From positions 10,171 to 74,170 of the forward strand of contig CAYZNI010000001.1 of assembly GCA_964479755.1 (NCBI GenBank): a DNA stretch of 64,000 bases. The letters are read 5' to 3'. The position numbers were made by a program, and so were the translations under genes. Every line of letters starts with the position of its first letter. Position 1 is the first letter of the stretch. The notes beneath the pieces were generated by a model. That model made no database searches. It worked only from the letters and a program-made list of their open reading frames with translations, and was not told the DNA's origin. The stretch is from Candidatus Woesearchaeota archaeon. Lineage in GTDB: Archaea > Nanobdellota > Nanobdellia > Pacearchaeales > GW2011-AR1. This document shows, one piece after another, positions 1 through 64,000 of the stretch.

Positions 1-1
1 T

Positions 2-283
2 GCTGCGGCAGGAAGAGCGCTGTTCTTTGGATTTGTGTTACAATTGAGAAATAAAATTGGTTGCTGGAGGGAAGGATTTATTTTTTGGATTTTCATTTTT
101 GGAATCGGGGTCGGGAGATTTGTGTTAGACTTTTGGAGAGAGGATGAGATATATTATGGATTAAAGTCTGGGCAGTGGCTTTCTGTTGCGATGATATTGA
201 TTGCAGCGTACTATTTGGTTGCTTATTATGAGGAAGACTTGAAGAAGAGTTTGGAAAAATTTTTAAAAGTTAAAATCGTTTGA
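2..283 (+). CDS. lgt: C-terminal part of a prolipoprotein diacylglyceryl transferase (Lgt)-like membrane protein; the ORF is open from the window edge.
   Basis: The frame has no stop back to position 2. The motifs GIGVGRFVLDFWREDE and GLKSGQWLSVAMILIAAYYL resemble the Lgt C-terminal signature GRFxxEFFREPD...GQxLSxpMI. Confidence 0.4.
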   Translation, partial: AAAGRALFFGFVLQLRNKIGCWREGFIFWIFIFGIGVGRFVLDFWREDEIYYGLKSGQWLSVAMILIAAYYLVAYYEEDLKKSLEKFLKVKIV

Positions 284-2139
284 TTGAAATGAAAAGAAGG
301 CTGTTTATTTTTATTTTTATTTGTTTTGGATTTATGTATGCGCCGCTGCCCAAGGCTTCAGGAGTTTCTCAAGGAGCTTGTTTTCAGGAAGAGAATCTTA
401 ATGTATTAGCCTCCAGTGAACTGCCGAAAGAGACTCCTGTTATTTTTAGCTATGGAAATTTGCTAACTTCGTGGAAAGCAAAAGTGGAAAGTTCTGGAGT
501 TGTGCTGTTAAGCAATAATATTAATTCTATTGGGATTTTTCAGCAGGAAATTTCCGGGGTTAAACATTTCAGCTCGACGGAAAAATGCGAGTTCTATTCT
601 TTTCAAGTTAAAAGGAATCAGGGAGTTTTAAAGTATGATTTGCCGCTTGAACGCCAAGATAGAAATGCTGAAGGGAGAAAATTGTGCTATTATAAATTGA
701 GTGATGGTGCTGTCAGAGAAATTGCTTCTCTTGGTGGCGGGGCGGTTTCTCAAAATGATATTTGCCCGGAGCTTGTCAATGGCAGAGTGCAAATTGAAGG
801 AGAGGAATGCGCGGCAACTGCAGCGTGCAACGTCAATGTCCGCGCTGGCGAGAAAGAAACCCTTGCTCTTGGAGTTGATAAAGATTATTGCGGAAAAGAA
901 TTTGTATATGAGTTGAATAATGGAAACAAGATTTTGGAGACTGAGGTTAATGCGAAGGCTTCTGAATTTATTAGGGATTGCGAAAGCGGAGAGAGTGTAA
1001 GGGATAAGCTTGAAGTGAATGCAGTTTCTGGCGGAGGAACTAGTTCAGATGACGAAGAACTCAACAGCGGTGCGAGTTGCGGTTGTCGAAGAGATATAGT
1101 TCCACCCGAGAACAATCAGCCCGAATGCACTGTTCAAACAACAAGAGAATTTTTGAGCGGAAAGGCGGAAGGCAGCTCTCAATGTGAGTGCGGCCAGGTT
1201 TCAAATCCAAGCAGCGAAACTTGCCCTAGAGCCAGGTGTGCAAAGGGAGGAACCTGCGGATTTTTTTCTGGAAATTCTCAAAATGCGGCAAAGTGCGAGT
1301 GCCAACCGAATTGCCAGTCCGATTCATTAACCTGCATTGAAAGGGACCAGGGTAATCCATCCGACAGATATATCTGGTGCTGCCCAAAGTATGATGCGAG
1401 ATACTACTTGCCTCAAAAGTGCGGTGCTGCTGCGGGCACGAGGTGCTTAAATGACTGGATGCAAAATGAAGCAGACTTGATTAATCTGAGTGATTTGGGC
1501 ATAGTAAAATTACTTCCACCGAGCGGGCTCCCTCCTGGTTGCGATTGTTCAAATTCAGTTTTATTCATAATTGGAGGAGATATTTTAGAAAATGATGATG
1601 AAATTCTCAGACCATTTCTAAATTACGCGGTTATGAATTATATAAAAATGAGATCTGAAAATAATCGTGATTGCACATTTATCACGGGTGTTACAGGTTT
1701 TGATAATATGGATGATTTAGCCCAATCATTTATAGGAAAATTCAAGAAAGTTGCAGTTTTTACACACGGAGAGCCCGGACACACTGGAATAGACTTGGGA
1801 GGCAGTTTTGGAGCGCTTACTTGCAGTGGCGCAAGCAACACTTACATGCTTTCTTGTTTGGTTGGAGAGAGGCCATTTTTTGGCTTGGGAACTCCAAGAG
1901 TTGTGGAAAACTATTGTGTTCAAGCAAATCCAGGCTCAACGATACAAGTTAGCCAAACATTGGTTAGATTTGGTATTTCCCCAGATATTCCTTTAAATAA
2001 TCGTCCTGAAACTGAATTTAGTCCAATAATTTGCACGAAAGCAAACTGGGAGTGTTGGGAGTGCTTGCAGCAGAATCCTCCAAGGGCGAAGGTTGTTCCT
2101 TGTCAGGGAAACGCCTATCATAGTTTTGTGGGAAATTAG
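280..2139 (+). CDS. Secreted cysteine-rich protein, function unknown.
   Basis: 619-aa ORF with an N-terminal hydrophobic signal sequence (MKRRLFIFIFICFGFMYAPLP) and many Cys residues. It overlaps the upstream gene by atga, which suggests co-transcription. Confidence 0.5.
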   Translation: MIEMKRRLFIFIFICFGFMYAPLPKASGVSQGACFQEENLNVLASSELPKETPVIFSYGNLLTSWKAKVESSGVVLLSNNINSIGIFQQEISGVKHFSSTEKCEFYSFQVKRNQGVLKYDLPLERQDRNAEGRKLCYYKLSDGAVREIASLGGGAVSQNDICPELVNGRVQIEGEECAATAACNVNVRAGEKETLALGVDKDYCGKEFVYELNNGNKILETEVNAKASEFIRDCESGESVRDKLEVNAVSGGGTSSDDEELNSGASCGCRRDIVPPENNQPECTVQTTREFLSGKAEGSSQCECGQVSNPSSETCPRARCAKGGTCGFFSGNSQNAAKCECQPNCQSDSLTCIERDQGNPSDRYIWCCPKYDARYYLPQKCGAAAGTRCLNDWMQNEADLINLSDLGIVKLLPPSGLPPGCDCSNSVLFIIGGDILENDDEILRPFLNYAVMNYIKMRSENNRDCTFITGVTGFDNMDDLAQSFIGKFKKVAVFTHGEPGHTGIDLGGSFGALTCSGASNTYMLSCLVGERPFFGLGTPRVVENYCVQANPGSTIQVSQTLVRFGISPDIPLNNRPETEFSPIICTKANWECWECLQQNPPRAKVVPCQGNAYHSFVGN

Positions 2140-2558
2140 TATTGTATGTGATACCAATTATTTTTTGAGGTAGAGAAAAAAGAAGGATTGGGAGAGAGCC
2201 TGTGATTTCTAACAATAAAATCTGTTTGGTGTTTTTTGTTGTTTTCATTGGTTAATATGACTTTGTACAACCCATCCTGCAGGGCAGGAGCTTCAAAATA
2301 CTCGCATACAGATTTTCTATCGAAAAGTAAGCTGGTTTCGACATTATGCTGTAAGTTGATTTGATGGTTGTTATGGTCAAATAGCTCTAAACGACGTATG
2401 TTTCTTGAGTGGTACATTCTTACTTTGTTTTCAGATTGAATGATAAAAACACCAGTCTCATTGCTTTTATTTTGGGTGTGAACAGAGCAACCAGAACCAA
2501 GCGGGCTGAAAGCTAGAATTGCCGCAAGGGCTGATTTAATAATTCTTGTGCCTGCCAT
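2136..2558 (-). CDS. Small secreted protein, possibly a lipoprotein.
   Basis: 140-aa ORF. The N-terminal hydrophobic segment ends in LGSGC, which is lipobox-like. Confidence 0.35.
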   Translation of the reverse strand: MAGTRIIKSALAAILAFSPLGSGCSVHTQNKSNETGVFIIQSENKVRMYHSRNIRRLELFDHNNHQINLQHNVETSLLFDRKSVCEYFEAPALQDGLYKVILTNENNKKHQTDFIVRNHRLSPNPSFFSTSKNNWYHIQY

Positions 2559-2754
2559 AAAATTTGATTTTTTTTGAGTTTATAATCTTTTCGCGATTGG
2601 GAAATTGTCAGTTTTCTAATTAGTGAAAGAATTTTTAGGAAAAAGGACATGGAAAATTAGAGTTCTCTAAATATTAACCTGAAAATTTTTTGGCGTTAAA
2701 GTTGCACAATTAGAATTTTCAAGATGCTGTATCTAAATATGGAGATTTGATTGA

Positions 2755-2912
2755 TGAGCATTCAACTGCTAGAACTTGGAAGCAGTTGAATACATTGTGA
2801 AAATAATTTCACAAGCACGCAAATGCCTAAAATCTTGATGCATTTGCGTACATCAAGATAATAAATTATCTTGAGCATTCAACTGCTAGAACTTGGAAGC
2901 AGTTGAATACAT
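2755..2912. repeat. Perfect 41-bp direct repeat in two copies (2755..2795 and 2872..2912), with 76 bp between the copies.
   Basis: The sequence tgagcattcaactgctagaacttggaagcagttgaatacat occurs twice. Copy 2 encodes the last 9 codons plus the stop of the ATPase gene ending at 2886. Confidence 0.8.
2832..2859 (-). terminator. Hairpin with a 9-bp stem (atcttgatg/catcaagat) just downstream of the ATPase stop codon; possible transcription terminator.
   Basis: Inverted repeat with a 10-nt loop, followed on the minus strand by T-rich sequence. Confidence 0.3.
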
Positions 2913-5150
2913 CCAACTTTTCCAGCGCTCAAAAACAAGGTTTGTGTCGGGAGAGCCCGATTCTTCTCGGACTTGCTGGGAGATTTCGTGGAAGGCACCG
3001 TTGCAGAGAGAGTTGAACTGAGCCTCCAGCAAGATTGGCTTTTTTAACTTTTTTGCGGCGTCAACAATTTCTTGCTTAATTTTGGAGCGGAGCAGAATAT
3101 TGTCAAAGACAGCGTCCCAGTCGCCTGCCCAGCCCTTAACAGAGCCGGCGATTGCCTTGATGATTTCTGAATCGCCGTTGATTAATTCAGGAGTTGGTTC
3201 TAATTGGTCAGTCTCAACGTTGTATAGCATTAAATCTACAAAGCCTTTTTCTGCAAGAGGGTCCTGAGACCAGTGCTTACGAACTTCTGTGATTTTATGC
3301 ACTCTTTTTATAGAGCGAAGTCCGTCAGGAGTTTTAACCGGGTTTGCGATAATTAGCAAGTCGGTTGCTTTGAAGCTAGTCGCGGGAACTTTGAGGTCGT
3401 TGACGACTCTGTCGAAAACTCCATAGGGAGAATCGCCGTGAATAGTGCCTGCGACTACGTTGGCAAGAGCGCCGACGCGCATTGCCTCATAGAGAGCGCG
3501 AGTCTCATCGGAGCGGACTTCGCCGACAATTAATGCCGAGTCGCCCAGTCTTAAAGAGGTCCTAATTCCTTCAGACGCCTCTATTTCTGTTGAGCCAGAT
3601 GTTAAGGCGGAGCGCACTTTCATTCCGAGAATGTCATAGCCTATTTTTCTGAGAGCTTCGATTGGAAGCTCTTGCGTGTCCTCTATTACTATAGTTCTGA
3701 ACTTGGGCATGATTTCAAGCATTAAAGCTCCAAGAAGAGAAGTTTTTCCGGATGAACGTGTTCCGCTTACTAAGAGAGTTCTTGAGCCGTCTATTAAAAA
3801 AGATAACAGACCTGCGGCGAGAGGATTGAGCATTTTGTTTTCTATGAATAGTGGCAGAGTCCAGGGCTGATCGCGATGACGACGAAAAGCGTATGCAAGT
3901 CCCGAGGGGGAAAGAGGCTCAATAATGGCGGCAACTCTGGCCCGGGAGTGCTCGAAAGTCAAGTCAGTGTCTAAAACAGGATTTGCTTCGTCTAAGGGGC
4001 GACCTGATCTTAGTCGCAATTTTGCTGCCCAAGAGTTTGCGTCTTCGTAGCTTGGAATAATATTTGTGGAGCACTCGTCGTACTTTTCGTGGCGGATAAA
4101 AATTGTATTTCGATTTATCGGAGCATTGAGAACTATGTCCTGAATTTTCTCGTCCATCAACAAAATTTCAATTAAGCCAAATCCAATTGTATGGCGGACA
4201 AGGATTCTTGCAAGACTGTCAAGCTCGCGGTTTGTCAATTGAAAGTTCTTGCTTTTTGCGAGCTCAGAAGTCATATCGCGGGCAATGTTGAAAAAAACCT
4301 GGCGGGTTCTTTCAGGATCGGTGAATTCCTCTGCTTTAGGGCGATGCTCTTCTAAGACGTTTCTTGCAAGATTCAAGAGCATGTGATATTCTTCAGAGAG
4401 GGAGTATTCCGGAGGCATAACATGATAGAAATATTTTGAATCGTTTTCTCTTTTAAGAATTGTAACCAGGATTTTTTCGGAGTTTTTTTCAATTTCGTAC
4501 TGGTCTATTAACTCGGAATCTTGAGGAAGTTGGGCGGCAAGGCGAGTGAATGTGAAGTTTGGAAGAACCTCTGGGCGGAAGATTGCTTTATAGAGATCTC
4601 GCTTGCCAAAACTGAAATCGGATATTTCAGATTTCAGATTTTTAATTAGGGATGTGTTTTCCAAAAGAGAGAGAATTTTTTCCAGAAAACGCAGGTAGTT
4701 CATCTCTGATGAGGATTTTTGCCGTTCAGCATTGGACCTGAACTCCTTGACGCGTTTTTTTATTTCAGCGTAGCAAGAAATTGGATCTGATTTTAAAAGA
4801 TTAATCAGGTATTCAATGTCTTGGTAAACATTTGGAAGAGAGCCGAACATTGCCATTTTTCTCGGCGAGAGAATTTCTTCCTGTTTTGTGAGAAAGTTGC
4901 AAATTCTTGCAATTTCAGTCAGGAGGAGAACCTGCTGGGGAGGGTAGGAGTAATTTCGTTGCTGGACAAAAACGATTCTGGATATGTTTGGATTTTCGGC
5001 GAGAAGGTCAATAGTGCGAGACATTATTGAAGTTTCTTCCGCGATTGAAGGAACGAATGGAGCTCCGGCTGTGTTAATGTAAAGAATGTCCTCGCCCTGA
5101 CGCCTTTCGGTTTCGGTCGCAAACAGCTGCGCCTCCTTTTTGAATTGCAT
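2886..5150 (-). CDS. Type II/IV secretion-system family ATPase (archaeal FlaI/PilB/VirB11-like) with a long N-terminal extension.
   Basis: Walker A motif VSGTRSSGKTSLL and conserved downstream blocks (GEVRSDE, IHGDSP) typical of the GspE/FlaI family. At 754 aa it is longer than typical FlaI. Confidence 0.7.
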   Translation of the reverse strand: MQFKKEAQLFATETERRQGEDILYINTAGAPFVPSIAEETSIMSRTIDLLAENPNISRIVFVQQRNYSYPPQQVLLLTEIARICNFLTKQEEILSPRKMAMFGSLPNVYQDIEYLINLLKSDPISCYAEIKKRVKEFRSNAERQKSSSEMNYLRFLEKILSLLENTSLIKNLKSEISDFSFGKRDLYKAIFRPEVLPNFTFTRLAAQLPQDSELIDQYEIEKNSEKILVTILKRENDSKYFYHVMPPEYSLSEEYHMLLNLARNVLEEHRPKAEEFTDPERTRQVFFNIARDMTSELAKSKNFQLTNRELDSLARILVRHTIGFGLIEILLMDEKIQDIVLNAPINRNTIFIRHEKYDECSTNIIPSYEDANSWAAKLRLRSGRPLDEANPVLDTDLTFEHSRARVAAIIEPLSPSGLAYAFRRHRDQPWTLPLFIENKMLNPLAAGLLSFLIDGSRTLLVSGTRSSGKTSLLGALMLEIMPKFRTIVIEDTQELPIEALRKIGYDILGMKVRSALTSGSTEIEASEGIRTSLRLGDSALIVGEVRSDETRALYEAMRVGALANVVAGTIHGDSPYGVFDRVVNDLKVPATSFKATDLLIIANPVKTPDGLRSIKRVHKITEVRKHWSQDPLAEKGFVDLMLYNVETDQLEPTPELINGDSEIIKAIAGSVKGWAGDWDAVFDNILLRSKIKQEIVDAAKKLKKPILLEAQFNSLCNGAFHEISQQVREESGSPDTNLVFERWKSWMYSTASKF

Positions 5151-5221
5151 TTTAATTATTAGTAATATAGAGTTAAATAGATTTTGATGTTGCCGTTTTC
5201 GAAAAGTATATATATATATAT

Positions 5222-5788
5222 ATGATTTCTGATTGGAGAATGAAAAAGAGGGATAGAAGTTTTCTTAGGAGCCCTTTGGGGTTTGCTGTTATTGCTGTTG
5301 TTTTTGTGGCTGTAATTGTTGCTCTTGCAGGATTTTTTACAGGTAAGAGAGACGTGCTAACTTCACCTGGAACTATACGATATAGTTGTGGAGTAAATGT
5401 AGTTGTTGGTGGATATGGGGAGGGCAGGGGTGATATAACTGAATTATATACATCTCCGGACTTCCCATGTTGGCGTGTTGATTGCGGAGCTCCTTGGTTA
5501 GACAGCTCTTCTGTGGACGACTCGGCTCTTGCGCAGTGTTATCAAAATTTGAATCAGCAAATTGTTGATAAGTTGTTAAATAGTCATTGCCCTCAAGGTT
5601 GCTCTCCTGGATTTCGTTTTACTAGCCCTTGTCATATTATAAGATTCGAAAGGGAAGCTTATTCTTTTGCTGAGGAGGGTAATTTAAATAATTGTAGATG
5701 CGAAACTGTTGCAGAAGCTGAGGGCTATGCCGAAGTATTTTGTTGGCCTGTCCAACAGGTAGCTTTACCGATAACTCAAACAAAATAG
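5222..5788 (+). CDS. Membrane-anchored cysteine-containing protein, function unknown.
   Basis: 188-aa ORF with an N-terminal TM helix (FAVIAVVFVAVIVALAGFF). Its start codon abuts a (TA)9 tract. Confidence 0.4.
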   Translation: MISDWRMKKRDRSFLRSPLGFAVIAVVFVAVIVALAGFFTGKRDVLTSPGTIRYSCGVNVVVGGYGEGRGDITELYTSPDFPCWRVDCGAPWLDSSSVDDSALAQCYQNLNQQIVDKLLNSHCPQGCSPGFRFTSPCHIIRFEREAYSFAEEGNLNNCRCETVAEAEGYAEVFCWPVQQVALPITQTK

Positions 5789-5979
5789 ATTTCTTTGGGA
5801 CTTGTGTACGATAATGTAACGTTAATCTTTTTCTGTGAGCTAAATGACATCGAAGTTCGTATAATAATAAAATTTTCATAGACTATTATTTTTTGATTAG
5901 TGAACGATGTGAGAATTTTTTTAAAGTTAAGTTCTGGTTTTTCGAAAGGGTTTTTAAACTTTGCAAACCTTGATGAGAA

Positions 5980-6291
5980 ATGGCGAAGCAGGCGGAAGAC
6001 AGTTTTGGATGGGATAGGTTTTTTTCTGACACGAACACGAGAATAAAAGACCTGGAGGAGAAAAATAGACTGTTGAGGGACAAGATGCTTCTGATAAGCG
6101 ACAGTTTTGTGAAGGAGAGGGAGAAAAATTTCAAGGAAATTCAGGAGCTGAAGAGAACTGTTGAGATTTTAAGAATGGATAATTCAAGGATGAAAGAAAT
6201 GCTTTCGAGAGTTGGTGAGATAGTTGACAAGTCGGCAAGAAAAGAAGATTTGGCGATATTGCAAAGGCAATTTGACCTGTTCAGGGAGTGA
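5980..6291 (+). CDS. Small coiled-coil protein.
   Basis: 103-aa ORF with a heptad-rich, K/E-rich sequence. Confidence 0.35.
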   Translation: MAKQAEDSFGWDRFFSDTNTRIKDLEEKNRLLRDKMLLISDSFVKEREKNFKEIQELKRTVEILRMDNSRMKEMLSRVGEIVDKSARKEDLAILQRQFDLFRE

Positions 6292-6640
6292 TGCCGATAA
6301 ATTTAAATAATTTTTGTGAATCTAAGTTGTTTTTCAGATCCGCAGAGCATTGATCTAAGGCGTGCTTATGGCCTTGGATTTTCAATTCTTTCTCTGTTTT
6401 TCATTGTTAACGTAATACTTATTCTTATTGGAGTTTTTTTTGTTCTGCCTAATAAAAGAATTAATTTTTGTTATACTTTATTTTGATTGAAATAAATTGA
6501 CTGTTTCTTTGAATAATTAAATGGATTTAAAACTTGACATGTTGGAAACTGAATAACTTTTAAGAGCAAACTATTATAAACATATTAAGATTATTACAAT
6601 AGTACACAATCGTTGTTGTGTGTTTTGAGAGTTTAAGAAA

Positions 6641-7324
6641 ATGGGGATAATTGAAGACGTTGGAAGAATGCAGGAGGAGGGGCGGAATGATAGTGAGATT
6701 AGGAATTCTTTGAGGGCGAGGGGAATATCCGACCAGGAGATTGACGGCGTGATGTCTCAAGTATTGATAAAGGGCGTGGTTAATCAGAATTATGAGATGC
6801 CTGACCAAGGCTATGGCTTGACGCCAGTTCCAGGGCGGGGAATGGCGGGGCAGAGTTATGAGCCTGGGCAGGGAATTGACTCTCAAGTTGCAGGACAATC
6901 TTATGAAGGAATGGAACCTTCGCTAATGGAACAAGGATATGACATGGGAGCAGAACAGCAGGGGCAACAATCTGCGAGCGATATCTATGGCGCAGGATAT
7001 GGCGGGCAGTATGGATATCAACCATATCAGGAAGCAATAAGTTCTGATGTCATCACGGAAGTTGCTGAACAGGTTGTTGTTGACAAGCTTTCTGCGTTGA
7101 ATTCCAAGATTGAGCAAGCTATCGAATTAGGGAATGTGTCTGATGCCAGACTAAAAAATTTTGAGGAAAGAATTGAAAGAATTGAAAAAATTTTTGATAA
7201 ACTTCAACTGTCGATTTTGCAGAGAGTGGCGGAGTATGTGGATGATGTTAAGATTCTTAAGACTGAACTGCAGGAGACGCAGAAGTCATTCAAGTCAATT
7301 GTTTCTAAGAAAGGAATGAATTAA
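6641..7324 (+). CDS. Low-complexity Q/G/Y-rich protein with a C-terminal coiled coil.
   Basis: Contains QGYG, GQSYE and GYGGQYGYQPYQ repeats, followed by a coiled-coil tail. Confidence 0.4.
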   Translation: MGIIEDVGRMQEEGRNDSEIRNSLRARGISDQEIDGVMSQVLIKGVVNQNYEMPDQGYGLTPVPGRGMAGQSYEPGQGIDSQVAGQSYEGMEPSLMEQGYDMGAEQQGQQSASDIYGAGYGGQYGYQPYQEAISSDVITEVAEQVVVDKLSALNSKIEQAIELGNVSDARLKNFEERIERIEKIFDKLQLSILQRVAEYVDDVKILKTELQETQKSFKSIVSKKGMN

Positions 7325-7746
7325 TTTATTTGCGTCAATAACGACCACTAAAATTCAGTTATTCGAAAACCCTGTTTATTTAGAGCTTGAAAAATTTACA
7401 ATGGACTTGATTTCTTTTTTGCATTAATATTGAGAAAAAATTAGCATGTAAAAATAATGATTCAGTTCGATTTATTGGCAGAATCTCTAAAAAAAGGTAT
7501 TCGAGGTATTCTATTTTTATGCAATGCCTAATTTTTTTTGTTTTAAATAAACTTTCAATTAAATAATGGCCCTTTTAATTTATCTGAGTTTGAGATTAAA
7601 ATATTTCGAAAACCAATACGAGCTAATTATCCAGGATTATGCTTGAATAAAAAAAGATAATCTGCTGGAAATTGCATTTAAAAGAGAGAATTATTGGAGA
7701 TATTAATCAAGCCGAAATTTGCATTCCCGGAATATTTTGCTGCAAA

Positions 7747-8280
7747 TCAATTATCTCTGCCAAGAAGGTTACCTCTACCGCCGCGGGGTTTTCCACCGCC
7801 TGAGGCTGCAACTGCTATAATTACGCCGATTAGAAGAACACCAAGGACGATGTAACCGACAAAATCAGTCCCGAGGTAGCTGTTGAAGAAACCGTAACCT
7901 AGCCTGTCAAAACTTTGGAAGACAATAATGATTCCGATGATTGCACCAAGTGCGGCTAGACCGTAGCCCCAGTAGCGAGTTTCATCCAGGTCTATGAACA
8001 TTCCAACTAAAATTAGAATTGCCAGAATTATAGAGAGGCCAATTCCAAGTCTTGGGAATAATTCGGAGAGAAATGAAGAGAGGAAGAATTGATAACGAAG
8101 AGACATTAATGCGATTGCAACTGCGATTATTATGTGGACGCCCTTGTTGCCGCCAAAGAATTTTGTTGAAGCCAGAATACCATAAACTATTGCAAAGACC
8201 AAAAGCATTGGTAGCATAAAATCAAACACCCCTAATCTGTCCCACTGGAACAAGATATCTGCAAGACTGCCGTATACCAT
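7747..8280 (-). CDS. Polytopic membrane protein, paralogue of the 9552..10085 gene.
   Basis: The shared motif LPxLLVFxIVxxxLxxxKxFGxxK...IxAxxxAL and a similar C-terminal block. The start is taken at the internal Met (cat at 8278..8280) to avoid an 86-nt overlap with pyrD; the ORF track extends it to 8400. Confidence 0.5.
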   Translation of the reverse strand: MVYGSLADILFQWDRLGVFDFMLPMLLVFAIVYGILASTKFFGGNKGVHIIIAVAIALMSLRYQFFLSSFLSELFPRLGIGLSIILAILILVGMFIDLDETRYWGYGLAALGAIIGIIIVFQSFDRLGYGFFNSYLGTDFVGYIVLGVLLIGVIIAVAASGGGKPRGGRGNLLGRDN

Positions 8281-8314
8281 TGATAGATAACTTGATTTTA
8301 GTTTAAATAGGTTT

Positions 8315-9448
8315 CTATTTGTTGTCGGTGCCGATAGCTTCTGATATATTTGAGAAGCCGTCCCTTTCCAAAAGCTGGACGAGCCCGTGGTTAATTTCAC
8401 TGATTATTGAGGGACCTTCATAAATCATTCCGGTTATGAGCTGGACAAGTGAGGCACCGAGTTTTATTTTTTTGTAGGCGTCTTCAGCTGAGAAGATTCC
8501 ACCACAGCCGATAATTATGAAACGGGAAGAGTAGTTTTTGTATGCAAACCTAATTAAATTGTTTGAAAGGTTTTGGGTGGGTATTCCAGAGAAGTTCCCC
8601 TTTGTAGCGTTTGCGATTTCCTCTTTGTTGAATGAAGGGTTTTTCCTGTTTTTTGTTAAATTTCCAAAGATTAAGCCTTGAACGTTGTATTTTGAAGCGG
8701 CATTGCAGAGAGCATCGGTTTCTTTTTCTGAGAAATCAACAGGCATTTTGAGGAAGAGGGGTTTCTGCAATTTAAGGGAGTCGATTTTTTTTAGCAAAAC
8801 TGATAATTTTTTTGGTGTAGTGAAAGTTTCGCCTCCGAAAGCGTTTGGGCAGGAGATGTTCAATTCGTAGAAGTCGCCAATGTTTGATTTTTTGAGGAGG
8901 TTTAGGCTTGAAGCGTAGTCTTTAATTGCGGCTTCATCGTTTGCAGTTTCCTTGCAATTTGTTTTTGCCACGCTTATTCCGAGGGGGAATTGAAATTTCT
9001 TTTTTGAGAGTTTTGCAATTAATTCGCTTGTGCTGGAATTTTTAAGACCTTTGTTTACTAAAAGAGATTTTGATTTTATCAAACGCCCCAGCCTTGGAGG
9101 AGGGTTGCCCGCATATGGCTTGAGAGTTATTGAGCCGATAGTCTCAAAACCGAAACCCAAATCTGGGAGGATTTGGGTGAGGCGTCCGTCGTAGTCGAAG
9201 CCGGCGGCAAGGCCTACAGGATTTCGGAAGTTAATTCCCAAGATATTTTGTTTTAACGAAGAATGCTGGAAGTTGAGGAGTTTTGAGATTGAGCTTTTTG
9301 CGAGCTTGCTCGAGCCGAGAGATTCCCCGGCATTTACAAAGAAATCGTGGGCTTTTTCAGAGTCAAAGCGGAAGATTATTTTTTTGGCTAGGGAATATGA
9401 CCTTTTGCTGAGCTTTTCTCTAGCAGACAACTGAGGGGGTTTTTGCAT
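8315..9448 (-). CDS. pyrD: Dihydroorotate dehydrogenase.
   Basis: Motifs NISCPN and GCGGIFSAEDAYKKIKLGASLVQLITGMIYEGP are characteristic of DHODH. Confidence 0.75.
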   Translation of the reverse strand: MQKPPQLSAREKLSKRSYSLAKKIIFRFDSEKAHDFFVNAGESLGSSKLAKSSISKLLNFQHSSLKQNILGINFRNPVGLAAGFDYDGRLTQILPDLGFGFETIGSITLKPYAGNPPPRLGRLIKSKSLLVNKGLKNSSTSELIAKLSKKKFQFPLGISVAKTNCKETANDEAAIKDYASSLNLLKKSNIGDFYELNISCPNAFGGETFTTPKKLSVLLKKIDSLKLQKPLFLKMPVDFSEKETDALCNAASKYNVQGLIFGNLTKNRKNPSFNKEEIANATKGNFSGIPTQNLSNNLIRFAYKNYSSRFIIIGCGGIFSAEDAYKKIKLGASLVQLITGMIYEGPSIISEINHGLVQLLERDGFSNISEAIGTDNK

Positions 9449-9551
9449 TGGAATTAAGATTTAGGAGAGTTTAAAATTATTGCTATTGTTATAACTTTGT
9501 GAGAATAAGTTGGGATTATAGTAATTAAGGTTTTTAAAAAAGCGAAGCTTA

Positions 9552-10085
9552 CTATTTCTTTTTACCGCTGGAAACTATAACTGCAGCGACTGCGGCGGCT
9601 ATGATAATGAAGAATAGTACATTGACAAATGTTGAGGAACTGGTTCCGCCCAAGAAAACCCAGTCATATAGTGTTTCCCAGAAACCAGTGATGTAGGTTG
9701 CAGCGATAACGACTGCAAGAATGACTACAATCATAGCGATTATTCTTAGTGCTTTAGGGAACATCCCGTTATCGCCCCAGAATTTTCCTTCTTCGGCGAA
9801 TGCGCCTAGCAAGATTAATAGAACAAGGATTACGACCAAGGAAACTGCAAGGAAAATGGTCATTTGCAAGATAATACCTGTTGCACCGGCAAATGAGACG
9901 ACTAAAACTCCGACAACGAGAGCGACGATTGCATCAATCTGCTTTTTGCCATCGCCAAATAATTTTGATTTTTGCAGAACTGCAAATACGATAGTGAAGA
10001 CAAGAAGAAAGGGGAGTATAGACTCGACAAATATAGGGCTTGAAAGAATTGTGTCTCCGCCGTATGAAAATGGTGTTGGTGCCAT
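9552..10085 (-). CDS. Polytopic membrane protein, paralogue of the 7747..8280 gene.
   Basis: Sequence similarity to the 7747 gene (ILPFLLVFTIVFAVLQKSKLFGDGKK versus MLPMLLVFAIVYGILASTKFFGGNKG). Confidence 0.5.
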   Translation of the reverse strand: MAPTPFSYGGDTILSSPIFVESILPFLLVFTIVFAVLQKSKLFGDGKKQIDAIVALVVGVLVVSFAGATGIILQMTIFLAVSLVVILVLLILLGAFAEEGKFWGDNGMFPKALRIIAMIVVILAVVIAATYITGFWETLYDWVFLGGTSSSTFVNVLFFIIIAAAVAAVIVSSGKKK

Positions 10086-10335
10086 TGAATATATTATTCA
10101 AATGGATATTTAAATGTTTTTTATTTTAAATAGAAATAATATTTGAAGTTGTTACTTGAAAATTTCCCAAATTTAGAGAATTATTCCAGTTAGAAAAAAA
10201 ACAATGCTATTGCACATCTCTTGTCGGATTATACAAAAGGAAAATAATGAAATGAGCAGGTAAATTATTCCAGCGACAATTAAGCTCTACTTGGTTTTCA
10301 TATTTTTGATATTAATTTTAGATAATTTATGAAAA

Positions 10336-10632
10336 TTACTGGAGCTCTTCGATTTCGCCAGACTGAGACATGTCTGTAGGCATCGCCTGTCCACTTGGCA
10401 AAGATGTCTTGTTGATTACAACTACATCGCCAATTGCTTTGACAAACTGATGCGGGATAATGACCCCGCGGGCGCCGCCGAACATTGAGAGAAAGCCGGA
10501 ACCGACTTTTATTTTCCAGCCGTCTATTTTATTGTTGACTAAATTTACGTCGTCAATCTGGCCAAAATAGTCGCCGTCCGATGTAAATACGTTCTTTCCA
10601 ATCACTTCAGATATTTTTTTAATTTTCAACAT
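10336..10632 (-). CDS. PRC-barrel domain protein.
   Basis: 98-aa ORF with a GKNVFTSDGDYFGQIDDVNL...GWKIKV pattern typical of PRC-barrel proteins. Confidence 0.55.
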   Translation of the reverse strand: MLKIKKISEVIGKNVFTSDGDYFGQIDDVNLVNNKIDGWKIKVGSGFLSMFGGARGVIIPHQFVKAIGDVVVINKTSLPSGQAMPTDMSQSGEIEELQ

Positions 10633-10656
10633 GTTAGAAATAAAAATAGTTAGTAT

Positions 10657-11367
10657 TTATACTTTTTGATTGTTTGATGATAAAGATTTTATTACGAAAG
10701 ATGTCAAACTTTTTGAGGTTTTAACATAAACTTGAGTTTCTTTTTTAGTTAAATTCCTGCGATTGTTATACAAATCAGAAAGCTTGTTGAGCTGTGCTTT
10801 GTTTTTTGTATTTATGCTATTTAGGCATTTGGAAAAGTCAAACTCCAAATTATTGTTTTGATAGAAATTAAGGATTTGAAGTTTTCTTCGGATGTGGGCG
10901 TATAGCATTTTTGTCGCTCCCCAGCCGGATTTTTTTGCCAAGTCAATTTGGAGGTCGAAAGTGTCTTTTTCCAAAATGAACTTTGTGAGTTTGTTGTTAT
11001 CCAATTTGTGTGTTGAGAGATAAGTTTTGAAGGATTGAAACTCGGGAGTTGAGTAAATAGCCTTTGAGCCAGACTGAACGACGATCCAACTTGACCAGCT
11101 TGCTTTTTCGTAAATTGAGTGTTTATATTCTTTGAGAGATTTGAAGTGGTGAATGAAAACGTTGAGAGATTTTAGCTTGTTAGTTAGAGATTCTTGTTCT
11201 TTAATTGCGTTTCGGAGAGGGTTTTTGAATAAAACGATAAGGTCAATATCTGAGATTCCTGATTTGTATTGCCCGGTGAAGTAGGAGCCGAAAATTAAGA
11301 TTGCGGCAAGGTTTTCTTTGTATTTTTCCAAGAAGGTTTTTGCGATAGCTATTTCTGGATTTTCCAT
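10657..11367 (-). CDS. Minimal nucleotidyltransferase (pol-beta superfamily).
   Basis: NTase motif GS-x9-DxD: LIFGSYFTGQYKSGISDIDLIVLF. Confidence 0.55.
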   Translation of the reverse strand: MENPEIAIAKTFLEKYKENLAAILIFGSYFTGQYKSGISDIDLIVLFKNPLRNAIKEQESLTNKLKSLNVFIHHFKSLKEYKHSIYEKASWSSWIVVQSGSKAIYSTPEFQSFKTYLSTHKLDNNKLTKFILEKDTFDLQIDLAKKSGWGATKMLYAHIRRKLQILNFYQNNNLEFDFSKCLNSINTKNKAQLNKLSDLYNNRRNLTKKETQVYVKTSKSLTSFVIKSLSSNNQKV

Positions 11368-11454
11368 CTATTCATTAGGCAAGTTGGATTTTTATTATTT
11401 TAGTGTGAGGCAGTTTTCCATAATGTTTATTAAAGGGTTTTTAGTAGTTTTTTT

Positions 11455-12087
11455 ATGGAAAACAGGGAACTGGCACAGATATTCTCGGCGGTGCTTTTAA
11501 TGTTTGTAGTTTCGGGCGCGGCTTTTGCAATTGCTGGAAAGGCTTTTTCGGTGTTGCAGGTGTTTGTGTTCTCATTTATTGTGGTTATTGCGCCAATTAT
11601 TGTTAAGAATGTGATTGCATTTGGCTTGGATGCAAGTGTTGAGCATAAAACTTGGAGTGTTTATAATTTTGGGTTCGGGAATTCGCAGCACTTTAAGGAA
11701 GAGCAGCCGTTTGGGGTTTATATTCCATTGATATTTTCGGTTTTGACTTTGGGCTTTTTTAAAGTCATGACATTTTTGACTTATGAGACCAAGGCGCTGA
11801 AATACAGAGCTGCAAAGAGGTTTGGGTTTTATTCTTACACTGAAATGACTGATTGGCATAATGGATTAATCGGAGCGGTAGGAATTGTGACATTGTGGCT
11901 GATTGCAGTTATAGGTTATCTTCCAGGGTGGGAATTTTTGGCGAAGATGGCTTCTTATTACGCGTTTTGGAATATGATACCTGTTTCAGACTTGGACGGA
12001 ACGCAAATATTTTTTGGAAGCAGAGTAATGTGGGCGATACTGGCAGTTATTACTTTAGTTTTTGTGTTTTATGCGCTGGTGCTATAA
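11455..12087 (+). CDS. Integral membrane protein, function unknown.
   Basis: 210-aa ORF with several hydrophobic helices. Confidence 0.4.
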   Translation: MENRELAQIFSAVLLMFVVSGAAFAIAGKAFSVLQVFVFSFIVVIAPIIVKNVIAFGLDASVEHKTWSVYNFGFGNSQHFKEEQPFGVYIPLIFSVLTLGFFKVMTFLTYETKALKYRAAKRFGFYSYTEMTDWHNGLIGAVGIVTLWLIAVIGYLPGWEFLAKMASYYAFWNMIPVSDLDGTQIFFGSRVMWAILAVITLVFVFYALVL

Positions 12088-12093
12088 GGCAAG

Positions 12094-12756
12094 ATGAAAA
12101 AAAACAGGAGATACCTGACTGTTGGGCAGTTGTACAAAAACTGGGCAGATTATTATGATAGTGACCAGAATCTTGCGATATTTTTAGAGGAAAGAGTAAC
12201 AAGAAAGTGGTTTAATTTAAAAAATAAAGAAATTTTAGACTTGGGTTGCGGCACTGGAAGACATACTTTAAAGTTAGCAAAGAAAAATAATGTTACGGCA
12301 GTTGACTTATCCAAGGAAATGCTGGATTTAGCAAGAAAGAAAGCGCAGACTGAAAAATTGAAAGTTGATTTTTATAAAATCGATTTTTCTAAGTTTAAAT
12401 CAAAAAAAAAATTCGACTTGATAATCTCAATGCTTGTTTTGGATCACATTGAAAATTTGAAAAAAGTTTTGGATAAAATATCTGCAATGAGCAAGGTTGG
12501 AACGGAATTGATTATTTCCAATGTTCCAGCTTATCAGATTTTCAAAAGGCGCGTTTTAGAGACAAGAAAAATTAATCAATATTATCACCCGCTTGAAGAG
12601 TATTTGAGGCTGTTAAGAGCTGCGGGATTTGAGTTGCAAGATTGCAGAGAAATGTTTTTTGAAGAGAAGGACGCGCGGACTAAGAAGTTTGATAAGTTCA
12701 AGTCACAGCTAAATGAGCCAATTGTAAATTTAATGAAATTCAAAAAAATAAAATGA
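12094..12756 (+). CDS. Class I SAM-dependent methyltransferase.
   Basis: Motif I: ILDLGCGTGRHTLKLA. Confidence 0.7.
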   Translation: MKKNRRYLTVGQLYKNWADYYDSDQNLAIFLEERVTRKWFNLKNKEILDLGCGTGRHTLKLAKKNNVTAVDLSKEMLDLARKKAQTEKLKVDFYKIDFSKFKSKKKFDLIISMLVLDHIENLKKVLDKISAMSKVGTELIISNVPAYQIFKRRVLETRKINQYYHPLEEYLRLLRAAGFELQDCREMFFEEKDARTKKFDKFKSQLNEPIVNLMKFKKIK

Positions 12757-13154
12757 AGATGCAGGAGGCAGCAGCAGGGATTTTTATCCGCGAGGTTGTG
12801 CAGCAAGGGAATAGAAGGCGAGAGGTTTTGCTAGTTCGAGAGCCGGAGAGCGGGCTGATGTATTTTCCAAGAGTTGAGATAGAGCATTTACGTGATGCTA
12901 ACAGCGCCTTGAAAGAAAAATTTGGACCTTTGTTTGACGGAAATGAGCCGGAATATTGGTACAATGTTTGCGGCTTTAGCCGCATAAGTCATAACCAAGT
13001 TTGCGTGCATTATTTTATCATAAGAAGTTCTAATTTGGCTGATGAGCCACTCCCTAGCTCGAAGTGGCTTTCCGAGCCATTGAGATTAAACGGGCAACTG
13101 ATGCCGATGGCCCGCAGAGTTGCAGAGGATTTGGCAAGGCAGAGATATTTGTGA
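12753..13154 (+). CDS. Hypothetical protein.
   Basis: 133-aa ORF. Its start overlaps the methyltransferase stop. Confidence 0.3.
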   Translation: MKMQEAAAGIFIREVVQQGNRRREVLLVREPESGLMYFPRVEIEHLRDANSALKEKFGPLFDGNEPEYWYNVCGFSRISHNQVCVHYFIIRSSNLADEPLPSSKWLSEPLRLNGQLMPMARRVAEDLARQRYL

Positions 13155-13458
13155 CAGAAAACCTAATCAAATTTGGTCAAAAAAAGATTTGTTAATTTGC
13201 TTTTTCATTGCGAGGTTTTTTAATAACGTTAGTTTGATTTATCTTTCTTTATTTGCTATTTCTGACAGCTCGGAGAGACTGATATTTTGTGTTGTTCTAT
13301 TTTTCTTTTTTTTGTCATAGAAAACCTTAATTATTAGCTAGATGAGTTCTTAATATAAAAAATAACACAAATACAACGCAAATTGTCCGCTTTTTTTATT
13401 GCTGCGGAAGTTTGCACTTGCGCGTAGAACGCGCCTGCGCCGTATTTAATCGTAAAAG

Positions 13459-15045
13459 ATGGATGAAATAAATTTGAAACCTAGGGAATATCAACAGAAA
13501 ATATTTGAAACTGCCAGAGGAGCGAATACACTTGTTGTTTTACCTACGGGGCTTGGGAAAACTTTGATAGCTTTAATGCTTGCTGTTGATAGAATTAAGA
13601 AGTTTCCAGGAACGAAAATAGTATTTTTGGCGCCGACGCGGCCTTTAGCAGATCAGCATTTTAAGAGTTTTGCGAGCAACTTGGGGGAATTGTTTGCCGA
13701 TATGCAACTTTTTACCGGAGAGGTTCCTGCAGAAAGAAGAAAGAAGATATTTCAGAGCGCGGAGATTATTTTTTCAACACCGCAGTGCATTGCAAATGAT
13801 TTAGGTTCTGGGCTTTATACACTGGAGGAAGTTTCGCTTTTAGTGATTGATGAAGCGCACAGATGCCTGAAGAATTACGACTATACGAAGGTTGTTGAGC
13901 ATTATAAGAGGCAGGCGCAGCATCAGAGAATTTTGGGATTGACGGCTTCGCCTGGGAGCGAGGAGAAAAACATCCGGGAGATTTGTGAGCACCTAGATGT
14001 GCGGGAAATTGAGCTGCGGACTAGAGATTCTGAAGACGTGAAAGTGTACTTGCAGGAGTTGGACTTTAAGAAGGTTGAAGTGCCTTTTCCGATTGAATTT
14101 CAGGAGATAAAGGTTTTGCTAAGAAGAATTTATGAATCTAAAGTTGAGGAGTTGAGAAAAAGGAATTTACTTTTTGGGCCGGCGAATAAAATTACACTGT
14201 TGCAATTGCAAAATAGACTTGCCAGACAGATTGGAAGCAAGAATTTTACCGCAATGATCGGAATGTCAACAACAGCGCAGGCAATTAAAATTTCGCACGC
14301 TCTTGAGCTTTTAGAGACGCAGACACTTTTTGGACTGAAAGAATATCTTGATGGACTTGTGAAGCAGGCAAATGAGAAAAAATCCAAGGGGGTCCAGAGA
14401 CTTGTTAAGGAAGGCGATTTTATTGCAGCACTGATTTCGTTGAATAGTCTATTGGCACAAAAGATTGAGCATCCAAAAGTGGAGGAGTGCGCTGTAATCG
14501 TGGAAAATCAGTTCAAAGATAATCCAAAATCAAAAGTGATTATTTTCACGCAGTTTAGGGATACTGCGGGCGTGATTGTGGAGAGATTGAAAAGAATAAA
14601 TGATGGTTTGATAAGTAAAGATACTAAAAAAATCGAGGCAATTTTTCCAATAATAAAGCCTTCTACGTTTTTTGGGCAGGCGAAGAAAAAAGAGACAGGG
14701 TATTCTCAGAAAGAGCAGAAGGCAGTATTGGCAAAGTTGAATGCTGGGGAGTTTAATGTTTTGGTTGCGACTTCTATTGGCGAGGAGGGGCTTGATATAT
14801 CCGAAGTTTCAACTGTTATTTTTTATGAGCCAATACCTTCAGCGATAAGAAAGATTCAGAGGACGGGAAGAACCGCGAGATTAGCGCCAGGGAAGTTGTT
14901 TATACTTATTACGAAGGATACTAGGGATGTGGCTTATCATTATGCAGCTATTGCGCGAGAGAAGAAAATGCATAGAACTATAGCGGAAGTTAAGGATGAC
15001 TTGAGAGAGAATGGGAAAAAGGATAAGAGGTTGGGGGACTTTTAG
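13459..15045 (+). CDS. hef: Hef/FANCM-type SF2 helicase; helicase domain only.
   Basis: Motif I LPTGLGKT, motif II VIDEAHR, motif III LTASPG, motif V TSIGEEGLDI and motif VI QRTGRTAR. Confidence 0.75.
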   Translation: MDEINLKPREYQQKIFETARGANTLVVLPTGLGKTLIALMLAVDRIKKFPGTKIVFLAPTRPLADQHFKSFASNLGELFADMQLFTGEVPAERRKKIFQSAEIIFSTPQCIANDLGSGLYTLEEVSLLVIDEAHRCLKNYDYTKVVEHYKRQAQHQRILGLTASPGSEEKNIREICEHLDVREIELRTRDSEDVKVYLQELDFKKVEVPFPIEFQEIKVLLRRIYESKVEELRKRNLLFGPANKITLLQLQNRLARQIGSKNFTAMIGMSTTAQAIKISHALELLETQTLFGLKEYLDGLVKQANEKKSKGVQRLVKEGDFIAALISLNSLLAQKIEHPKVEECAVIVENQFKDNPKSKVIIFTQFRDTAGVIVERLKRINDGLISKDTKKIEAIFPIIKPSTFFGQAKKKETGYSQKEQKAVLAKLNAGEFNVLVATSIGEEGLDISEVSTVIFYEPIPSAIRKIQRTGRTARLAPGKLFILITKDTRDVAYHYAAIAREKKMHRTIAEVKDDLRENGKKDKRLGDF

Positions 15046-15166
15046 CTATAGTGAGTTTTGAAAAATTTATCTTTCTGTAATTAATCACAAATAAAAAATT
15101 GACAAAAAAATATTTTTAATTATTATCTATGGTAAATTAATATTCTTAGATTAATTAGCAATTTTT

Positions 15167-15588
15167 TTGTTAAGGAGATTGAGATTAGAGTGGCATACTC
15201 AAAAGTCTAAGATTATTTATTTATCAAGAGGAATTGATTTTGTTGGTTTAAGGAATTTTTATCATTTTAAATTGCTGAGGAAAAGAAACGTAATTAAAAT
15301 GCTTAATAAAATTAAAAAATTTGAAAACAGAAAGTTTAATTATACAAAAATGATTGAAATATTTGAGGGCTGGAATGCTTGCGTAAAATGGGCAAACAGC
15401 TTAAAATTATGAAGAAAAGTTATAATGAAAATAAATTAACGAAAAATTACTTTGGATTAGCTAAAAGGATTGCTCCATTTAGAATAAAAGCATTAGGAAT
15501 AGAAAAGCTGAAGAAAGATTTTTTTAGCGCAGTTAGAGGAATTACCACATTTGGAGAAGAAGATAAATTGAATTGGCAACTTAAATGA
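15167..15588 (+). pseudogene. Remnant of a reverse-transcriptase/maturase gene (RT domain 7 plus the thumb/X region); frameshifted and truncated.
   Basis: KSKIIYLSRGIDFVGL resembles the RT motif KTKIxHxSxGFDFLGF, followed by a basic stretch (LLRKRNVIKMLNKIKKF) and a GW[N/A]xY-like block (EGWNACVKWANSL). It is split over two frames (15167..15412 and 15379..15588). Confidence 0.4.
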
Positions 15589-15614
15589 AGCCTCTTGTGG
15601 ATTTTAATTAATAC

Positions 15615-16274
15615 ATGGCGGGAAATTTTTTTAATATATTCTCCAAGAAAAGGGAAAAATCCGAGAGGATGAAGATTGAGGTTGACAATAGGGAGAGGAA
15701 TTCGCTGGTGCCTTCGCTGTTGATGAAAGAAGGCTTTGAAATTGAATGGAAGCAGCTGCCTGTTGCAGATTATCTAATTAACGGAGTGGCAATTGAGAGG
15801 AAAACTGTCGGGGACTTGAAGAGTTCAATTGTGGACAAGAGAATTATTTCGCAGCTACTTGAGTTAAAGCAATACTCAAAGAGTTTTTTATTTGTGGAAG
15901 GTATTACTGACGAAAATGTTTACTCTGGGGGAATTCACGAAAATGCTTTTCGAGGTTTTATTTTAAGTGTTGCTCTTGAGTTTAAAGTTCCAATTGTGTT
16001 TACTCATAATGAAGAAGATACGGCAAAATACTTAGCTGTTTTGGCGCGGAAGAAGGAGAAAGGGGATTTGGGATTGAGAGCTTCGAAGATTGGTTTAACA
16101 AAAGAAGAGCAAGTTCAGTTTATTCTGGAGGGCTTTCCAAACGTCGGGGTTGTTAAAGCTCGCAAGCTGATAAAAAAGTTTGGAAGCTTGTCAGGTGTGT
16201 TTAGCGCATCAGAGGAAGAGTTAAGGATGATATTGGGAAAAAGGGCCGAGGAATTTAGAGAGCTGTTGGAGTAA
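15615..16274 (+). CDS. ERCC4/XPF-type nuclease with a C-terminal HhH2 domain (Hef nuclease module).
   Basis: ERCC4 signature ERKTVGDLKSSIVDKRIISQL. Helix-hairpin-helix at GFPNVGVVKARKLIKKFGSLSGVF. The true start is likely the internal Met at 15669. Confidence 0.7.
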   Translation: MAGNFFNIFSKKREKSERMKIEVDNRERNSLVPSLLMKEGFEIEWKQLPVADYLINGVAIERKTVGDLKSSIVDKRIISQLLELKQYSKSFLFVEGITDENVYSGGIHENAFRGFILSVALEFKVPIVFTHNEEDTAKYLAVLARKKEKGDLGLRASKIGLTKEEQVQFILEGFPNVGVVKARKLIKKFGSLSGVFSASEEELRMILGKRAEEFRELLE

Positions 16275-16812
16275 TTTTTTCACTTATGAGCTCTTTTTTA
16301 ATTTCTTCTGCCAAATCTGTTTTTGGAACTGGAAATTTGAATCCACGGGTTGAAGCGTAAGTGAAAGTTGTCCAGATTCGCAAAGATGAATCTGGAGGAG
16401 AGGATTCGAAATAAAAATCAACTCTTTTAGCGCCGTTTTGCCATTCAGTTATTCTTGCTGCTATAGGATGCTTTTTCGGATCGAGCTTATATTCGTTAGA
16501 GAGAGTCTGATTGAAGTGCAGGTAGGGTTGAGAGCGGATGAATTGTTTTTCAGTTCTCCAACGGAAAATTGAAGGCTCGCGATATCTTAACTTGAACCAG
16601 GCCGGGGAGAGTGATTTTATGGCTTCGTCGAATTCATTGTCCGGGCGATATTGAAAGCAACTGTCCGGAAAATAGTAAATCCCCTGCAGGGTTTGTTTAA
16701 TATTTCCCTTGGATAAATGGCTTAACAAACCTGATAGTTCTTCGCTGATTCTTCTAAATGGGTGTTTTTCTTTGGCAGGTTGATTTGCAGTAATGGTGAA
16801 TTCATCAGCCAT
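16255..16812 (-). CDS. Hypothetical protein.
   Basis: 185-aa ORF with no recognisable motif. Confidence 0.35.
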   Translation of the reverse strand: MADEFTITANQPAKEKHPFRRISEELSGLLSHLSKGNIKQTLQGIYYFPDSCFQYRPDNEFDEAIKSLSPAWFKLRYREPSIFRWRTEKQFIRSQPYLHFNQTLSNEYKLDPKKHPIAARITEWQNGAKRVDFYFESSPPDSSLRIWTTFTYASTRGFKFPVPKTDLAEEIKKELISEKITPTAL

Positions 16813-16858
16813 GGAATTTCATTGAAAGCTGTTTTTTAAATTTATTTGTTTTGAAGAA

Positions 16859-18514
16859 TTATCTTCCGCCGCCTCCTCCGCCTCCGACGCCGCCTCCTCC
16901 CGCACCGCCGTGGCCTCCGCCAGCTCCACCAGCAGTTCCGGCTGAAACAGCGAAAGCTCCTGAAGAGGTGTTAATTCCGGTGTAAATTGCATACTGGGTG
17001 TCGCCAATGAACTTTTTTTCCTTTAGTTCTTTGAGGACTTTTTCGGAAACGCCCAAAGCTGTTGCAAAAACTAAGTACTTGCCCCACATTCTTATTGTTT
17101 CCTGATTGCCGGTCTTGATTGTGAATGATTGTGAGAGGTATTTGCGAAATGAGCGCCATTGCCGGTATTCATTGTAGAAATTTTCGCGATAGCGAATAGT
17201 AATTACAGAATGGCTGTTGAGGATGCTTATTATTATGTATGCCAAGAAAAAAAATATTATGAACGAAATACTTTTTATTAAGTAAAAGTTTAGAATTAGC
17301 AGGGCGAGGAATGTGAACTTAAGAATATACTGAGCATTCAAGTCCAGGTATTGTTTCCCGTTTTTCTTGACTTTTTTTTGAAGCTCTTTGACTTTAGTTC
17401 TTAGTTTATTTTTTGTGAAAATGTCATTTGTTGCGCCGTTTATGCCGAAGTATTCTCCTTTTGTTTGTTTTTCAGAAGCCTCGCCTTTAAGAAATATTAA
17501 TATGTCAAAAAATTGCTTTTCAATGTCGTCAAGAGCTTTTGGCTCGTTGAGTTTGATGAAGACTTTGTCTGCGTTAATGCCCAGGAATTTCTTTTTTTCT
17601 ATTTTAATATCAATTACTTTTCTGTGGTAGAAGTCAATCATAATTGAAGAGATGAAATTTTTATCAATAACTGAGAATGGCGGACTGAAGTAAGAAGCAA
17701 TTTCCCAAGCTTTTCGGTCTTGCGGGTAGACACTTAATTGATCAGGAATTTCTTGAGAGGAGTTTTCTTTTCCAAAGAAAATCCAGAGAATTGCGAAGAA
17801 CGCCCCTGGAAAGAGTGCGAGGATCAGGTAGAAATAATATTGAGAGCTGTCGAACTCGAAGTTTTGGAGCGGGATAATATTGAAGCTGGAAGAATCGCCC
17901 TCGAAAGGAATGTAAATGATGACGTTTTCTTTTGGATAAAAAGATTTTTTTGATACAATGTTTGCGTTGCTATTTATTACTAGATTGCTTCCGGATAGTT
18001 TTTTGTGCATATTTGAGGAATAGGCTACGAATTTTATGTAATTTTTTCCGTTGATTTGGAACAGGTTTTGGGGGTGAAGCTCAAATTGAGCTTCTATTGT
18101 GTACTCTTGGTTTGATTTAAAGCCGAGAGAGTTGCCGAAGGTGCAGCCGTATTCATTTGGCTCGGTGTATGGGATAATTCTTCTTGAATTGTAGACATTA
18201 GGAAATTCGTAGATTATGCCATTAAAGTTTTTTGTGTAAGGGGAGCCTGCCTGGCAGGAAACGTTTTTTATTTCTATGTAATTTTGCAAACCTTGCGCAG
18301 GAATTGCAATAACTTTGTCCGCGAAGTTTCTGTAAAGCGTGTGGTATTCATTGTCTGTATTGAAATAAAGTTTTTCTTTTATTGTAGTGTCTTGAATTGT
18401 AAGCTCGGCTTTGTAGAAGTTAAAGTCTGCGCGGGAAGTTTCAAAGTAAAACGCTATTCCGCCAAGGGCTAATAGAACTATTGTAATTATTATGGCGGCA
18501 GGAAGCTCTCTCAT
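16859..18514 (-). CDS. Membrane protein with a C-terminal polyglycine tail (DUF2207-like architecture).
   Basis: An N-terminal TM helix, central TM helices, and the C-terminus GGAGGGHGGAGGGGVGGGGGGGR encoded by a GC-rich (GGN)n tract. Confidence 0.5.
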   Translation of the reverse strand: MRELPAAIIITIVLLALGGIAFYFETSRADFNFYKAELTIQDTTIKEKLYFNTDNEYHTLYRNFADKVIAIPAQGLQNYIEIKNVSCQAGSPYTKNFNGIIYEFPNVYNSRRIIPYTEPNEYGCTFGNSLGFKSNQEYTIEAQFELHPQNLFQINGKNYIKFVAYSSNMHKKLSGSNLVINSNANIVSKKSFYPKENVIIYIPFEGDSSSFNIIPLQNFEFDSSQYYFYLILALFPGAFFAILWIFFGKENSSQEIPDQLSVYPQDRKAWEIASYFSPPFSVIDKNFISSIMIDFYHRKVIDIKIEKKKFLGINADKVFIKLNEPKALDDIEKQFFDILIFLKGEASEKQTKGEYFGINGATNDIFTKNKLRTKVKELQKKVKKNGKQYLDLNAQYILKFTFLALLILNFYLIKSISFIIFFFLAYIIISILNSHSVITIRYRENFYNEYRQWRSFRKYLSQSFTIKTGNQETIRMWGKYLVFATALGVSEKVLKELKEKKFIGDTQYAIYTGINTSSGAFAVSAGTAGGAGGGHGGAGGGGVGGGGGGGR

Positions 18515-18551
18515 AATTTTAGATAATTTTGTTGGTTAAATACCTATTGAA

Positions 18552-18851
18552 CTAAAAAATATCGGCGAAGGTTTTACAGAATTGTGTCTTTGCTTTTTTA
18601 AGAGCGGATTTTCCCTCTTCAGTCAATGTGTAGAAAATTTCTTTTTCGCTTGAGGTCTCTTTAATGAATTTTGACTCTCTTAGTGATTTGAGAGCAGGGT
18701 ATATTGTACCGGGAGAGGGCTTTTCCCCCTTGCGTTTCTCAATTTCTTTTGCTAGCTCATTCCCAGACATTTCTTTTTTCGATAATAGAAACAGGATTAA
18801 GAAAGACAACATTCCCCGCATATCACAGCAATCTTTTTTCATTAAATTCAA
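18552..18851 (-). CDS. PadR-family transcriptional regulator.
   Basis: MRGMLSFLILFLLSKKEMSGNELAKEIEKRKGEKPSPGTIYPALKSL is the PadR winged-helix signature. Confidence 0.7.
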   Translation of the reverse strand: MNLMKKDCCDMRGMLSFLILFLLSKKEMSGNELAKEIEKRKGEKPSPGTIYPALKSLRESKFIKETSSEKEIFYTLTEEGKSALKKAKTQFCKTFADIF

Positions 18852-19014
18852 AGCAGGGGATTTTATTTAAATGTTGTTATTTATCGGATGACCGATAAGT
18901 TTATATATTAGTATATCGTATATACGATATAGCGAAATAAATTTTGCTAACTGTAAACCAACAGAATAATTGAGGTTTGGTTTACAATATAATGAAATGT
19001 AAGGAGGATGGAAA

Positions 19015-19173
19015 ATGGAATACGGATGTTGCGGCTATGCAAGTAACGGAAATGCAAGGGGCTTTCTGACAAGAAAGGAAAAGATTGAGATGCTGAAAGA
19101 GTATAGGGAGCATCTTGACAAAGAAGCCAAGGGAGTTTCCGAGAGAATTTCTGAGCTTGAGAAAGAAAAGTAA
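19015..19173 (+). CDS. Possible 52-aa small protein; not in the ORF track because it is under 60 aa.
   Basis: An ATG preceded by ggagga, reading MEYGCCGYASNGNARGF...ISELEKEK. The open frame is the only evidence. Confidence 0.2.
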   Translation: MEYGCCGYASNGNARGFLTRKEKIEMLKEYREHLDKEAKGVSERISELEKEK

Positions 19174-19722
19174 CTAATCTAAGGAAAATTCTTTTATAGT
19201 TTTATAAACAGGACCTAGAGGCTTCAAATCAGAGGACATTAACTTAAAGGAATTAACTTGGAATTTTATATTTTTTACTTTTATATTATTTATTTTTTCT
19301 ACAAATTGTGATTTATCGCTGATGTGTTTTATGCGCGCGAGTGTGAGATGAGACATAAAACGCTGCTCTTTTTTGAACTCGGTTGATAATACTAGATCAA
19401 TTTGCTTTTGTAAGTCGTGAATTGGTTTTCCTCCGACTTTAATCCAAACTATTCTTGGGGATTTCCTATAGGAGAAAGTGCCCATGTTTAGAAGAGAAGC
19501 ATTAAACGAAGAGAATTCTATTTGCGAGAGCTTTTGTTGAACTAAAGACAGAGTTTCTTGAGAGATTTCTCCGAGAAACTTGAGAGTTAGATGCAAGTTT
19601 TCTAGTTCTGTGAGCTTCCCGACGAATTTGTTTTTTAATATTAGAGGGTAAATTCTGGAGATTTCTTTAATTACTTCGTCTGGAAAATTGAGTGCAATGA
19701 ATGCGCGGGTTTTTTGTTCCAT
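19174..19722 (-). CDS. thpR: RNA 2',3'-cyclic phosphodiesterase (2H phosphoesterase, LigT/ThpR family).
   Basis: Two H-x-T-x motifs, HLTLKFLG and HLTLARI. Confidence 0.7.
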   Translation of the reverse strand: MEQKTRAFIALNFPDEVIKEISRIYPLILKNKFVGKLTELENLHLTLKFLGEISQETLSLVQQKLSQIEFSSFNASLLNMGTFSYRKSPRIVWIKVGGKPIHDLQKQIDLVLSTEFKKEQRFMSHLTLARIKHISDKSQFVEKINNIKVKNIKFQVNSFKLMSSDLKPLGPVYKTIKEFSLD

Positions 19723-19723
19723 A

Positions 19724-20929
19724 TTATTTAGGAACTATCGCAGCGGTAGAGTATTTTTTTATTAGGTATTTGGAAAGGGACTTGACATCATTAAGAGTGA
19801 CTGCGAGAATCTTTTTTTCCTGAGTGTAGTAGTTTTCGGCTTTGTCAATTAGTTCGTGCATCATAAGCTCGTTCATAACGCCCGAGGATTCTTCTTTGGA
19901 AAGTATTTGCAAGCCAGTGATACGCTGTTTTGCCTCTTTTAAGTCTTTTTCGGACATTTTTTCGATGTTTTTGAAGCCTTCTAGAATTAGAGATTTTACT
20001 TGAGGAATTGCAGTCTTAGTTGTTCCAACGTAAATTGCATAATAAGAGTAGTTTTTTTCAGTTGAGATGTAGGATTTTACGGCATAGGCAAGACCGCGCT
20101 CTTCTCTAATTGTCAGAAATAGTTTTGAAGACATGCCGTTTGCTAAGTGCGCATCAAGAACTTCGAGAACTGCGTGTGAGCTTTCTGTAAGAAGCGGCGC
20201 GTGCATAGCGAGCATGAAGTGAGCCTGATCTATGCCATCGCGCTCTTCAGAAGTTTCTTTGTTAAGCAGTTTAATACTTTTCGGGGCTATTGAGACTTTT
20301 TTTGGGACGAAGTTTTTTTCCAAAAAAGCGCAGACTTTTTTCAAGTCGGCTTTGCCTACAATAGTGACAATGAAATTTCCTGGATTGTACATTTTGTTGA
20401 AATAGTCAAATACGAAATCGCGACTAAGAGAGTTTAGAGTTTCGGCGCTGCCAATGACGTTTTCGCCGAATGGCTTGTCGTAGAGATTGGTTTCTATTTT
20501 GTCGTTTATGTCTCTTTGCGGCGCATCATGGTACATTTTGATTTCCTCTATAACTATACGGCGCTCTTTTTCGAATTTATTCTTTTCAAAAATTGGGTTG
20601 TTAAGCATATCGGCAAGAATCTCGAGACCTGCAAAAAGATGTTCGCTTGGGAGTTTGAACCAAAAAGAAGTCATGTCGTGAGAGGTAAAGGCATTTAGTA
20701 TGCCTCCTTTTTTTTCAATTTCACGAGAAATGTCTTCGTGAGTTCGGGTTTTTGTGCCTGTAAACACGAGATGTTCAATAAAGTGGGCTATGCCTTTGAT
20801 ATTTGATTCTTCGAATGATGCGCCAAAACGATTTGTGATGGACAAGGAAACTATAGGCAAATTACGGGCTTCGTGCAAAATGGTGATTCCGTTTTTCAAT
20901 TTTAATTTTGTAAAGTTTTTTTGAGACAT
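19724..20929 (-). CDS. M16-family (pitrilysin/insulinase-like) zinc peptidase.
   Basis: Inverted zinc-binding motif HFIEHLVF (HxxEH), and a suitable length. Confidence 0.7.
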   Translation of the reverse strand: MSQKNFTKLKLKNGITILHEARNLPIVSLSITNRFGASFEESNIKGIAHFIEHLVFTGTKTRTHEDISREIEKKGGILNAFTSHDMTSFWFKLPSEHLFAGLEILADMLNNPIFEKNKFEKERRIVIEEIKMYHDAPQRDINDKIETNLYDKPFGENVIGSAETLNSLSRDFVFDYFNKMYNPGNFIVTIVGKADLKKVCAFLEKNFVPKKVSIAPKSIKLLNKETSEERDGIDQAHFMLAMHAPLLTESSHAVLEVLDAHLANGMSSKLFLTIREERGLAYAVKSYISTEKNYSYYAIYVGTTKTAIPQVKSLILEGFKNIEKMSEKDLKEAKQRITGLQILSKEESSGVMNELMMHELIDKAENYYTQEKKILAVTLNDVKSLSKYLIKKYSTAAIVPK

Positions 20930-21273
20930 TTAAGGAAAAATTGAAGGAAGTTAATAAAGTTTGTGAATTGATTTAGGCAATTATGGGTTTAACATCCTAC
21001 AAATCATTTGGGCGTGATTTGCAATAATTTGTAACTAAATAGTAGTTTCAATAGAAAGTTTTAAAAACGCTTGAATTCTGGGATTTTTATGAAAGAACTA
21101 AGCGAATTTGTTTTAGGAGAAGAAGGCGCTGGGCTAGATATTTACAGGAATGGGGGACTGACAGAACAATTAAGGGGAGGGTTAAATTACATTAGAAAGA
21201 TGGATTTGATTCCGGAGGGAAAGTCAATAAGAGACTATATTCCATTGCTTACTGCGTTTGTTTATGCAGCGCT

Positions 21274-22227
21274 GTGTTAAAATTTAGAAACTTATTTAAC
21301 TTTGTTTTTCTCTTGAGTGAAATGCCCATCAATGCAGGATACGAGTATTTCAACGCGGAAAAGGAATATCTGGCGGCACAGAGCCTAGAACAGAAGATTT
21401 ATTGGCTTGAAGAAATGATTCGGAAGGCACCGAAACACAAGTCGAGCGAGAATTTTGTTTCGGAGTTGAAGCAGAGACTTAAGAAATTGCAGGAAAAGTC
21501 TGAGAAACTTGCAAAGAAATCGGGCGGCAAAAAAGGAATCAGGAAGGAAGGATTTCAGTTTGTTCTTGTTGGAAAAACAAATGCGGGGAAGAGCCTTTTA
21601 TTAAGCAAATTGACTAACGCAGCTCCCAAAGTTGCCGAGTATCAGTTTTCAACAAGAGAGCCAGAACTTGGAACATTTGTTTTTCAGGGTGCTAAGGCAC
21701 AGGTTGTCGATGATCCTTCAGTTGGAAGCGAGTATTTTGACGTTGGAATTGCAAATAATGCGGATTGTTTGCTGATTGTGGTTGAGAATATAGAGGAGGT
21801 TGCGGAAATTGAAAAGTTCATGCCGCGAGCGCGAGGGAAAAAAATTATTGTTGTGAACAAAAGCGATTTGCTTGACAATGGTGAGAAAAGAAAATTGACT
21901 GACAAGATTCGAAGCAGAAAGATAAACGGAGTTGTTGTGAGCTCTTTGAGCGGTGAGGGAATTTTGGAGCTGAAGGAGAAAATGTTTTTAGTTATGGATG
22001 TAGTTCGCGTTTACTTGAAAGAGCCTGGAAAACAGCCGAAAGGAGAGCCGTTAGTGCTGAAGCCAGGGGCGACGATTAAAGATGTTGCCGAAGGGATAAG
22101 AAAAGGGTTTTATCTTACGATTAGCGAAACGAGAGTTACTGGGCCGTCAGGGAAGTTTCCAAACCAAAAAGTGGGCTTGCAGCACGTTGTCAAGGACAGG
22201 GATGTTGTCGAGTTTCACACTCGATAA
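21274..22227 (+). CDS. Obg/DRG-like GTPase with a C-terminal TGS-like domain.
   Basis: G1 motif GKTNAGKS and G4 motif NKSD. The C-terminal block RVYLKEPGKQPKGEPLVLKPGATIKDVAEGI is TGS-like. The start may be the internal Met near 21322. Confidence 0.55.
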   Translation: MLKFRNLFNFVFLLSEMPINAGYEYFNAEKEYLAAQSLEQKIYWLEEMIRKAPKHKSSENFVSELKQRLKKLQEKSEKLAKKSGGKKGIRKEGFQFVLVGKTNAGKSLLLSKLTNAAPKVAEYQFSTREPELGTFVFQGAKAQVVDDPSVGSEYFDVGIANNADCLLIVVENIEEVAEIEKFMPRARGKKIIVVNKSDLLDNGEKRKLTDKIRSRKINGVVVSSLSGEGILELKEKMFLVMDVVRVYLKEPGKQPKGEPLVLKPGATIKDVAEGIRKGFYLTISETRVTGPSGKFPNQKVGLQHVVKDRDVVEFHTR

Positions 22228-22809
22228 ATATATGCTCTAAAACGATAATTGTTATTAAGTAATTTGAATAAGAAATATAAAACTGTTTTCTTTTATTATG
22301 ACAGCTATTTTTTCCATAATCTTAACAGAAATAGGAGCAAAAGCGATAAAAGACTTTCTAGAATGAACTTACTTAAGTGTAGCTTTAATATTGTTAGGTT
22401 TTCTTATTTAGTATTTTGTTAGTTGTATTGTGGAAATTATTATATTCGCTTTTAGATTTTTTTGGAAGGTAAAAAAAGATGAATAAGAAAGGTCAGGGAT
22501 TTACATATAATGATATGCTGAGGTAATAAAGATAATCATAATAGCAATAGATGGCTTTATCATAATAATGCTCTTTTATCGGCTATTTAACAGTTAATTT
22601 AAAGATAGCTAGAAAAGTATAAATATCGCGGATTGTTTTTCTAGAAATGAATAAAAGAGGATTAAGCAGACTGGCTTGGATGTTGATTATAATTGGCATA
22701 TTGATTATTGGATTTGGAGTTTGGTGGTTTTTTTTAAGAGCGACTCCGTCAGGTGGGATTTTTATCAATCCGAGTTAAAGTTTATATATAGGGAATTTTA
22801 ATAAAAAAG

Positions 22810-23373
22810 ATGATATTTGAAGGGAACTTAAGTTTGGATACTAAAGGAAAACCTTATACTGGCAAGCCAATTTTTGATTCCAGACAGAGTGTAATGGTAT
22901 TCGATATTGATGATACTTTGCTTTTGCAAAAAGGCAATTTTGAAAAAGGCATCAGGAATGGGGGGGATAAGTATAAACTGCATCATCAGGCAAAGGATAT
23001 TGTGAGGCAGGCGTTGTATGATTTTGACAAAGTCGTTCTTTGGACTGCACGGCCGCGGGCTCTTGAAAATTTCTCGGGGCAGGTTTTTGATGATGTACAT
23101 TTGAGAATTGCCGGAGGGGTTTTTGTCAACGATATGATAATAAAAGACTTGAGAATTTTGTCTGAAGACTTGTCCAGAGTAGTTGCGGTGCAAGATGGAA
23201 TTAAAGAAATATCTTTTGAGCCTTTGAACAGAGTAGTTCAGGTAGAGAAAGGTGAAGACTTAAAGAAAAAACTTAATGAGGCTAGAGTTTTGGTTTATGG
23301 ACTAGGTTTCAAGACTGGCAGAGCATTTGAACCAGTTTTTTCTCAGGCTGCTTCATTTTATGGTGCTTCTTAA
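22810..23373 (+). CDS. HAD-superfamily phosphatase of the NIF/FCP1-like type.
   Basis: HAD motif I VFDIDDTLL. The block KDLRILSEDLSRVVAVQD resembles the NIF motif KDLsxLgRdLsxviiiDN. Confidence 0.45.
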   Translation: MIFEGNLSLDTKGKPYTGKPIFDSRQSVMVFDIDDTLLLQKGNFEKGIRNGGDKYKLHHQAKDIVRQALYDFDKVVLWTARPRALENFSGQVFDDVHLRIAGGVFVNDMIIKDLRILSEDLSRVVAVQDGIKEISFEPLNRVVQVEKGEDLKKKLNEARVLVYGLGFKTGRAFEPVFSQAASFYGAS

Positions 23374-23389
23374 TCGTTTAATATGAGGT

Positions 23390-24403
23390 TTACCAGTAGG
23401 CTATTTTATATAATTCTTTGATTTTTGGGTTTTCTCTGATTGGCTTTACCAAATTGTTTATTTCTATCGCTATTGCATTTTTCAAATCAAGAGGATGAAG
23501 TTTCTTTTCTGCAAACTCTTTCTCCATTTCAGCATAGGCTGAGAATTTCAAATCGCCGCCGAATTTGTCTGGCCGCTTAATGATTAGTTTTTCTTTTTTG
23601 TCTTGCTTTATTGGAAAGATTACGTATTTTGCGAAGGACATTAGCCCGTTATTAACCTCTCCCGCCACACATTCGGCATTATTAATCTTTTTCTTAATTG
23701 TCTCTTCATCGTCCAGCATATCTATTTTGCTTCCTGGAATGCTCGAGGACATTTTTTTGCCTGTCAAACCTGGGACCATTGGATTCATTAGTTCAATTCT
23801 TGGTTTGTAGCCGATTTTAGGAAGAAACTCGCGTGCAAAAACAAAAATTTTTCTTTGATCTACCCCGCCGAATTGCATGTCCACTTGGAGGTATTCTTCG
23901 TCAAGAGCCTGCATAATAGGATAAATTAAGTTTCCCAGTTTAGGATTTTCTTCCATTTTTACAACTTCGGATGCAGCTTTTATTGTATCTTTAATCGTTG
24001 AGATCATTGACATTTTTAAAACGTCAAGAAAATATTTATTTGAAAGTTGAATATTACTGCCTTTGACAAACTCAAGCTTTTTTGTGTCAACATTGATAGA
24101 TTTTAGCATTGCCGGAATTAAGGCCTCGTAATAGACTTGTCTTTTTTCTAAAACATCCCAAGTAACACTATCGAGTGCTGCGTGAAGGTCTGCAATTAAT
24201 ATTTTAACTTTTAGTCCTGCTTTAAGAAAATCTCCGATTTTAATAAGTGGAACAAAGTAAGAAACGTGCGGGCTTCCTGTGGGCATAGTCCCCCAGTAAA
24301 CTGAAGGAGATTTTTTCTTTTCAAGCAAATTTTTTAGCTCTTCTTCTGAGATTATTTCCTGGAGGTTTCGTGTTATTAACTCGATTTTTTCTTTATTATT
24401 CAT
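23390..24403 (-). CDS. tyrS: Tyrosyl-tRNA synthetase, archaeal type.
   Basis: HIGH-region variant MPTGSPHVSY and KMSKS variant KKMSSS. Length 337 aa. Confidence 0.8.
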   Translation of the reverse strand: MNNKEKIELITRNLQEIISEEELKNLLEKKKSPSVYWGTMPTGSPHVSYFVPLIKIGDFLKAGLKVKILIADLHAALDSVTWDVLEKRQVYYEALIPAMLKSINVDTKKLEFVKGSNIQLSNKYFLDVLKMSMISTIKDTIKAASEVVKMEENPKLGNLIYPIMQALDEEYLQVDMQFGGVDQRKIFVFAREFLPKIGYKPRIELMNPMVPGLTGKKMSSSIPGSKIDMLDDEETIKKKINNAECVAGEVNNGLMSFAKYVIFPIKQDKKEKLIIKRPDKFGGDLKFSAYAEMEKEFAEKKLHPLDLKNAIAIEINNLVKPIRENPKIKELYKIAYW

Positions 24404-24763
24404 TTGAGAAATAGAAAAAGAGTTAATATAAAGATTGCTGTTTTTGTGATGAGGAGGACTGCATTGATTGTTTTTATATCAGGGATTCTGGTGTTGCTGT
24501 TATTGATGATGCGGGGGCCTGTCGAAGTGAATTCAATGGAAGAGCTGGGAAAGCTTGAAGTGAACCAGAAAGTTTCTTTAATCGGGAAGGTGGAGAGCGA
24601 GAGATTCTTGTCAGGTTCGAAGAAGATGTTTGCGATGGATTCTGGGATTGAACTTGTTTGCGATTGTTCAGAAAGTTTTGTTGAAAAGGAGATAATGGCT
24701 GAGGGGTTTGTGAGTGAGTTTAATGGGAAGAGGCAGGTTGAGGTTTTCAGTATTAAAAGTTAG
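24404..24763 (+). CDS. Membrane-anchored OB-fold-like protein.
   Basis: An N-terminal TM helix, then a KVSLIGKVESERFL...EVFSI pattern suggestive of an OB fold. Confidence 0.3.
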   Translation: MRNRKRVNIKIAVFVMRRTALIVFISGILVLLLLMMRGPVEVNSMEELGKLEVNQKVSLIGKVESERFLSGSKKMFAMDSGIELVCDCSESFVEKEIMAEGFVSEFNGKRQVEVFSIKS

Positions 24764-25754
24764 ACCAAGAGGCTATAAAGTAGTCATCACTGTAAGGTTG
24801 ATTTTGTTCTATAAACCTAATTTTTTCAGGCGCATAGTCTATTGTAGCTAATCTTGCTTGTTCATTTTCCCCCGACCCTAGAAACCTTATATTGTCTCCA
24901 TACGTGTATCCATATTCCCCTTTTCCCCAAACTTCTGTAAATTTTTGCCTAACTTTCAAATGTTTTCTAAACAATGCACCATTTCCTCCGTTAGGGTCGG
25001 TATTTATAACTGTAAAATTAAATCCATGGTATTGTGTTTGTGGCGTTAAATGTTCAAACTCTATATCTCCAAAATTAAAAGTAAGCAGATAAGTGTCAAT
25101 AGGATAACCACTAGAATTTTTAACTGCAAAAATTGTACCATTAAGTGGATAATTTATCCATGGAGTTATTTCAAAATAATTTCCATATTCATCAAAAGTT
25201 TTACCAAAATTTACTCTATAATCGTTTGCCGCAAATCCTACATTCTTTTCGTGAGTATATGTAATCTCAGTAATATTCAACTTAATTCTAGCGCTAACTG
25301 CACAGATATGTCCACGACCGCCTTCGCAAATGGTTGCCCACCCAGTTCCGTTCCATTTTAAAAGATGCACTAAGTTGGGCCCCAGAATTTTTGCTGTAAG
25401 AAAGTGACTTTCCCATTCCTTTAGTTCTGTTCCGCAAGCCCTGTTAAGTTGACTGCAGTCACTAACCGAAATCCCTGCAACCTTAACACACATATTATTC
25501 CTACAGCTTAAATGCCATTCATTTGTGCAAATAAAACTTCCTCCTGTTGATCTTGGGAAAACATCACAATCAACATCTGCTAAATCTCCTTGCGGGGCTT
25601 GAATAGGTCTAGTAGTAGTCTCCTTGTTGCTTGGCGGTGCAAACATAATTAAAGAAAAAAAAGATGTAATAAAAATTATAACAAAGGCAGACAAAAACAA
25701 AATTCCGAAAAGCCCTAAAGGGCTAATTCCCCCTCTCTCTCTCTCTCTCTTCAT
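24753..25754 (-). CDS. Secreted or membrane-anchored cysteine-rich protein. Its N-terminal codons are encoded by a (GA)n tract.
   Basis: 333-aa ORF. It begins MKRERERGG, followed by a hydrophobic helix, and contains many Cys and NxS/T sites. Confidence 0.45.
   Translation of the reverse strand: MKRERERGGISPLGLFGILFLSAFVIIFITSFFSLIMFAPPSNKETTTRPIQAPQGDLADVDCDVFPRSTGGSFICTNEWHLSCRNNMCVKVAGISVSDCSQLNRACGTELKEWESHFLTAKILGPNLVHLLKWNGTGWATICEGGRGHICAVSARIKLNITEITYTHEKNVGFAANDYRVNFGKTFDEYGNYFEITPWINYPLNGTIFAVKNSSGYPIDTYLLTFNFGDIEFEHLTPQTQYHGFNFTVINTDPNGGNGALFRKHLKVRQKFTEVWGKGEYGYTYGDNIRFLGSGENEQARLATIDYAPEKIRFIEQNQPYSDDYFIASWSNF
25733..25750. repeat. (CT)9 dinucleotide microsatellite inside the first codons of the 24753..25754 gene.
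   Basis: ctctctctctctctctct read directly. It encodes RERERE on the minus strand. Confidence 0.9.
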
Positions 25755-26203
25755 GACGGTTTTAGGTCGACGAGGTTTATAAATTTTGTGCTAATTTTAA
25801 GTCCGCGGCTCATAAATTAGCATAATGATTGCTTGGGCAGTCTTTAGTTCCTCTATGAAATTTTTTGTCATTAAGCCGTATTCTCCGAAAATTCGGGGAG
25901 AATTGGAAGAATACTTGAGAGAACACGATGGCAGCAATGTTTCAAACTTGTTTTTTGGACCAAAATATTTTTTTATAATTAGAGACAAAGGTCTTATGAT
26001 ACCAGAATTAAGCTTAGTCAGGGTAAGCCAAAGCCCTGCTCCTGATATTGCTTTTTTCGTGAACTCTGATTATTTATTGGAAGGTTATGGCTCTGGAGAA
26101 TACAACATGAGTTGCATAAGAGCGAGCAAAGGAATTTATGAACCGGGAAAAGTATTAAGAAGAAAATGTTGGTCTATTTCGGGTTTAAATTTTAGATAAG
26201 AAA

Positions 26204-26659
26204 CTATTTCTTGCTCCAGGCAGCAATGCCCAGGAAGACTAAGTTTACAGGCTGAATCAAATTGAACAGAGACCACCATCCAGGGCGGCGCATTTTTTCG
26301 TATGTTTTCCAGAGCCAGAGGATTGAAAATACCATCACTGCTGCGAAAGCTAAAGAGCCTATGAATGGAACTGGAATCAAGATTAATAATAGAATTGGCC
26401 ACCAGTGCATTTTCGCTGTTTTTGCGATGATAATTAGAGGGCCGACAATTGGTATCCAGGCAATTCCTGGAGGAGAGTATTTGACTTTGCGCGCGATTGC
26501 CATATAGGCGAGCGAGGTATAGATGTAGATTGCAACTATTAGAATAACTAAAAGAATTATTAGGCCGACTAACAAAAATGCAAGACCACCGAGAAACATG
26601 GCGAGTGCTTCAGGGCCGAAGTTGCCTGCGAATAAAACTGATGAAGCTTGAAACACCAT
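26204..26659 (-). CDS. Small integral membrane protein.
   Basis: 151-aa ORF with about four hydrophobic helices. Confidence 0.4.
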   Translation of the reverse strand: MVFQASSVLFAGNFGPEALAMFLGGLAFLLVGLIILLVILIVAIYIYTSLAYMAIARKVKYSPPGIAWIPIVGPLIIIAKTAKMHWWPILLLILIPVPFIGSLAFAAVMVFSILWLWKTYEKMRRPGWWSLFNLIQPVNLVFLGIAAWSKK

Positions 26660-27071
26660 ATTGATTTTAGGATGTTAGTGTTTAAAAGATTTTTGTTTTT
26701 TTCGGCGGGAGTAATAACTATTCTCCCCACTGCCAGTGCGCATCTTTGGGATGCCTAAATGAATAGACCAGAGTCTCCAGATCGTTTATTGTTTTTCGGA
26801 TTGCTCGGCCGACTTTTTTCGGGATGTTGTGGCGATAGGCGTTAGTGATATATCTTGCTGGATGGAATTGGTTATTGGGGCTTTCAGGTTGATAAAAGAC
26901 TTGCTGAGTTTGAATTGAAGAAGGACTTTCTGGAAGTGAATTTCTATATGAAACTTTATATCCCGGAAAGAGAATCACTGAAGCACTGACAGCAAAACAT
27001 AGCAATTTGTGTTGCATCACCATAGTGCTTATAGAAGTTCCAGGTATTTAATTGTTAACAAAGTATAAAAA

Positions 27072-30000
27072 TTGAGCTTGGCTTTTTGTTTAATGAGAAA
27101 AAAGGTGTATGCTCTTGTTGTGATTTGCGTGTTGTTAGCTGCGGTTTCGGTTTATTTCTTGGTAAAATCCGGAAGCAAAAAAATTGTGCCTAATTATGAC
27201 AGTTGCCATAATGGAATCAAAGATGGAGATGAGGCAGGGACAGATTGCGGAGGGGTTTGTGAGGGCCTTTTTCAGGCAGCTTGCGTGAAATATGAGTCAA
27301 TTGCATATTCCCCTCCTTTACCGAGCGTTGATGTTTGCGGAGATGGATTTTGCAAAGGAAGTGAAAGCGTCGAAAGCTGCCTGACTGACTGTAAAGGGAG
27401 CTGCGGAGATGGATTTTGCAATCCTAGAACGGAGAGCCCTTTTTCTGGGACACCGGGATATTGCTCTTCTGACTGTAGAGAAGAATATTTATTGACCCCA
27501 AGAATTTGGGTTGTTGAACAACAAAATCCGAGTTGCGATGATAATTCAGCTGACTCTGGAACAAAGGATAAGCCCTTATGCACTCTTAATGCTGCCTCTT
27601 TTAAGGCAAGAGGAGGAGATAGTATTTTTATACGAGGAATACAAGCATATAATCATACTGTTAGATTTCTTAATGACTCACAAAATACAGCCAGAATAAC
27701 TGTTAGAGGTTATCCGGGAGAAAGAGGAGTGATTGAAATGGGAGAAAGAGTGGGAGGGGGCTCTGATTCTTGGACTTTTGAAAAAAGTTTTCCTTCTCAA
27801 GACGGAAATGAAGGTTATAAAGTTTGGTCAATAGAATCAGGGCTGGGACCATTTGTTGCACAAAATCTTTCTGAGAATACTTCAAGCAATTATCCTGCAG
27901 GTTTAGTGAGGGAAGGTCAGCAGCTTTTAAGCAGAAGGCTGAATTTAAATGAGTTTGAAACACAACTTACTTCTTATTGGGATAAAGAAAATTTTGAAGC
28001 GTACTATATGGACTGTTCTAATGGCAGATTGTATGTAAGGCTGCTTGAAAGCGTTGACCCAAATAATGAAAGGTTTTATTGGCTAAGAGGCCAAATACAA
28101 ATTAGTTATCCAAATGTAAGATTTGTTGACCTTAATTTAAGGCACGGGTTGGAGGGGGTTTTTCTAAGTTTTCCGGCAGGATTTGAAATTTACGATTCAT
28201 TAATTGAAGAAACTTCAATGGGTATCGGAGATTATGGTTCTAACACTACTGTAGCGGAAAATAACACTATTAGAAGGATTGGGTCAAAGCAGCTAATTGT
28301 TCCTAGCAGTAATGCTGGATTAACCGGACATTTAGTCGCGTATTGCCCGAGTAAGCAGTCCTGGATTGGAGGATATAATTATAACAGAAATTATCTTGAA
28401 CATGCAATTTACGGAACAACAATACGGGGCACACAATTTACAAATAATTTTGTGGAAATGCCAGATATTGAAGTTGCTGTTGCTATTCAGAGAAATTCTA
28501 ATTACTCAGGAAATATAATCAAAGGAGGGGTATTAATCACCTCAGGAAGCTCTGAATTTTTCAATAATATTGTTGAGAGCTATCGACTTGAGGCATTAGA
28601 AATCAGAGGGGGATTGAATAAAATTTATAATAATATATTTTCAGGAAGTCCGCTTTGGACACAATATCCAATTATCCCCATTATTAACCTTATTCCCGGA
28701 AGTGAATTCAGAAATAATATCATTGTTAATACTGCATTGCCTGAATTTGAAACTGGTCCGTGCATAAGAGCTTCCGGCGGTTCGAGTTTTAACAACAACA
28801 TTTACATAAATTGTTTTAACTGGTCGGTAAAAAATGGGGAGGTTTATACTGATTATTCAAACTTTGGCTTATGGAAAAACGCATGGACAAATATTGGAAA
28901 TGACAATGAATCATTTATATCAACTTCTGGAGAGGTTTTCGCTGATTTCGCAGCAGGAAATCTGACTCATAAAATAAATGGAGCGGCTATTGACCGAGGG
29001 ATTAAAATTAGAAATTTAAGTTTTGATATTAATAAAAACTTAAGGCCTTATGATATTTTGGGTGTTGGTGAGGATGGAGTTGATGAAAGAATATATGATA
29101 TTGGCCCGTATGAATTTCCTATCGTGTTTAATGAAGAAATTTCTGATTGCGGAACAATTTCTTTAGAGGGAAATTATAAATTGATTAACAATCTTTTTTC
29201 AACTGGAATATGTTTAATTATAAATGCAGACAATGTTGCTATAGATGGAAATGGTCTTTCTATTAATGGATCTGGTGCTATAAATACAAGAGGAATAATT
29301 GCACAGGGTAGAAAGAATTTAACAATAAAAAATCTGCGAGTTTATAATTATTCAAGCGGGATTTATCTGTATGGGACAAATGACTCAAAGATAATCAACA
29401 ACAGTTTGGAAGAAAATCTTGCAGGAATATTATTAGTTGAAAGCTCAAATAGAAATTATATTAAGAATAACAAACTGTCGAGAAACAAAGACGGAATATA
29501 CTTATCTTTTAGTTCAGACAACAAAGTAGAGGAAAACCTGGCATACTCTAATTATTTTACTGGAATTGTCTCTGACTCTGGAGGCGGAAGAAATAATTTC
29601 ACAGATAATAATGTAAGCTATAATACAAGGGGTTTTGATATATATCTTAGCAATTCAAATAATTTTATTAACAATAAAGCAAACTTTAATTCGCAATATG
29701 GAATAAGGCTGCAGGAAAATTCGAATGGAAACACTTTGGTGAACAATATTTTGGTAGGAAACTTAAACAATGGAATTTATCTAAACTCATCAGGAAACCT
29801 CATATGGGGCGGGCTAATAAAAGACTCTGTTGGCAGTGCACTTTTGTTATTGGATTTTGCAAAAAATAATTTGTTTAGAAGTGTAGAAATCCAAAATACG
29901 AGCAGATCATACTTTGATTTAAAAATTGAGAGTTCTGGAGCAGATGGTAATGTTTTTGAGGATATTAGAATAATGAATTATACATTCGGCTCCTCTGGTT

Positions 30001-30878
30001 CGTTAATTAGTGTAAGAGACACAAGATACGGAGAGATAAAGTTTTTGCAACGGGTGAATGGAAGCGGGACGAACTTTTCAAGAGATATTTATATATCGGA
30101 CAATTTTGCAGAGGTGCGAAGTGACCTTAATGCAGGGCTGAACAAGAGCGCGAATGTTACACTTTATGGAATTGGAAATAGAGCGAATAATTTGGTAATA
30201 TTACGAAATGGAGTTTTGTGTGGAAACATTTGTTATAACTTTACCGCATTAAATGAGACAAATGTGGTATTTAATGTAAGCTATTGGACCAGCTATTCAA
30301 TTTCTTCTTTTGCGCCGGCAACATGTTCAGATGGAATCCAAAATCAGGGAGAGAGTGGAGTTGACTGCGGAGGGCCGTGTGCTGCCTGCGGTGGAGGAGG
30401 CGGAGGCGGTGGTGCCGGAGGCTCTGGAAGGGGGAGAGGGTTACCATTAAATCAAATTTGTGAACCCAACTGGAGATGCACTAATTGGGGAGCGTGTGAT
30501 GAAAATAACTTGAAGAGAAGAACCTGCTTTGACTTAAATGCGTGCAACTTAAGCACAGGGAAGCCGTATGAAGTAGAGGCGTGCCCAATTCCAGAGGATA
30601 ACTCTACGATTGACTTGAGGAATGAAAGTGCTGGAGGGGGAGCTTTCAACCCGATTTTTGCTATGTTGAGAGACAAGACTTCAACTTTGGGAGTAATGCT
30701 TGCTTTTTACTTCTTGGTTTTGATTCTCTTGATTGCATTATCTCTGAGAAGGAAATCTGCGCCTGGTGAAACTGCTAAGAAAGTTTGGGGATATGCTGGG
30801 GAAACGAGAGAGGAGTATTTTAAGAATAGCGACAGCAATTTATCGATTGGCTCACAGTTTGGAGGGCATCTGAGATGA
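27072..30878 (+). CDS. Giant cell-surface protein with right-handed parallel beta-helix (PbH1-like) repeats and a C-terminal TM anchor.
   Basis: 1268-aa ORF. N-terminal signal anchor. Many N-rich repeats (NNSLEENLAGILL, NNKLSRNKDGIYL, NNILVGNLNNGIYL). A GxDCGGxC motif occurs near both termini. A Gly run (GGGGGGGGAGGSG) precedes the C-terminal TM helix LGVMLAFYFLVLILLIAL. Confidence 0.55.
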   Translation: MSLAFCLMRKKVYALVVICVLLAAVSVYFLVKSGSKKIVPNYDSCHNGIKDGDEAGTDCGGVCEGLFQAACVKYESIAYSPPLPSVDVCGDGFCKGSESVESCLTDCKGSCGDGFCNPRTESPFSGTPGYCSSDCREEYLLTPRIWVVEQQNPSCDDNSADSGTKDKPLCTLNAASFKARGGDSIFIRGIQAYNHTVRFLNDSQNTARITVRGYPGERGVIEMGERVGGGSDSWTFEKSFPSQDGNEGYKVWSIESGLGPFVAQNLSENTSSNYPAGLVREGQQLLSRRLNLNEFETQLTSYWDKENFEAYYMDCSNGRLYVRLLESVDPNNERFYWLRGQIQISYPNVRFVDLNLRHGLEGVFLSFPAGFEIYDSLIEETSMGIGDYGSNTTVAENNTIRRIGSKQLIVPSSNAGLTGHLVAYCPSKQSWIGGYNYNRNYLEHAIYGTTIRGTQFTNNFVEMPDIEVAVAIQRNSNYSGNIIKGGVLITSGSSEFFNNIVESYRLEALEIRGGLNKIYNNIFSGSPLWTQYPIIPIINLIPGSEFRNNIIVNTALPEFETGPCIRASGGSSFNNNIYINCFNWSVKNGEVYTDYSNFGLWKNAWTNIGNDNESFISTSGEVFADFAAGNLTHKINGAAIDRGIKIRNLSFDINKNLRPYDILGVGEDGVDERIYDIGPYEFPIVFNEEISDCGTISLEGNYKLINNLFSTGICLIINADNVAIDGNGLSINGSGAINTRGIIAQGRKNLTIKNLRVYNYSSGIYLYGTNDSKIINNSLEENLAGILLVESSNRNYIKNNKLSRNKDGIYLSFSSDNKVEENLAYSNYFTGIVSDSGGGRNNFTDNNVSYNTRGFDIYLSNSNNFINNKANFNSQYGIRLQENSNGNTLVNNILVGNLNNGIYLNSSGNLIWGGLIKDSVGSALLLLDFAKNNLFRSVEIQNTSRSYFDLKIESSGADGNVFEDIRIMNYTFGSSGSLISVRDTRYGEIKFLQRVNGSGTNFSRDIYISDNFAEVRSDLNAGLNKSANVTLYGIGNRANNLVILRNGVLCGNICYNFTALNETNVVFNVSYWTSYSISSFAPATCSDGIQNQGESGVDCGGPCAACGGGGGGGGAGGSGRGRGLPLNQICEPNWRCTNWGACDENNLKRRTCFDLNACNLSTGKPYEVEACPIPEDNSTIDLRNESAGGGAFNPIFAMLRDKTSTLGVMLAFYFLVLILLIALSLRRKSAPGETAKKVWGYAGETREEYFKNSDSNLSIGSQFGGHLR

Positions 30879-31226
30879 TTAAAAAATTATTTTTGGTAAA
30901 AAGAAAATAATATTATCAGTACTATAACTGTGTTTCAATTAAGAAAAAATCAAATATTTTTAAAAATTATAACAGAAAAAAATCAAATCAGAAAAAATGT
31001 AGTTACAAAATTATTATGGAGATATTGTAGTTAGTTTTTTTTAGATGAGTGGGCTGAAAAGAACTTTTGCGGTAAGCCCGAAGAGTAGCAAAATACTGAA
31101 GAAGGCAATTAGACCGAGGAGAATCCAGATAGTGATTACTTTTGCGCGACTTGCCTGCTTCACTCTTTTTTTCATACTATACTTGAGGGAAGTAATTATT
31201 TAAAATTAACTGAAACTGTTATATTG

Positions 31227-31334
31227 ATGCTAGTTGAAATGACTTTAGCGTTAATAGTTGGCATCATTTTAGGAAGTTTCAGCGGCAAACACGACACCAG
31301 TTTTCCAATAAAAACTCTCTTTTTCTAAAAAGCG
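31227..31334 (+). pseudogene. 35-codon fragment that mimics the N-terminus of the DUF112-like membrane-protein gene at 45648; putative att-associated displaced gene end.
   Basis: MLVEMTLALIVGIILGSFSG versus MIIELIIALLLGVTIGCFSG at 45648: 9 of 20 residues identical and the rest conservative. The fragment diverges and stops after 35 codons. Confidence 0.4.
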
Positions 31335-31376
31335 TAATCATTACGCTACAAATCATTTAAAATAGGAAAACTGAAA

Positions 31377-31862
31377 ATGTATATGGGAAGAGATAAAAAT
31401 AATCCGAGTATCATCTACATAAATTATCAGATAAGAAGTAATGGAAAAAAGATTAACATATTTGATAGGGTTAATCAGATAAAAACGGACATCAAAGTGC
31501 TTCTTCCTGAAATTGAGGATGATAAGTTGATTGGTATGTTCTCTCACATGAGAAGATATTACGAGGGGAAATTACATTATGGAAGAAGAACCAATCCAGA
31601 AAATTGGGATAAGAAACAAGATTTAACCGAAGCTGAAAGATTAATCTATGACTATCTTCTTAAAAATAAATTGAATCCTTCTACAACTTATAGGTGGATG
31701 CTGACCTGTAGAGTGCCTTCAGACATCAAAAGCAAGCTCATGGAAGGGAGATTATCATACAAGAAAGCTCTTTGGATAGCTTCAAACAGAAAGAGACAGA
31801 GAGAAAGCAATACGGGGCTTCTAATGATGGAAGAAATAAACAATATAGTAGCGAGCTTATAA
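31377..31862 (+). CDS. Hypothetical protein, possibly an N-terminal (core-binding) module of the adjacent integrase in another frame.
   Basis: 161-aa ORF. Its stop abuts the integrase start (taaaatg). Confidence 0.35.
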   Translation: MYMGRDKNNPSIIYINYQIRSNGKKINIFDRVNQIKTDIKVLLPEIEDDKLIGMFSHMRRYYEGKLHYGRRTNPENWDKKQDLTEAERLIYDYLLKNKLNPSTTYRWMLTCRVPSDIKSKLMEGRLSYKKALWIASNRKRQRESNTGLLMMEEINNIVASL

Positions 31863-31863
31863 A

Positions 31864-32751
31864 ATGGGAAATAAAAACAAACTGCCAGATATGCTAAGAA
31901 AAGAACAACTTGTAAAGCTGTTTGAATCTATAGACAGACCAAAATGTTCTATCGCTTGTTTTATTGCCTTGATGTGTGGATTAAGAGTTAATGAAGTTTG
32001 TAAACTTGAAATAACAAACATAGACTTAGAGAGAAGGATTCTCAAAATAAAGGATAGCAAAGACCCAAATAGAAAGAAGCATGGTGGATATGGAAAAGAC
32101 AGAATCGTGCCCATCCCAGAAATTGCAGTTTCTCCAATAAAAAAGTGGCTTGATATAATTCAAGGTGGAAAATGGTTTTTACCTTCTATGAAAAGCCCAG
32201 ACTTGCATTTAATGAAAAAAACACTGCACGAATGGTTTAGACAAGCAAGAAAGAGAGCAAATTTAGATGAAGTAGATTATGTTGTGAAATACAAAAAGAA
32301 AACATTACATAGAGAAAGCAGTCCAGTCTATAAAATAAGATTTCATCATTTCAGGCATTTCTATGCAACTTATGTTTATGAGAAAACCAGAGACCTCTAT
32401 GCCGTCGCTGATTTGCTTGGGCACAATCAAGTTACAACTACCCAAATTTATGCCAAGATTTCAGATAAAACCAAGAGGGAAACTATTGATTTTGCATTTA
32501 ATACGCCAATCAAAACAAGGATTTTCCAAGACAATCCTATCAATGCTCTCAACTACAAAATCCCAACTATCGCAAAGCAAAGAGAGAAATCTCCTATAGA
32601 AATCCTTGAAGAAAGATTCGCCAAAGGTGAGATTTCAGCAATAGACTTTCAAACAGCATTAAGATTGTTAAAAGTAAGAAAAGATTATCTTAGCGAAGAT
32701 AAAGACTCAGAAGAACCAAAGGAAAAAGAGATTGAAAACAGAGAAAATTGA
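31864..32751 (+). CDS. Tyrosine site-specific recombinase/integrase.
   Basis: Catalytic signature R...HxxR...H...Y: GLRVNEV, RFHHFRHFYATYV, LLGHNQVTTTQIYAKI. Confidence 0.8.
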   Translation: MGNKNKLPDMLRKEQLVKLFESIDRPKCSIACFIALMCGLRVNEVCKLEITNIDLERRILKIKDSKDPNRKKHGGYGKDRIVPIPEIAVSPIKKWLDIIQGGKWFLPSMKSPDLHLMKKTLHEWFRQARKRANLDEVDYVVKYKKKTLHRESSPVYKIRFHHFRHFYATYVYEKTRDLYAVADLLGHNQVTTTQIYAKISDKTKRETIDFAFNTPIKTRIFQDNPINALNYKIPTIAKQREKSPIEILEERFAKGEISAIDFQTALRLLKVRKDYLSEDKDSEEPKEKEIENREN

Positions 32752-32772
32752 ATTATTATTCAATTTACTGAA

Positions 32773-35700
32773 TTAAACCGCAGTAAAGACCACATTTCTG
32801 AAAACAGCATTTCCTGCGTCATCGGTAATTCTAATATTCAAATTATGATTTCCATCTCTGAAATAAATCTTCTTGTAACAGTTTCCGTTTTTCAGACTTG
32901 TGCACATTGAGTTCCATCTCGGTCTTGAGTCAGAATTGTCATAATACTCAACTTTATTGAAGTTTAATTCATTAATAGTCATATTGAAATAAGCATAGTT
33001 TCCGATTGTCCAATTAGTAAATTGAAGAACTTGAGGCGAAGTTGTATCAACCCTAATCCTTGTTGGTCTTGATTCGTCTTTATTTCCTGCAACATCTATA
33101 ATTGTGAATTGATATTCTACTTCTTTACCGTCAAATGAACTTATGTCCTGAGAGATAAATTTCTCAACATTTCTACCATTAGAACATTTGTTTGAGTTTA
33201 CAATAGTGCTCTGATTACTTCTAATTGTCAGATTCAAAACTACACAATTATCTTCGGTGTATTTAATGTAAAAGTCGCTCCCATTAGTATAGCCTCTACT
33301 TTGAGGTTTTGTTGTAGATATTTGAGGGTCTTTGCTGTCTATAAATAATTCGGTTTGATTAGTTACATTCTTTCCGCTTGGTAATATTCCCCTAAAGAAT
33401 AATACATGATTTCCATCACCTAATGTTTTCTTTTGTGCATACTTATTACAATTAGTGCATAATGAGGATTCTCTTCCCCCATTATCTGAATAAACCAATT
33501 TAACGAATTTATCTTGAGAGCTAAGATTAAACATAACACTTCTTTCATTGTATATTCCTGAATCGGGATTAATCAAGACTAAAGAAGGATTTACTACTGA
33601 GCAAGATTCTACTGCACGATATTCATAAACTGTCTTATTTGGAATCTCCCCGCAGTTATTAAAGTCTGATTGAACTAAGAACCTTGATTGATTCATAAAA
33701 TTATTTTGTAAGCAAGAAATATTCAACCAGTTGCTCCAAGAGGTATTCGCCATCTGGGGCTTACAGAAATCGCAAGTCTGATTTCTAAATTCCCAATAGG
33801 TTTTATTTAATCCATTATTCCAAAGGTCAGAAGACAAATTAGTGACTGTAAAACAGGTGCTATAATTAGAATCATACCCGGTTTTACTTCTATTTTGAAT
33901 GTAATAATCTCCAACTAAGCAAGAGGTTTGATTCTGCCATGTGCTCATAGTGGTGTTAACAATTTGAGGATTACAAAAATTGCAAGTTTCACTTGTTTGG
34001 TATTCAATAAAAGACTGATTTTGTATTAAACCACAATTATTAGAATCATATTGAATCCAATCCCGACTTTGATTAAGTTTATCGTTGATTAAGCAACTTA
34101 TATTTAACCAAGAAGATTTAGTAGTATTCTGCAAGAGCTGGTCACAAATAGCATTCTTTGTTTCAAGACTCACTAATGCTCCACTGCTCCAACAAATCTT
34201 AGTCCCCGAAGAGGTAGTTGTGCAACTTCCTTTGTTTAAATTGAAACCATTGTATACTATCTCCTTAAATTCATTTGTTTGTGAACAAGTAGGGACTATA
34301 TTTCCTGGGTCATTACAAACATCAGGGGTTTTTAGCTCAAGAGTTTTATTATCTAAATCTAAAATCCTGACATCATTTGAAGTTTGAGAAAATTGAGGGT
34401 CATACCTTATGCCTTCAGGTAAATCAGTAGGCAAGTTAATTGTATAGTTATATCTGATACACATTCCACCACAAGAAGAGGTCTTAATAGAAGAAGTAAA
34501 ATTTGTCTTGTTGATTGGTATGGTAGAATTTACAGGACTCCAACTTATTTCTTTCATAGTTGTTTGTGCTCCTTTAATTTCTATCTCAGAAGGATTTTTT
34601 TCTCCATTTATGTATATCTCATAATTTCCCTTAGGAAAAGTTAAACCATATTTCTGATTGTTATAATCTTGAGTGGGGTAATACATACTAAGATTATTAT
34701 CGCTAAAATAAAACCAATTATTTGTTTCAGAATTATGTCTTGAATCTTTGAATTTTGTAAGACCATAATAAATGTTGCTAACTTTATTTTTTAGTTTAAC
34801 TTCTCCAGCTGACTGGTTAGAATTAATTTTAAGGACAACACTGCCCCTACTAAAAACATTACTACTGGAATTTTGAGGGTCAATATAGAAATCTCCGCTA
34901 TCCAAATTAGATTTTATTACTTGAACACTATTTCCCCTAATAAAATCATCAATGATGTCTACTTCTTTGTGAACATCAACAGTGAAGAAACCTGTAAAAT
35001 CATTCCCTTTCTCATTTGCGTGGTTATAATCGTTTAAAATTACCAGTGGAATATTTTTATCAAGCAAACTTGCACTTGAAACCGCAACAAGCCCGTCATT
35101 ACCTGCTCCAGAATCTCCAGAATTAGATTCTTTAGTCTCATCAGGAACGCAAGGAATCCCTTGATTACCCGTTATTGCTAAGTAGCTTATTTGATTACTT
35201 AATGAATTTTTATTCAACAACCAAGTAAACTCACTTCCAACAGCGAGGTCAAGATATGCTTGAGCATATTCATCATCAGGAGTTATGCCCAACAGATTGG
35301 CAAGCCAGTTACAACCATAACTCGCTGGAGCAATGTCCATTAAAACTCTATTTGCTGAAAAAGAACCATGTAATGGTGAAGCAACAATAACATATTTTCT
35401 GATGTTATTATCGTATGGAATAGACGCTCCCCCAGAGCTCTTACCAAGACCTTCAATATATCCCAAAGTAACAAACCCCCCCATACTATGGGAGATAACA
35501 TCTAACTTAGAAACAGAATAATAACTAAGAACAATATTAATTTCATTCTTTAATAGTCCTGCCGTCATAAAATTGCTCGCATTTGCAGGGATATAATAAA
35601 GCTCCCAAACATCATAGTTATAATCTCCTAACTTTGAAGGGATATTATTCCAATAACCCCATGTAGAAGTGTCTCCAGTGTCTATTCCATCGCTTCCATG

Positions 35701-36603
35701 CAATCCATGAATCAGTAAGACGGGAGTTCTCTGAGAATTAAGTGAGTAATAACCCATGACTGCCGTTGGATATGTTGAATAATCTATTTCATAAGATTCT
35801 GGATATGAAGAGGCAGAAAAAGCTCTCATAGCCCTATTATTTGGTTGATACTCTTTAACATAACCTTCTACAAATCTTAGTTTTTCATCGGGCATTAATT
35901 GATATTCATTGCCGTATACTGAATAGAATAAATTTGGTTTAGAATCAACATTAGACCAGTATTCTACTGAAAATGTATAATTCCCCTTTTCTAAAAAAGA
36001 ATTGAAGGTATTGTTATATGAAATATTTGAGTCCATATTATCAAACATTGTCTTATTATTCATCAAAACTTTAGCCCTCCCAGTAATGTTCAAAAAGAAA
36101 GAGTAATTCGCATTGTCATCAATTACAATTTCACCAGTCCAAGAAACAAATCTGTCAGTAGAACTTAATATGAGTTCTTTTGGAACTTCAGGTGTCTTTA
36201 ATTCAGCATGCTTGGCACTTGTCTTTTCTGTTAAATAAATATTAATTAAACTATTTTTCTTAAAATCAGCATTTTTACTATCTATTTCCGATATTAAATT
36301 TGAATCCTTTTCAATCTCTGTTCTATAAATAACTCTCTTTGGAATGAGATTACATCCTTCAAAACAAAATAATTCAGTATTCAGGTCTATTGTTGAAGGT
36401 TGACTACTTCTAATATCCCTTACTATTTTTTCTCCAGTATTAAATTGATAAGATAAAACCAAATTCTCTCCAGACAATTTACTAAATGTTCCATTATTAT
36501 CTTTAACAAGATTCACAGTAGTATCAAAACTTGCACTTACAAAAGAAACATTCAAAATAACAATGAGTCCAAAAACCATAAGGAGGAGATTATAGAGCTT
36601 CAT
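32773..36603 (-). CDS. Giant secreted protein with an alpha/beta-hydrolase (lipase/esterase-like) module.
   Basis: 1276-aa ORF with a Sec signal peptide. GxSxG nucleophile elbow VISHSMGGFV. Many Cys and N-glycosylation sequons. Confidence 0.5.
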   Translation of the reverse strand: MKLYNLLLMVFGLIVILNVSFVSASFDTTVNLVKDNNGTFSKLSGENLVLSYQFNTGEKIVRDIRSSQPSTIDLNTELFCFEGCNLIPKRVIYRTEIEKDSNLISEIDSKNADFKKNSLINIYLTEKTSAKHAELKTPEVPKELILSSTDRFVSWTGEIVIDDNANYSFFLNITGRAKVLMNNKTMFDNMDSNISYNNTFNSFLEKGNYTFSVEYWSNVDSKPNLFYSVYGNEYQLMPDEKLRFVEGYVKEYQPNNRAMRAFSASSYPESYEIDYSTYPTAVMGYYSLNSQRTPVLLIHGLHGSDGIDTGDTSTWGYWNNIPSKLGDYNYDVWELYYIPANASNFMTAGLLKNEINIVLSYYSVSKLDVISHSMGGFVTLGYIEGLGKSSGGASIPYDNNIRKYVIVASPLHGSFSANRVLMDIAPASYGCNWLANLLGITPDDEYAQAYLDLAVGSEFTWLLNKNSLSNQISYLAITGNQGIPCVPDETKESNSGDSGAGNDGLVAVSSASLLDKNIPLVILNDYNHANEKGNDFTGFFTVDVHKEVDIIDDFIRGNSVQVIKSNLDSGDFYIDPQNSSSNVFSRGSVVLKINSNQSAGEVKLKNKVSNIYYGLTKFKDSRHNSETNNWFYFSDNNLSMYYPTQDYNNQKYGLTFPKGNYEIYINGEKNPSEIEIKGAQTTMKEISWSPVNSTIPINKTNFTSSIKTSSCGGMCIRYNYTINLPTDLPEGIRYDPQFSQTSNDVRILDLDNKTLELKTPDVCNDPGNIVPTCSQTNEFKEIVYNGFNLNKGSCTTTSSGTKICWSSGALVSLETKNAICDQLLQNTTKSSWLNISCLINDKLNQSRDWIQYDSNNCGLIQNQSFIEYQTSETCNFCNPQIVNTTMSTWQNQTSCLVGDYYIQNRSKTGYDSNYSTCFTVTNLSSDLWNNGLNKTYWEFRNQTCDFCKPQMANTSWSNWLNISCLQNNFMNQSRFLVQSDFNNCGEIPNKTVYEYRAVESCSVVNPSLVLINPDSGIYNERSVMFNLSSQDKFVKLVYSDNGGRESSLCTNCNKYAQKKTLGDGNHVLFFRGILPSGKNVTNQTELFIDSKDPQISTTKPQSRGYTNGSDFYIKYTEDNCVVLNLTIRSNQSTIVNSNKCSNGRNVEKFISQDISSFDGKEVEYQFTIIDVAGNKDESRPTRIRVDTTSPQVLQFTNWTIGNYAYFNMTINELNFNKVEYYDNSDSRPRWNSMCTSLKNGNCYKKIYFRDGNHNLNIRITDDAGNAVFRNVVFTAV

Positions 36604-36908
36604 TTTTGTTTCCTTGAAAAGAGTTTAGCAATAAAATAGACTAACAAAAAATAAATCAAAGAATTAAGCAAAATTGCTATAATAGAAAGTCCAATATTTT
36701 TATAGATTGCGTCCGTATGAACTACTAAGTAAAGTAAAAGAGCACTTGGAAAATTTATCAAAACAAACAAAATATTTGTTGTACATACTGAACCAAAAAA
36801 TCCTCCTGCAAATTGAACAATCCTGCAAGGCAAAATTAAGAATATAACGGATAAAATAATGAATAGAATTACAAAAATTAAAGATATTCTTGCACTTGTC
36901 TTTTCCAT
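36600..36908 (-). CDS. Small membrane protein.
   Basis: 102-aa ORF with three hydrophobic helices. It overlaps the upstream giant gene by 4 nt. Confidence 0.4.
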   Translation of the reverse strand: MEKTSARISLIFVILFIILSVIFLILPCRIVQFAGGFFGSVCTTNILFVLINFPSALLLYLVVHTDAIYKNIGLSIIAILLNSLIYFLLVYFIAKLFSRKQK

Positions 36909-36974
36909 ATAATTACCATATTATTGATAATTATAAAGCTATCTGCAAAAAAGATGTTCGCTTTAAGTAGTAAA

Positions 36975-37241
36975 TCAAAGTGTAGAAACTTTTGATAATA
37001 TTTTCTTTCCGTAAGGGGTTATAACATATAACTTACCCTTATTAGCATCGGGAGTTAAACATTCAACAAATTTCTTTGCTTCTAATTCTGCCAATGCTCT
37101 ACTGATATGTGCAATGTTAATGTTTATTTCTTTGCTTAATTTAGAAGGGGTTTGAGGAAAAACTAACTTCTCTAAAACCTTTTTCCTATATTCGCTTGAA
37201 ATTATAAAACTTACATCTTGCCAATTTATTTCCTTATCCAT
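36975..37241 (-). CDS. Winged-helix DNA-binding protein.
   Basis: 88-aa ORF with a helix-turn-helix and beta-wing pattern: INIAHISRALAELEAKKFVECL...GKLYVITPYG. Confidence 0.45.
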   Translation of the reverse strand: MDKEINWQDVSFIISSEYRKKVLEKLVFPQTPSKLSKEININIAHISRALAELEAKKFVECLTPDANKGKLYVITPYGKKILSKVSTL

Positions 37242-37316
37242 ACCTTAAAATGACGAAAAGCTTATATAGGGGTATTTACCATATTGTTACCATATAATTA
37301 AGACAGCTTTGACAAA

Positions 37317-38039
37317 ATGGCTAAGAAAACAGAAAATAATAAGGAAATCTCCCCTGTCAAAAAGAGTTCTAAAGGAATTTATATCTTAGTAGGGATAATC
37401 GCTGTAGTTGTAATAGTTTTGTTAATTGCTTTTCTAAATAGCAGTTCAATGACTGGCAATGTTATAAATACCAATTCCGAAGCTGGACAAAATCAAGAAG
37501 TAAAACAAACATGCAAGGATGTTCAAGTTCCATACGATTATCTTGAAGAATATCAAGAAACCGTTCCTTATACAGATACTGTTTGTGATGCTAAGGTCTT
37601 AGTATACAGCAGAGGCAGTTTTGATTTGGTTTCCTCTGTATGTAACCAACAGGTAGAAGAATGCCAAAAATATGTTCTTGGTTTTTGCACAAGCAAAATT
37701 ACTTATTGCACAGATAGAACCATAACTTGTTCTTTAGGTATTAACAACCTTGATGACGAAAGAGGAATTTGGCAGGTTAATTTCAATTTCTTTAAATCAG
37801 GCTCAAGTAATGTAGAAGCAACAGCTTCTCAGTCTCGTGGACTTGACCCGCACTCATCTGGAACTGCTATCGGTCAAGGAGAAATTACTTCAAAAGAGTT
37901 ATATGACACCCAATACACTTGTAGTTATGTCATTAGTAATGAACCTACAAAGCAAGTTTGTAGAGATGTTACAAAATACAAAGAAGTTACAAAAACAAGG
38001 ACAGTAACACGGTATAGAACTGAAAATAAGTGCGAATAA
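37317..38039 (+). CDS. Membrane-anchored cysteine-rich protein.
   Basis: 240-aa ORF with an N-terminal TM helix and multiple Cys residues in the ectodomain. Confidence 0.4.
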   Translation: MAKKTENNKEISPVKKSSKGIYILVGIIAVVVIVLLIAFLNSSSMTGNVINTNSEAGQNQEVKQTCKDVQVPYDYLEEYQETVPYTDTVCDAKVLVYSRGSFDLVSSVCNQQVEECQKYVLGFCTSKITYCTDRTITCSLGINNLDDERGIWQVNFNFFKSGSSNVEATASQSRGLDPHSSGTAIGQGEITSKELYDTQYTCSYVISNEPTKQVCRDVTKYKEVTKTRTVTRYRTENKCE

Positions 38040-38105
38040 ATTCTTAGCCCTATTAGGCTACATTTGAGCTACAAGCGTTAAAAATAAGTCTCCTCTTTTT
38101 AGTCT

Positions 38106-38582
38106 ATGAGAACTAAGGGAGCAAGAGATACAAAAAAGAGAAAGGCAAGAAAAGATAGAAAATATAAGTATAGATATAAAAGAGGAAAATTTCAACCTTA
38201 CTTTCCAAAGAGAAATAGAAGCGACCCTGTAAAGATATGGTGGTGGTCAATAGAACCAATGAGTAAAGATGCCTATAAAAGATTCCCACCACATCTAAGA
38301 GCGATTATTAGAAAAACCGTTTTTAAAAAATCTATTAGAGTAGATGTCTTGCCAATAAAGTTATCAAACAAGAGAGAGATTGAAGACCTTGCTCTTGACA
38401 CATTAGGAACAACAGGATATTTCTATTTGATGATGTTTTGTAAAAGAAAAAATCAATTTGGAGTTAGCCCTGTAAAAACTGCAAGTGTTATGATAACAGA
38501 CTCCCCAGAAGGACTAAAGGCAAAATTCATACAAAATTTTAGACTCTATCGTTACTGGTTTTGGGAGGAGAGAAGAAAATGA
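38106..38582 (+). CDS. Highly basic hypothetical protein.
   Basis: 158-aa ORF with a K/R-rich N-terminus (KKRKARKDRKYKYRYKRGK). Confidence 0.3.
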   Translation: MRTKGARDTKKRKARKDRKYKYRYKRGKFQPYFPKRNRSDPVKIWWWSIEPMSKDAYKRFPPHLRAIIRKTVFKKSIRVDVLPIKLSNKREIEDLALDTLGTTGYFYLMMFCKRKNQFGVSPVKTASVMITDSPEGLKAKFIQNFRLYRYWFWEERRK

Positions 38583-39295
38583 AATCTTGCATATATTGCC
38601 GTGTTTCTGTTGATGATGTGAAAAATCCAAGAGATTCAATAAAAACTCAAGAGAAGGTATGTAGAGAAAGAGCAAAAGAAAAAGGTGACGAAGTTATAGA
38701 AGTTTATCAAGACATCAATAAAAGCGGAGGCTCTCTTAACAGACCTCAATTAAGGAGATTAATTGAAGATGCAAGACAAGACAAATTTTCAGCAGTTTAT
38801 ATTATGAATTTTAGCAGATTAAGCAGAAAAATCAAAGACCAAGAAACTCTTATTGATGAAATGGAAAAATTAGGTATTAAATTTATTTCAGCAGACGGAA
38901 CAGAGGATAAAACCATAAGACAAATTACTGGAGTGATGAACGAATATCAAAGAGATTTCTTTAGAAAACAAACAGAAATTGAGCATCAAACAAGATTAAA
39001 AGAAAAGATTGCCTTGAACAGACCCCCAACAGGATATAAAATTGACAGCAAAGAAAAATATTTTATTATTGACAAAAAGAAAGCTGAGCTGATAAAAAGA
39101 ATTTTTGAACTAAGGCTTCAAGGAAAAGAAATAAAAGATATTGCTAAAGAAACAAAAATCTCTTTTCAAACAGTAAAAAATATTCTACAGAACAAAACTT
39201 ATATTGGGTTTAACAAATATAGAAATGAGTGGATTGAAGGAAAGCATCAAGCAATAATCACTAAGGAGGTTTTTGAAAAATGTCAAAGAATCTAA
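38579..39295 (+). CDS. Serine recombinase (resolvase/invertase family).
   Basis: N-terminal catalytic motif MKSCIYCRVSVDD. Also GGSLNRPQLRRLIEDA and NFSRLSRK. The ORF track begins at a TTG at 38561; the ATG at 38579 is preferred. Confidence 0.7.
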   Translation: MKSCIYCRVSVDDVKNPRDSIKTQEKVCRERAKEKGDEVIEVYQDINKSGGSLNRPQLRRLIEDARQDKFSAVYIMNFSRLSRKIKDQETLIDEMEKLGIKFISADGTEDKTIRQITGVMNEYQRDFFRKQTEIEHQTRLKEKIALNRPPTGYKIDSKEKYFIIDKKKAELIKRIFELRLQGKEIKDIAKETKISFQTVKNILQNKTYIGFNKYRNEWIEGKHQAIITKEVFEKCQRI

Positions 39296-39822
39296 TTTCT
39301 TCTCCCCCAAGCATTTATCAGCTATATCTTAGAAAGCTGGGAGCTTTTGGAAGTTCTATATTTGGAAATGATTTATACTTCTTAAAAGAATTTGTTGATT
39401 TGGGAATCCAAGACTTCGGAGAGGAAAGAGTTATAGAAATGTTGAGAAATGACAATAGTCCAAATAGCAAAAGATGTAAAGAAATCGCTGAAAATTGGGA
39501 GGATGTTAAAAGAGATTTTAGGATATTTGATATTCGTTTAACAAGAGCAAAAGGATTTTATGATAAAATAGAGAAAAAAGATTTTTCAAAGATAAATGAT
39601 AAAGATGTAGAAGAGTTTATGGGATATTCAAAAAGGATTTCTTTTATAAAAGAAGATATTTACACCTTAGCAATTTTTCTGATAAGAAATAGCCCATTAC
39701 AAAAACAAACAATTCCGAGCGAAGCATGGAAAGTCTTAGAACACTCTGGACTTAAAAAATTAGAATCGGGGAATAAAACACCTCAGCCACTAAACACTGA
39801 ATCTTCAGGAGGAGAAAATTGA
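39280..39822 (+). CDS. Hypothetical protein carried by the element.
   Basis: 180-aa ORF that overlaps its neighbours. Confidence 0.3.
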   Translation: MSKNLISSPPSIYQLYLRKLGAFGSSIFGNDLYFLKEFVDLGIQDFGEERVIEMLRNDNSPNSKRCKEIAENWEDVKRDFRIFDIRLTRAKGFYDKIEKKDFSKINDKDVEEFMGYSKRISFIKEDIYTLAIFLIRNSPLQKQTIPSEAWKVLEHSGLKKLESGNKTPQPLNTESSGGEN

Positions 39823-40190
39823 GAGTCATTCAACAACTGCTCATTAAGATTATGAGTCTTCACGAAGAATTTGATTTTCGTAATTATGAGCTAAGGTCAA
39901 TCTGGCATTTTTACAAATGTTATAATCTTGCTATAGTGATACTTGGAAAAGAAGACCCTAACATTCATTGTAAAAACCATTTATGGAAAAGAATTGTGGA
40001 GTCTCAAATTGAAGGCGAGATTAATGTTAAAGCATACACAAGACTGAAGAATTTTATGAGAAATGATTTTGCAGTAATAAGTGAGGCAATTAAAGAAATT
40101 TCAAGAGAAAATGAAGAGCTTGGATATGATGAAGGAGATTTATGGACTCCTAATGCTCTGGCAGTTCAGTTTATGGAGGTAGAAGACTAA
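39819..40190 (+). CDS. Hypothetical protein carried by the element.
   Basis: 123-aa ORF with overlapping start and stop junctions. Confidence 0.3.
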   Translation: MRVIQQLLIKIMSLHEEFDFRNYELRSIWHFYKCYNLAIVILGKEDPNIHCKNHLWKRIVESQIEGEINVKAYTRLKNFMRNDFAVISEAIKEISRENEELGYDEGDLWTPNALAVQFMEVED

Positions 40191-40191
40191 C

Positions 40192-41793
40192 ATGGATTTA
40201 AGATACCATAACGGTTGTTTAAAAGTATTTCTTACCGATAAAACTAAAAGGATTCCTCCAGAGCAATGGGGGATTTATGCAACTACAGGATATGGAAAAT
40301 CTCTTTGTGAAGAGGGAATAGTTGAGGCTTATTTTAATGCAGGATTTATAGTTATTTACTTAGGTGATGGAATGAAGGGCGAGGAAGAAGGTTGTTACGC
40401 AATGTTTGAACCTGAAGAAAGGTATCATTTAGCCTTACTAAAAAAAGAGGGCAAGCGTCCAAGAAAAGTAGATGTTAAACTATATCATCCATTCACATTT
40501 AATATCCCAAATAACTCAATTCCGAATTATAACTTTTTTACAATACCAATTAAGAGTTTAGGTAGAAGAGATTTTTCTATGTTAGCAGAAACTCAAGCAG
40601 ACTCAGACACAATTAGAATATTATTACAAGCATCACAGAATCTTTCAAAAGAGGGAGGAGTCTATCAATTGCTCCACGACATACAAACATTAATCAAAGG
40701 AAAAAGAAAAGATGATTCAGTTTCACCATCTCAGAATAATTTCTATCTCTCTGTAAGCTCTGGAACAGCCAAGAGTATGCAAGATATTAGTAATTTATTT
40801 CAAGCATTCAAAAAAGATTATTTTTTAGTTAAAGAGAATTGTGAATTTACTCTTGATATGAAAAAGATTCTTTCAGACAATAAGAGCATTCATTTCTTCT
40901 CAACAAAATATCTAAGAGACCCGAAGATAAAAGAGTTTGTCCTTTTGGTAGTCTTGAATAAAATCTTAGAAAATAAAGATTACGCAAAACATCCAGTTTG
41001 TATAGTAATTCCTGAAATTAGAAGATTATGTCCAGACAAAGCTATCGGCTATCAAAAATTTCTTAGCGAAGCTATTAAAGAAGCCTTATCCACAATGCGT
41101 TCACAGGGTCAAGGAGGATTTGCTTCTATACTCTCTTCTCAAAGTTGGAATGACACAGAGCAAGGAGTCAGAGATTCTCACAGCATTACATTATTAGGAA
41201 AATTGAACATAAATGACATAGATAAAATAAGTAAAGTCTTAGGATATAATAGAGAAAGAAGATTAGAATTAGCAAATCCTCCCGCATCTAATTCTTGGCT
41301 TCAGATTGGTAGAGAAGGTTTAGACTGGTGGCACTATTTTGCACCAAGCTGGTGTCATGCAGAACCTGAATATAAATTTGAAGAAATGTTCAAAAAATAC
41401 TATCCTGAAAAAATGAATAAATATTCAGAAACAATAAACTCCATGAAATCAATACTTAATGATGAAGAAGCTAAGTTTAAAGAGAAAGCAAAAAGAGAAG
41501 AAGAGGAAGAAAGGAAAAGGCATGAGCAAAAGAAAAAAGAACGAGAGCAGAGAATAGGCAACAATTCAAGTCAAGATGTAAAGCAAAGGGAGAAGGAGTT
41601 CAAAGAGCAGGGAAAGATAAAGGATATGGAAAGAGCTCAAAGAATGAGGGAAGAAGGGTTAACCCTAATAGATATTGCTAATAAGCTCGGAACTTCAAAA
41701 GACACTGTTAGAAGATGGCTACTGAAGTATGAGCAGATGAAGAAAGAACAAGAGCCAGAATTATCAAACCCCTCAACAGAAGATAAGGTATGA
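40192..41793 (+). CDS. P-loop NTPase with a K/E-rich coiled coil and a C-terminal HTH; HerA/FtsK/VirB4-like DNA-translocation or transfer ATPase (inference).
   Basis: Walker A GIYATTGYGKSL. C-terminal HTH LTLIDIANKLGTSKDTVRRWL. Confidence 0.45.
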   Translation: MDLRYHNGCLKVFLTDKTKRIPPEQWGIYATTGYGKSLCEEGIVEAYFNAGFIVIYLGDGMKGEEEGCYAMFEPEERYHLALLKKEGKRPRKVDVKLYHPFTFNIPNNSIPNYNFFTIPIKSLGRRDFSMLAETQADSDTIRILLQASQNLSKEGGVYQLLHDIQTLIKGKRKDDSVSPSQNNFYLSVSSGTAKSMQDISNLFQAFKKDYFLVKENCEFTLDMKKILSDNKSIHFFSTKYLRDPKIKEFVLLVVLNKILENKDYAKHPVCIVIPEIRRLCPDKAIGYQKFLSEAIKEALSTMRSQGQGGFASILSSQSWNDTEQGVRDSHSITLLGKLNINDIDKISKVLGYNRERRLELANPPASNSWLQIGREGLDWWHYFAPSWCHAEPEYKFEEMFKKYYPEKMNKYSETINSMKSILNDEEAKFKEKAKREEEEERKRHEQKKKEREQRIGNNSSQDVKQREKEFKEQGKIKDMERAQRMREEGLTLIDIANKLGTSKDTVRRWLLKYEQMKKEQEPELSNPSTEDKV

Positions 41794-42297
41794 TAAATAA
41801 ACTCCTCACTTTTACATTCGGCAAAGCCATAGGGGGTCAAATGTTTAGAGAACTATTTTTGATAACTGTAAATATGGGGTCACTTATTTCACAGCTACTT
41901 TTCCTATTATAATAGTTTATAGTCGTCATAATCCCAAAAGAAGGAGCAGTCGTTAATCACTTTAAAATAAAAAATATTTTTCTCACTTCTCATCTACCAG
42001 TAGGTGCACCTGCAATTTTCAGATGATTAAGAATATAAGCAATGTTATTGACTTAAAATAAAAAATAAAATTCTCAATGACTTTTTATGATATGATAATT
42101 ATGTAATGCAGAGGGCTGAACTTTTTTGTGCAATTCAAACAATCTTCTTTATTTCTATTCCTTTCAAATAATTAGCAAGTTCTATTCCTGCCATTATAAC
42201 CCTATCCTCATAGTTAGTGAGAGCCTTAATCTTCTCAAAAGTTAATCCATCCCAATAATAGAATAAAGCAGACTGGAGGACATCAATAAAATATTCT

Positions 42298-43683
42298 TTA
42301 TCCATTTTTAAGAACCTCTGCTATTTTAGATTTAGTGAAGTCAATCATAACTTCGGGCATTATTTCTTTTAGGCTCTTTTTTGTTTTAATGTCTTCACTA
42401 CCTTTAGTATCTCTTTCTTTTATTGGTGTTAAAGGTATTAAAGGTTCTAAAGCTGGATAACCTTCTAAAGATACTAAACTTTTCTTGCATAATTCTTCAA
42501 ATGTTGGAATTTCTAATCGTTCATTAGGATTATATGCTTTTGACAAGGAATAAACCTCAATATCCCTATTCCAACTATCTGTATCAGTTTCTGTTTGTAA
42601 AATTCCATACTTAACTAATATTCCGAGATTTGTTTGAAGAGCAGGCAAAGAAACAAAATTCATCTTTGAAGAATGCAGTTGAGAAACTGACCCTAAAAGA
42701 TTTGGTTCTTTTTCAAATATTTCTAAAATCTTTTTTTGATTGATTGTAAGAGGAATCATATATTTATTTGAACATAACTTCAAAAAACATTCTCTCGCAA
42801 TATCATAATCCTGCCCATTTGCCAATACATAACCCTCCTTATCCCTTTTTCTCTGATATTGATGAAAACCTGCACTTGCAGAAATAAAGTCAAGGTATCT
42901 GGGATAATGCGTTCTCATAATAATATTCTTAGTAGGAAAATGGGGGTCTATAGAATCTGCAAAGGGAATCTTTACCTTAACTCTCTTCAAAAATCTCATT
43001 GAGTTAGTATATTTATTGTCATACTCTGGCACGATTCCTCTTTTCTTAAATTCAGAATGCCTTTTCATTATTGCCTTTGTCTGGTCTTCGGAGCTATCTA
43101 AATTTAAAATAACAAACCTTCGGGATAATTCAAGATTTGGCGTTGAGCTTGCAGTAGTTGTTATCATAACAGGTTTTCCATTTATTTCTATATCTATTGC
43201 TCTCTGTTTAATTGTAATTGTTGCAGAGCTTCCTTTAGAGCACATTACTTTAAAGACATCCGAGTTCAACACAGACTCAGAAATATCTTCAGGATAGAAA
43301 ACCTTACCATCCCAAGTCCAGTCGGGCTCATAAGTAGAATTGTGCCAGTAAGTAAAAACCGTAGGGCTAATTCTTGTTTTATGGACATAAACTTCTTTTG
43401 GCAAAATATCTAAAACTGCTCCCGCAACATAATCTTTTCCAATACCTGCATCATCATTTATCAAAAGATTATATGAAGCAATTTGAGCATTTTCTATAAG
43501 TCGTCCATTTGAACACAAGAAGATTACTTTCCTTGTTTCAACCTCTCCAACTATTTTTTTATCAAACTCGTTTTCAGTTATCTCCTTAAACAGATTAGGA
43601 TTAGTTAAAACTTCCATTACTTCGGCTGGAGGCTCATCAGCCTTTTTCAATATAGCATCAACATTATTCTTTTCAATTTTCAT
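42298..43683 (-). CDS. Replication protein C-terminal module: D5/SF3-like helicase with an atypical Walker A.
   Basis: NDDAGIGKDYVAGAVLDILPK resembles the D5 P-loop G.G.nGKStf..ll..lG, with S replaced by D. It is translationally coupled to the upstream prim-pol ORF. Confidence 0.4.
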   Translation of the reverse strand: MKIEKNNVDAILKKADEPPAEVMEVLTNPNLFKEITENEFDKKIVGEVETRKVIFLCSNGRLIENAQIASYNLLINDDAGIGKDYVAGAVLDILPKEVYVHKTRISPTVFTYWHNSTYEPDWTWDGKVFYPEDISESVLNSDVFKVMCSKGSSATITIKQRAIDIEINGKPVMITTTASSTPNLELSRRFVILNLDSSEDQTKAIMKRHSEFKKRGIVPEYDNKYTNSMRFLKRVKVKIPFADSIDPHFPTKNIIMRTHYPRYLDFISASAGFHQYQRKRDKEGYVLANGQDYDIARECFLKLCSNKYMIPLTINQKKILEIFEKEPNLLGSVSQLHSSKMNFVSLPALQTNLGILVKYGILQTETDTDSWNRDIEVYSLSKAYNPNERLEIPTFEELCKKSLVSLEGYPALEPLIPLTPIKERDTKGSEDIKTKKSLKEIMPEVMIDFTKSKIAEVLKNG

Positions 43684-44146
43684 ATTGAATCAACTCCTTC
43701 ACCTTTCCACTTTTCCAGTGAGGTGCAAACTCAAGAGCAATCATGTGTCTATTAGAAGCCAGTTGAGTATCTGCAAGAAAATGCTTTATCACCTTTAGTT
43801 TCTCTTCTTGTGAAAGATTCTTATTATAGAAAGTATGGACATGGTAGCCTCTTGAACCCGTGCTGAAAACATAGAAAATAATCTTTAATTCTTTAAGCTC
43901 TTTAACAGTTAAAGGTAATCTTTCTTTGTCTTCAAAATCAAGGACAATTTCAAAAGGAAGTATCTGCCTTTGATTGACCTTTGATAAAAACCATTTATTC
44001 CATCCATTTTCAGAATCAAAACAAACCTCAGAATATTTCTTTCTTTTGCTCTTCTTCCCATCTTTTTCTAAGATTTGAAGTTCAAAATCACAATTCTGCC
44101 CTCCTAAATCATAAAAGAGATAAGAAAGCCAATTCTCTTTATCCAT
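43673..44146 (-). CDS. Primase-polymerase (archaeo-eukaryotic primase fold, prim-pol) domain protein.
   Basis: Motif I LDFED, motif II STGSRGYHVH, and a motif III-like stretch DTQLASNRHMIALEFAPHWKSGK. Confidence 0.5.
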   Translation of the reverse strand: MDKENWLSYLFYDLGGQNCDFELQILEKDGKKSKRKKYSEVCFDSENGWNKWFLSKVNQRQILPFEIVLDFEDKERLPLTVKELKELKIIFYVFSTGSRGYHVHTFYNKNLSQEEKLKVIKHFLADTQLASNRHMIALEFAPHWKSGKVKELIQYEN

Positions 44147-44310
44147 TATTTAATCCTCCTAAAATCTCAATCCTTAAAATCTTCAATAGAAGGATTGCTT
44201 CAATATGTGAATTTATCTTCAGAAAAATGTGAGTGGAAGTATATCCATCTAAAACTCCTGTTTTCTTTGAGGGATATTGCCCACCATCATCATAAATAAC
44301 CTTGAGGGTT

Positions 44311-44568
44311 TTATTTATGTGTTTTTTCCATTCTTGTTCTTGTTCCATTTTTTCCATTTGATTCATTTCCAATTATTTCCAAAATTTTATTGAGTTTTAT
44401 TTCCACAGTAGGAGCTTCAAAAATTCGGGAGCGGATATATTCACTCAGGGTCTTTCCTGCTTGTTCTGCAAGAAAATCAAGTCTCTGTCTTTGAGTCTTT
44501 GTGAGCCTACAACGAACTTCCCTTAGCTCTTTCTCTTGAGGAAATTGCATTTGATTATCTTCCATCAT
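44311..44568 (-). CDS. Ribbon-helix-helix (CopG/Arc-like) DNA-binding protein.
   Basis: VRCRLTKTQRQRLDFLAEQAGKTLSEYIRSRI has the RHH beta-alpha-alpha pattern. Confidence 0.5.
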   Translation of the reverse strand: MMEDNQMQFPQEKELREVRCRLTKTQRQRLDFLAEQAGKTLSEYIRSRIFEAPTVEIKLNKILEIIGNESNGKNGTRTRMEKTHK

Positions 44569-44731
44569 TTTTCACCTCTAATCTTTTTGAGTTTGAAATG
44601 ATTTCTTTTGCCTTTTCCTGACAAGCCAGTCTAACAAAGTTGGCAATACTTCTTTGCACCTTTTCAGACGCCTCTTTAACTAAGTTAAATTCCTCTTCAT
44701 TAAAGTCGGCAGATAATTTTTTGTAGCTCAT
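44555..44731 (-). CDS. Second small RHH-like protein of 58 aa; not in the ORF track.
   Basis: MSYKKLSADFNEEEFNLVKEASEKVQRSIANFVRLACQEKAKEI. Its stop overlaps the start of the downstream RHH gene. Confidence 0.3.
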   Translation of the reverse strand: MSYKKLSADFNEEEFNLVKEASEKVQRSIANFVRLACQEKAKEIISNSKRLEVKNDGR

Positions 44732-44865
44732 TTTCTCTTATTTTAAGAGATAAGGCAAGTATTTAAATCTTTCCTTTTATCTTATTTTAAGAGAGAAGAT
44801 ACGCCTTTCAGATATTATCTCTTATTTTAAGATAAATTTAAATACTCTTTTCTCTTAAATTCTAA

Positions 44866-45432
44866 ATGGTAAGAGAAAAGGATTATAATTTTATTATGGG
44901 GAACAAAACCCGAAGAGAAATATTAAACTTGATTGAAAACAAATCTCTAAACGCAAGTCAAATAAAAGAAACTCTTAAACTAAGTAGTTACGGTCTTCTA
45001 TACCAGCATCTAAAAGTCTTGGAAGAAGTAGGAATTATAACAAGGCAACAAATAAAAGATGAGGCAGGAAAGAAAAAACAAGGGAGAGAGACAAAAATAT
45101 CAATCAACACCAAAGGACTAAATAGATTCATGAAAACTCAGGGAATCCTGCCTGATGTAGAAATAGATGAAAAAATCTTGAGGGATATTCTAAAATTTTT
45201 ATCTACGAAAGAAGAACCTGTCTCCTTTTATGAGATTGTAGATAGTATCCATCCTCAAAATAAGAAAACAAAATATGAAGATTTTATAGGAGAAGTCCAA
45301 GCCCTAATTATGGATTTTCCAGAACTTTTTATGTATAAGATAAGCAAAGAAGGAATAGAAAATTTGAATAAAAATTCAAAATTAAAACATAAAAACCCAC
45401 AAAAAACAACCCAAAGTATCAAAACATCATAA
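44866..45432 (+). CDS. Winged-helix (ArsR-like) transcriptional regulator.
   Basis: NKTRREILNLIENKSLNASQIKETLKLSSYGLLYQHLKVLEEVGII. Confidence 0.45.
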   Translation: MVREKDYNFIMGNKTRREILNLIENKSLNASQIKETLKLSSYGLLYQHLKVLEEVGIITRQQIKDEAGKKKQGRETKISINTKGLNRFMKTQGILPDVEIDEKILRDILKFLSTKEEPVSFYEIVDSIHPQNKKTKYEDFIGEVQALIMDFPELFMYKISKEGIENLNKNSKLKHKNPQKTTQSIKTS

Positions 45433-45647
45433 AAAACATGTAAAATAGTTCGGGAATGCAAATAAAATTAAGAGCTTTCCGACGGGGGATGTGGATTATT
45501 GGAATAAAAAGGAAAATAACCTATTGGGCAACCAAAATTAGCAATGAAAAATCAAAAAATCAGCAAAGTTTATATAGAAGCACCACTTCATAGTTTTAGA
45601 AAAATAGAGTTAGTTTATCGTCGGAAAAACTGACATCGGAGCATACG

Positions 45648-46862
45648 ATGATTATTGAATTAATCATTGCTTTATTGCTCGGGGTCACCATAGGGTGTTT
45701 TAGCGGCGTTTTTCCAGGAATACATATTAACCTTGTTGCGGCTGGGCTTTTAGCTTTGATAGGCAGGGGATATTTAGAGGGAATTGCGCCGATAGTGCTT
45801 GTGGCCTTTATTGTGGCGATGGCGATAACGCACACATTTATTGATTTTATTCCTTCGATATTTCTGGGTGCGCCTGAAGAAGATTCTTTTCTTGCTGTTT
45901 TGCCAGGACATGAACTTTTGAAAAAAGGCAAGGGTTTTGAGGCAGTTGTGGCGACGCTTTATGGCTGCGTTGCGGCGCTGCCATTTGTGCTATTATTTAG
46001 TTTTGTTTTTGTGATTTTTTTGCCAGTTGCTTATGAGTACTCGAGGATGGTTTTGCCGTTTATTTTGATATTTGTCTCACTTTTTCTAATATTCAGGGAG
46101 GAAAGATTTCATGTTGCGTTGCTTGTGTTTATTTCTGCCGGAGTTTTGGGTCTATTGACATTTAATTTACCTGTAAAAGAGCCGCTGATGCCTCTATTGA
46201 CTGGCTTGTTTGGAATTTCATCATTGTTAGTGAGCATGAAAGACAAAGTTAAAATTCCAGAACAAAGAGTCATAAGTTTTTGGAAAATTAGGCCCGACAG
46301 AGGGTTTTTGAAAAGTTTCTTGGCAGGAGGGCTTGTTGCACCGTTCTTTTCATTTCTTCCGGCGATTGGAAGCGGACAGGCGGCGGTTGTGGTGAGCGAG
46401 ATTTCAGGGAAGAGCGAGAAAAATGAGAAGAGCTTTTTGTTTTTGGTTGGAATGATAAATGTAATGGTGATGTCGCTGTCGTTTGTCACTCTGTTTTCGA
46501 TTTCAAAAGGCAGGACCGGAGTTGCTGTTGCTGTAGGCAAGATATTGAAGGAGTTTACTTTGAGCGATTTGGTATTGGTTTTATTATTTGTTTTTTTATC
46601 CGCAGTTAGCGCATTTTTTGCCGGAATAATGATGGGGAAGTTTTTTGCAAATAAAATTTCTAAGCTGGATTATAGGAAAGTTTCTGTTGTCGTAATCGGG
46701 GTCTTATTTGTTGTTAACCTGATATTGAGCAATTTTGTCGGGCTAATTCTGCTTTTGACAGCTTCTGCATTGGGCGTGTTTTGCATTCTTTCGGGGGCGA
46801 GAAGGATTAATTTAATGGGGTGTTTGTTGATTCCGACGATTGTTTATTATTTGAGCGCGTGA
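45648..46862 (+). CDS. Polytopic membrane protein, DUF112/TctA-like.
   Basis: 404-aa ORF with about 10 TM helices. The N-terminus MIIELIIALLLGVTIGCFSGVFPGIH resembles TctA-family N-termini. The element-border fragment mimics its first 20 codons. Confidence 0.4.
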   Translation: MIIELIIALLLGVTIGCFSGVFPGIHINLVAAGLLALIGRGYLEGIAPIVLVAFIVAMAITHTFIDFIPSIFLGAPEEDSFLAVLPGHELLKKGKGFEAVVATLYGCVAALPFVLLFSFVFVIFLPVAYEYSRMVLPFILIFVSLFLIFREERFHVALLVFISAGVLGLLTFNLPVKEPLMPLLTGLFGISSLLVSMKDKVKIPEQRVISFWKIRPDRGFLKSFLAGGLVAPFFSFLPAIGSGQAAVVVSEISGKSEKNEKSFLFLVGMINVMVMSLSFVTLFSISKGRTGVAVAVGKILKEFTLSDLVLVLLFVFLSAVSAFFAGIMMGKFFANKISKLDYRKVSVVVIGVLFVVNLILSNFVGLILLLTASALGVFCILSGARRINLMGCLLIPTIVYYLSA

Positions 46863-46984
46863 AAAATCCTTAGTTATTTCATACTTGTTGGCATCTTGAA
46901 TTTAATACATATTATTTACAAAAAAAGGTCTAAAAATATTATCAAAAAGATTTTTATAGCCTTCTAAGTTTGCTAATCAAGAGA

Positions 46985-47056
46985 GGCCTCATAGTCTAGT
47001 GGTTAAGACGTACCCTTGACGTGGGTGAGTCCCCAGTTCAATTCTGGGTGGGGCCA
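46985..47056 (+). tRNA. tRNA-Val (anticodon GAC).
   Basis: Cloverleaf folded by hand. Acceptor stem GGCCUCA/UGGGGCC; D arm GUCU/AGAC; anticodon stem UACCC/GGGUG with loop UUGACGU; T arm CCCAG/CUGGG with loop UUCAAUU; discriminator A. No encoded CCA. Confidence 0.8.
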
Positions 47057-47523
47057 TTTGGATTATTTGTGCATGTTTAAACTTTCCTCCAAAATTCTTT
47101 GATATTCACTTTTGGAAATTTCCTTAATTTTTTTTAAACTCCCTGATTAAGGCCTTTTTTTCAAATAAGACAGTTCTGCTTTAACTTAGTGTTATGTTGT
47201 TGAAAAATGCAGCCAGGCTGCGCGCCTTTTCTTCAGCAGAATCAAGGAAAAAATTTATTCTATCAACACGAAAAACTTGAATGTATAAGCAAGACCTTTC
47301 TTTTTTACATGAATACAGCTTAAAAGATAGATAATCAATCCATGATAAACAAGTCAAATCTCCAATGTTAAAAATAAGCAATATGGATAAATAAGTTTCA
47401 AGAAGGCCTTGCTATAATTTTATTATTCATCTATAAGAAATCAGAGATAAGAAGATTCAATTTAAAATTGGAAAAAGAGAGATTCAGCTAACTAACTTAG
47501 TAAGTAAGTAATTTAATAAGCAA

Positions 47524-47535
47524 GGTTTATATATT
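47524..47535 (+). promoter_or_regulatory. TATA-like box (tttatatatt) about 20 nt upstream of the ATG at 47552.
   Basis: An A/T-rich hexamer-plus at the archaeal promoter distance for a leaderless transcript. This is weak positional evidence only. Confidence 0.25.
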
Positions 47536-47551
47536 AAAATTTTCTTTAATG

Positions 47552-47689
47552 ATGGTGAAAAAATACCTGCTTCTGATTGAGAATGAGAAACTTTGGGAGA
47601 AATTCAAAGAGAGCCTGAAGAAAGACATTAACAGCGAGATTATGGAGCTTATTGAGAAAAAAGTCGGAAAGGAGAAGAAAAATGAGTGA
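47552..47689 (+). CDS. Possible 45-aa leader ORF of the giant-protein operon.
   Basis: MVKKYLLLIENEKLWEKFKESLKKDINSEIMELIEKKVGKEKKNE. It overlaps the start of the next gene and is preceded by the TATA-like box. Confidence 0.2.
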   Translation: MVKKYLLLIENEKLWEKFKESLKKDINSEIMELIEKKVGKEKKNE

Positions 47690-49580
47690 AAATTTCAGAA
47701 ATGTTAACCGAATCGCGCCCAAAAAAAGAGGGCAAGCCGCAATATTTGTTATTGTCGCGATTGTAATAGTGGGCGCGATTCTGGTTTATTTATTTGCATT
47801 GAGGCAGCCTAAAACTGAAGAGATTTCTCCAGAGATTCAGCAGGTGTTTGCTTATTATGATAACTGCATCAAGGAACAAACTAAGGCAGCAATTAGTTTA
47901 GCTGGAATGCAAGGTGGCTGGGTTAATCCAGGAACTTATATTCCTGGAAGTGAATATGCACCTTTCTCTTCACAATTAAACTTTCTAGGAACACCTGTAA
48001 AGTATTGGTATTATGTTGCAGGAAATGGTTTAATAAAGGAGCAGGTGCCGAGCAAAACAGATATTCAAAATGGAATTTCTGATTTTGTGGAAGAAAACAT
48101 GGCTGCGTGCGACTTTAGAGAATTTATTGCATTGGGGTATAACATTAGTTATGTTGAGCCAGAAGTAAATATCATGATTGATGATACTCAGGTGAGCGTT
48201 GATGTCAATTCCCCTCTCACAGTAGGAAAAAATGGAGTTTTTGCAAGTAAGAATACGCATAGCGTAACTGTGGAGAGCAAAATTGGGAAATTTTACACTA
48301 TTGCGAAAAATATATACGCAAAGCAAAAGCAAGACGCTTTCTTTGAAAAATATGCGTTGGATGTATTGTATCTTTACGCACCTGTTGATGGAGTGGAAAT
48401 ACAGTGCGGGCCAAAAATATGGAGCACCCAAAGAATTATTAGCGAGGTAAGGGAGGCTCTGGAGAATAATTTTGCAATGATAAAATTCTCAGGTAATTAT
48501 TACACTTTAAAGAATAAAGATTCAAAATATTTTGTTGTCGATCAGACAAGCGATGAGGCTGTAAATGTAATGTATTCCAGAAATTGGCCGACAAAAATGG
48601 AGGTTTATGGCGAGGGGGTGGATGAGTCAACGATGATTGCGGAACCCGTTGGAACGCAGGAAGGGCTTGGTGTAATGGGGTTCTGCTATGTGCCGTATCA
48701 TTTTGTGTATGATTTGAGTTTTCCTGCGATGGTGCAAATTTATGATACGAACGAGGTTTTTCAGTTTCCAGTGGTTGTTGCGATTGACAAGACTGTTCCA
48801 AGAAAGGCGCAAGTAACCAACACATTTGATGAGGGAAATGAAACTGGAAACCTGTGCGCTTACAAACAACAGGAAATACAAGTTGATATTTATGATGTCA
48901 ATTTACAAAAGGTAGATGCGAATTTGAGCTATGAATGCTTTAATCAAAGATGTTTGCTTGGACAGAGCAGGAGCGGAACGTACAGGGGATTTGCACCTGT
49001 TTGCGTAAATGGGTATTTAATTGCTAGTGCCGGAGGATATGCGGAAAAGAAGCAGCTGATGTCTACAAACAAAGAGGTTAATGCAGATGTCTTGCTTGAA
49101 AGGGAGTACGAAGTTCAAGTTGAAATGGAAATTTCTGGCAGAGCGCTTAGAGGAAGCGCGATTGTTACATTCACAAGAGAGGATGGAAAGACCAGGGCTG
49201 TAAGCTTGCCTGGAGAGGACAAGGTTAAACTGTCAGAAGGAAGTTATGAAGTAAAGGCATATGCGTTTGGCAATTCTTCTGTAGTTATTCCGGCTTCGAC
49301 GAAGCTTGAATGCGTGGATGTGCCAAAATCGGGGCTATTAGGATTATTCGGAGGAACGGAAGAGAAATGTTTCGACATAACGACCCCTGAAAGCAAGATT
49401 GACAGCGCACTAATTGGAGGAGGGAGCTTGAATACTTATATTCTTGAGAGCCAGCTTCAGAGAAAAAAACTAACGATAAAAACCCAAGAGCTGCCGATGC
49501 CGAACTCGATTGAGCAGCTGCAGAAAAATTTTGAGAGTTTCGAAACAAGGAGGTTGGAATTAGCGTTCAATGAGAGATAA
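47682..49580 (+). CDS. Large surface protein with a type IV pilin-like (class III) signal peptide.
   Basis: Taking the ATG at 47682, the N-terminus is MSENFRNVNRIAPKKRGQAAIFVIVAIVIVGAILVYLF: a charged segment, then RG-Q, then a hydrophobic stretch. The ORF track shows a TTG-initiated version from 47652. Confidence 0.5.
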   Translation: MSENFRNVNRIAPKKRGQAAIFVIVAIVIVGAILVYLFALRQPKTEEISPEIQQVFAYYDNCIKEQTKAAISLAGMQGGWVNPGTYIPGSEYAPFSSQLNFLGTPVKYWYYVAGNGLIKEQVPSKTDIQNGISDFVEENMAACDFREFIALGYNISYVEPEVNIMIDDTQVSVDVNSPLTVGKNGVFASKNTHSVTVESKIGKFYTIAKNIYAKQKQDAFFEKYALDVLYLYAPVDGVEIQCGPKIWSTQRIISEVREALENNFAMIKFSGNYYTLKNKDSKYFVVDQTSDEAVNVMYSRNWPTKMEVYGEGVDESTMIAEPVGTQEGLGVMGFCYVPYHFVYDLSFPAMVQIYDTNEVFQFPVVVAIDKTVPRKAQVTNTFDEGNETGNLCAYKQQEIQVDIYDVNLQKVDANLSYECFNQRCLLGQSRSGTYRGFAPVCVNGYLIASAGGYAEKKQLMSTNKEVNADVLLEREYEVQVEMEISGRALRGSAIVTFTREDGKTRAVSLPGEDKVKLSEGSYEVKAYAFGNSSVVIPASTKLECVDVPKSGLLGLFGGTEEKCFDITTPESKIDSALIGGGSLNTYILESQLQRKKLTIKTQELPMPNSIEQLQKNFESFETRRLELAFNER

Positions 49581-52500
49581 ATTAATTATCGCATTAATCG
49601 GAATTTTATTTTTTGCAGCTGGAGGAGTTTTTGTTGCTGCGCAGATTAGCCAACCGCCACCTCTTTATCAACAGAACTACCCACAAACACCCAATTATAA
49701 CTATCAGTATCCCCAAGGGTATAATCCTGCTGGTTATTATCCTCCCGGCGCGGCTCAGCAGGGGTACAACTCGCAATACAATCCTTATTATGCAAGTAAT
49801 CCAAGTTATTATTCTCCATATTCAAGCAGTTATGGAAGCAATGGATTTTTGGGAGGAGGCACGTATGCGGGATATGTGAACACTCAACCGCAGCCGACGT
49901 TGCAGAGCTATTATTCTACTCCCATAGGAGAAGGACTTGGAAGCGGAGTTCAGACTTACTGGCCGATTCTTGGAGATGCGGAAACCTGCTTGGCGAGGCA
50001 AGACTTGATACTGAATGTGCCTCCGGCAGGATGCTCGCCTGTTGTTGTAAGAAGCGACCTGCTGGCAGAGCAGAACGTGCCAGTGTTTTGCCAAATAGAT
50101 TCGTACAAGATAAATCCATTGATTGATATTAACTCTATACAGAGCATGACTTTCAGCGGGCAGTATCCTCCAGAAGTTCTCGGAGCGGGATTTCATCCGG
50201 CAAGGGCGGCGATAAGGTCTGGAGAAACATTGCTTGGCGCTCCGCTGGCGAATAATGTGGGCTATATTGTAGTTGTTCTTAAAAGACAACCTGATGAAAG
50301 AAAGCTCCCTGATTTTGTGAATGTGACACTAGGCGCTAGAATAAATTATATTTCTGGAAATTCTTTAGGAATTGGTGCTAATGAATTTTTACTGAAACCG
50401 ATGTCTGATAGTGACTGGAATAATGATAAGCACAAGCAAAGCTTCTGGAATGGAAGGTATTTTGTAAGGCTTGAGGATGCGCAAGATAATTATGCTACTG
50501 TCTCGATTTACAACGGAAATCAAAAAGTTGTTACTCAAAGAGTTCAGAGCGGAACTACTTCGCCAGCAAACTTTTTGCCTGGCCTTTACTGCCAGGCGGG
50601 ACTACAAATCTCCTATGACGGAATTATTTCAGCTGACCAGACTGCAAAGATAGAAGTTAGCGATGACAAATCGACGGATGTGTTTGATGTAATTCAGGGC
50701 TCACAGTTTTTGAACAATAGGTGCAATGTGAATTATTTGGATGTTGCTGCAGACGGGCAGTCTGGAAGAGTAATAGTAAATTGCCCTGGAAGAACATTTG
50801 AGTTAGTTCTGGGAAGGGCGCTTTACGATGGGCAGAACCTGAGCGTGCAAGGAGTCAATGTAGTTCCAGTTAGGCAATCGTTTGGATATGAGCTAAATCT
50901 TGAGGTTTTGCAAGATGGAAGGAAGGGAAGTTACCTTTATGATTTTAACGGAATTTTGTCGAAAAGAAATGCAACTACAGGAGCTCTTGGGGTTTTAGTT
51001 GACTACAGAGGACAGTTTGTTGGAAGCGGAAACACGTCAAATGCAGAGTGGTATTTGGAGCTTTGGAGACAAATGGGGGAGATAACGGGAATAAGGAATG
51101 CAGTTGCGCAAGGAGGGAGCCAACAAAATTTGTCGCAGGCTAAGCCCTATTATACAAATGCAATAAATAATTTTGAAAGCGTTTCTGATGACTATGCTTC
51201 AGAGGTTTCAGATTCAGGTACTAAATATGGACAGCTGGCTTTAGAGAGCGGCGTGAATTTAGCACAGAAATTCGGGGATGCACAGACGCAAAGCAGACTA
51301 TTGAAAAAATTAATTGATAATTATCCTGTTCAAAATCAAAGTTATTCAAATATGATGAAGCAAATTAGTGGAGCTGACACATCACAGGCTTCTCAAGCGG
51401 TAGAATTTGAGGAAGGCACAAAAGTAATTAGGCTAATCGGGTTTAACAGCCCGAAGCAGAGGTCAAGCGCAGAGTTCTCAATAGATGGCAGAGGTCAAAC
51501 TTTAAATGTTAAGGCGCAGAGAATACAACTTGTAAGCAGCGGAGTCAACGGAGTTTTTACCAGAGGAGAAATTTCCATTGACAATGTAGACCCCCAGCAG
51601 GCTTTCGTGACTGCATATTGCGCAAATGCCAACGGAGTGATTCCGACTTATGGCGATAGCTATATTTTGAGGACGTTTGAACCTGAAAGAATTATTTGCG
51701 GCTCTGCAGTAAAGTTGATAAGAACGAATGTGAACTCAATGGCCAAAATAAGGCTTTATCCAACCTCGCAAGGAACGCAGACATTGACAAATGTAACTGT
51801 CACAATTGGAATTGAAAAAAGGGCGATAAAGATATCTCCTGAGAAAGCCAGAGAGAAGATAGAGAACTTGAACAAGAGCATAAAGAAGTGGGAGGAGATT
51901 TCAAAGAATATGGGCACAGTAGTCTCGGGACTTAAGACGGCGTGCTTTGCAACTTCGGCTGTGCTGACTTTCAAGAACTTTGTGACAGGATTAAGCGGAG
52001 AGACAATTGCGAGACAACAAGTTATGAACGGGGAGAATGGATGGAGGAATAGATGTGCCAAACTTGTTGGAGATGGAGCTTACGCCACAGTTGACCAGTG
52101 CTATTTGGCTAAATCCGGAGAGATTGATGCCGAGGTTTCCAAGAATGTTAATGCAATAAACAAAGTTAATCAAAAGATACAATCCATACAGGGCAAATAC
52201 ACTACTACAACTGACATATTTGGGCAGAGCGTCGACGCGGAGAAATTGAGAACTGCATTAGCAGCGCAGGCCAGAGCAGATTATGGGAACACGATGATTG
52301 ATGTTTCGAACTTTTCAAAGAAATATTTTGTGACAGGGCCTGATGGTAAGCAGATTCAGGCGACCAGCATAACGATAAATGAACTTTTGTCAGATGAAAA
52401 TATGAAGAATGGAGCAGTTTCGACTGATGCGCTGAAGACGATTATGGTAAATGCTGAACTTAAGAATTCAGGTGCGAGCGGAGAGCAATTAAAAAATATC

Positions 52501-55500
52501 AACTCGTATTTAAGCGATAGTGCTGTAAAGATAAATGATAATAGAATCGCTTATCAAGACTTGGAGAAGGCAAAAGCTGACGCTGATAGCGGTTTTGGCC
52601 AGCCGTTTTACTTGAATCCGGACAATCAGCAGATGAGAGTTGCGGATGTTGTGAGAATGTCGGATGATACAAAAAACAAAACCGGATTTACAGAAGTTGT
52701 TAATTATGTCAGTACGGCTGTTGTTTCTGGAGGAACAGCAACTGAAAAAAGCCCAGGAGATTTTGAAAGCGGAACATACAGACTAGGGCTCGTGGGGCTG
52801 GATTCCGGGCAGGGAATTTATGGAGTCAAGGAGATTTATTTTGTTGATAAGAATGAAAGCTTAGCGCCTGAAAAAGTCAAGCAATTTTTGAGCAAGTATG
52901 GAGTTGGAAACTTGAAGGGAGCTGATAGAGTAAGCTATAGTCATCAAATTATATCGACTGATAGGAAGTGCAGGTTTTATGAGACAGAGCCTTATAGAGG
53001 AATGCCTGCGGTAATTCCGTTTGATTACAGAAATGGATGGTATGCGGCAACTCGGCAGACATTGCCTGCGTTTGGGGGAATAGGAGCGTTTGACAAGTCG
53101 GGAAGAGTAACTAGCTTCTGGTTGTGCAATGTTGGAGACAATGGAAGAGTTGAATTTGAATCGGGATTTGGAGATGATTTGTGCCAGCAAATCAATTTAA
53201 ACACTGGACAGCCGCTTGGGAGTTTCCCTGGATTGAGCGATGCCGATGCAAAGACAAAAATATCGCAGGCGACAAGCGCAATTGAGCAAGCAGCGAGGCA
53301 GTATCCGAACAAGGTCATAACAGTAAATGGAGAGAGATGCGAAGTTGGAGCGCCTAGCTCTGGACAGCCAGGGACGCAGTGCCAGGACTTTATGTCGCCG
53401 AAAGACTGCTTGTTGTTGTTCAATGTTTGCGACCCGGTGATTTGTCCGCCATCAAGATGCAATCTTGGAGGGACTTATAATGTGGCAGATGTAGCGCAAA
53501 GCGGACTAGTTGGAAGCATATTCCTGTGCCTTCCAAATATAAGAGAGGGAGTGGCAATGCCCGTGTGCTTGACTGGAATCCAGGCGGGTATAGATGCCTG
53601 GACATCAATAATGAAAAATTACAGAGATTGTTTGCAGGAGAACATTGATACTGGGCAGACGGTTGGAATTTGCGATGAGATACACTCAATTTATTTGTGC
53701 GAGTTCTTCTGGGGACAAATTGCACCGTTTGTGAATGTTATCATTCCTAAATTGATTGAGATTGCTTATGGCCAGGGTGTAAGGGGCGGCGGTGAATACT
53801 TGACAGTGCAGTCTTCTTGGCAGAACATGGAAAATTCGATAAATTATTTTACGAATCATTATGCTGTAAACTCGATGAATGCATTTCGAGCGAGGTCGAA
53901 CGGGCAGTACGGAAGCAATCCTTACTCTCTTGGAAGCATTGCAGAAGTTGGCACTTCATTTTGCCAGAATTTCATGTCTATAAAAGCACCTTCTGCGTTC
54001 CAATCTCTTGTTGAACCGGATTCGCCGCCGCAGTTTTACGCGTGGTTTGATGAAAAAACATTTTCAACAGTGACTGTTCCAGCGACTTCGCAATACAAAG
54101 TGTTTTATCATATATTTGCAGGCAACGATGCTGGCGTGCAATTCAGCGTTTATTTGAAAGGTGCTCCTGAGAGTTCATTTTATGCGACAAATCCTTTTGT
54201 TACGGTGGACACTGGATTTGTTGCCAGAGGGCAGTATGCATCTAACACGAAGGACTTTACAGCGCCTCAGAGTTATAAACAACTTTGTGTGAGGATAAAT
54301 GCACAGGAAGAGTGCGGCTTTGGGCAAGTATCGACTGATTTTGCGATAAATTATATCCGAGACAGCTGGGTGAAGGGAGAACTGCAGAATACAAATATTA
54401 ATTCAGAGAAAGATTGCGTTTCAGGAAGCAACAATCCAGGTGCGCTTCTCAATCCGAATATTCAGGCAGGAGTTGAGAGCTTTGTTTCGCCTGATGTATA
54501 TAACAGAGGCGTAGTCAGAATATGCTCAACAGACAATCCTGGAAAGGGAACTGATCCGACGAGATTTGTAAATGTTGGAAACTGCGGGGATACAAAAGTC
54601 GGATGCTGGCTGGACAAGAGAAGCGTGGATAATGCGTTAACAAATGGAAATGTTGGAGCGAGAAATGAGACGTTGCAAGTGCTGCAAAACCAAGTAGATA
54701 ATTATTTAATTAATAGCGGAGAGTTGTTCAACAATGAGCAGAGTGCCGTTGAGATTCAGAGTTTGAAGCTGGCGTTTGAGGATTTGAAGAAGGAAAGCGC
54801 CAGCACAATAATTGGAAAAGCACAGGATATGATGAACAGGATTGACTTTGATGTTATTAAAGTAGTGTTGAGCAGAGACAAGGCACAGTTGATATTGCTT
54901 AGAGGACAGGTTAATGCTGAAGTAGCTATGAAGTTGAAGGCGGTTGAGGATGCTTCAAGGCCTGCGCCGCAGCTGCCGACGCCTGGGCAAGGCGTGGCGC
55001 AACCGTCTAACAATGGAATTAATAGTGGGACTGGAGCTTCATCTGGAAAGCCCGTGGAATTTTTATTTGGGCAGGAAGCCCAGCCAAATAATAAACAGGA
55101 AAATACTATTTATTTTGAATTAACGACTCAGGCTTATTCGAATGATAAGTTCTACTTGTCTAAATTTGATGGCGACGCAGAATTTGGGCTGTTATATCAA
55201 AAGAAGGATGGAACTCTTGTTGGCATAGGAAGGTTTGTTAATGGGTTTGTTACAGGAGGAGTTCAAGGATTTAGTCAATTAACTAATGGAGAAATTCCAA
55301 ATCTTGAAGATAAACTGCAAGGAGCTGCGATTAAGTATGAGATGCTTGATGGCGCTGCTCCTGTTGTTTTAGCAGATGGAAGATATGGATTTACGTTAGG
55401 GGGCAGAAGTTATGCACTTAATGCGGGGAGATTTGAGATTAGTATTGATGGGATAAATTATACGAATGCTTCTAAACTGTGGAATATGACTAATGATGCT

Positions 55501-56298
55501 ATTGAAAGACGGCGCTTAGTTCTTGCAGAGTATGAATTGAGAAGATATAGCAGCAAATTGGTTGTTGGTCCGCCTGCTCCATCTTTAAGTGGGACGATGC
55601 AGCCCGGGCAATCTGTCGGAATGGAGAGTAAAGGTGAAAAAACGCAGACTGAAGTGACGGCGCAAAATAATTATGGAATTCCGTCGCCATTAACTTTAGA
55701 TAATGCAAGAGTTTTTTTAGAAGGGAAAATTAGTTCTAGTACTTCTGGAAGCTATGGAAGTTATGTTTATGGTGCTAGTCAAGTTCCAGAGTTTACTGAA
55801 TTTGTTAATCAGCTGTATTCTATGAGATTAATAAGCGAGAGTGAGTTTGTTGATATTAATGGAAGTGGTTGGCTTAATATGGCTGAGACTGTGAATTGGG
55901 TTGTTGATTTGTTGAAAAAGAAAAAGGAGGCGCAGCAGACAAGTCAATCCGGTACTCCAATTGCTCAACAGCAAAAGAAATGTTATAGTGTTCAAATTAA
56001 ACTTTTAAACGGGAGACAATATATTCTTTTAGATGGAACAAGCACAAAACTTTATTTGCTTGATGGATTTGTTAAGACTGATTATGTTAATGAAAGGGGT
56101 GGAAGAATATCTCTATCATTAGTACCAATAAATAGCGGTGGATTAATAGGAACTAGTCAGATTGAAGATAACGTAAATAAAATTAGGAATGATTTTTATG
56201 TTGTGAGTAACTTAGAGGCAATTAAGGGCAAATTTGTAGATTACTCTCAAAGTAAATTGTTGGTTTCTCAAGGCAGAGAGCAGTTTTGTGTTGATTAG
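49570..56298 (+). CDS. Giant (2242-aa) membrane-anchored extracellular protein, function unknown.
   Basis: Its start overlaps the previous stop by 11 nt. N-terminal anchor MRDKLIIALIGILFFAAGGVFVAA, then a Y/P/Q-rich low-complexity linker, then a long ectodomain with a Cys cluster (CLLLFNVCDPVICPPSRC). Confidence 0.55.
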   Translation: MRDKLIIALIGILFFAAGGVFVAAQISQPPPLYQQNYPQTPNYNYQYPQGYNPAGYYPPGAAQQGYNSQYNPYYASNPSYYSPYSSSYGSNGFLGGGTYAGYVNTQPQPTLQSYYSTPIGEGLGSGVQTYWPILGDAETCLARQDLILNVPPAGCSPVVVRSDLLAEQNVPVFCQIDSYKINPLIDINSIQSMTFSGQYPPEVLGAGFHPARAAIRSGETLLGAPLANNVGYIVVVLKRQPDERKLPDFVNVTLGARINYISGNSLGIGANEFLLKPMSDSDWNNDKHKQSFWNGRYFVRLEDAQDNYATVSIYNGNQKVVTQRVQSGTTSPANFLPGLYCQAGLQISYDGIISADQTAKIEVSDDKSTDVFDVIQGSQFLNNRCNVNYLDVAADGQSGRVIVNCPGRTFELVLGRALYDGQNLSVQGVNVVPVRQSFGYELNLEVLQDGRKGSYLYDFNGILSKRNATTGALGVLVDYRGQFVGSGNTSNAEWYLELWRQMGEITGIRNAVAQGGSQQNLSQAKPYYTNAINNFESVSDDYASEVSDSGTKYGQLALESGVNLAQKFGDAQTQSRLLKKLIDNYPVQNQSYSNMMKQISGADTSQASQAVEFEEGTKVIRLIGFNSPKQRSSAEFSIDGRGQTLNVKAQRIQLVSSGVNGVFTRGEISIDNVDPQQAFVTAYCANANGVIPTYGDSYILRTFEPERIICGSAVKLIRTNVNSMAKIRLYPTSQGTQTLTNVTVTIGIEKRAIKISPEKAREKIENLNKSIKKWEEISKNMGTVVSGLKTACFATSAVLTFKNFVTGLSGETIARQQVMNGENGWRNRCAKLVGDGAYATVDQCYLAKSGEIDAEVSKNVNAINKVNQKIQSIQGKYTTTTDIFGQSVDAEKLRTALAAQARADYGNTMIDVSNFSKKYFVTGPDGKQIQATSITINELLSDENMKNGAVSTDALKTIMVNAELKNSGASGEQLKNINSYLSDSAVKINDNRIAYQDLEKAKADADSGFGQPFYLNPDNQQMRVADVVRMSDDTKNKTGFTEVVNYVSTAVVSGGTATEKSPGDFESGTYRLGLVGLDSGQGIYGVKEIYFVDKNESLAPEKVKQFLSKYGVGNLKGADRVSYSHQIISTDRKCRFYETEPYRGMPAVIPFDYRNGWYAATRQTLPAFGGIGAFDKSGRVTSFWLCNVGDNGRVEFESGFGDDLCQQINLNTGQPLGSFPGLSDADAKTKISQATSAIEQAARQYPNKVITVNGERCEVGAPSSGQPGTQCQDFMSPKDCLLLFNVCDPVICPPSRCNLGGTYNVADVAQSGLVGSIFLCLPNIREGVAMPVCLTGIQAGIDAWTSIMKNYRDCLQENIDTGQTVGICDEIHSIYLCEFFWGQIAPFVNVIIPKLIEIAYGQGVRGGGEYLTVQSSWQNMENSINYFTNHYAVNSMNAFRARSNGQYGSNPYSLGSIAEVGTSFCQNFMSIKAPSAFQSLVEPDSPPQFYAWFDEKTFSTVTVPATSQYKVFYHIFAGNDAGVQFSVYLKGAPESSFYATNPFVTVDTGFVARGQYASNTKDFTAPQSYKQLCVRINAQEECGFGQVSTDFAINYIRDSWVKGELQNTNINSEKDCVSGSNNPGALLNPNIQAGVESFVSPDVYNRGVVRICSTDNPGKGTDPTRFVNVGNCGDTKVGCWLDKRSVDNALTNGNVGARNETLQVLQNQVDNYLINSGELFNNEQSAVEIQSLKLAFEDLKKESASTIIGKAQDMMNRIDFDVIKVVLSRDKAQLILLRGQVNAEVAMKLKAVEDASRPAPQLPTPGQGVAQPSNNGINSGTGASSGKPVEFLFGQEAQPNNKQENTIYFELTTQAYSNDKFYLSKFDGDAEFGLLYQKKDGTLVGIGRFVNGFVTGGVQGFSQLTNGEIPNLEDKLQGAAIKYEMLDGAAPVVLADGRYGFTLGGRSYALNAGRFEISIDGINYTNASKLWNMTNDAIERRRLVLAEYELRRYSSKLVVGPPAPSLSGTMQPGQSVGMESKGEKTQTEVTAQNNYGIPSPLTLDNARVFLEGKISSSTSGSYGSYVYGASQVPEFTEFVNQLYSMRLISESEFVDINGSGWLNMAETVNWVVDLLKKKKEAQQTSQSGTPIAQQQKKCYSVQIKLLNGRQYILLDGTSTKLYLLDGFVKTDYVNERGGRISLSLVPINSGGLIGTSQIEDNVNKIRNDFYVVSNLEAIKGKFVDYSQSKLLVSQGREQFCVD

Positions 56299-56372
56299 TT
56301 TTAAGTTGATTTTGTAATCGTCAGCAGTAAATCCTTGGGAATGTTTAAATAGTTGCAGAAAGGGTTATTTTT

Positions 56373-57005
56373 ATGGGAAAAGGCTTGAAAGGGATTGCGG
56401 GAGCTGGAGTGGCAGGATTAGCTTTAGTTGGAAGCTTTTTTGGAGGTTATCAAATTGGAAGAAGAGGAAATGAGAGGAGCGGGATTCAAATTGTAGCAAC
56501 TGGAAATGAGAGGAGCGAAAGCCAAAAAGCAACAAATAGAAAAGAGTTTAGCGTAATTCAGATGAATAGGATAAATTGTGCATTTGTGAGCGATTATTCG
56601 GGTGACGAATCTGCACCAAAATTTAATTTTTTTGGAGCGAGAGTTTATTTAGATGGAAGAGACAGACCTGATGGACTGATACTACTTGATGCCCGCCCAA
56701 TAAGAGGTATTAATTTTGGTAAAAACAGGCTGACAAGACATGATTTGTATTCTATGGCAATACAAGGGAATGCGCCCATTGACTTTTTTGTAACTGAAGA
56801 ACTGGCCAGCTTGATTAAGGGAAATAAACAAGTGAGGGCGGAAGTATCGGGTTATACTTCTTTGAAGTACACAGTTGTAAAGGATCCCGATGGAATTAAG
56901 GCTATTATAGATGAACGTTTTGAACATTTTCTGAAACTTCATCCGGATCCTAAACTGACAGGATCATATTATTATTCTGGAAAAGTACACACTTTGTTTA
57001 AGTAA
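56373..57005 (+). CDS. Membrane-anchored hypothetical protein.
   Basis: 210-aa ORF with a Gly-rich N-terminal TM segment (GIAGAGVAGLALVGSFFGG). Confidence 0.4.
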   Translation: MGKGLKGIAGAGVAGLALVGSFFGGYQIGRRGNERSGIQIVATGNERSESQKATNRKEFSVIQMNRINCAFVSDYSGDESAPKFNFFGARVYLDGRDRPDGLILLDARPIRGINFGKNRLTRHDLYSMAIQGNAPIDFFVTEELASLIKGNKQVRAEVSGYTSLKYTVVKDPDGIKAIIDERFEHFLKLHPDPKLTGSYYYSGKVHTLFK

Positions 57006-57115
57006 AAATAATTATCTTTTTTAAGAAAGAATTAAGCTTTATTTAAATTAAAGAAAAAAAATAAAGTTATCACTAAAATTTTAATCATAATTTTTACAGC
57101 TTCGGAGCTAAAAAA

Positions 57116-57469
57116 TTAAGTTGAACCGCCTGAGCAGCTGGAACCGTCACACATGTTGTTGGTACACTCTTGATCAACGTCCCAACCATTTCCTGCTGTA
57201 TTGCATTTAAACACACAGGCATGATTTAGGACATTCGGTGGTTCAACGCATCTCTTATGTCCTGCTGTACATGGTGTTGCCGGTGCAGATGGGCAGTCAG
57301 AGCCAAAAATAGCTTGGTCGAAAAGATCAACCTGCTGTACTGGCTTTTTCCAATTAACACTGGCAAGGTTATTTTTGTTAGATTGGTCTGAAGCTACCAC
57401 AATTACGCCTGACAAAACAAAAACAAAGGCCAAAAATGCGGTTACTGCAATCCAATTCTTTGTCGCCAT
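57116..57469 (-). CDS. Small secreted cysteine-rich protein.
   Basis: 117-aa ORF with a signal peptide and 10 Cys in the C-terminal half. Confidence 0.4.
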   Translation of the reverse strand: MATKNWIAVTAFLAFVFVLSGVIVVASDQSNKNNLASVNWKKPVQQVDLFDQAIFGSDCPSAPATPCTAGHKRCVEPPNVLNHACVFKCNTAGNGWDVDQECTNNMCDGSSCSGGST

Positions 57470-57571
57470 AGTTTCTTATGAATACTGAAATATTTAAATC
57501 TTACTTTTTTTGCTTAAAGAAAGAACTGCATTGCAAAGGTTTAAATCACGCAAAAATTTTTATAAAATAGT

Positions 57572-57655
57572 GCGGAGATGCCGGAGTGGTCAAACGGGTC
57601 ACGTTTAGGCCGTGATAGCTTAGTGCTTACCTAGGTTCGAATCCTAGTCTCCGCA
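57572..57655 (+). tRNA. tRNA-Leu (anticodon UAG), class II with a long variable arm.
   Basis: Cloverleaf folded by hand. Acceptor stem GCGGAGA/UCUCCGC; anticodon stem UCACG/CGUGA with loop UUUAGGC; variable arm AGCUUAGUGCU; T arm CUAGG/CCUAG with loop UUCGAAU; discriminator A. Confidence 0.8.
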
Positions 57656-57802
57656 TAAGTTCTAAATTTAAGAATCTGGAATCATTTTTTCCAAGACAAA
57701 AATTTCCAGCATTTCTTAGTGGTTTAGGGATGAATGCAATGAAGCTGCATATCCATTCGGAATTCGCAAGGTTTTTATATTGATTTTGGAAAGAATGGAG
57801 TT

Positions 57803-58396
57803 ATGAAATATTTGTGCCTGGATGATATGCTGAACAGGGAAACATCAAGTATGAAACTTGGATTTTCCAAAGACCCTATTTTTGTTTTTGACACAAATGC
57901 ATTCAAATATCGATATAAAAAGACTGAAAGGAAAGTTGTCGTGATGGAGAGCTGTCTTGGCGAGCTGTTCAGGAATAGCGAGGTTTTTCCTGATGAAAGC
58001 GTTCTGGAGCTTTCTTTGATGCTGAATCCTGATGTTATAAATCAATTTGTTTCTGAAAGTAATGAAAAACTAATCTTGGAAACCTGCAGGAAATATGCGA
58101 AAGGAGATTATGCGAAACAATTTGGCTTGGGATGGGCTGACAACCAGATTTTGTCTTACGCGCTTGAGCAATCCAGAAAAGGAAATTATGTGGCGATTGT
58201 TTCCAATGACGCGAACATAAACAGAGTGGTTAAGGGATTCATTGAAACAGCACCGGAGTTGAAGGGAAGAATTACTGCCTTATCGGCAAGAAGGTATTTA
58301 ATTCAGGCAAACAGCCAAAGGCTTAAAGGACTTGACAAAGGATTCAGGGAGGCGATTGCGAAAGAGATGGAAGAACAGTATAGGGTTGCTGGATGA
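57803..58396 (+). CDS. PIN-domain (VapC-like) nuclease.
   Basis: PIN acidic residues at conserved positions: FVFDTNAF, VVMESCLGE, IVSNDANI. The start may be an internal Met near 57851. Confidence 0.45.
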   Translation: MKYLCLDDMLNRETSSMKLGFSKDPIFVFDTNAFKYRYKKTERKVVVMESCLGELFRNSEVFPDESVLELSLMLNPDVINQFVSESNEKLILETCRKYAKGDYAKQFGLGWADNQILSYALEQSRKGNYVAIVSNDANINRVVKGFIETAPELKGRITALSARRYLIQANSQRLKGLDKGFREAIAKEMEEQYRVAG

Positions 58397-58474
58397 CTTT
58401 TTTTGGTTTTGTATCTACTATTTGTGAAATTTGATAATAGGAAGATATTTAAATTCATTATCTTTAAAGAGATA

Positions 58475-59128
58475 ATGGTAATTGTAAACGAAATAACAAT
58501 GAATATAGTGAAAAATGCTGAAGATGGAGAAAGCATCTATAGCTTGGCTTCCAAGATAGGTTTTGCTTATTCTGCGGTTTACAAATGGATATCTGAATTA
58601 GAAAGATACGGGGTAATCAGTTTAATTAGAAAGGGGAATAAAAATGTCATAAAGATTAATAAGAATTTAATTTATAAGAAATTTAAAGAATTAGACGAGG
58701 CTGTTTCTGTTATAGAGAAGGATAATACTTTCTGGAGGTTAGTTAAAAATTTGAAATTAAAGATAAGATTTGTTAAGGGAACAGCTGCGACTATCTGGAC
58801 TAAAGGAAGTTTTATCACTGGAGATTTTTATGACAGAATTTATTTTTTAGAAGTTGAAAAGAAAGATGTAGATGCTTTAAAGAAAGCTTTGAAGAAAGAG
58901 GGAATTGGCTTTACTGAAGGAGAATTAGAGAATAAAAGACCTTTAGTTTGGATTATAGAAAAAATAAATTTAAAGATAGAAAAAAAAGATGGTTTGCCCG
59001 TTATGCCTTTAAAAGAATTGGTTGAGTGGGGAAAAGAATTGCATTTAGAAAATATCTTAGAGCAATTAGACTTATTATACAATTTAAGATTAAATTTTAA
59101 TTATTCAGAGGTGTCAACAAATGTCTAA
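58475..59128 (+). CDS. Winged-HTH protein; putative AbiEi-like antitoxin/regulator partner of the downstream NTase.
   Basis: HTH SIYSLASKIGFAYSAVYKWISELERYGVISL. Its stop overlaps the downstream start by 8 nt. The ORF track extends the 5' end to 58403. Confidence 0.35.
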   Translation: MVIVNEITMNIVKNAEDGESIYSLASKIGFAYSAVYKWISELERYGVISLIRKGNKNVIKINKNLIYKKFKELDEAVSVIEKDNTFWRLVKNLKLKIRFVKGTAATIWTKGSFITGDFYDRIYFLEVEKKDVDALKKALKKEGIGFTEGELENKRPLVWIIEKINLKIEKKDGLPVMPLKELVEWGKELHLENILEQLDLLYNLRLNFNYSEVSTNV

Positions 59129-59825
59129 GGATGATTCAAGAGCTGGCCTACTTGAAAGAGAAGGAGAGGTTATGAAGATGCTGGATTTATTTATAGATAA
59201 AAAATTAGACTTTGTTGTAGTTGGCGGATATGCAATTTCAACGTATAAGAAAAGGTTCTCAATTGATTTAGACTTGGTGGTAAAAGAAGACGATCTTGAA
59301 AAGTTTGAGAAAATATTAGAAAAAGATGGCTACGCATTACATTATGAAAAAGAAATAGCTTTGATGTATGGAGAAAATTTTAAAAGATTTATGAAAAAGA
59401 TGAAAAATTTGCCTGTTGATATAGACTTATTAATCAATGGACTTGCTTCTCGAACAACACACGCGACTTGGGGATTAGAGTATATAAAGAGAAATTCTAT
59501 AAAAAGAAAACTAAATAACTCTGATTTTATAACTCCTGAGAAAGAGCTGCTTATTGCAATGAAATTTCATAGTGGAAGACTTTCGGATATAAGGGATATT
59601 GTTGCTTTAATGCCTTGTGACAAAGATAAACTGAGAAAACATTTGTTAAAAGGAGATATCAAAAAGCTTAAAGAATCAATAGAAAAGCGAGCAGCTTTCC
59701 TGGATAAGCCGCAATTTGATGATAGTTTTAAGGGAATCTTTGGACCTTTTTCATTTAGTGTTGAAGATTTCCAAGAGGCCAAAGAGTTGGTTAAAGAAAT
59801 ATTAAAGGAGAAAGTTAATAATTAA
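59121..59825 (+). CDS. Nucleotidyltransferase of the AbiEii/DUF1814-like type (putative toxin).
   Basis: NTase motif hGG-x10-DxD: FVVVGGYAISTYKKRFSIDLDLVV. Confidence 0.45.
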   Translation: MSKDDSRAGLLEREGEVMKMLDLFIDKKLDFVVVGGYAISTYKKRFSIDLDLVVKEDDLEKFEKILEKDGYALHYEKEIALMYGENFKRFMKKMKNLPVDIDLLINGLASRTTHATWGLEYIKRNSIKRKLNNSDFITPEKELLIAMKFHSGRLSDIRDIVALMPCDKDKLRKHLLKGDIKKLKESIEKRAAFLDKPQFDDSFKGIFGPFSFSVEDFQEAKELVKEILKEKVNN

Positions 59826-60233
59826 TAAATTAAACAAGATACCTCTCACCCATAAGCTCCTGAAAAATGTTGTATAAGATTCAATAAAGGGTTTGTTGAA
59901 ACTTTAGACGATGAAGAATGATTTAAAATTTTAAGTGAATAGTTATTTGAGACAAAATGGCGGTGGGAATAGGTTGTGTTTGCGAGAGAAATAAACCTGC
60001 TGTTTTAGGGTTGATTATCGCAGAATTTTTGGCTGGTTTTTGTTCTGTGTTTGGTGAGTTATAATGATGTAGTTCAGAATAGTCCGTTTGCGAATTCTAA
60101 CTCGCCGATTGCGTTTTCAAAAACTACATTGGAAGAGAGAGGAAATCTGCGCATCGCGGGCAGGCTGCTTGTGAAGTTCAAGGATAATGTTTCATGGAAT
60201 TTTGCTACAACGAGCGTTATTGTGAGGAAGTGA

Positions 60234-61178
60234 TTATTTTTCTTTTTCTTTCTTTTTGGCTTTTTCTGCTGCGGCAACTTTGCTTGAGAGTTTGTCTTCC
60301 AGGCCAAGACGTTCTGTTAGCTCTTTGTATCTATTGCGGATTGTGACCTCTGTAATTCCGGCGACGTCTGCAACTTCTCTTTGAGTTTTTTTCTCGTCAT
60401 TTAGGAGAGCGGCAACGTAAAGCGCCGCGGCTGCAATCCCGGCGGGACCTCTACCTGATGTTAATTCTGAGACGTCTGCTTTTTTCAAGATTTTTAGAGC
60501 TTCATTTTGAGTTTTTGGAGATAAGTGAAGAATAGAGGCAAATCTTGAAATGTAATCTTTTGGAGAGCTTGGGCGGACTTTGATTTTTAATTTGCGGACA
60601 ATGAATCTGTAAGTTCGGCCGATTTCTTTTCTTTCAACGTCGGATGCTTCCCCAATTTCATCAAGAGTTCTTGGTATGTTATAAGAGCGGCAGGCAGCGT
60701 AAATGCAGGCAGCGATAACTGACTCCATTGAGCGCCCTCGGACTAAGCCTCTTTGCAGGACATAATTGTAAACTCTTGCGGCTTCGTCTCGAATTACTGA
60801 AGGGAGATTAAGGAAAGATGCAACACGGCGGAGTTCCGACATAGCCAAACGGAGATTTCTTTCAATTGAAGTGGAAACTCTTTCCTGCCATTTCTTTAAA
60901 CGCAGAAATTTTCTTGTTTGGCCGGCTTCTAACTTGTAAATATCTGAGATTTCTCCGACATTAGTTGTAAGGCCTTTGTCGTATTTTTGCATAGAAATTG
61001 GAGCTCCACCTCTACCGCGTTTTTCTGCTTTGTCAAATTGACCGCCACCTTCCTGACCGGTATCGACGATTTTTTCCTCTATGATTAGGCCGCATTCATT
61101 GCAGACTAACTCTCCCTTATGGCTGTCAAAAACAAGGTCGACACTGGAACATTCCGGGCAGCGTTTTATATTAGACAT
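60234..61178 (-). CDS. tfb: Transcription initiation factor IIB (TFB).
   Basis: N-terminal zinc ribbon CPECSS...CNECG, followed by two cyclin-like repeats. Length 314 aa. Confidence 0.85.
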   Translation of the reverse strand: MSNIKRCPECSSVDLVFDSHKGELVCNECGLIIEEKIVDTGQEGGGQFDKAEKRGRGGAPISMQKYDKGLTTNVGEISDIYKLEAGQTRKFLRLKKWQERVSTSIERNLRLAMSELRRVASFLNLPSVIRDEAARVYNYVLQRGLVRGRSMESVIAACIYAACRSYNIPRTLDEIGEASDVERKEIGRTYRFIVRKLKIKVRPSSPKDYISRFASILHLSPKTQNEALKILKKADVSELTSGRGPAGIAAAALYVAALLNDEKKTQREVADVAGITEVTIRNRYKELTERLGLEDKLSSKVAAAEKAKKKEKEK

Positions 61179-61479
61179 TTTTTGTTATGGAAAGGTTTTT
61201 AAACTTATTGTGGGCTGACTATTTAAATCTTTCTGTTGTTGTCGAGGATTTTTCCAAAAAGAATTTATCTTATCCCATAAGGCATTTGCCTGACAGTTTC
61301 TTCCAATTGATGCTGTCTCTGAATTTTTTGCTGATAAATTTGTCCAGGAATTAAATAGCTTGATAATATGCTTCCTACAATAATCAATGCTGAAGCAGTT
61401 AATAGTTAAATAATCTCCAATGTGTCTCGCTTAGACTCTTGTTTTTTCCATTCTAGATATTCTCTGCTTTCTGTTTCCA

Positions 61480-61845
61480 TTAGTTTTCTTTCAAAAGAAC
61501 TGCATTGACATGGCCTTCTTGGGAAGGTCTGTTTGTTATTTTTGCTTTTCCGGCGTCGGTTTCAATGATTGCGCCTTTCATTAATCGGTTTTGCCTTGCC
61601 AAGAAGATATTTTGGGGAGTTTCTATAACGTTTTTTATTTTGACTTTTTTTGCCTTGCCGTTGACTATGAGGTTAGCTTCGTCTGTACTTAGGAGAATGG
61701 TTTTGATGTGACCGCCGGTTACTCTGAGGTTTTTGCGCTTGGTTGCCCTAAGCGGCACTATGCGCTCCTGAGTTTGCTTCTCGAACAGCCTTTTTTTCCT
61801 GTTTCTATGGTATTTTCCGCCGGTAATTTTTCTTCCATGATTCAT
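61480..61845 (-). CDS. rps8e: 30S ribosomal protein S8e.
   Basis: The N-terminus RKITGGKYHRNRKKR and the C-terminus KGAIIETDAGKAKITNRPSQEGHVNAVLL match the S8e family. Confidence 0.8.
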   Translation of the reverse strand: MNHGRKITGGKYHRNRKKRLFEKQTQERIVPLRATKRKNLRVTGGHIKTILLSTDEANLIVNGKAKKVKIKNVIETPQNIFLARQNRLMKGAIIETDAGKAKITNRPSQEGHVNAVLLKEN

Positions 61846-61892
61846 TTTAAGATTTGAAAATCATGGTTTAAATAAGTTTTGTTTTTAACTTT

Positions 61893-62818
61893 GGGTGCAG
61901 TATCCGTAATTATTACACAACGCTGTCTTTTTTAGTTTCTTCATATTTATATTTTCTTTTAAAACCTCGAGCTGGAGTCTCAAGCTCTTCAAAGTTTAAA
62001 CTTAAACGTGGTTTTATGTGATTATACAAATAAACAAACTCTTTAAGTGAGGTGAACATGTGCCTCTTTTGTCTATACAACCCATACCAACGTTCTATCT
62101 TGCCATTAGTTTGATGGTGGTTAATCCTTCCAATATCTGTTTTATATTATTCACTTCGCAAAACTCTCTTAACAAATCAGAAGTAAATTGAGTTCCTTGA
62201 TAAGTTATCAATTCTTTAATCTTGCTGTAATCTAAGGCTTTTTTCAACAGCAGAACAGTGTTATCTGCTGTTTCACAATCAAACTCTCCATAAGTTAGAA
62301 TCATTCGAGACGCATCGTCGAGAACAGCACAAATCCATACACCTCTTTCTCTGTCCTCAAGCCAGTCCATGTGGACAGCAGTTAAGCTATGATCTCGCTC
62401 ATATCTTACCCAAGGCTTCTTCCTGATTTTCTTTTCCATCTGTTTAACAAAACCAGACTCTAATAAAATTCTATGTATTCTGTTATGATTAATTTCAATT
62501 CCATACTTAGCTCTTATCACAGGCCTTAGCAAAGAAGCAGATAGCTTAAACTTTCTAAAACACTCCAGGATTGATTGTGTTTCATATTCTTTTGGGAGTT
62601 TTCTAGGCCTTTCCATACGCTCTCCAATGCTTGGAACATCACCTAAAGTCAAAGCTTTTCTTTTAATCTGATACACTCTACCGATGCTTTTGTTGTACTG
62701 CCTGCTTAGCTCATAAGCAGTCCAGCCATTTCCTGGCTTAACAACGATAAACTTCACCATCTCTTTATTGAGTTTCATATCCTGTTCATTTATTTTATCA
62801 TTGTGAACTATTTTTCGG
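61893..62818 (-). mobile_element. IS element with a frameshifted DDE (rve-type) transposase; boundaries approximate, from imperfect terminal inverted repeats.
   Basis: Transposase ORF 62095..62778 has an N-terminal HTH and carries D (AVHMDW) and D (VLDDASR). The catalytic E motif HQTNGKIER and a YNHIKPRLSL tail lie in the -1 frame, 62094 down to about 61911. Ends resemble inverted repeats: cggatac-gacgcc at about 62802 and ggtgcagtatccg at about 61897. Confidence 0.55.
62095..62778 (-). pseudogene. DDE transposase, N-terminal 227 codons; the frame is interrupted before the catalytic E.
   Basis: As described for the IS-element feature (61893..62818) in this list. Confidence 0.55.
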
Positions 62819-62877
62819 ATACGACGCCTGGGGATAGTGCTGAAAAACTTTAAATAGTTGGCATTGCTGTTGATGGG

Positions 62878-63129
62878 ATGGTTGTTAGTTCGAAAAAAGG
62901 TTCTAATAAAAGTACTAGGATTGGTGCTGTTGTTCGCAAAAATTTAGAACTCAAAGAAGAAATAATCAAAAAACTTGAAGGGATTGACAAACCATTATCA
63001 ACTTCAGATTTGACTTTTTCTTTGAAAAAAGCTTGGCATACTATTGATCGGGCTTGTTTAATGCTACAGATTGATGGAAAACTTGAAGGATTCAAAATAG
63101 GGAAAATGAATCTTTGGAGGTTAAAATGA
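62878..63129 (+). CDS. Small winged-helix protein.
   Basis: 83-aa ORF with LSTSDLTFSLKKAWHTIDRACLMLQIDGKLEGFKIG. Confidence 0.3.
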   Translation: MVVSSKKGSNKSTRIGAVVRKNLELKEEIIKKLEGIDKPLSTSDLTFSLKKAWHTIDRACLMLQIDGKLEGFKIGKMNLWRLK

Positions 63130-64000
63130 AAACAATTAAAAATGAAAAACAATTTGCAGATTGGTTTAAGAAAAATTATGGAAAATTGGGTTATGATAAA
63201 ATTGTTAGAGGCGATATATCAAGGTTTCCAGAATTCATCATGCTTAGGAACGGAAAAGAAATAAGAGTTGAATTGGAAACTATTTCTTCTAATTTTATTG
63301 CTCATAAGCACGATTATGATGATGTTGACGAAATTGTATGTCTAGTTAAAGATGTTGAACTTGAAAAACCCGTTTTTGAAGTTAAAGAATTAAAATACGA
63401 AGGAAAAAGGAAGGTCACGCTTAGCATAGAATCTAAGATATATGATGACTTCAAAAAATTCTGTGATGAAAACGCTGTAATGCTTTCCAAAAAGGTTGAG
63501 AATGTGATGAAAGAGCTGATGAAAAAGAAATTTGTATTTTTTGGATTTGCTTTACTAATTTTTTTAACCTTTTTTGCAAGTTCTGCTTTATTTCAAGACA
63601 TATCACAAGGAGATTTTAATAATGGAACTTATGTCAATACAACGCATAATGGGACTGGAGTTGCACTTGTTGGAGGCAATTTGTCAGGAATTTTCACTTC
63701 TAGAGTGTTTGATGCGACCTCAAACTCGCTCTGGAAAAATATCAGTTATTCAGGTAATCAGTCATTTAAAGACATTTTATACGCAATAGATAATCAAGCT
63801 GCAGTATGGAAATCAATTGATGAAGGAATAAATTGGACGCAGCTAACTTCTGATTATACAGGTCCCGGAGAGGGAAACGGTATAACCTATCTTGCCTATA
63901 ACTTAAATGGCACTTTGTTTGCCGTTTACTCTCAGGATGTTTGGACGAGCAACAACGGAATTAATTGGACAAAAGTCAATGATGATTTTAATCCGGGAGA
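63126..64000 (+). CDS. 5' part of a membrane-anchored surface protein with BNR/Asp-box-like repeats; it runs off the window end.
   Basis: The ATG at 63126 overlaps the previous stop. Frame translated by hand with no stop to position 64000. TM helix FVFFGFALLIFLTFFASSALF. Repeats SIDEGINWTQL and SNNGINWTKV match the SxDxGxTW Asp-box. Many NxS/T sequons. Confidence 0.45.
   Translation, partial: MKTIKNEKQFADWFKKNYGKLGYDKIVRGDISRFPEFIMLRNGKEIRVELETISSNFIAHKHDYDDVDEIVCLVKDVELEKPVFEVKELKYEGKRKVTLSIESKIYDDFKKFCDENAVMLSKKVENVMKELMKKKFVFFGFALLIFLTFFASSALFQDISQGDFNNGTYVNTTHNGTGVALVGGNLSGIFTSRVFDATSNSLWKNISYSGNQSFKDILYAIDNQAAVWKSIDEGINWTQLTSDYTGPGEGNGITYLAYNLNGTLFAVYSQDVWTSNNGINWTKVNDDFNPG

Follow-up and report, generated by a model that had tools for sequence, protein, structure and literature searches.

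The locus analyzed here raises the question of whether a retroelement broke the gene for Hef, the helicase-associated endonuclease for fork-structured DNA, in two, or whether the retroelement arrived between genes that were already separate. We analyzed a 64,000-nucleotide stretch of an archaeal genome (the window), in which a helicase gene and a nuclease gene flank an AT-rich spacer that holds the remnant of a reverse transcriptase (RT) gene. The features of the locus are the following.

13459 to 15045, plus strand: Hef helicase subunit gene, 528 amino acids (aa), intact; its C-terminus, which reads ...KRLGDF before the stop codon, is native.
15046 to 15151, no strand assigned: 5' part of the spacer, AT-rich (GC, 22 to 26%), without detectable homology.
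15152 to 15442, plus strand: pseudogene remnant of an RT of the diversity-generating retroelement (DGR) type, consisting of the last ~97 codons (motif 7 and thumb, to the natural C-terminus).
15379 to 15588, plus strand: 69-aa ORF, unlikely to be a real gene, in another frame and partly overlapping the RT remnant at its 3' end.
15443 to 15614, no strand assigned: 3' part of the spacer, without detectable homology to the RT profile or to related loci, holding the TATA-like sequence TTAAAT.
15615 to 16274, plus strand: Hef nuclease subunit gene, 219 aa (ERCC4 and probable HhH2), intact, with a native N-terminus.

We found that the helicase ORF carries the Pfam domains DEAD, ResIII, RNA_helicase_helical (PF21210, a helical bundle), and Helicase_C. 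The motifs PTGLGKT, DEAH, TAS, and QRTGRTAR can be read in its translation, and the features by which we judged a Hef helicase, SF2 motifs I, II, III, and VI and the helical insertion domain, were all present. It matches positions 15 to 515 of the 781-position NCBIfam Hef profile NF010337 with 530.6 bits. Its best solved relative is the Pyrococcus furiosus Hef helicase (1wp9; E = 3.5e-104), and its C-terminus resembles those of relatives that have no insert. Helicase genes of relatives carry inteins at three sites.

The nuclease ORF contains an ERCC4 domain (PF02732; E = 1.2e-22) and has a weak match to the HhH2 family PF12826 (HHH_2; 2.7e-4, 21.5 bits, below the cut-off of 27). The Hef HhH2 structure 1x2i matches the ORF at an E value of 7.9e-7, and HhH2 was called in most of its relatives. 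Solved relatives of this ORF are 2bgw, 1j22, and 1x2i. The catalytic residues D52, E61, R62, K63, and D67 (the D...ERK...D motif) are invariant across 30 nuclease relatives. The N-terminus is native and matches those of insert-free relatives. Against NF010337, the nuclease covers positions 562 to 775 of 781 with 176.6 bits.

Together, the two ORFs cover the Hef profile from end to end and sum to 747 aa. These results agree with the first-pass annotation, which had described Hef as two ORFs, a helicase with SF2 motifs ending at 15045 and an ERCC4-HhH2 nuclease, with a combined length of about 730 aa like that of a single-chain Hef. A single-polypeptide Hef feature is absent: the ORFs lie in different frames, 569 nucleotides (nt) apart, and each half scores below the NF010337 cut-off of 610 bits. 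Compared with the Hef of P. furiosus and other Euryarchaeota (NF010337), the window has the same domains in the same order (SF2 helicase with helical insertion, ERCC4, and a probable HhH2), and the best-matching structures of its ORFs include the solved Hef domains 1wp9, 1j22, and 1x2i. The window version differs in consisting of two genes and in lacking ~45 linker positions. The separate helicase and nuclease products presumably work as a non-covalent complex.

The nuclease also resembles the short archaeal XPF (Aeropyrum pernix XPF, 2bgw; NF040956), which is likewise a stand-alone ERCC4-HhH2 protein of ~220 aa, and 2bgw is its best solved match (E = 2.8e-23). However, the window nuclease scores higher on the Hef C-terminal profile than on that of short XPF (176.6 versus 113.7 bits), and a Hef-type helicase gene normally lies next to the gene of such a nuclease.

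We then compared the layout of the two genes among relatives, counting 67 related loci that carry both. None of the 67 has a fused Hef, and the best 120 nuclease homologues are all stand-alone proteins of 200 to 235 aa (~220 aa). At 21 of the loci, the helicase stop and nuclease start overlap by 4 to 20 nt in different frames, with no insert. The gap is 9 to 36 nt in 4 of the 67, and at 42 it is 112 to 3,311 nt and holds unrelated cargo. This cargo includes toxin-antitoxin (VapBC) pairs, a nucleotidyltransferase, kinases, an AlkB-like oxygenase, and a small Cys/His-rich ORF. All the related loci that we examined, with nuclease identities as low as 53%, share the two-gene arrangement. The order of the surrounding genes generally varies from locus to locus. 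Since all 67 related loci are split, most of them without an RT, and 21 have overlapping genes with no insert, the comparison indicates that the split is older than the RT insert and that the insertion did not cause the fission.

Split genes are known in DPANN archaea, for example, those for reverse gyrase, tRNA synthetases, and Dph1/2 (PMC6349945). The window is a similar case, in which an archaeon with a reduced genome uses two neighboring genes for one multidomain protein of information processing or repair; in a limited literature search, Hef was not found among the described DPANN split genes.

The spacer between the Hef genes (15046 to 15614) is 569 nt long, and its GC content is 22 to 28%, versus ~40% in the flanking genes. 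We found that it contains a highly significant RT match, of which the peptide KSKIIYLSRGIDFVGL is part. A phmmer search of 1.84 billion proteins with the remnant returned 129 matches at an E value of <1e-3, the best at 6e-25 with 63% identity, and these protein matches carry Pfam RVT_1. A family profile built from 116 relatives scores 120 bits on the remnant at profile positions 253 to 349 of 351. This bears out the first-pass annotation's fragment of RT domain 7 and thumb. That annotation had spread the fragment over two frames; instead, all the homology lies in one frame (15152 to 15442), and tblastn alignments continue through the TGA stop. In-frame stops occur at 15152 to 15154, 15410 to 15412, and 15437 to 15439, and ~250 N-terminal codons, including all the catalytic motifs, are missing. 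We concluded that the RT remnant is a pseudogene without function and that the intergenic gap in which it lies existed before it.

The rest of the spacer shows no trace of the RT. In the 5' part, the RT family profile reaches at most 1.1 bits in all three frames, and there was no significant DNA match among 93 related loci. Permissive tblastn had suggested a decayed RT reaching upstream to the helicase stop; given this profile score, and because the extension lies partly inside helicase coding sequence that is conserved in RT-free relatives, we rejected it. The 69-aa ORF at 15379 to 15588, which had been taken for the RT thumb/X region, was rejected as such: it has no RT-profile signal, no Pfam, NCBIfam, or PADLOC match, and no homologue in the compared loci except in the identical strain L001. 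We also considered whether a small ORF downstream of the RT is shared with locus L091, and the two are unrelated. Nothing else in the window matches the spacer, and the window contains no second RT copy.

The first-pass annotation had compared the fragment with a group II-type consensus (KTKIxHxSxGFDFLGF), which is not its best description. We found that the best PDB match of the remnant is 8ub7, and a tblastn search of phage genomes identified this chain as Bordetella phage BPP-1 brt. P0175, a full-length relative, gives an E value of 1.4e-45 against 8ub7, 8.4e-24 against a group II RT, and 1.7e-23 against a chain labelled retron-type RT. Full-length RT matches contain LGNLTSQ, a DGR-type motif 4 ([ILV]GxxxSQ), and both the catalytic YxDD and DGR-type motif 4 are present in P0175, P0253, and the RT of locus L008. 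The corresponding region is missing from the window, where profile positions 253 to 349 alone remain. Locus L091, which encodes the close RT relative P0253, has a variable repeat (VR) at 122 to 200 and a template repeat (TR) at 476 to 554, and 14 of their 15 mismatches fall at TR adenines. We found >7,800 homologues of 330 to 420 aa, and those with a named source belong to Pacearchaeota or Nanoarchaeota. On the evidence of the LGNLTSQ motif, the 8ub7 match, the adenine-specific TR/VR pair of L091, and these numerous homologues, the remnant is assigned by sequence to the DGR RT family, which is common in Pacearchaeota. DGRs are reported to be prevalent in Pacearchaeota, Woesearchaeota, and Nanoarchaeota and are a known feature of DPANN archaea (PMC6349945).

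Although the remnant comes from the same RT family as the DGRs of Pacearchaeota, Woesearchaeota, and Nanoarchaeota and their prototype, BPP-1 bRT, the window lacks the catalytic motifs, TR, VR, and accessory gene, so that what it holds is the relic of a DGR-type RT and no longer a DGR. We rejected a live DGR because the 64 kb of the window contain no TR/VR repeat and no second RT copy. A group II intron was rejected as well. No group II intron RNA matched Rfam at the gathering threshold in the window, nor at an E value of ≤10 in 12000 to 18000. None of the spacer ORFs carried a Pfam RVT_1 or GIIM domain. On TIGR04416 (group II RT/maturase; cut-off, 300 bits), the remnant scores 16.6 bits (E = 0.0033) and its full-length relatives 140 to 157 bits. 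Group II RT/maturases are a related RT clade with a similar pattern of motif 7 and thumb, but the full-length relatives of the remnant, at ~350 aa, are devoid of DNA-binding and endonuclease domains and score much better against DGR bRT. A retron or defense RT (UG, DRT) was also rejected: PADLOC matches were marginal (E, ~0.002), and the relatives are far below the NCBIfam Drt and retron cut-offs. No msr/msd RNA family was found with Rfam in the window at the gathering threshold or in 12000 to 18000 at an E value of ≤10.

We consider it highly probable that Hef has long been a two-gene system in this lineage and that the DGR RT arrived after the split and then decayed by ordinary genome decay. 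In the host lineage (Pacearchaeota-like, DPANN), Hef would long have been encoded by adjacent helicase and ERCC4-HhH2 nuclease genes, which ancestrally were probably joined by a tight overlap of stop and start codons. The junction would later have gained foreign DNA, including an RT gene of the DGR family that is abundant in these archaea. This gene would then have decayed, losing ~250 N-terminal codons, acquiring three stops, and drifting to a GC of ~25% over the ~97 codons left. With no template or variable repeat left, the remnant would do nothing. The intact nuclease gene is probably transcribed from a TATA-like box in the spacer or by read-through. A possible promoter is TTAAAT at 15581 to 15586, 29 to 34 nt upstream of the nuclease ATG. 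TATA-like hexamers begin at -29/-28 from the ATG in ~13 of the 42 ORFs of the window; that of the nuclease begins at -34. For P0004, the closest relative of the nuclease, the contig extends just 191 nt beyond the 5' end of the gene, and this stretch contains the end of an unrelated ORF.

Among ~70 lineages, one other (L008/L009) has an RT upstream of its nuclease gene; it lies directly upstream, and the nuclease is 76% identical to that of the window. In L008, the RT reading frame is uninterrupted over 294 codons and retains YVDD; its first ~69 codons are missing, and only 2 nt separate its end from the ATG of the nuclease. The L008 contig is short and shows no helicase, so the RT there may lie outside a helicase-nuclease gap. 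A rough neighbor-joining tree intersperses the window and L008 with overlapping-gene lineages, a pattern that requires two insertions or precise losses. We asked whether the pairing is more than an accident, either because the RT was recruited to act together with the ERCC4 nuclease or because the junction is a preferred landing site for DGR-bearing or other mobile cargo, with the window holding a decayed copy of such a system. If insertion were purely random, its recurrence next to the nuclease gene in a second lineage would not be an obvious expectation, and the accessory cargo at 42 of 67 loci and the inteins in helicase genes point the same way. We nevertheless regard this reading as quite unlikely. 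The RT is present in just 2 of ~70 lineages; that of the window is clearly dead, and that of L008 is truncated at its start. The distance from RT to ATG differs, being 2 nt in L008 and 172 nt in the window, and the two junctions have no DNA in common. At 62% identity, the L008 RT resembles the remnant no more than unrelated members of the family do (60 to 63%). Since gene order varies around Hef loci in general, the gap may not be unusual. A broader proposal is that the Pacearchaeota Hef junction is a landing pad for selfish or accessory DNA and that the recurrent, unannotated Cys/His-rich protein of 80 to 98 aa is a third, translationally coupled Hef subunit; we consider this unlikely. If the landing pad were real, targeted insertion or functional pairing, rather than chance, would explain why two lineages have an RT next to the nuclease.

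Very improbable is the reading closest to the first-pass annotation, that a group II intron or other retroelement broke a single-chain Hef in two and left the RT remnant as a scar. It would account for a genuine RT remnant exactly between the Hef halves and for two ORFs that jointly span the whole Hef profile. But the locus has no group II intron RNA and an RT of the DGR type rather than the intron type, and the helicase C-terminus and nuclease N-terminus are native, as in insert-free relatives. The fused-versus-split comparison that had been suggested also goes against fission by insertion, with all 67 loci split, 21 of them overlapping and 42 with unrelated inserts. What stands of the earlier claim is the retroelement RT remnant between separate helicase and nuclease genes; the group II intron origin and the fission by insertion do not stand. 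The first-pass annotation had named two observations that would count against its reading, a spacer unlike RTs and relatives with the same two genes around an unrelated spacer. The spacer does resemble RTs, and the relatives do share the two-gene layout with unrelated spacers.

It is hardly credible that the 81-codon ORF at 15167 to 15412 is a living small gene for a stand-alone RT thumb-like protein: its frame is open, it strongly resembles the RT family, and many of its database matches are short proteins, but its start codon would be TTG, the homology runs beyond it on both sides across stop codons, its GC has decayed to ~25%, and the short matches come mostly from very short contigs, such as the 982-nt contig of the top RT match, P0121.

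We therefore return to a Hef that was split before the RT arrived. The pattern of a divided gene whose halves flank a retroelement scar is striking, yet it is no proof of cause, and the relatives show that the split came first. The locus is one further case of DGR decay in DPANN genomes and implies no new mechanism; its relevance is chiefly to annotation and evolution. It documents that a large group of Pacearchaeota encodes Hef in two genes, which may be of use in studies of archaeal fork repair and of Hef/FANCM as an evolutionary marker.

In the window, Hef is encoded by two open reading frames (ORFs) in different frames, with 569 nt between them and a combined product length of 747 aa.

13459-15045, plus strand: Hef helicase ORF, 528 aa (Pfam, NCBIfam, and a solved relative)
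15615-16274, plus strand: Hef nuclease ORF, 219 aa (Pfam, NCBIfam, and solved relatives)

We found that the helicase ORF carries the Pfam domains DEAD, ResIII, RNA-helicase helical bundle, and Helicase_C and covers positions 15-515 of NF010337, the NCBIfam Hef model of 781 positions (530.6 bits). Its best solved relative is the Pyrococcus furiosus Hef helicase domain (1wp9; E=3.5e-104). The nuclease ORF matches ERCC4, with a weak HhH2 match, and covers NF010337 positions 562-775 (176.6 bits); its best solved relatives are archaeal XPF and the Hef nuclease and HhH2 domains (2bgw, 1j22, and 1x2i). Thus, the first-pass annotation was correct in placing Hef in two pieces. Both genes are intact and conserved, catalytic ERCC4 residues included, and their products probably act together as a split Hef.

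The spacer has a GC content of 22 to 28%, versus approximately 40% in the flanking genes, and neither of its ORFs matched Pfam. We ran a full HMMER scan of translated 15155-15409 against 1.84 billion representative proteins and obtained 129 hits at E<1e-3 (top hit, E=6e-25, 63% identity). The matching proteins are RVT_1 reverse transcriptases (RTs), and in full-length ones (346 to 380 aa) the aligned part is the C terminus, at about residues 250 to 340. A family profile built from 116 full-length relatives (351 positions) aligned to 15152-15442 with 120 bits, reading through stops at 15410-12 and 15437-39. The match was limited to profile positions 253-349 of 351; therefore, the remnant is the last ~97 codons (motif 7 and thumb) of a gene of ~350 codons, and the catalytic motifs are all deleted. 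By these tests, which are more sensitive than Pfam, the RT remnant is genuine, and it has no plausible function. The profile gave no signal in any frame of 15046-15154 or 15437-15614. RT sequence had also been proposed in a second frame, but the ORF there (15379-15588) lacks RT signal, and we rejected it; among the fetched loci, it has no homologue except in an identical strain.

The RT had been labeled a possible group II intron product, and this label did not hold. With Rfam, neither group II intron nor retron RNAs were detected in the window at the gathering threshold or in 12000-18000 at E<=10. The group II RT/maturase model, whose cut-off is 300 bits, scored 16.6 bits on the remnant and 140 to 157 bits on full-length relatives. 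The remnant's top solved match is 8ub7_A, which we identified by tblastn of the chain against phage genomes as brt of Bordetella phage BPP-1, the prototype RT of diversity-generating retroelements (DGRs). A full-length relative (P0175) matched 8ub7_A over nearly its whole length with an E value of 1.4e-45, versus 8.4e-24 for a group II intron RT. LGNLTSQ, a typical DGR RT motif, also occurs in the RT relatives. With >7,800 hits, the family is very large, and its named members come from Pacearchaeota or Nanoarchaeota; DGRs are reported to be prevalent in archaea of this type (PMC6349945). All of these data, together with the L091 repeat pair described below, point to the DGR family. In the window, we found neither a template/variable repeat (TR/VR)-like repeat nor a second RT copy, and the element survives only as a nonworking relic.

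The first-pass annotation further suggested that the insertion had split Hef. The best 120 nuclease homologues are all stand-alone proteins of 200 to 235 aa (59 to 78% identity), and those with names belong to Pacearchaeota or Nanoarchaeota. We fetched 93 loci, 67 of which contain both Hef genes, and none of the 67 has a fused gene. The helicase stop overlaps the nuclease start by 4 to 20 nt, in a different frame, in 21 loci; the genes are 9 to 36 nt apart in 4 and 112 to 3311 nt apart in 42, counts that overstate independence because several loci are same-strain duplicates. The window's helicase C terminus and nuclease N terminus agree with those of insert-free relatives. These observations show that the insertion did not split Hef; an old fission is the simplest history and fits the known propensity of DPANN genomes for gene splitting (PMC6349945). 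The fission would have left an intergenic junction free to accept insertions, one of which would have delivered a DGR RT, now decayed.

There is a modest chance that the helicase-nuclease site attracts such cargo. An RT is the immediate upstream neighbor of the nuclease gene in the window and, among the fetched loci, only in L008 and L009, which are one lineage (nuclease 76% identical to the window's) on a contig that, in L008, is too short to show the helicase. The RT of L008 has an open frame of 294 codons that retains YVDD. Its family match sets in sharply at position 70, and nothing homologous precedes it in any frame; its 3' end is 2 nt from the nuclease ATG, versus 172 nt for the window remnant. 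However, the two RT-to-nuclease intervals show no similarity, and the remnant is no closer to the L008 RT (62% identity) than to unrelated family members (60 to 63%). In a rough neighbor-joining tree of the nuclease, the window pairs with P0004, whose contig is short and whose upstream ORF is unrelated, and L008 pairs with two overlapping-gene lineages. The history may have been one insertion followed by losses or two separate insertions.

L091 carries a DGR that is intact and has a TR/VR pair with adenine-specific differences, beside the closest full-length RT relative. This RT (P0253) is 68% identical to that of L008; upstream of it lies a pair of 79-nt repeats, one at 122-200 (3' end of the gene upstream) and the other at 476-554 (just before the RT start). 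The copies differ at 15 positions, 14 of them adenines of the RT-proximal copy, and this adenine bias is the DGR signature. In L091 and L092, the RT lies ~550 nt from a contig end. A tRNA-like sequence (1597-1703) immediately follows the RT in L092.

Other gaps hold a Cys/His-rich ORF, small membrane proteins, pairs of a VapB antitoxin and a PIN toxin, PIN_2, nucleotidyltransferases, two APH-type kinases with a GNAT, and an AlkB-like 2OG-Fe(II) oxygenase. Accessory-gene gaps occur in L031, L036, L018, L015, L044, L050, L054, L048, and L060. The Cys/His-rich ORF (80 to 98 aa; CPPHRxPH...DEPCHxH...HHxxFCxxLxCPxY) recurs in 12 loci as 8 distinct sequences, matches no Pfam family, and is absent from the window; its product could be a third partner of split Hef. 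Besides L003, it occurs in L004, L013, L030, L033, L020, L086, L062, L072, L065, L050, and L015. Relatives also have in-frame inteins within their helicase genes, with three distinct insertion sites.

L003 3758-3997: Cys/His-rich ORF, start overlapping the helicase stop
L027 2204-3538: helicase intein
L022 928-2433: helicase intein
L062 about 1948-3417: helicase intein

The inserts are stop-free with typical Cys...HN/(Ser or Cys) junctions, for example, IQR/CLP...VHN/SGRTAR in motif VI and STPQ/CVDG...SHN/CIANDL (slashes mark junctions); the window helicase has none. We found no Hef helicase within 2.5 to 4 kb upstream of the nuclease gene in at least two loci, L021 and L089, nor anywhere in the 8.6-kb L089 locus; thus, the two genes are unlinked in some relatives.

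Upstream of the nuclease ATG, the TATA-like TTAAAT at 15581-15586 may serve as a predicted promoter. Among 42 window ORFs of 150 aa or more, ~13 have TATA-like hexamers (TTTAAA or TTTATA) starting at -29/-28 from the ATG, a spacing that suggests that most transcripts of this genome are leaderless; TTAAAT lies 5 to 6 nt farther away. Two further features were recorded.

16255-18514, minus strand: two unannotated genes between the nuclease and apparent LigT-like and M16 peptidase genes
2755-2795 and 2872-2912: perfect 41-nt direct repeat, spacing 117 nt, each copy with an internal palindrome (TTCAACTGC...GCAGTTGAA)

The unannotated genes encode 185 aa (no Pfam hit) and 551 aa (Gly-rich C terminus); the LigT-like and M16 genes were called by ORF length only. 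LigT directly follows the nuclease gene in L003 and similar relatives; thus, the downstream flank is another variable spot.

The first-pass observation was largely confirmed, and its causal story and intron label were not. We concluded that the finding is an ordinary retroelement pseudogene in the intergenic space between the halves of a gene split long ago, of some comparative interest for the two-gene Hef across Pacearchaeota and its highly variable junction.

Follow-up and report, generated by a model that had tools for sequence, protein, structure and literature searches.

A plasmid-like element that probably inserts at the start of a TctA-like gene and supplies its replacement in a DPANN archaeon

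Nucleotides 31287–45707 of the 64-kb stretch of DNA analyzed here (the window) form, with a probability that we put at roughly 0.87, a 14.4-kb integrative plasmid-like element. The element is site-specifically inserted at codons 18–20 of a TctA-like gene in a Pacearchaeota-type DPANN archaeon, and an imitation of the gene start carried by the element restores the gene (Table 1). The original prediction that the element displaces the first TctA codons and supplies a replacement is borne out by empty sites in relatives, a sharp homology boundary and the conservation of the mimic in an element of another genome.

Table 1 Features of the element and of its host flanks, with positions in the window.
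Feature	Position	Strand	Basis or remark
Putative original host promoter of the TctA-like gene	31197–31226	+	TATA-like TTATTTAAAA ~26 nt before the ATG, read from the sequence
attL: displaced original first 20 TctA codons (31227–31286), then 13 element-derived junk codons and a stop	31227–31328	+	36.9 bits; alignment with L001 up to the core
attL core TTCAGCGGC, codons 18–20 (F-S-G)	31278–31286	+	Family consensus TTCACAGGC (F-T-G)
Element left arm, 90 nt	31287–31376	+	T-run 31320–31324
ORF161, 161 aa, obligate integrase partner	31377–31862	+	Helical, no known family
Tyrosine integrase, catalytic domain only with C-terminal SHOCT-like tail	31864–32751	+	PF00589 E 2e-25, residues 11–201; SHOCT E 1e-4
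1276-aa secreted protein	32773–36603	-	Signal-like N-terminus; weak Lipase_2, PA14 and Big_13 (Ig-like) matches
102-aa membrane protein, no family	36600–36908	-	
Winged-helix regulator	36975–37241	-	HTH_45 above its cut-off; homologues in elements L099, L108
240-aa membrane-anchored Cys-rich protein, no family	37317–38039	+	
ORF158 and short serine recombinase (38561–39295)	38106–39295	+	Resolvase E 3.5e-25; Recombinase E 9e-13
Two ORFs (180 and 123 aa), function not assigned	39280–40190	+	
P-loop ATPase with C-terminal HTH	40192–41793	+	Walker A ATTGYGKS; HTH_23 E 9e-5; DUF87 E 1.3
Putative replication module: small archaeo-eukaryotic prim-pol (43673–44146) overlapping 461-aa primase-associated P-loop NTPase (42298–43683)	42298–44146	-	
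Two overlapping ribbon-helix-helix proteins, NikA-like and TacA-like (44311–44568, 44555–44731)	44311–44731	-	
Three 27-nt direct repeats, TCTCTTATTTTAAGAGA core	44728–44838	.	Divergent intergenic region
ArsR-type HTH regulator, last element gene, reads towards TctA	44866–45432	+	HTH_20, HTH_5
Element right arm with putative replacement promoter	45433–45647	+	TTTATATA at 45569–45576; GGAG 45638–45641, 7 nt before the ATG
attR: 20-codon TctA-start mimic supplied by the element	45648–45707	+	49.7 bits; ends in core TTTAGCGGC (45699–45707)
Host-derived remainder of the TctA-like gene, from codon 21 through the stop	45708–46862	+	In-frame fusion to the mimic gives an intact 404-aa protein

The reading frame from the ATG at 31227 begins with MLVEMTLALIVGIILGSFSG and continues through 13 unrelated codons to a stop at 31326–31328. 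The stub therefore has 33 codons, and not the 35 codons to 31334 originally given. In register it shares 9/20 residues and 38/60 nucleotides (63%) with MIIELIIALLLGVTIGCFSG at 45648–45707, whereas only 11/60 are shared in the 60 nt after each start and 27/100 in the 100 nt upstream. The exact identity between attL and attR is AGCGGC (31281–31286 and 45702–45707) inside TTyAGCGGC, where the sharp homology boundary is located, in agreement with the anticipated core t[ct]agcggc; at 6 bp it is short for a core, which counts against our reading. A position matrix was built from 95 other TctA homologues (residues 1–20). Applied to all six frames of the window, it exceeded 17 bits only at the two starts, a resemblance beyond transmembrane-helix composition. 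Over 555 kb of other fetched loci it gave no match of at least 22 bits away from a TctA gene or the integrase module described below. The restored gene product is DUF112/TctA-like as expected (PF01970, E 9e-41, residues 6–390). No partial tRNA copy is present at either element border.

The arms belong to the element. From ~31301 on, the left arm, which holds a perfect palindrome AGCGTAAT-C-ATTACGCT at 31331–31347 and a TATA-like TTTAAAATA at 31356–31364, is essentially identical to the left arms of L006 and L092, and the host flanks are unrelated. The right arm, its promoter and the mimic are ~93% identical in nucleotides to those of element A in L006, from a different MAG, with divergence exactly at the core, beyond which element A runs into a second element.

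Uninterrupted loci, which the original prediction expected among related genomes, were found at L001, L002–L005 and L172–L175, and the TctA-like gene of the closest relative is uninterrupted. At L001, where the TctA-like protein (P0002) is 79% identical, the 110 nt upstream match the left flank of the window at 86/110 positions versus 40/96 for the right arm, and beyond the core 70/90 positions agree with the window from 45708 on. The flank at 31197–31226, 78% identical to the region upstream of the L001 gene, probably represents the host promoter, which would now drive just the displaced fragment and read towards the element. L002–L005 have a beta-helix gene, TctA and the genes that follow it in the same order as the window but lack the 14 kb; L172–L175 are further unoccupied sites, where only one TctA start is present and, within 10 kb, no integrase. 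Scars, expected if the empty sites had arisen by deletion, were not seen at them. The composition of the insert is foreign relative to its flanks, as had been suspected. Its GC content is 32.3% versus 38.3% for the rest of the window and lies below that of all 42 host windows of the same size, and its tetranucleotide distance is 0.259 versus 0.073–0.097 for host windows.

The tyrosine integrase predicted just inside the left border is present, but it probably works within a two-gene module: orf161 and int form a translationally coupled operon. All 27 homologues compared share the catalytic residues R41, K78, H161xxR164, H187 and Y196. Among solved structures, archaeal XerA (4a8e and 5hxy) matches best, aligned only from its residues ~100–135 onward, and the XerA model NF040815 scores 103.6 bits, under its 220-bit cut-off, over profile positions 90–261. 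A fold search with ORF161 gave no significant match; gene order suggests a putative DNA-binding or accessory subunit. The tyrosine recombinase together with ORF161 most likely performs integration.

The same module accompanies the TctA 5' end throughout a family that we sampled as 38 evaluable loci from Pacearchaeota, Woesearchaeota and Nanoarchaeota with integrases at least 45% identical. The "...TG" core codons occur in 38/38 loci with the module always downstream, usually 89–90 nt from the core to orf161. In 30 loci all 20 codons of a TctA start, and after them junk or a stop, precede orf161-int; in three the start is cut by a contig end, and in five it is shortened to only ~8–15 in-frame codons before the core. 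These five members are left unexplained by a faithful replacement of the start and count against it. A complete second example is locus L007, whose attL lies at 9376 and whose attR, at 20583, is fused to TctA. A comparison of 29 junctions with shuffles revealed no general dyad symmetry around the core (mean 4.41 vs 4.35). The only genes common to the 16–18 elements compared are orf161 and int; the remainder is mosaic, with a primase-type replicon here and restriction-modification systems or a biosynthetic cluster in other elements.

According to the mechanism that we propose, the right arm of attP would carry a promoter followed by 20 codons that imitate the TctA start and end in the core TTyAGCGGC, and this core would recombine with the same core in the host TctA gene (attB), the most likely catalyst being the element's tyrosine recombinase with its co-translated 161-aa partner. 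The imitation would be joined in frame to host codon 21 to give an intact TctA expressed from the element promoter. At the other border the original promoter and first 20 codons would persist as a stub that reads into the recombinase operon. The rebuilt junction would again be usable as a target, which would account for the tandem and decayed arrays that occur in the family. The exact cleavage positions and the promoter activity of the right arm are inferred. This copy may still be mobile, but neither an excised circle nor an attP junction of this element was found, and no terminal overlap was seen in the contigs tested.

The cargo matches the original description in part. The tandem ribbon-helix-helix proteins and the winged-helix and ArsR-type regulators are as predicted; a ribbon-helix-helix protein is found in 6 elements, and an ArsR-type homologue occupies the same position in L006. 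The adjacent 27-nt repeats are a candidate operator or iterons. The lipase-like character of the secreted protein, 31–34% identical to a protein in element L099, is weak. The Walker A motif of the predicted ATPase is canonical and its HTH is C-terminal, but its possible HerA/DUF87 similarity is only a hint. The replication genes are putatively identified, only by weak similarity. The prim-pol matches LigD_Prim-Pol (E 0.048) and AEP-TOTE (E 0.056), and in elements L096 and L119 its homologues form part of fused proteins of 609–697 aa. The protein predicted to be a D5-like helicase is similar to plasmid primase-NTPase fusions in their P-loop region, sharing 26% identity over 300 aa with the C-terminal P-loop segment of one Toprim primase fusion (pairwise E 2e-18).

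It is extremely improbable that the two TctA starts reflect a chance or compositional likeness or a local duplication, with the 14 kb being ordinary chromosome. Both starts do encode a hydrophobic helix and their nucleotides have diverged considerably, but the matrix scan found no other such segment in the window or in 555 kb of other loci, and the empty sites, the arms conserved in another genome and the foreign composition contradict this explanation. Integration by the serine recombinase, with the tyrosine recombinase serving some other purpose, is very unlikely. Large serine recombinases need only very short cores when they integrate into protein-coding genes, and the 6-bp exact core here would fit them. 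Yet the elements with this att site all carry the tyrosine recombinase module, at a fixed distance from the core, whereas the serine recombinase, present as predicted, is found with ORF158 in only 2/18 of them. Its 244 aa span only positions 5–255 of 542 of CcrB-type profiles; it corresponds to the N-terminal half of the large-serine-recombinase type and is likely a resolvase and not the integrase. The term provirus-like in the original prediction would imply an integrated virus that uses the same integration mechanism and hides its virion genes among unannotated ORFs, with the HerA/FtsK-like ATPase as packaging enzyme and the secreted and membrane proteins as virion parts. A P-loop ATPase is indeed present, 8 window ORFs lack homologues in other elements, most lack a family, and archaeal virus proteins are often unrecognizable. 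We nevertheless consider a virus unlikely, as PHROGs gave no structural, terminase or portal match, IMG/VR no close integrase relative (best full-length match 26%), and GenBank phages integrase identities of at most 28% and no match to the ATPase, and the sister elements carry restriction-modification or a biosynthetic cluster and no virion genes.

The element might instead act on the TctA-like gene as a regulatory switch: by exchanging the promoter, and in some variants also by truncating the first helix, it would control to its own advantage a host function that may be DNA uptake, and reversible excision would restore native control. The entire promoter and 5' end are replaced, an ArsR-type regulator of the element lies immediately upstream, and short-start variants exist. 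Two methanogens cannot be naturally transformed without a TctA-like protein, which has been proposed as the DNA transporter (PMC10133366), and SpyCI at the mutL 5' end is a bacterial precedent for a switch (PMC3430984). However, what links the DPANN and methanogen proteins is shared membership of PF01970, and conserved residues are better preserved in the mimic than in the original start (49.7 vs 36.9 bits), which suggests that selection has favoured a functional gene and not a changed one. A switch therefore seems improbable to us, and we prefer an insertion that restores the gene.

Although a 5'-end target in a protein gene with a replacement supplied by the element is rare (the original prediction called the att target unusual), it is not unprecedented. 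In the portions of the account by Farrugia et al. 2015 used here (PMC4482086), the dusA-associated islands and prophages of Proteobacteria, hundreds of genomes with one tyrosine-integrase family, likewise use one conserved site in the 5'-terminal part of a protein-coding housekeeping gene. They replace the 5' end and promoter with their own look-alike, leave the original remnant at the other border and carry variable cargo. They differ in being bacterial, in their dusA target, in an integrase family that is separate judging by its description, and in that those portions describe no partner protein. The present element has a DPANN host, replaces the first transmembrane helix of a TctA-like protein and pairs a recombinase without the N-terminal domain with ORF161. 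The SNJ2-type system of haloarchaeal pleolipoviruses (Wang et al. 2018, PMC5861418) also joins an archaeal tyrosine integrase to other genes: the integrase is co-transcribed with small accessory proteins that integration requires, in a module common to diverse integrated elements. Compared by description, that system has a tRNA-Met target, a 14-bp core and two small accessory proteins, unlike the single 161-aa upstream partner and protein-gene 5' target here.

Among solved and curated proteins, the archaeal chromosome-dimer resolvase XerA comes closest to the catalytic domain, but the integrase here lacks its ~100-aa N-terminal DNA-binding domain, is encoded inside a mobile insert and would act at a gene start and not at a dif site. 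The SSV-type "suicidal" integrases of Crenarchaeota and Thermococcales are also archaeal, element-encoded tyrosine integrases. Their attP is located within the integrase gene, so that integration splits this gene (PMC7253208), whereas the gene here is intact and attP lies ~580 nt upstream. The integrated elements of Thaumarchaeota share protein-gene targets, empty-site verification and tandem site reuse, but all 14 of their protein-gene integrations are in 3'-distal regions (Krupovic et al. 2019, PMC6563490), whereas here the 5' end and promoter are replaced. SpyCI of Streptococcus pyogenes also integrates at a gene 5' end, and its promoter affects downstream expression, but it interrupts mutL expression as a growth-phase switch (PMC3430984), whereas here the coding sequence is restored in frame. 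The archaeal family, its TctA target and its split recombinase module appear to be undescribed, and dozens of related archaea show the same replacement of the start of this gene.

The borders of the 14.4-kb insert at 31287-45707 each carry a start of a TctA-like membrane gene, a stub at the left border (attL) and the start of the intact gene at the right border (attR). The original prediction placed a 35-codon fragment at 31227-31334. The stub is there, with coordinates drawn slightly too long, as its stop codon comes earlier (see table). Aligned in register, the stub and the start at 45648 are equal at 38/60 nucleotides, compared with 11/60 over the next 60 nucleotides and 27/100 over the 100 upstream. 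The likeness of the two borders breaks off sharply past the common hexamer AGCGGC, within TTyAGCGGC at TctA codons 18-20 (31278-31286 and 45699-45707); the core guessed as t[ct]agcggc was thus borne out, 6 bp of it being exact. At the fetched locus L007, the core shared by attL and attR is ACAGGCTTA, 9 bp long.

All six frames were scanned with a position matrix built on residues 1-20 of 95 further TctA homologues. It gave only two matches in the window, the gene (49.7 bits) and the stub (36.9 bits), all else scoring at most 17 bits, and no stray match of at least 22 bits was present in 555 kb of other loci. Since the matrix singles out the stub and the gene alone in the window, their resemblance is more than the generic composition of a transmembrane helix. 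The insert has a GC content of 32.3% against 38.3%, below all 42 host windows of the same size, and its tetranucleotide distance exceeds that of every host window about threefold, so the expected compositional foreignness to the flanks holds as well.

Uninterrupted loci in related genomes, proposed as a check of the insertion, were found at L001-L005 and L172-L175. The closest database relatives of the window TctA-like protein share 52-79% identity with it and come from genomes labelled Candidatus Pacearchaeota, Nanoarchaeota or archaeon, which places the host among the DPANN archaea. The nearest, P0002 (79%), is encoded on L001. The 110 nt upstream of its start codon match the left flank of the window at 86/110 positions, the sequence ahead of 45648 reaching 40/96, and from codon 21 on it matches the window from 45708 on at 70/90. 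These alignments on both sides identify L001 as an uninterrupted locus and place the junction at the end of codon 20. At L002-L005, with a TctA of 66% identity to that of the window, the order is beta-helix protein, TctA, 44-aa ORF, 620-aa protein and 645-aa protein, and the 14 kb are absent. Three further TctA loci on long contigs carry no integrase within 10 kb upstream, and in the DNA of the two examined further (L172-L175) a single TctA start is present. Occupancy is therefore polymorphic: L001-L005 and L172-L175 are empty, and an element is present in the window, in L006-L011 and in many metagenome loci. Upstream of the insertion site, the beta-helix surface protein is 1268 aa long in the window and 889 aa in L002, and its extra ~400 residues (~29115-30311) coincide with a dip in GC to 30.5%.

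The 20 codons alone fail to tell a host from an element origin, L001 being equal to attL at 40/60 and to attR at 39/60 positions; the origin of the two starts is therefore decided by the flanks only. Element A of L006, from a MAG labelled Woesearchaeota and a different study, provides this comparison. It shares with the window element 94% identity in ORF161 (the 161-aa protein encoded beside the integrase), 78% in the integrase, 58% in an RHH protein and 34% in the ArsR regulator. Its right arm, in which the regulator gene ends and a TTTATATA box and a 20-codon TctA-like start follow, has ~93% nucleotide identity to window 45400-45707. The likeness ends at the core, past which host TctA follows in the window and the left arm of a second element in L006. 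The left arms are nearly identical from ~14 nt past the core into the start of orf161, and the host flanks are unrelated. This conservation of the arms indicates that the element carries 45648-45707 and its promoter along, and that 31227-31286 is the original start of the host gene, in accordance with the displaced start and element-supplied replacement that had been predicted. Together with the empty sites, it supports the whole reading, an integration at the 5' end of a protein-coding gene with a replacement start.

The original promoter has a TATA element ~26 nt before the ATG, a leaderless-type geometry. Judged from the sequence, it would now face the recombinase operon, and we infer that the promoter swap has consequences for expression. 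By the matrix scores, the element-supplied start (the mimic) is nearer to the family consensus than the displaced original, and several stubs at other loci have lost the start codon or conserved residues, which is consistent with a mimic under selection and a decaying stub. Proteins may bind at a perfect 8-1-8 palindrome at 31331-31347, which L006 and L092 share. The attP of the window, as reconstructed, reads GTGTTT-TAGCGGC-AAACAC with a 6-bp dyad. Dyad symmetry at the core is not claimed, the best arm complementarity being 4.41 compared with 4.35 in shuffled controls (29 junctions).

Coordinates of the integration site, its counterparts at other loci and associated features
Feature	Location	Description
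Displaced TctA start (stub)	31227-31328	ATG at 31227, codons for MLVEMTLALIVGIILGSFSG, then 13 unrelated codons, stop at 31326-31328
TctA-like gene start in the window	45648	reads MIIELIIALLLGVTIGCFSG
Element TATA box before TctA after integration	45569-45576	a GGAG follows, 7 nt before the ATG
Window genes in the order of L002-L005	27072-30878; 45648 on; 47555 on; 47652 on; 49567 on	beta-helix protein at 27072-30878, TctA from 45648 on
tRNA-Val	46985-47056	just downstream of the TctA-like gene
27-nt direct repeats	44728-44838	three, spaced 40-44 nt, between the divergent RHH operon and the ArsR-type gene
L006 tandem of two different elements	9366-20882	host TctA stub at 9366, element A, its mimic at 20477, second orf161
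L165 decayed array	4154-9332	TctA starts at 4154, 6705 and 8133, the last being that of the intact gene
Short-start junctions	L093:9300-9345; L094:40-70; L104:1345-1380; L117:1120-1155; L102:7-66	~8-15 in-frame codons
L007 cargo	11127-19084	cluster of acyltransferase, PPTase, KAS III, fatty-acyl reductase and methyltransferase

Two translationally coupled genes lie directly inside attL, orf161 (31377-31862) and then int. The stop of the former and the start of the latter are 1 nt apart in the window, where the two genes are read in different frames, and overlap by 1 nt in other loci, and as their frame relation varies among loci, a frameshift fusion is excluded. The product of int was predicted to be a tyrosine integrase with an HxxR...H...Y signature, which the data confirm: the 295-aa protein matches PF00589 over residues 11-201 (E 2e-25), and R41, K78, H161xxR164, H187 and Y196 are invariant among 27 homologues. 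The N-terminal core-binding (SAM-like) domain is absent from the polypeptide, the catalytic domain beginning at residue 11, and XerA and XerD align to it only from their residue ~100 on. Residues 244-269 form a C-terminal SHOCT-like motif (PF09851), precomputed for many homologues; such an appendage is unusual in a tyrosine recombinase and may serve oligomerisation. For ORF161, the searches gave 145 close homologues and no Pfam or PHROG family. Among 1.84 billion cluster representatives, a profile search picked out only 177 relatives, nearly all stand-alone proteins of 90-210 aa. The module appears to be a natural case of a tyrosine recombinase without the usual N-terminal DNA-binding domain, paired instead with a separate novel protein. 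A second catalytic-domain-only tyrosine recombinase of 165 aa (L093:766-1263; PF00589, E 7e-22) is found on a contig that also carries a TctA-targeting member.

The best-supported mechanism would be conservative site-specific recombination by this tyrosine recombinase, within or beside the core. The exact border identity is 6 bp in the window and 9 bp in L007, and 6-9 bp is in the range of tyrosine-recombinase overlap regions. Other known arrangements were considered and rejected. A tRNA gene is not the target: the window (~38% GC) contains two, and no partial copy of either is present at the element borders, though tRNA-Val adjoins TctA. An SSV-type integrase is contradicted by the intact ORF at 31864-32751 and by the core at 31278-31286, which lies upstream of orf161 and not inside int. 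Archaeal XerA is the nearest solved and curated relative, with only the catalytic halves aligning; the NF040815 equivalog model gives 103.6 bits against a cut-off of 220 bits and covers profile positions 90-261 of 263, so the protein is not assigned to XerA. The element also encodes a serine recombinase of 244 aa, which was considered as a large serine recombinase, a class with a zinc-ribbon and coiled-coil C-terminal half, and dismissed, as it covers only positions 5-255 of 542 in CcrB and 4-274 of 465 in XisF; this short recombinase and its partner ORF recur in one other element only.

The integrase has more than 220 close homologues (59-82% identity), and at least 387 metagenome stretches were confirmed. 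We fetched 6 genome and 80 metagenome loci and evaluated the 38 that had an integrase at least 45% identical and sufficient upstream sequence, a count that somewhat overstates independence because near-identical element copies occur across datasets (L006/L092, L010/L114). In 30 of the 38, the TctA start has its full 20 codons and runs into junk or directly into a stop; in three it is interrupted by the contig end, and in five a shortened in-frame start is present. The end codons F/I/L-T-G are found in all 38 (consensus TTCACAGGC), and the gap from the core to the start of orf161 is 89-90 nt in most loci. L007 is a second complete case of 11.2 kb, with attL at 9376 and attR at 20583 fused to an intact TctA. 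The two elements of L006 differ, the second orf161 having 54% identity only, and evidently the rebuilt junction was reused as a target. In L165, the second and third TctA starts enclose a single orf161 and what is left of an integrase (residues 4-62); such remnants indicate that old insertions lose sequence in situ, with start-codon stubs remaining. All this fits a process in which every integration recreates a usable target beside TctA.

The short-start junctions have the form (M/V/L)Y...(F/Y)TG before the core. L093 and L117 show element-type genes on both sides of the core, and a 95-aa ORF of L093 spans it. The short-start junctions may represent attP sites on free elements, junctions within tandems or truncations of the first TctA helix. 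No circular form was indicated by terminal overlap in any family contig examined. No TctA stub precedes the module in a distant clade (33-36% identity), whose conserved upstream region is a different one, so TctA targeting is a property of one clade. The distant clade comprises L132-L147 (for example L133:9560-9670 and L142:9480-9600). Its strongly conserved leader of ~90 nt reads TTTATAsWTTCTGCAT...GTGAGCC...GCCATGGAGGTGGCA, with a CACT..AGTG palindrome ahead; a structured leader and a further att or dif-like site are both conceivable. A tRNA adjoins the distant-clade module in two loci only.

Among the 16-18 elements compared, only orf161 and int are common to all. Where a prim-pol with a D5-like helicase was predicted, the window element has a putative small archaeo-eukaryotic prim-pol, a weak match (E 0.05) with homologues in L096 and L119 fused into proteins of 609-697 aa. 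The overlapping gene encodes a 461-aa protein that shares 26% identity across 300 residues with the P-loop region of a Toprim primase-NTPase fusion from a bacterial plasmid (pairwise E 2e-18). Its single-sequence AF2 model is unusable (pLDDT 30), and a PDB sequence search gave no informative match for it or for a 533-aa protein. The ATPase thought to be HerA/FtsK-like has a Walker A motif and the expected HTH, which is C-terminal, its similarity to HerA being only a hint. Two RHH proteins are present as predicted, along with wHTH and ArsR regulators. The 1276-aa cargo protein is secreted as proposed; its lipase, PA14 and Ig-like domains are weak matches. Each of the 27-nt repeats holds a palindromic TCTCTTATTTTAAGAGA, and the repeats are candidate operators or replication iterons. 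Elsewhere, L007 carries an acyl-lipid-type biosynthetic cluster and no replication genes, the interiors of L009, L010, L107 and L108 contain type I and type III-like restriction-modification genes, DNA methylases and DUF4238, and L006 carries SET and GNAT proteins.

The provirus-like identity also entertained at the outset did not find support. No capsid, portal, terminase or other structural gene was matched in PHROGs, a search of low sensitivity for unknown archaeal virion proteins, and no close viral relative was found in IMG/VR or GenBank phages. We regard it as improbable that the window copy is a novel virus. From its cargo and with no virion gene recognised, it is called an integrated plasmid-like element, and the family is one of integrative elements and islands with one common integration module.

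Integration at the 5' end of a protein gene has been reported for the dusA-associated integrases of Proteobacteria, where the element replaces the 5' end and promoter (PMC4482086). As in those islands, the present element provides a promoter and 5' coding sequence of its own, and the old 5' end stays as a remnant; the likeness is one of behaviour only. The target had been called unusual, and 5' replacement is indeed seen here in a DPANN element, the principle being already established in bacteria (PMC4482086). For archaea, protein-gene targets are known, few and untested (PMC8371274), and a survey of Thaumarchaeota found 14/14 protein-gene integrations to be 3'-distal (PMC6563490). The SNJ2 system provides an archaeal precedent for an integrase co-transcribed with accessory proteins (PMC5861418). 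In a non-exhaustive search of the literature on DPANN mobile elements, TctA as a target and integration at 5' ends, we met no account of this DPANN family, of the gene it targets or of how its recombinase is built. The principle itself is not new; what appears to be new is the archaeal family, with its target and its split recombinase module.

To our knowledge, very little has been described of the mobile elements of DPANN archaea. The present family provides a widespread, easily recognised DPANN integration system with a precisely mapped target. Its signature, a TctA start stub followed by 90 nt and orf161-int, delimits islands in fragmentary DPANN genomes, and a single site gathers replicons, restriction-modification systems and biosynthetic clusters. 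The system is also a candidate site-specific integration tool for archaeal lineages without a genetic system.

The window TctA-like protein matches PF01970 with E 8.6e-41 (residues 6-390 to positions 1-422 of 423), and codons 16-27 (G-T-x-T-G-L-F-P-G-I-H-I-N) are highly conserved across the lineage; by analogy with tRNA genes, they would present a conserved target. In both Methanococcus maripaludis and Methanoculleus thermophilus, natural transformation strictly requires a TctA-like protein that, as is general in archaea, has no TctB and TctC partners. No other membrane transporter has been found essential for it in methanogens, and the protein has been proposed as the DNA transporter (PMC10133366). 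The common ground established between the DPANN protein and the methanogen transformation protein (MMJJ_13030 type) is membership of one Pfam family. The target gene family has been tied to archaeal DNA uptake, which gives a concrete, testable link between mobile elements and competence. It is conceivable, and in our estimate quite unlikely, that by seizing the promoter and first helix of TctA the elements control or blunt DNA uptake by their DPANN hosts, the short-start variants being a disabling form. If true, the mobile elements that disrupt competence genes by insertion in bacteria would have their archaeal counterpart in this family.

Follow-up and report, generated by a model that had tools for sequence, protein, structure and literature searches.

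Bacterial true lipases of family I.4, such as Bacillus subtilis LipA/EstA (1i6w, 6nkc), and of families I.1/I.2, such as those of P. aeruginosa (1ex9) and Burkholderia (1ys1, 1cvl), form the comparison set for the enzyme considered here, together with PlaB of Legionella pneumophila (6zth). PlaB, a virulence factor that forms tetramers, is a cell-associated and lipid-acting bacterial enzyme in which an N-terminal α/β-hydrolase with the elbow motif THSTG is followed by a β-sandwich; to our knowledge, it contains neither PA14 nor Ig modules. In DPANN archaea, SPEARE and other giant proteins are mostly extracytoplasmic and unite several adhesion domains with a hydrolytic enzyme domain (Hamm et al., 2019; PMC6642349). 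SPEARE-type proteins have variable extracellular parts and a proposed role in host attachment or penetration (PMC6642349).

The locus described here lies in a window of 64,000 nucleotides, i.e., the whole stretch of DNA that was analyzed. According to the reading that we favor, with a probability of about 0.55, its product is an adhesin-like protein that is exported to the surface of a Pacearchaeota-type DPANN archaeon, a tiny organism of symbiotic type, and that bears a lipase head encoded on an exchangeable mobile cassette. Residues 1–690 would unite a β-sandwich, a lectin-type PA14 domain and a hydrolase of the bacterial lipase class 2/family I type that is competent for catalysis and has a putative lid. 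The stalk would consist of a Cys-rich region followed by three Ig-like domains of a type known from giant bacterial adhesins, and one two-gene operon would express the large protein together with a three-helix membrane protein. A glycan exposed on a partner cell or particle would be recognized by the PA14 and β-sandwich modules, and carboxyl-ester bonds in acyl-glycerol, phospholipid or other acyl esters would then be cleaved there by the hydrolase, so that lipids or fatty acids could be scavenged or an envelope could be weakened locally. With a different N-terminal part, the target specificity would change. We infer a role of the large protein in cell–cell, membrane or host interaction, with the qualification that archaeal membranes are ether-linked, so that a lipase would have no obvious substrate on an archaeal partner.

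Architecture of the two-gene cassette

The large gene is an ATG-initiated open reading frame of 1276 codons on the minus strand (32773–36603), and domain evidence points to a secreted multidomain protein with a lipase-type N-terminal part and an adhesin-type stalk. Its sole hydrophobic segment is N-terminal (residues 6–24, ending in VSA followed by SF) and coincides with a helix at residues 2–18 in the structural model, which suggests a signal peptide or N-terminal anchor (residues 1–24; 36532–36603, minus strand); a scan for hydrophobic segments found no C-terminal anchor. The protein is therefore probably exported. Its composition is rich in Asn (11.4%) and Ser (10.7%), with about 40 N-x-S/T sequons and 28 Cys residues, 24 of which fall between residues 700 and 1250. 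The motifs LLIHGLHGS and HSMGG occupy residues 296–304 and 372–376, which places the nucleophile at Ser373.

The predicted order of domains is a signal peptide, a β-sandwich, PA14, a lidded α/β-hydrolase, a second β-sandwich, Cys-rich repeats of low model confidence, and three adhesin-type Ig domains. The first β-sandwich (residues 25–123; 36235–36531) is all-β in the model and has no Pfam match even at an E-value of 10. The PA14-like, lectin-type domain (residues ~145–250; 35854–36171) scores 17–22 bits in Pfam, under the cutoff of 24, and is matched by the PA14 protein 6qdi in the PDB (E 0.044) and by phage PA14 proteins in Foldseek; moreover, PF07691 is precomputed on homologues and on the allele of the related locus L091. 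The second β-sandwich (residues 572–690; 34534–34890) is again all-β, with a pLDDT of 80–90, and gave no Pfam match. In the Cys-rich region (residues 700–1005; 33589–34506), delimited by its Cys positions and modelled with a pLDDT below 50, three W..W..C...R...D.N.C repeats span approximately residues 820–1001, and no Pfam family was found. The three tandem Ig-like domains of Big_13 type (residues 1009–1276; 32776–33579; all minus strand) are modelled with a pLDDT above 90, score 29.9 bits for Big_13, and match the giant adhesin SiiE (Foldseek E 2e-11) as well as GhpA and RTX adhesins.

The second gene (36600–36908, minus strand) encodes a 102-aa protein with three hydrophobic helices; an LPC[KR] motif is conserved in it, and a further Cys is present. 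Its stop codon overlaps the start of the large gene (ATGA). The sequence-only reading was right about the large frame, its motifs, its signal segment, the abundance of Cys and Asn and the existence of a small three-helix protein, but it had placed the latter downstream, whereas the small gene lies upstream (5′) of the large one, both being on the minus strand. Homologues of the small gene overlap the large-gene start in L001, L003, L009, L010 and L091, so that the pairing is conserved in six loci. The small protein is of holin-like size and has a basic C-terminal tail.

Further upstream, a winged-helix regulator of 88 aa is encoded (36975–37241, minus strand; HVO_A0261_N/HTH_45-like in Pfam), which is 94% identical in L093. 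Homologues adjoin the cassette in L009 and L010, and three unrelated loci show such a neighbor. A tandem pair of TT[TA]CCATAT with 11-nt spacing, a candidate operator (36902–36921), follows a TATA-like box and precedes the small gene's start codon, and a second tandem TTACCATAT pair (37276–37295) lies upstream of the TATA-like box of the regulator gene. The exact 9-mer occurs three times in 64 kb, always within these two pairs. It is probable that this neighboring regulator controls the operon via the TTACCATAT candidate operator pairs.

The lipase-type domain and its possible substrates

Pfam, PDB profiles, the structural model and Foldseek all point to an α/β-hydrolase of the lipase class 2 type in residues ~280–565 (34909–35766, minus strand). 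Lipase_2 (PF01674) matches 11 of the 13 family members (best E 2.3e-10), and the isolated domain scores 24.0 bits; with 21.5 bits (cutoff, 20.3), the whole protein barely exceeds the threshold. NCBIfam and PHROGs searches gave no match for the protein. LipA-type lipases were found in the PDB both by the family profile (E 4e-11; Bacillus LipA-type and Pseudomonas/Burkholderia lipases) and by phmmer (E 6e-5), with the PHB depolymerase PhaZ7 and generic esterases also among the profile matches. Judged by sequence comparison, the best family is lipase class 2. Of the “PGAP1/lipase-like” fold that had been expected, the lipase half holds, while PGAP1 was matched weakly and below threshold.

An AlphaFold2 model of residues 1–700 (pLDDT 75.8, pTM 0.70) shows an α/β core, in which Ser373 stands between a strand (367–372) and a helix (374–383), that is, at a nucleophile elbow. 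The best Foldseek matches are the phospholipase PlaB (E 5.5e-12) and the P. aeruginosa lipase 1ex9 (5e-9), followed by many further lipases. A helical insertion (~residues 408–472) between core strands may represent a lid; both the lid and the triad geometry were judged from the secondary-structure string of the model. The nucleophile (S-H-S-M-G-G; codon 35485–35487), which aligns to the serine of LipA AHSMGG, is Ser in 155 of 155 aligned rows, and Asp503 (N-D-G-L-V; 35095–35097) and His528 (Y-N-H-A-N; 35020–35022; all minus strand) are invariant in 150 of 150 and 147 of 147. These three residues as well as His299 and Gly300 are invariant in the 13 family members and in every row that aligns among 160 domain matches, which argues against a chance occurrence of the motifs. 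The lipase-type α/β-hydrolase that the sequence-only reading had proposed is therefore supported, and its Ser373-Asp503-His528 triad is intact; its enzymatic activity and its substrate class are presumed.

The marginal Pfam score could also be read to mean that the fold is a structural or binding pseudo-enzyme within an S-layer-associated adhesin, since degenerate enzyme folds occur in many surface proteins. We consider this hardly credible, because every aligned relative, down to approximately 25% identity, retains both the triad and the HG block, as does the L091 allele with only ~40% identity in its N-terminal part.

A less probable but sensible alternative is a nutrient-scavenging exo-esterase, which would act at the surface or after release on environmental polymers or detritus without any partner cell; its proposed substrates are polyhydroxyalkanoate, cutin-like polyesters, acetylated glycans and free lipids, with PA14 and Ig domains as binding or spacer modules. 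PA14 domains are indeed found in glycosidases, the profile also matches the extracellular PhaZ7 and secreted Streptomyces lipases, and trypsin-like secreted peptidases adjoin the gene in L002 and L010, suggesting an exo-enzyme neighborhood. However, true lipases and phospholipases are the strongest matches, and an adhesin-type stalk, N-terminal exchange and a mobile location are more typical of proteins that mediate interaction or specificity.

The integrated element and exchange of the N-terminal segment

The cassette is embedded in a low-GC island of ~14.7 kb (31227–45947) with a GC content of ~0.32, compared to 0.35–0.42 outside. In blastn searches against the window, L091/L093 align over this interval at 86–89% nucleotide identity; of the flanking genes, only that for TyrRS aligns, at ~66% (70% in a 161-nt patch at 20.6 kb), and TctA is 46% identical at the amino acid level. 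The element is therefore horizontally shared, and a second, divergent Pacearchaeota contig carries it at the same locus. The best named matches of the flanking TyrRS are from Ca. Pacearchaeota/Nanoarchaeota (70–72%). A tyrosine integrase of 295 aa (31864–32751, plus strand; Phage_integrase, E 2.3e-25) is convergent with the large gene and ends 21 bp from its stop; L091 encodes a protein (P0285, 296 aa) of the same 90%-identity cluster. A serine recombinase is encoded at 38561–39295 (plus strand; Resolvase 3.5e-25, Recombinase 8.8e-13). From these alignments, the element appears to have moved between divergent Pacearchaeota genomes with the two-gene cassette as its largest cargo, and a related integrase element without the large gene exists. 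No att repeats were found at the element, and its locus is the same in the two genomes; the pattern could therefore also stem from a variable island that was exchanged by homologous recombination instead of being inserted by the integrase.

Full-length domain matches in GTDB genomes are confined to DPANN archaea (Pace-, Woese- and Nanoarchaeota). As relatives with the same hydrolase domain reach 1500–4200 aa, the label “giant” given to the 1276-aa protein is a relative one. Integrases or an MCM helicase adjoin homologues, and an integrase lies within 5 kb in two of the seven distinct foreign contexts (L001, L002); these two contexts and the recurrence of the element in the second genome are the outcome of the suggested check for homologues on mobile elements elsewhere.

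The integrase might suggest that the element is a provirus, with the large protein serving in receptor binding and entry through a membrane-active lipase and the small one acting like a holin, for which its size and basic C-terminus would be suitable. An IMG/VR contig encodes a 67% homologue of a 461-aa protein of the element, and phage PA14 proteins are among the Foldseek matches. Such a virion protein is nevertheless very improbable: a PHROG search of the element detects no capsid, portal, terminase or other family, a search of 2.9 M IMG/VR contigs found no relative of the hydrolase domain, and in L091 the counterpart of the 461-aa protein contains the Pfam domain MTBMA_p00010_2nd, the name of which derives from a plasmid-style locus tag. 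Moreover, the cassette also occurs without a visible integrase or viral gene in L009, where most genes lack Pfam matches, and in L010, where the neighbors are a peptidase and an ABC transporter.

The only part of the element that is not conserved with L091/L093 spans the small gene, from its fourth codon, and residues 1–650 of the large protein (34654–36899, minus strand). Compared to the L091 allele, residues 1–650 are 22–60% identical, with the hydrolase as the least diverged part, whereas residues 700–1276 are 80–98% identical. The same segment shares 77% nucleotide and 75% amino acid identity with the unrelated Pacearchaeota locus L010, a sign of cassette exchange; the orthologue in L010, the closest one, has an in-frame TAA. 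These comparisons suggest that the small gene and the N-terminal part are swapped together in a single recombination unit, with the stalk, the regulator and the backbone being conserved. Divergence in the small gene is correlated with divergence in the N-terminal part of the large one (Pearson 0.85, Spearman 0.56). Mere linkage could account for this co-variation.

By analogy, the swap unit might be viewed as a polymorphic effector–immunity-like pair, in which a lipase or phospholipase would act as a contact-dependent antagonist and the co-varying small protein would shield the membrane of the producer. This is unlikely, even though the unit joins the small gene to the enzyme-bearing part, the pair is kept in six loci with correlated divergence, some homologues lie in defence-like neighborhoods (near RM, HEPN or MazE genes), and Tle1-4 are GxSxG-type α/β-hydrolase lipases, as is this hydrolase. 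The variable part lies at the N-terminus and comprises binding domains as well as the enzyme, and within this segment the hydrolase has diverged least. Hardly any of the small protein protrudes from the membrane, which leaves it little surface for contact with an enzyme of 280 aa; immunity would be superfluous for a producer whose lipids are ethers; and co-exchange is explicable by linkage alone.

Comparison with described systems

With the bacterial lipases, the domain shares the α/β-hydrolase fold, an x-H-S-M-G-G elbow that aligns to AHSMGG, the HG oxyanion block (PVLLIHG here, PVVMVHG there) and the order Ser-Asp-His, with Asp in N-D-G-L-V as in families I.1/I.2; the helical insertion sits between core strands where the lid of the latter lies. 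Identity is ~20–30%, in a sequence alignment confined to the N-terminal half, and the first elbow residue is Ser rather than Ala or Gly. While those lipases are free enzymes of 19–33 kDa, the domain described here is part of a multidomain archaeal surface protein, and its partner gene encodes a polytopic membrane protein instead of a Lif-type foldase. PlaB, the best structural match, reaches a TM-score of 0.51 normalised to the target in an alignment of 521 columns, compared to the ~285 residues of the hydrolase domain, with 13% identity, a profile E-value of 0.038 and an overall rmsd of 10 Å.

As in T6SS Tle/Tli and CdiA-CT/CdiI pairs, a large exported protein swaps the part that bears the enzyme, along with an adjacent small gene, and keeps the rest; unlike in those systems, it is the N-terminus that varies, and the small gene is located upstream and encodes an integral membrane protein. 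We know of no T6SS or CDI machinery in archaea. SPEARE proteins differ in their length (3,000–8,500 aa) and belong to a different phylum; the protein described here has no serine-protease, laminin-G or restriction-endonuclease domain, no C-terminal transmembrane anchor or cytoplasmic part, and its gene is the cargo of a mobile element. What it has in common with them is the union of an enzyme with adhesion modules, and the relative P0011 even joins a Peptidase_S8 domain to the lipase domain.

A predicted secreted multidomain protein with a lipase-type domain

The large gene (32773-36603, minus strand) is an open reading frame of 1276 codons with an ATG start. The sole hydrophobic segment of its product spans residues 6-24 and is followed by VSA/SF, in agreement with the N-terminal signal-like segment proposed in the sequence-only reading; a C-terminal anchor is absent according to the hydrophobic-segment analysis. 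The Cys/Asn-rich scaffold proposed there is present as well: asparagine accounts for 11.4% and serine for 10.7% of the residues, there are about 40 N-x-S/T sequons, and 24 of the 28 cysteines lie between residues 700 and 1250. The small ORF (36600-36908, minus strand, 102 codons) encodes a protein with three hydrophobic helices. It had been placed downstream of the large gene; with both genes on the minus strand, it in fact lies upstream, and its stop codon overlaps the ATG of the large gene (ATGA). Apart from this error of orientation, the earlier observation was largely confirmed. Neither protein matched a family in NCBIfam or PHROGs, and the small protein has no Pfam family either.

The window contains one hydrolase domain of this type, with the motifs LLIHGLHGS (residues 296-304), HSMGG (372-376), NDGLV (502-506) and YNHAN (526-530). 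The whole protein matches Lipase_2 (class 2 lipase, PF01674) in Pfam over residues 293-419 with 21.5 bits, a small margin above the gathering cutoff of 20.3, and the isolated hydrolase domain reaches 24.0 bits against the same cutoff. Lipase_2 is also matched by 11 of the 13 family domains (best E-value 2.3e-10), for which LCAT, DUF915, DUF7379, PGAP1 and Palm_thioest are weaker; in the large protein itself, PGAP1, DUF7379 and DUF900 stay below the Pfam threshold. A PGAP1/lipase-like fold had been expected, and its lipase part holds, while assignment to PGAP1 (PF07819) was rejected as sub-threshold (15.8-19.8 bits, cutoff 24.3). Compared alone with PDB sequences, the large protein retrieves LipA-type lipases (6nkc, E-value 6e-5; also B. 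subtilis LipA, 1i6w). In the alignments to 6nkc, 3qmm and 3qzu, PVLLIHG stands opposite PVVMVHG and SHSMGG opposite AHSMGG, in line with HSMGG as a nucleophile elbow and LLIHGLHGS as an oxyanion-like block; the LipA alignment covers profile positions 7-115 only. A family profile, i.e., a 276-residue domain built from 13 sequences (the window protein and 12 homologues found by word-indexed search), reaches a best E-value of 4e-11 against the PDB and adds lipases of Pseudomonas, Burkholderia and Proteus, PhaZ7, and PlaB.

The AlphaFold2 model of residues 1-700 (13-row alignment; mean pLDDT 75.8, pTM 0.70) predicts alternating strands and helices over residues 280-565, with a helical insertion of about 65 residues between core strands (approximately residues 415-465). 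Strand 367-372, Ser373 and helix 374-383 form the modelled nucleophile elbow. A Foldseek search against the PDB gave 458 matches at E<=1e-3, and the best 50 of these 458 are almost all α/β-hydrolases. The first match is the Legionella phospholipase PlaB (E-value 5.5e-12 over 521 columns, rmsd 10.2 Å, 13% identity, TM-score 0.51 normalised to the target), followed by the P. aeruginosa lipase 1ex9 (5e-9) and then by BlEst2 and the Proteus, Burkholderia and CALB lipases; the fold search in BFVD returned generic hydrolase and PA14 matches only. Neither a missing α/β core nor a serine away from the elbow was found, since the core is predicted and Ser373 is placed at its elbow; the interpretation as a lipase-type secreted protein is therefore supported.

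All 13 family members agree at His299, Gly300, Ser373, Asp503 and His528, and among the aligned rows of 160 domain matches the serine is conserved in 155/155, the aspartate in 150/150 and the histidine in 147/147. A Ser-Asp-His triad had been anticipated, and the order Ser373-Asp503-His528 corresponds to the nucleophile-acid-His order of the AB_hydrolase clan. The alternative of a pseudo-enzyme was rejected on account of this invariance; the lipase-type domain is conserved and probably active. A Cys431-Cys485 disulfide within it is possible.

An exhaustive HMM search of 1.84 billion cluster representatives with the hydrolase domain yielded 73 clusters at E<=1e-30, a number that rises to 487 at E<=1e-10 and to 5082 at E<=1e-3, and the best 150 of these clusters are nearly all proteins of 800-4200 aa. 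The word-indexed profile search had found only three further relatives; given the thousands from the exhaustive search, the family is less rare than the word-indexed search with its 12 homologues had implied. In a pattern-based, non-exhaustive scan of GTDB genomes, one for each species, the domain is matched over its full length in DPANN archaea only: Pacearchaeota (89% aa identity in the closest orthologue, L010), Woesearchaeota (four loci, L011-L014) and Nanoarchaeota (three loci, L015-L017). In Streptomyces, Bryobacteraceae and others the domain is covered in part at most, mostly its N-terminal half, at about 23-33% identity. The tyrosyl-tRNA synthetase (TyrRS) encoded nearby is 70-72% identical to proteins named Ca. 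Pacearchaeota or Nanoarchaeota.

Outside the hydrolase, residues 25-123 and 572-690 are modelled as β-sandwiches that match no Pfam family, and residues ~145-250 are PA14-like: PA14 (PF07691) scores 17.3-22 bits, below the cutoff of 24, PDB entry 6qdi matches the region with an E-value of 0.044, and phage PA14 proteins are among the fold matches. Precomputed PA14 matches exist for three homologues (P0001, P0007 and, weakly, P0003), and the match is strong in the allele on the foreign contig L091. The Cys-rich residues 700-1005 contain three W..W..C...R...D.N.C repeats and are modelled with pLDDT below 50; they match no Pfam family, and self-BLAST detected none of the repeats. A thrombospondin-type-1-like identity of these repeats was considered and found no support in Pfam. 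Residues 1009-1276 form three Ig-like domains (pLDDT above 90), for which Big_13 is significant in Pfam and which resemble the stalks of giant adhesins such as SiiE (2e-11), GhpA and RTX adhesins. Overall, the signal-bearing multidomain protein combines a fold predicted as lipase-type and an invariant triad with a stalk of adhesin type, and its partner gene is conserved.

The mobile element and the exchanged N-terminal part

The large gene lies within a region of low GC content (about 0.32, below that of the flanks) that also encodes a tyrosine integrase (31864-32751) and a serine recombinase (38561-39295), both recognised by Pfam, as well as several HTH proteins and ORFans. Cluster-mates of the integrase and of the winged-helix (wHTH) protein, at least 90% identical, are found on the 296-kb contig L091, and the JGI contig L093 matches the same window segments. 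Both contigs carry the gene order of the element next to GTPase and TyrRS genes: 161 aa, integrase, giant protein (1284 aa), small protein (98 aa), wHTH, 240 aa, 158 aa, followed by resolvase, 180 aa, 112 aa, 533 aa, ..., 461 aa, 157 aa and ArsR. Nucleotide identity to window 31227-45947 is 86-89%. The flanks are far more divergent, with about 66% for the TyrRS gene, a 161-nt patch at 20.6 kb with 70%, and 46% aa identity for TctA overall. The element at 86-89% against TyrRS at about 66% implies horizontal sharing between divergent genomes, and recombinase genes together with conservation above that of the flanks are the marks of an integrated element.

The right junction lies near 45947, where the high-identity block stops about 300 nt inside the TctA gene (45648-46862): the first ~100 TctA codons belong to the 87%-identity block common to L093, against 46% identity over the full protein. 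The pattern points to the 5' end of this gene as a place of integration or of recombination. No direct repeat of at least 11 nt was found at the junctions, a scan for repeats across 30-48 kb gave nothing convincing, and the junction search detected no repeat of a tRNA-Val fragment. Directly left of the element, a right-handed β-helix (Beta_helix/NosD) surface protein of 1268 aa is encoded (27072-30878, plus strand), with an N-terminal signal, a C-terminal TM anchor and, in its C-terminal part, a C..NW.C..W..C...R.C.D.N.C motif similar to the Cys repeats in the lipase protein. As the left flank with this gene is missing from the L091 genome, the flank itself is variable. Downstream of tRNA-Val lie two adjacent large ORFs of 642 aa (47652-49580) and 2242 aa (49570-56298), both on the plus strand in a region of higher GC (0.42-0.45), neither with a Pfam family at E<=1e-4.

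A related element on a further contig (L100; 5787-7162 and 9689-10138) has the 161-aa/integrase pair (62-75% aa identity) and the 157-aa gene, without any lipase-type large gene. The large gene is therefore accessory cargo, and the backbone circulates with different cargo. The sequence-only reading had proposed to look for homologues on mobile elements elsewhere: one homologue adjoins an integrase and an MCM helicase gene (L001) and another lies 4.4 kb from an integrase (L002); no integrase was seen near those in L003, L005-L007, L009 and L010. No viral hallmark genes were found in the element with PHROGs. Of the hydrolase domain, the 533-aa protein and the 461-aa backbone protein, only the last found a relative in IMG/VR scans, a 67% homologue on one contig. 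Its counterpart in L091 carries the Pfam domain MTBMA_p00010_2nd, a name that in our reading goes back to a locus tag of plasmid style, and we take the element to be plasmid-like and integrated. Three 27-nt direct repeats at 44728-44838 (spacing 44 and 40 nt), each with the palindrome CTCTTATTTTAAGAG, lie within it, just upstream of an ArsR-type HTH gene (44866-45432), and could be iterons or operators.

Within the otherwise conserved element, window 34654-36899 does not align to L091 or L093 except for a 221-nt patch at 69%. This segment comprises the small ORF minus its first three codons and codons 1-650 of the large gene. Compared with the L091 allele, residues 1-650 are 22-60% identical, against 80-98% for residues 700-1276; within the divergent part, the N-terminal sandwich and the PA14-like region are lowest and the hydrolase reaches 36-60%, and the L091 allele retains HSMGN, NDGF and the histidine. 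The same window segment is 77% (nt) and 75% (aa) identical to L010, whose tail is only 60% identical. L010 is another locus: its neighbours are a trypsin-like peptidase and MacB/FtsX, and its stalk contains a β-helix insertion. Exchange of the cassette (small ORF and N-terminal part) by recombination is the parsimonious reading of this mosaic. The comparisons thus show mobility of the element and exchange of the N-terminal part. The L010 orthologue (1771-6924, Ca. Pacearchaeota LacPavin MAG) is a frame of 1717 codons that one in-frame TAA interrupts at codon 601, amid A-rich sequence; it represents a pseudogene or else an error of assembly.

Partner gene and candidate operators

Five other loci (L001, L003, L009, L010 and L091) have a homologous small membrane-protein gene that overlaps the large gene at its start. 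Across loci, the small protein shows a conserved LPC[KRN], a second cysteine 10-14 residues on and a basic tail. In six loci, small-protein identity rises with that of the N-terminal part (Pearson 0.85, Spearman 0.56), with pairs that are not independent and a result dominated by the window-L010 pair. Other arrangements occur as well: one metagenomic contig (L005) has two paralogous pairs of a small ORF and a large DUF7379/Lipase_2 gene, at 4346-7611 (minus strand; 170 aa and 928 aa) and 257-3999 (plus strand; 142 aa and 1113 aa), whose small ORFs are non-homologous to the one in the window. Genes for trypsin-like serine peptidases adjoin the lipase-type large gene in the otherwise unrelated loci L002 (6580-7671) and L010 (61-1002).

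A gene for a wHTH protein (HVO_A0261_N-like) adjoins the small and large genes in the window, L009 and L010. The exact 9-mer TTACCATAT has three copies in the 64 kb, all inside two tandem pairs with 11-nt spacing: one pair (36902-36921) sits between a TATA-like box and the small ORF's start codon, and the other (37276-37295) immediately 5' of the wHTH gene's TATA-like box. The pairs are candidate operators at which the 88-aa wHTH protein might control its own promoter and that of the small-ORF/large-gene operon.

Possible function and comparison with known systems

Functionally, the PA14-like and sandwich modules might bind a glycan on a target surface, where the hydrolase would cleave carboxyl-ester bonds. 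Specificity would then change with the exchanged N-terminal part, the operon would be under the control of the wHTH protein, and the small protein could dock, assist or protect. The best relatives of the hydrolase are lipases and phospholipases, and PhaZ7-type depolymerases match too; since archaeal ether lipids would not be substrates, a role in interaction implies ester-lipid targets or non-lipid esters. It is conceivable that the small gene and the PA14-lipase part form a cassette that sets the specificity of a contact-dependent, membrane-attacking system in DPANN archaea, shuffled by mobile elements among Pacearchaeota with cognate partners; we give this reading a chance of roughly one in eight. 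Each alternative N-terminal part would come with its cognate small partner, acting in immunity or docking. If so, an ester-bond lipase would imply targets with ester lipids, i.e., bacteria and not archaea, and thus bacterial hosts or prey for an uncultivated lineage, as well as an archaeal counterpart to polymorphic lipase effector/immunity systems. Pacearchaeota and Woesearchaeota belong to the abundant, uncultivated archaea with small genomes, and from the substrate of the enzyme one could tell which kind of envelope or material is attacked by these cells. The two natural alleles share the tail and differ in their N-terminal parts, and so offer a ready-made comparison of specificity. What the data describe is a lipase-type domain on adhesin-like proteins that a mobile element moves and recombines; nothing in this implies unusual chemistry.

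Among known enzymes, bacterial lipases of families I.4 and I.1/I.2 share motifs with the hydrolase. S-H-S-M-G-G corresponds to the A-H-S-M-G of family I.4, with which the HG oxyanion motif is shared too; the first residue is Ser, not Ala. I.4 enzymes are minimal, lid-less single domains of about 180 aa, whereas the domain described here has about 285 aa with an insertion and is embedded in 1276 aa. Families I.1/I.2 are marked by a Ca2+ site, a disulfide and a Lif foldase gene in their operon, in contrast to the 102-aa three-TM partner found here. PlaB, of a type that pairs a hydrolase with a C-terminal β-sandwich, is the best fold match to the model, at 13% identity and a profile E-value of only 0.038. 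The closest conceptual precedent is provided by the SPEARE proteins of Nanohaloarchaeota, giant extracytoplasmic DPANN proteins that combine enzyme and adhesion domains (PMC6642349); no defining domain is shared in Pfam, and the large protein differs in having one hydrophobic segment, at its N-terminus. With polymorphic lipase effector/immunity cassettes there is no more than an analogy of function. The literature searched yielded nothing specific on DPANN archaea and a lipase or surface protein of this kind, and the DPANN-restricted architecture, the conserved partnership with a small gene and the element-borne exchange of the N-terminal part appear undescribed in it. The fold and the chemistry are ordinary, and a secreted α/β-hydrolase fused to adhesion modules is a familiar theme.

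Follow-up and report, generated by a model that had tools for sequence, protein, structure and literature searches.

The AbiE system of Streptococcus agalactiae and Lactococcus lactis (COG5340-DUF1814), formerly classed as type IV and now proposed as a type VII toxin-antitoxin (TA)/abortive infection system, is a bicistron of overlapping genes. The first encodes a regulator with a winged helix-turn-helix (wHTH) plus a C-terminal domain, and the second a pol-beta-type nucleotidyltransferase (NTase). The targets of MenT and AbiEii toxins are tRNA 3' ends, which they modify, and their antitoxins neutralise them by inducing auto-phosphorylation at a Ser or Thr that precedes the first catalytic Asp by two residues (PMC7450476, PMC11375011, bioRxiv 10.64898/2026.01.19.700257). 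In the MenAT1 and MenAT3 systems of Mycobacterium tuberculosis, homologous toxins are neutralised in this way by unrelated antitoxins, the small helical MenA1 and the AbiEi-like MenA3. MNT-HEPN (type VII) is another small NTase-containing two-gene module, known from bacteria and common in archaea, that works by covalent toxin modification; there HEPN is the toxin and the NTase serves as its antitoxin. DPANN archaea have tiny genomes with few CRISPR or R-M systems, and to our knowledge almost none of their defence or addiction modules has been characterised experimentally. They are enriched in AbiE (PMC12988326).

The window analysed here is a 64,000-nt stretch of contig CAYZNI010000001.1 (GCA_964479755.1) from Candidatus Woesearchaeota archaeon, a DPANN host. 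A tRNA-Leu(UAG) gene at 57571..57656 (+), called by ARAGORN with its anticodon tag and matching Rfam RF00005 at 56.4 bits, serves as a landmark. It is followed on the same strand by gene A (57803..58396, +), which encodes a 197-aa PIN-like protein, gene B (58475..59128, +), whose 217-aa wHTH product has a novel C-terminal domain, and gene C (59121..59825, +), which encodes a 234-aa MenT/AbiEii-like NTase. The same succession of tRNA, PIN-like, wHTH and NTase genes had been described in an earlier note on this DNA, and only small corrections to its coordinates were needed. B had been listed as an open reading frame from a TTG at 58403; the start was set at 58475 because every homologue is 217 aa long and begins at the equivalent ATG. 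The start of C overlaps the stop of B by 8 nt, ATGTCTAA (59121..59128, +), as can be read directly in the sequence and as the note had reported. Database searches returned 542 relatives of C and 359 of B at E ≤ 1e-3, and the dN/dS of B is ~0.1 with near-saturated synonymous sites, indicating that B and C are real genes and not chance open reading frames. On balance, we favour the reading that B-C (58438-59825), with its own promoter, is a self-contained two-gene MenAT/AbiE-type module restricted to DPANN archaea, with A as a separate accessory gene. B is the proposed autorepressor/antitoxin and C the proposed toxin.

The top Pfam family of C was NTP_transf_5 (PF14907; 33.8 bits against a 31.2-bit cut-off; residues 18-142, model positions 61-181 of 249). 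NTP_transf_5 (best E = 4e-11) and DUF6036 (PF19502) were the only models matched by all 46 members of the C family. Neither family has a known function, and membership is therefore uninformative about the mechanism of C; literature searches on PF14907, DUF6036 and HVO_A0114 found nothing useful. The assignment to DUF1814/AbiEii in the earlier note held for motifs I and II and for the fold, but the PF08843 score of 19.3 bits lies under the 22.5-bit cut-off and covers the N-terminal core only (residues 28-75). Across the family, 43 of 46 members matched this model, all weakly (best E = 7e-4), and the PADLOC model AbiEii PDLC02299 matched C at the N-terminus only (E = 6e-6). Because C falls below the AbiEii Pfam threshold, the pair is not formally a member of AbiE.

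The catalytic motifs I and II (59223..59273, +) read G35-G36-x12-D49-L-D51, within the hG[GS]x9-13DhD consensus; the Gly pair ends the string VVGG and is separated from R45 by eight residues. The note had recognised this motif, although with a spacer of ten residues; the spacer is 12 in C and 15 in AbiEii. Together with G35-G36, all seven residues of the R45-F46-S47-I48-D49-L50-D51 stretch are invariant in the 46 homologues and in a more divergent set, and D102, K148, G152, R153, D156 and D159 are invariant as well. The family Arg and the Ser/Thr are shared with AbiEii (R63-x-T65-x-D67-x-D69), and RFSIDLD aligns residue for residue with R-F-T39-R-D41-V-D of MenT1. S47 thus occupies the position of the phosphoacceptors MenT1 T39 and AbiEii T65 (PMC11375011; bioRxiv 10.64898/2026.01.19.700257). 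Like AbiEii, C has a C-terminal helical domain with conserved Lys, Arg and Asp residues, in the motif K148-x4-R153-x2-D156-x2-D159 (59562..59597, +). These residues follow the order of AbiEii motifs III/IV, with a spacing different from that of K173/R180/D192, and from motif order the stretch is likely their counterpart (PMC3985639). Definitions of the AbiE motifs were drawn from PMC3985639, PMC11375011 and bioRxiv 10.64898/2026.01.19.700257.

C is shorter than AbiEii and similar in size to MenT1 (196 aa), which carries a near-identical motif, GGfAvs...RFTrDvD. Overall sequence similarity to MenT is marginal (E ~0.3-0.8 against the PDB). MenT1 was the best PDB match to the more divergent C-family profile A5, at an E value of 0.27 that is non-significant alone. 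With the C-family profile A2, MenT1 ranked below chance annexin matches, yet its RfTrDvD aligned with RFSIDLD; a PDB search with the single C sequence gave no matches. C has the fold of MenT/AbiEii toxins, and in the structural ranking MenT-type toxins stood above every resistance enzyme. The extra helical domain, as in MenT and AbiEii, also sets C apart from the NTase of MNT-HEPN, and B-C has no HEPN domain.

B consists of an N-terminal generic wHTH followed, at residues 93-217, by a C-terminal domain with almost no occurrence elsewhere. The recognition-helix residues A31, Y32, S33, V35 and Y36 are invariant. Profile searches against the PDB returned wHTH matches only, and the fold search of the B model was dominated by wHTH matches; no similarity to AbiEi/COG5340 or to MenA was detected by sequence or fold searches. 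B resembles neither MenA1 nor MenA3 and lacks the AbiEi/COG5340 signal of AbiE regulators. The earlier proposal of an AbiE-type pair is borne out by the overlapping bicistron with the regulator gene first, but not by the partner, in which neither a signature nor a fold of AbiEi was detected. A phmmer search with the C-terminal domain against 1.84 billion representatives gave 27 matches with no tie to a known family, and those full-length matches among them that were inspected share the B architecture. The secondary-structure order of the domain, alpha-beta-alpha-beta-alpha-beta, is that of a minimal NTase. Its alignment with C by hhalign was colinear over 92 columns (P = 0.08), and more diverse profiles gave a 23-column match (P = 0.027). 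The idea that the domain is a degenerate NTase homologous to C is suggested by these values, which are not significant, and is kept as speculation.

An archaeal promoter predicted for the B-C operon (58438..58453, +) comprises a purine-rich BRE-like stretch and the TATA box TATTTAAA (58446-58453, +). The promoter is kept in 19 of 19 aligned loci, and the DNA further 5' is unrelated. The TATA box stands ~26 nt from the ATG, a distance that by standard archaeal promoter geometry implies leaderless transcription. A conserved 9-2-9 palindrome, ATTATCTTT-AA-AGAGATAAT (58457..58476, +), follows the TATA box and ends on the A and T of the ATG with which B begins. The 19 loci show hardly any variation in it (invariant alignment columns 53-59, 61, 64 and 66-73), though synonymous sites in B are saturated. 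With one mismatch, it is the sole good match within the window. The putative 20-bp operator DNA for B is ATTATCTTTAAAGAGATAAT. An inverted repeat in the promoter is also a feature of AbiE; AbiE has two of them and B-C only one, a palindrome reaching into the start codon of what is predicted to be a leaderless archaeal transcript.

The wHTH/NTase pair is present in more than 40 genomes of Pacearchaeota, Woesearchaeota and Nanoarchaeota, always adjacent and in unrelated neighbourhoods. B lies immediately 5' of C in all 41 loci having upstream DNA. The 8-nt overlap, ATGnnTAA, is kept in ~20 of the 27 loci inspected, the rest having a 4-nt overlap or a gap of 1-3 nt; such an arrangement in the sequence points to translational coupling. 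Conservation sets in abruptly ~40 nt 5' of B and ends with the stop codon of C, and the flanking genes differ from lineage to lineage. In two lineages, B-C stands directly 5' of a type I R-M methylase, with a 4-nt overlap in one locus (L009). The distribution is patchy (~43 species-level genomes in one scan; none of 80 TFB-linked relatives), and four genomes hold two copies each. Two loci carry a damaged C, interrupted by an in-gene stop codon in L022 and frameshifted in L055, a pattern of decay typical of TA loci. Unlike that of AbiE, the host range of B-C is limited to DPANN archaea. A search of 2.9 million viral contigs did not find the module, no sign of a plasmid context was noted, and the comparison with PHROGs gave nothing meaningful. 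Identity among relatives is 70-93% for both proteins, with protein length fixed. TFB, compared among another set of related contigs, shows a similar range. B and C are thus unusually conserved for a TA pair, and a beneficial non-toxic function would fit too.

Gene A had been described as a PIN-domain protein with conserved acidic positions. Four acidic residues, D30 (in FDTN), E54, D113 and D136 (in SND), are identical in its sole homologue and, from motif order, may form a PIN active site. The match to PIN_4 (PF13638; E = 6e-4) covers the model almost end to end (positions 1-117 of 132), but its 20.5 bits stay just below the 21.9-bit cut-off. A had no match in the PDB (single sequence), NCBIfam, PADLOC or PHROGs, and a search of a 5.8-billion-protein database returned only A itself. 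The one homologue (37% identity, E = 8e-42) surfaced by chance in a TFB synteny scan. It lies in L067, at the same TFB/tRNA-Leu junction of a genome without B-C, and matched no PIN model; a two-sequence profile of A and this homologue found no match in the PDB. The acidic order is that of PIN_4/VapC. Unlike VapC-type PIN proteins, A is 197 aa long, has a C-terminal helical extension and a single detectable homologue, and lacks an upstream VapB-like gene: the 146 nt that separate it from the tRNA contain no plus-strand open reading frame of at least 40 aa.

At the level of the chromosome, the order S8e-TFB-tRNA-Leu(UAG) is kept, with a TFB-tRNA gap of 50-260 nt, in most of 80 related contigs (~55). 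The nearest rve-type fragment in the window lies at 62095-62778, beyond TFB and S8e, and the 210-aa neighbour 5' of the tRNA had no relatives in a metagenome scan. In the window, the TFB/tRNA-Leu gap is 2.58 kb with A, B and C as its only genes, and ~15 other contigs bear unrelated inserts at this junction. As the junction is so narrow in most relatives, an inserted islet is a reasonable view. Synteny on the far side of the tRNA-Leu is wholly lost in related contigs, however, and a rearrangement breakpoint is therefore equally possible. The earlier note had gone further and combined the PIN nuclease with the AbiE pair in one islet acquired at the tRNA, and a three-gene defence unit integrated site-specifically 3' of tRNA-Leu would account for the filled gap and for the lower GC of the module within the window (0.30 against 0.38 in the flanks). 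Of that proposal the widened junction stands. The copy of the tRNA-Leu 3' end that it suggested looking for downstream of 59.8 kb was found nowhere in the window, whether as the last 20 nt with up to three mismatches, the last 13 nt with up to two, or in a repeat search. No integrase or recombinase lies between tRNA-Leu and TFB or flanks the islet. Module GC follows host GC across loci (r = 0.79) and is only slightly lower, and recent horizontal transfer was accordingly rejected as a general explanation. A tRNA within 350 nt of the module occurs in 4 of 38 other loci (P ~0.01-0.06), which lends the islet marginal support; tRNA proximity was not relied on as a general trait. A accompanies B-C in none of 58 module loci, its homologue stands alone at the L067 junction, and conservation starts only ~40 nt 5' of B, between A and the promoter-bearing B-C pair. 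A is thus a separate accessory gene that shares the variable TFB/tRNA-Leu junction and lies outside the module, and the three-gene islet as a single unit is largely refuted and very improbable.

The remaining alternatives concern what B-C does. That the pair is a regulated enzyme system without TA behaviour, in which B is an ordinary repressor, maybe made ligand-responsive by its C-terminal domain, and C nucleotidylates a small molecule or protein to the benefit of the cell (an antibiotic-type ANT/Lnu activity, or a part in signalling or modification), is in our judgement rather unlikely. Weak Pfam matches of C to Aminoglyc_resit (43 of 46 members) and GrpB and a faint NCBIfam match to Lnu(C) speak for it, as do the very strong purifying selection, fixed length and TFB-like identity, which characterise useful enzymes more than selfish TA genes. 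Against it stand the structural ranking, the R-F-S-x-D-x-D stretch with its phosphoacceptor Ser, a hallmark of MenT/AbiEii (PMC11375011), and the coupling to a repressor, patchy multi-copy spread, toxin pseudogenes and R-M neighbourhood, all of which fit TA or defence. The least probable of the readings makes C a housekeeping NTase for RNA maturation or repair, of the CCA-adding or tailing kind, and B the transcription factor dedicated to it. Membership in the pol-beta-type NTase superfamily and high conservation would agree with this, but the gene is confined to so few genomes, is sometimes duplicated and sometimes a pseudogene, has a different neighbourhood in every lineage, and matches no CCA-adding family in Pfam or NCBIfam. 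C is accordingly not the CCA-adding or pol-beta housekeeping enzyme whose discovery, on the NTase side, the earlier note had named as evidence against itself. A further possibility, to which we give a low probability, is that B-C forms a separate branch of the MenT-type (type VII) TA systems, specific to DPANN, whose antitoxin, not described before, is maybe a catalytically dead toxin paralogue and whose conservation comes from a real benefit. The C-terminal domain of B, as a dead NTase paralogue, would then neutralise C by heterodimerisation or through S47 auto-phosphorylation, and the low dN/dS, TFB-like identity and invariant operator would mean a benefit beyond addiction, e.g. abortive infection in ultra-small archaea that are poor in CRISPR.

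The favoured self-contained MenAT/AbiE-type module is probably a TA or abortive infection system with a new kind of antitoxin. In the proposed mechanism, B would dimerise via a long helix, bind the 9-2-9 palindrome spanning the transcription start and repress its own leaderless operon. The novel C-terminal domain of B would bind C and neutralise it by occlusion, by triggered auto-phosphorylation of the invariant S47, or by both, following type VII logic; covalent modification of the toxin would be a trait in common with MNT-HEPN. C released upon infection or module loss would extend tRNAs or other RNAs at the 3' end by nucleotide transfer and arrest translation like MenT1, MenT3 and AbiEii, with abortive infection or addiction as the outcome.

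B-C is compact (1.4 kb), very conserved and easily synthesised, with a defined 20-bp putative operator and clear catalytic and phosphoacceptor motifs, so that each step of the mechanism is directly testable in heterologous hosts. Should the pair prove non-toxic, it would give a first functional handle on the NTP_transf_5 and DUF6036 families. If the proposed TA reading is true, B would represent a new antitoxin family for a toxin class whose neutralisation by induced auto-phosphorylation was elucidated only recently in bacteria. Because the proposed antitoxin carries no AbiEi signal and the proposed toxin scores below threshold, B-C would escape the present defence-finder models, an example of how counts of AbiE/MenT-type systems in archaea may be too low.

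The tRNA-Leu(UAG) gene was located at 57571-57656 (+), with ARAGORN and Rfam in agreement, and is followed, as the earlier note had described, by PIN-like, wHTH and nucleotidyltransferase (NTase) genes, named A (57803-58396, +; an ORF of 197 aa 3' of the tRNA), B (+; 217 aa) and C (59121-59825, +; an ORF of 234 aa), respectively. The genes for archaeal TFB (60234-61178, -) and ribosomal protein S8e (61480-61845, -) were found in the same region. The ORF list begins B at TTG 58403; its homologues begin with MxI(I/V)NEIT and almost all are exactly 217 aa, indicating that the true start is ATG 58475. The C start codon lies within ATGTCTAA, giving the 8-nt overlap with the B stop codon that had previously been read there. 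All closest relatives of the genes studied came from DPANN genomes of the Pacearchaeota/Woesearchaeota type, to which the window also belongs. Two further ORFs were recorded nearby. A giant ORF of 2242 aa (49570-56298, +), whose N-terminus is signal-like and whose start is of low complexity and rich in Q/N/Y/P, stops 1.3 kb upstream of tRNA-Leu; its C-terminal 400 aa and the following 210-aa and 117-aa ORFs had no counterpart in 80 TFB-linked contigs. Just past S8e lies a 227-aa ORF (62095-62778, -) that carries HTH motifs and an integrase core (rve) domain; it is probably all or part of an IS-type transposase and does not adjoin the islet formed by A, B and C.

Searches of a 5.8-billion-protein database at E<=1e-3 returned 542 relatives of C and 359 of B, with 70-93% identity among the best 120 of each. 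A scan with one genome per species yielded 47 loci of the B-C module in ~43 genomes, four of which carried two copies. The loci were labelled Pacearchaeota, Woesearchaeota or Nanoarchaeota, except for one Aenigmatarchaeota, one 'archaeon' (L053) and one Paceibacterota (L045). The last, a 389 kb contig titled 'Candidatus Paceibacterota bacterium' (DAOTCN010000001.1), is probably archaeal and mislabelled because the module neighbour is a 601-aa aIF5B-type factor (GTP_EFTU + IF-2 + GTP_EFTU_D4); the alternative is cross-domain transfer. In each of the 41 loci having upstream DNA, B immediately precedes C. The ATGnnTAA overlap of the two genes recurred in ~20 of 27 loci; in the remainder they overlap by 4 nt or stand 1-3 nt apart. 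A search of 2.9 million viral contigs retrieved no copy of the module, and nothing was conserved in the aligned DNA downstream of C. Neighbourhoods varied by lineage (helicase; TctA/TauE transporters; radical-SAM protein with Fic; PolD). A type I restriction-modification (R-M) methylase gene, HsdM, lies immediately 3' of C in two lineages (L009:6807-8384; L012 downstream of 5720), with a 4-nt overlap of the C stop in L009 that points to co-transcription of module and R-M system there. In the window the module has a low GC of 0.30, against 0.38 for its flanks. Across loci its GC tracks host GC (r=0.79), which speaks against a recent arrival of the module in general.

Gene A is not part of this module. 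The earlier note had placed it in one islet with the wHTH/NTase pair; a homologue was present in 0 of 58 module loci. Its only detectable homologue (L067:1658-2251, -; 37% identity over all 197 aa, E=8e-42) stands alone between TFB and tRNA-Leu(CAA) on a related contig. The acidic residues D30, E54, D113 and D136 are conserved in that homologue. The single Pfam hit of A, covering nearly the whole PIN_4 model, was sub-threshold (20.5 vs 21.9 bits), and searches against PADLOC, NCBIfam, PHROGs and PDB gave no match. Since the L067 homologue has no Pfam PIN match, assignment of this small family to PIN stays putative.

The NTase signature of C is GG-x12-DxD (G35 G36 ... D49 L D51), correcting the x10 spacing proposed before. 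C exceeded the NTP_transf_5 threshold (33.8 vs 31.2 bits); its matches to DUF6036, Aminoglyc_resit and AbiEii were weaker than this one, that to AbiEii being below threshold (19.3 vs 22.5 bits, N-terminal core only), and one PADLOC AbiEii model matched the N-terminus only (E=6e-6). Residues R45, F46, S47, D49, L50 and D51, together with D102, K148, R153, D156 and D159, were invariant among homologues. MenT1 was the top PDB match only with the more divergent alignment profile of the C family, A5, at an E value of 0.27 that is not significant alone; with profile A2 it ranked fourth (E=0.78), behind three chance annexin matches, with GGfAvS...RFTrDvD opposite GGYAIS...RFSIDLD. In the known NTase toxins, the residues auto-phosphorylated on antitoxin binding are T39 (MenT1), S78 (MenT3) and T65 (AbiEii), and the Arg ahead of the phosphoacceptor is the AbiEii-specific motif II residue (PMC3985639; PMC11375011; bioRxiv 10.64898/2026.01.19.700257). 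The C motif R45-F46-S47-x-D49-L50-D51 aligns with this segment of MenT1. Locus L001 also holds a second, different NTase pair ~4 kb from its module (10884-12069), in which a DUF6036 NTase (195 aa) overlaps a following 206-aa protein without assigned family, the reverse of the B-C order.

B gave generic N-terminal wHTH matches only (HVO_A0114, HTH_28 and others), and no family model matched residues 90-217. This C-terminal domain alone retrieved only 27 of 1.84 billion representative proteins; the full-length ones inspected were wHTH-plus-CTD proteins of ~210-220 aa, and many others were fragments. Its secondary-structure elements follow the same order as those in the NTase core of C, and hhalign placed RFVKGTAATIW...GD...LEVEKKDVDALKKALKKEGI colinear with FVVVGGYAIS...DLD...VVKEDDLEKFEKILEKDGY of C, with weak statistics (P=0.08 and 0.027). 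That the domain may be a dead NTase is a lead, not a result. One apparently bacterial protein from this search, P0261 (1448 aa), carries six tandem repeats matching residues 16-55 of the domain (...WPAVW..GGLPAP...FLGLDQKKVDAYFAALQAAGFTR); the match probably reflects a small beta-alpha-beta unit common to both and not homology.

The DNA upstream of B, aligned from 19 loci, was unrelated until ~40 nt before the ATG, where a conserved block was found (AGAAAG-n-TATTTAAA-tcc-ATTATCTTT-AA-AAAGATAAT-G). It comprises a predicted TATA box (58446-58453, +), followed by a 9-2-9 palindrome (58457-58476, +) that has one mismatch in the window and ends on the A and T of the B start codon. Most palindrome columns were invariant despite near-saturated synonymous sites in B, and no other good copy occurs within the window. 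The module thus carries its own predicted promoter and a putative operator. As the centre of an archaeal TATA box usually lies ~26 nt before the start site, the B-C transcript would be leaderless, with the palindrome covering the initiation site. In L013 (4385-4354 region), L020, L036 and L047, the TATA box and palindrome lie ~70 nt further upstream of B, and a conserved leader is inserted before B, with a short uORF that begins at the ATG of the palindrome and a hairpin showing compensatory changes among its stems (GAAAACCTTTAGGTTTTC, GAGAACCTAAGGTTCTC, AAGAACCTCTGGTTCTC); it may be a 5'-UTR regulatory element of one sub-clade.

A metagenome scan with TFB as query gave 80 related contigs (L063-L142), most of which kept the order S8e-TFB-tRNA-Leu(UAG), the tRNA, in either orientation, following TFB at a distance of 50-260 nt. 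In the window C, B and A take up this interval (57656-60234), which measures 2.58 kb, indicating that the islet genes occupy a junction normally almost empty. B or C was found in none of the 80 contigs. Different, unrelated inserts of 0.5-3.5 kb in ~15 others (among them NAD kinase, PfkB kinase, dCTP-deaminase-like, Holliday-junction-resolvase-like and sigma-70-region-4 proteins) mark the junction as a variable spot in Pacearchaeota-like genomes. The sigma-70 region 4 inserts (L073:6937-7506; L081:6937-7698; by resemblance also L087:5823-6605) were unexpected in archaea. The tRNA-side acquired islet claimed previously is real as a filled junction, but one without integration scars: the repeat of the tRNA-Leu 3' end that the earlier note had suggested looking for was not found in the window, and the islet contains no integrase. 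A rearrangement breakpoint is an alternative to integration, since genes beyond tRNA-Leu were syntenic with no relative among the TFB-linked contigs. Of 38 other loci, 4 had a tRNA gene no more than 350 nt from the module, only marginally above expectation.

A non-toxic, beneficial enzyme-regulator pair would also suit B and C. Both are exceptionally conserved (dN/dS ~0.1; for B, pS 0.52-0.65, with synonymous sites near saturation), the main caveat to a toxin-antitoxin reading, and their identities span a range like that of TFB, which was assessed on other contigs. Occasional inactivation of the putative toxin supports the toxin-antitoxin reading: C has decayed in L022 (5001-5690), where an in-frame stop interrupts the conserved PEKELLIAMK segment, and in L055 (5001-5671), where the frame shifts near residue 172. 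B is also decayed in one copy, L012 (4880-5000), where a ~110-nt insertion displaces its last residues and so disrupts its end. The linkage to R-M genes in two lineages is likewise supporting, as is the reported enrichment of AbiE-like systems in DPANN (PMC12988326). The AbiE identity given in the earlier note holds in part. The pair may be AbiE-like in mechanism, but the HMM checks suggested there left A below the PIN_4 threshold and C below that of AbiEii, and none of 58 B family members reached E<=1 against any AbiEi model. With two AbiE-defining features failing, the AbiEii threshold and an AbiEi-type antitoxin, B-C is filed as AbiE/MenAT-like in working and not as a member. The sequences are best read as a toxin-antitoxin or abortive-infection module of the MenAT/AbiE type, in which B would serve as autorepressor and antitoxin, and C would be an NTase toxin directed at tRNA or RNA and controlled via S47.
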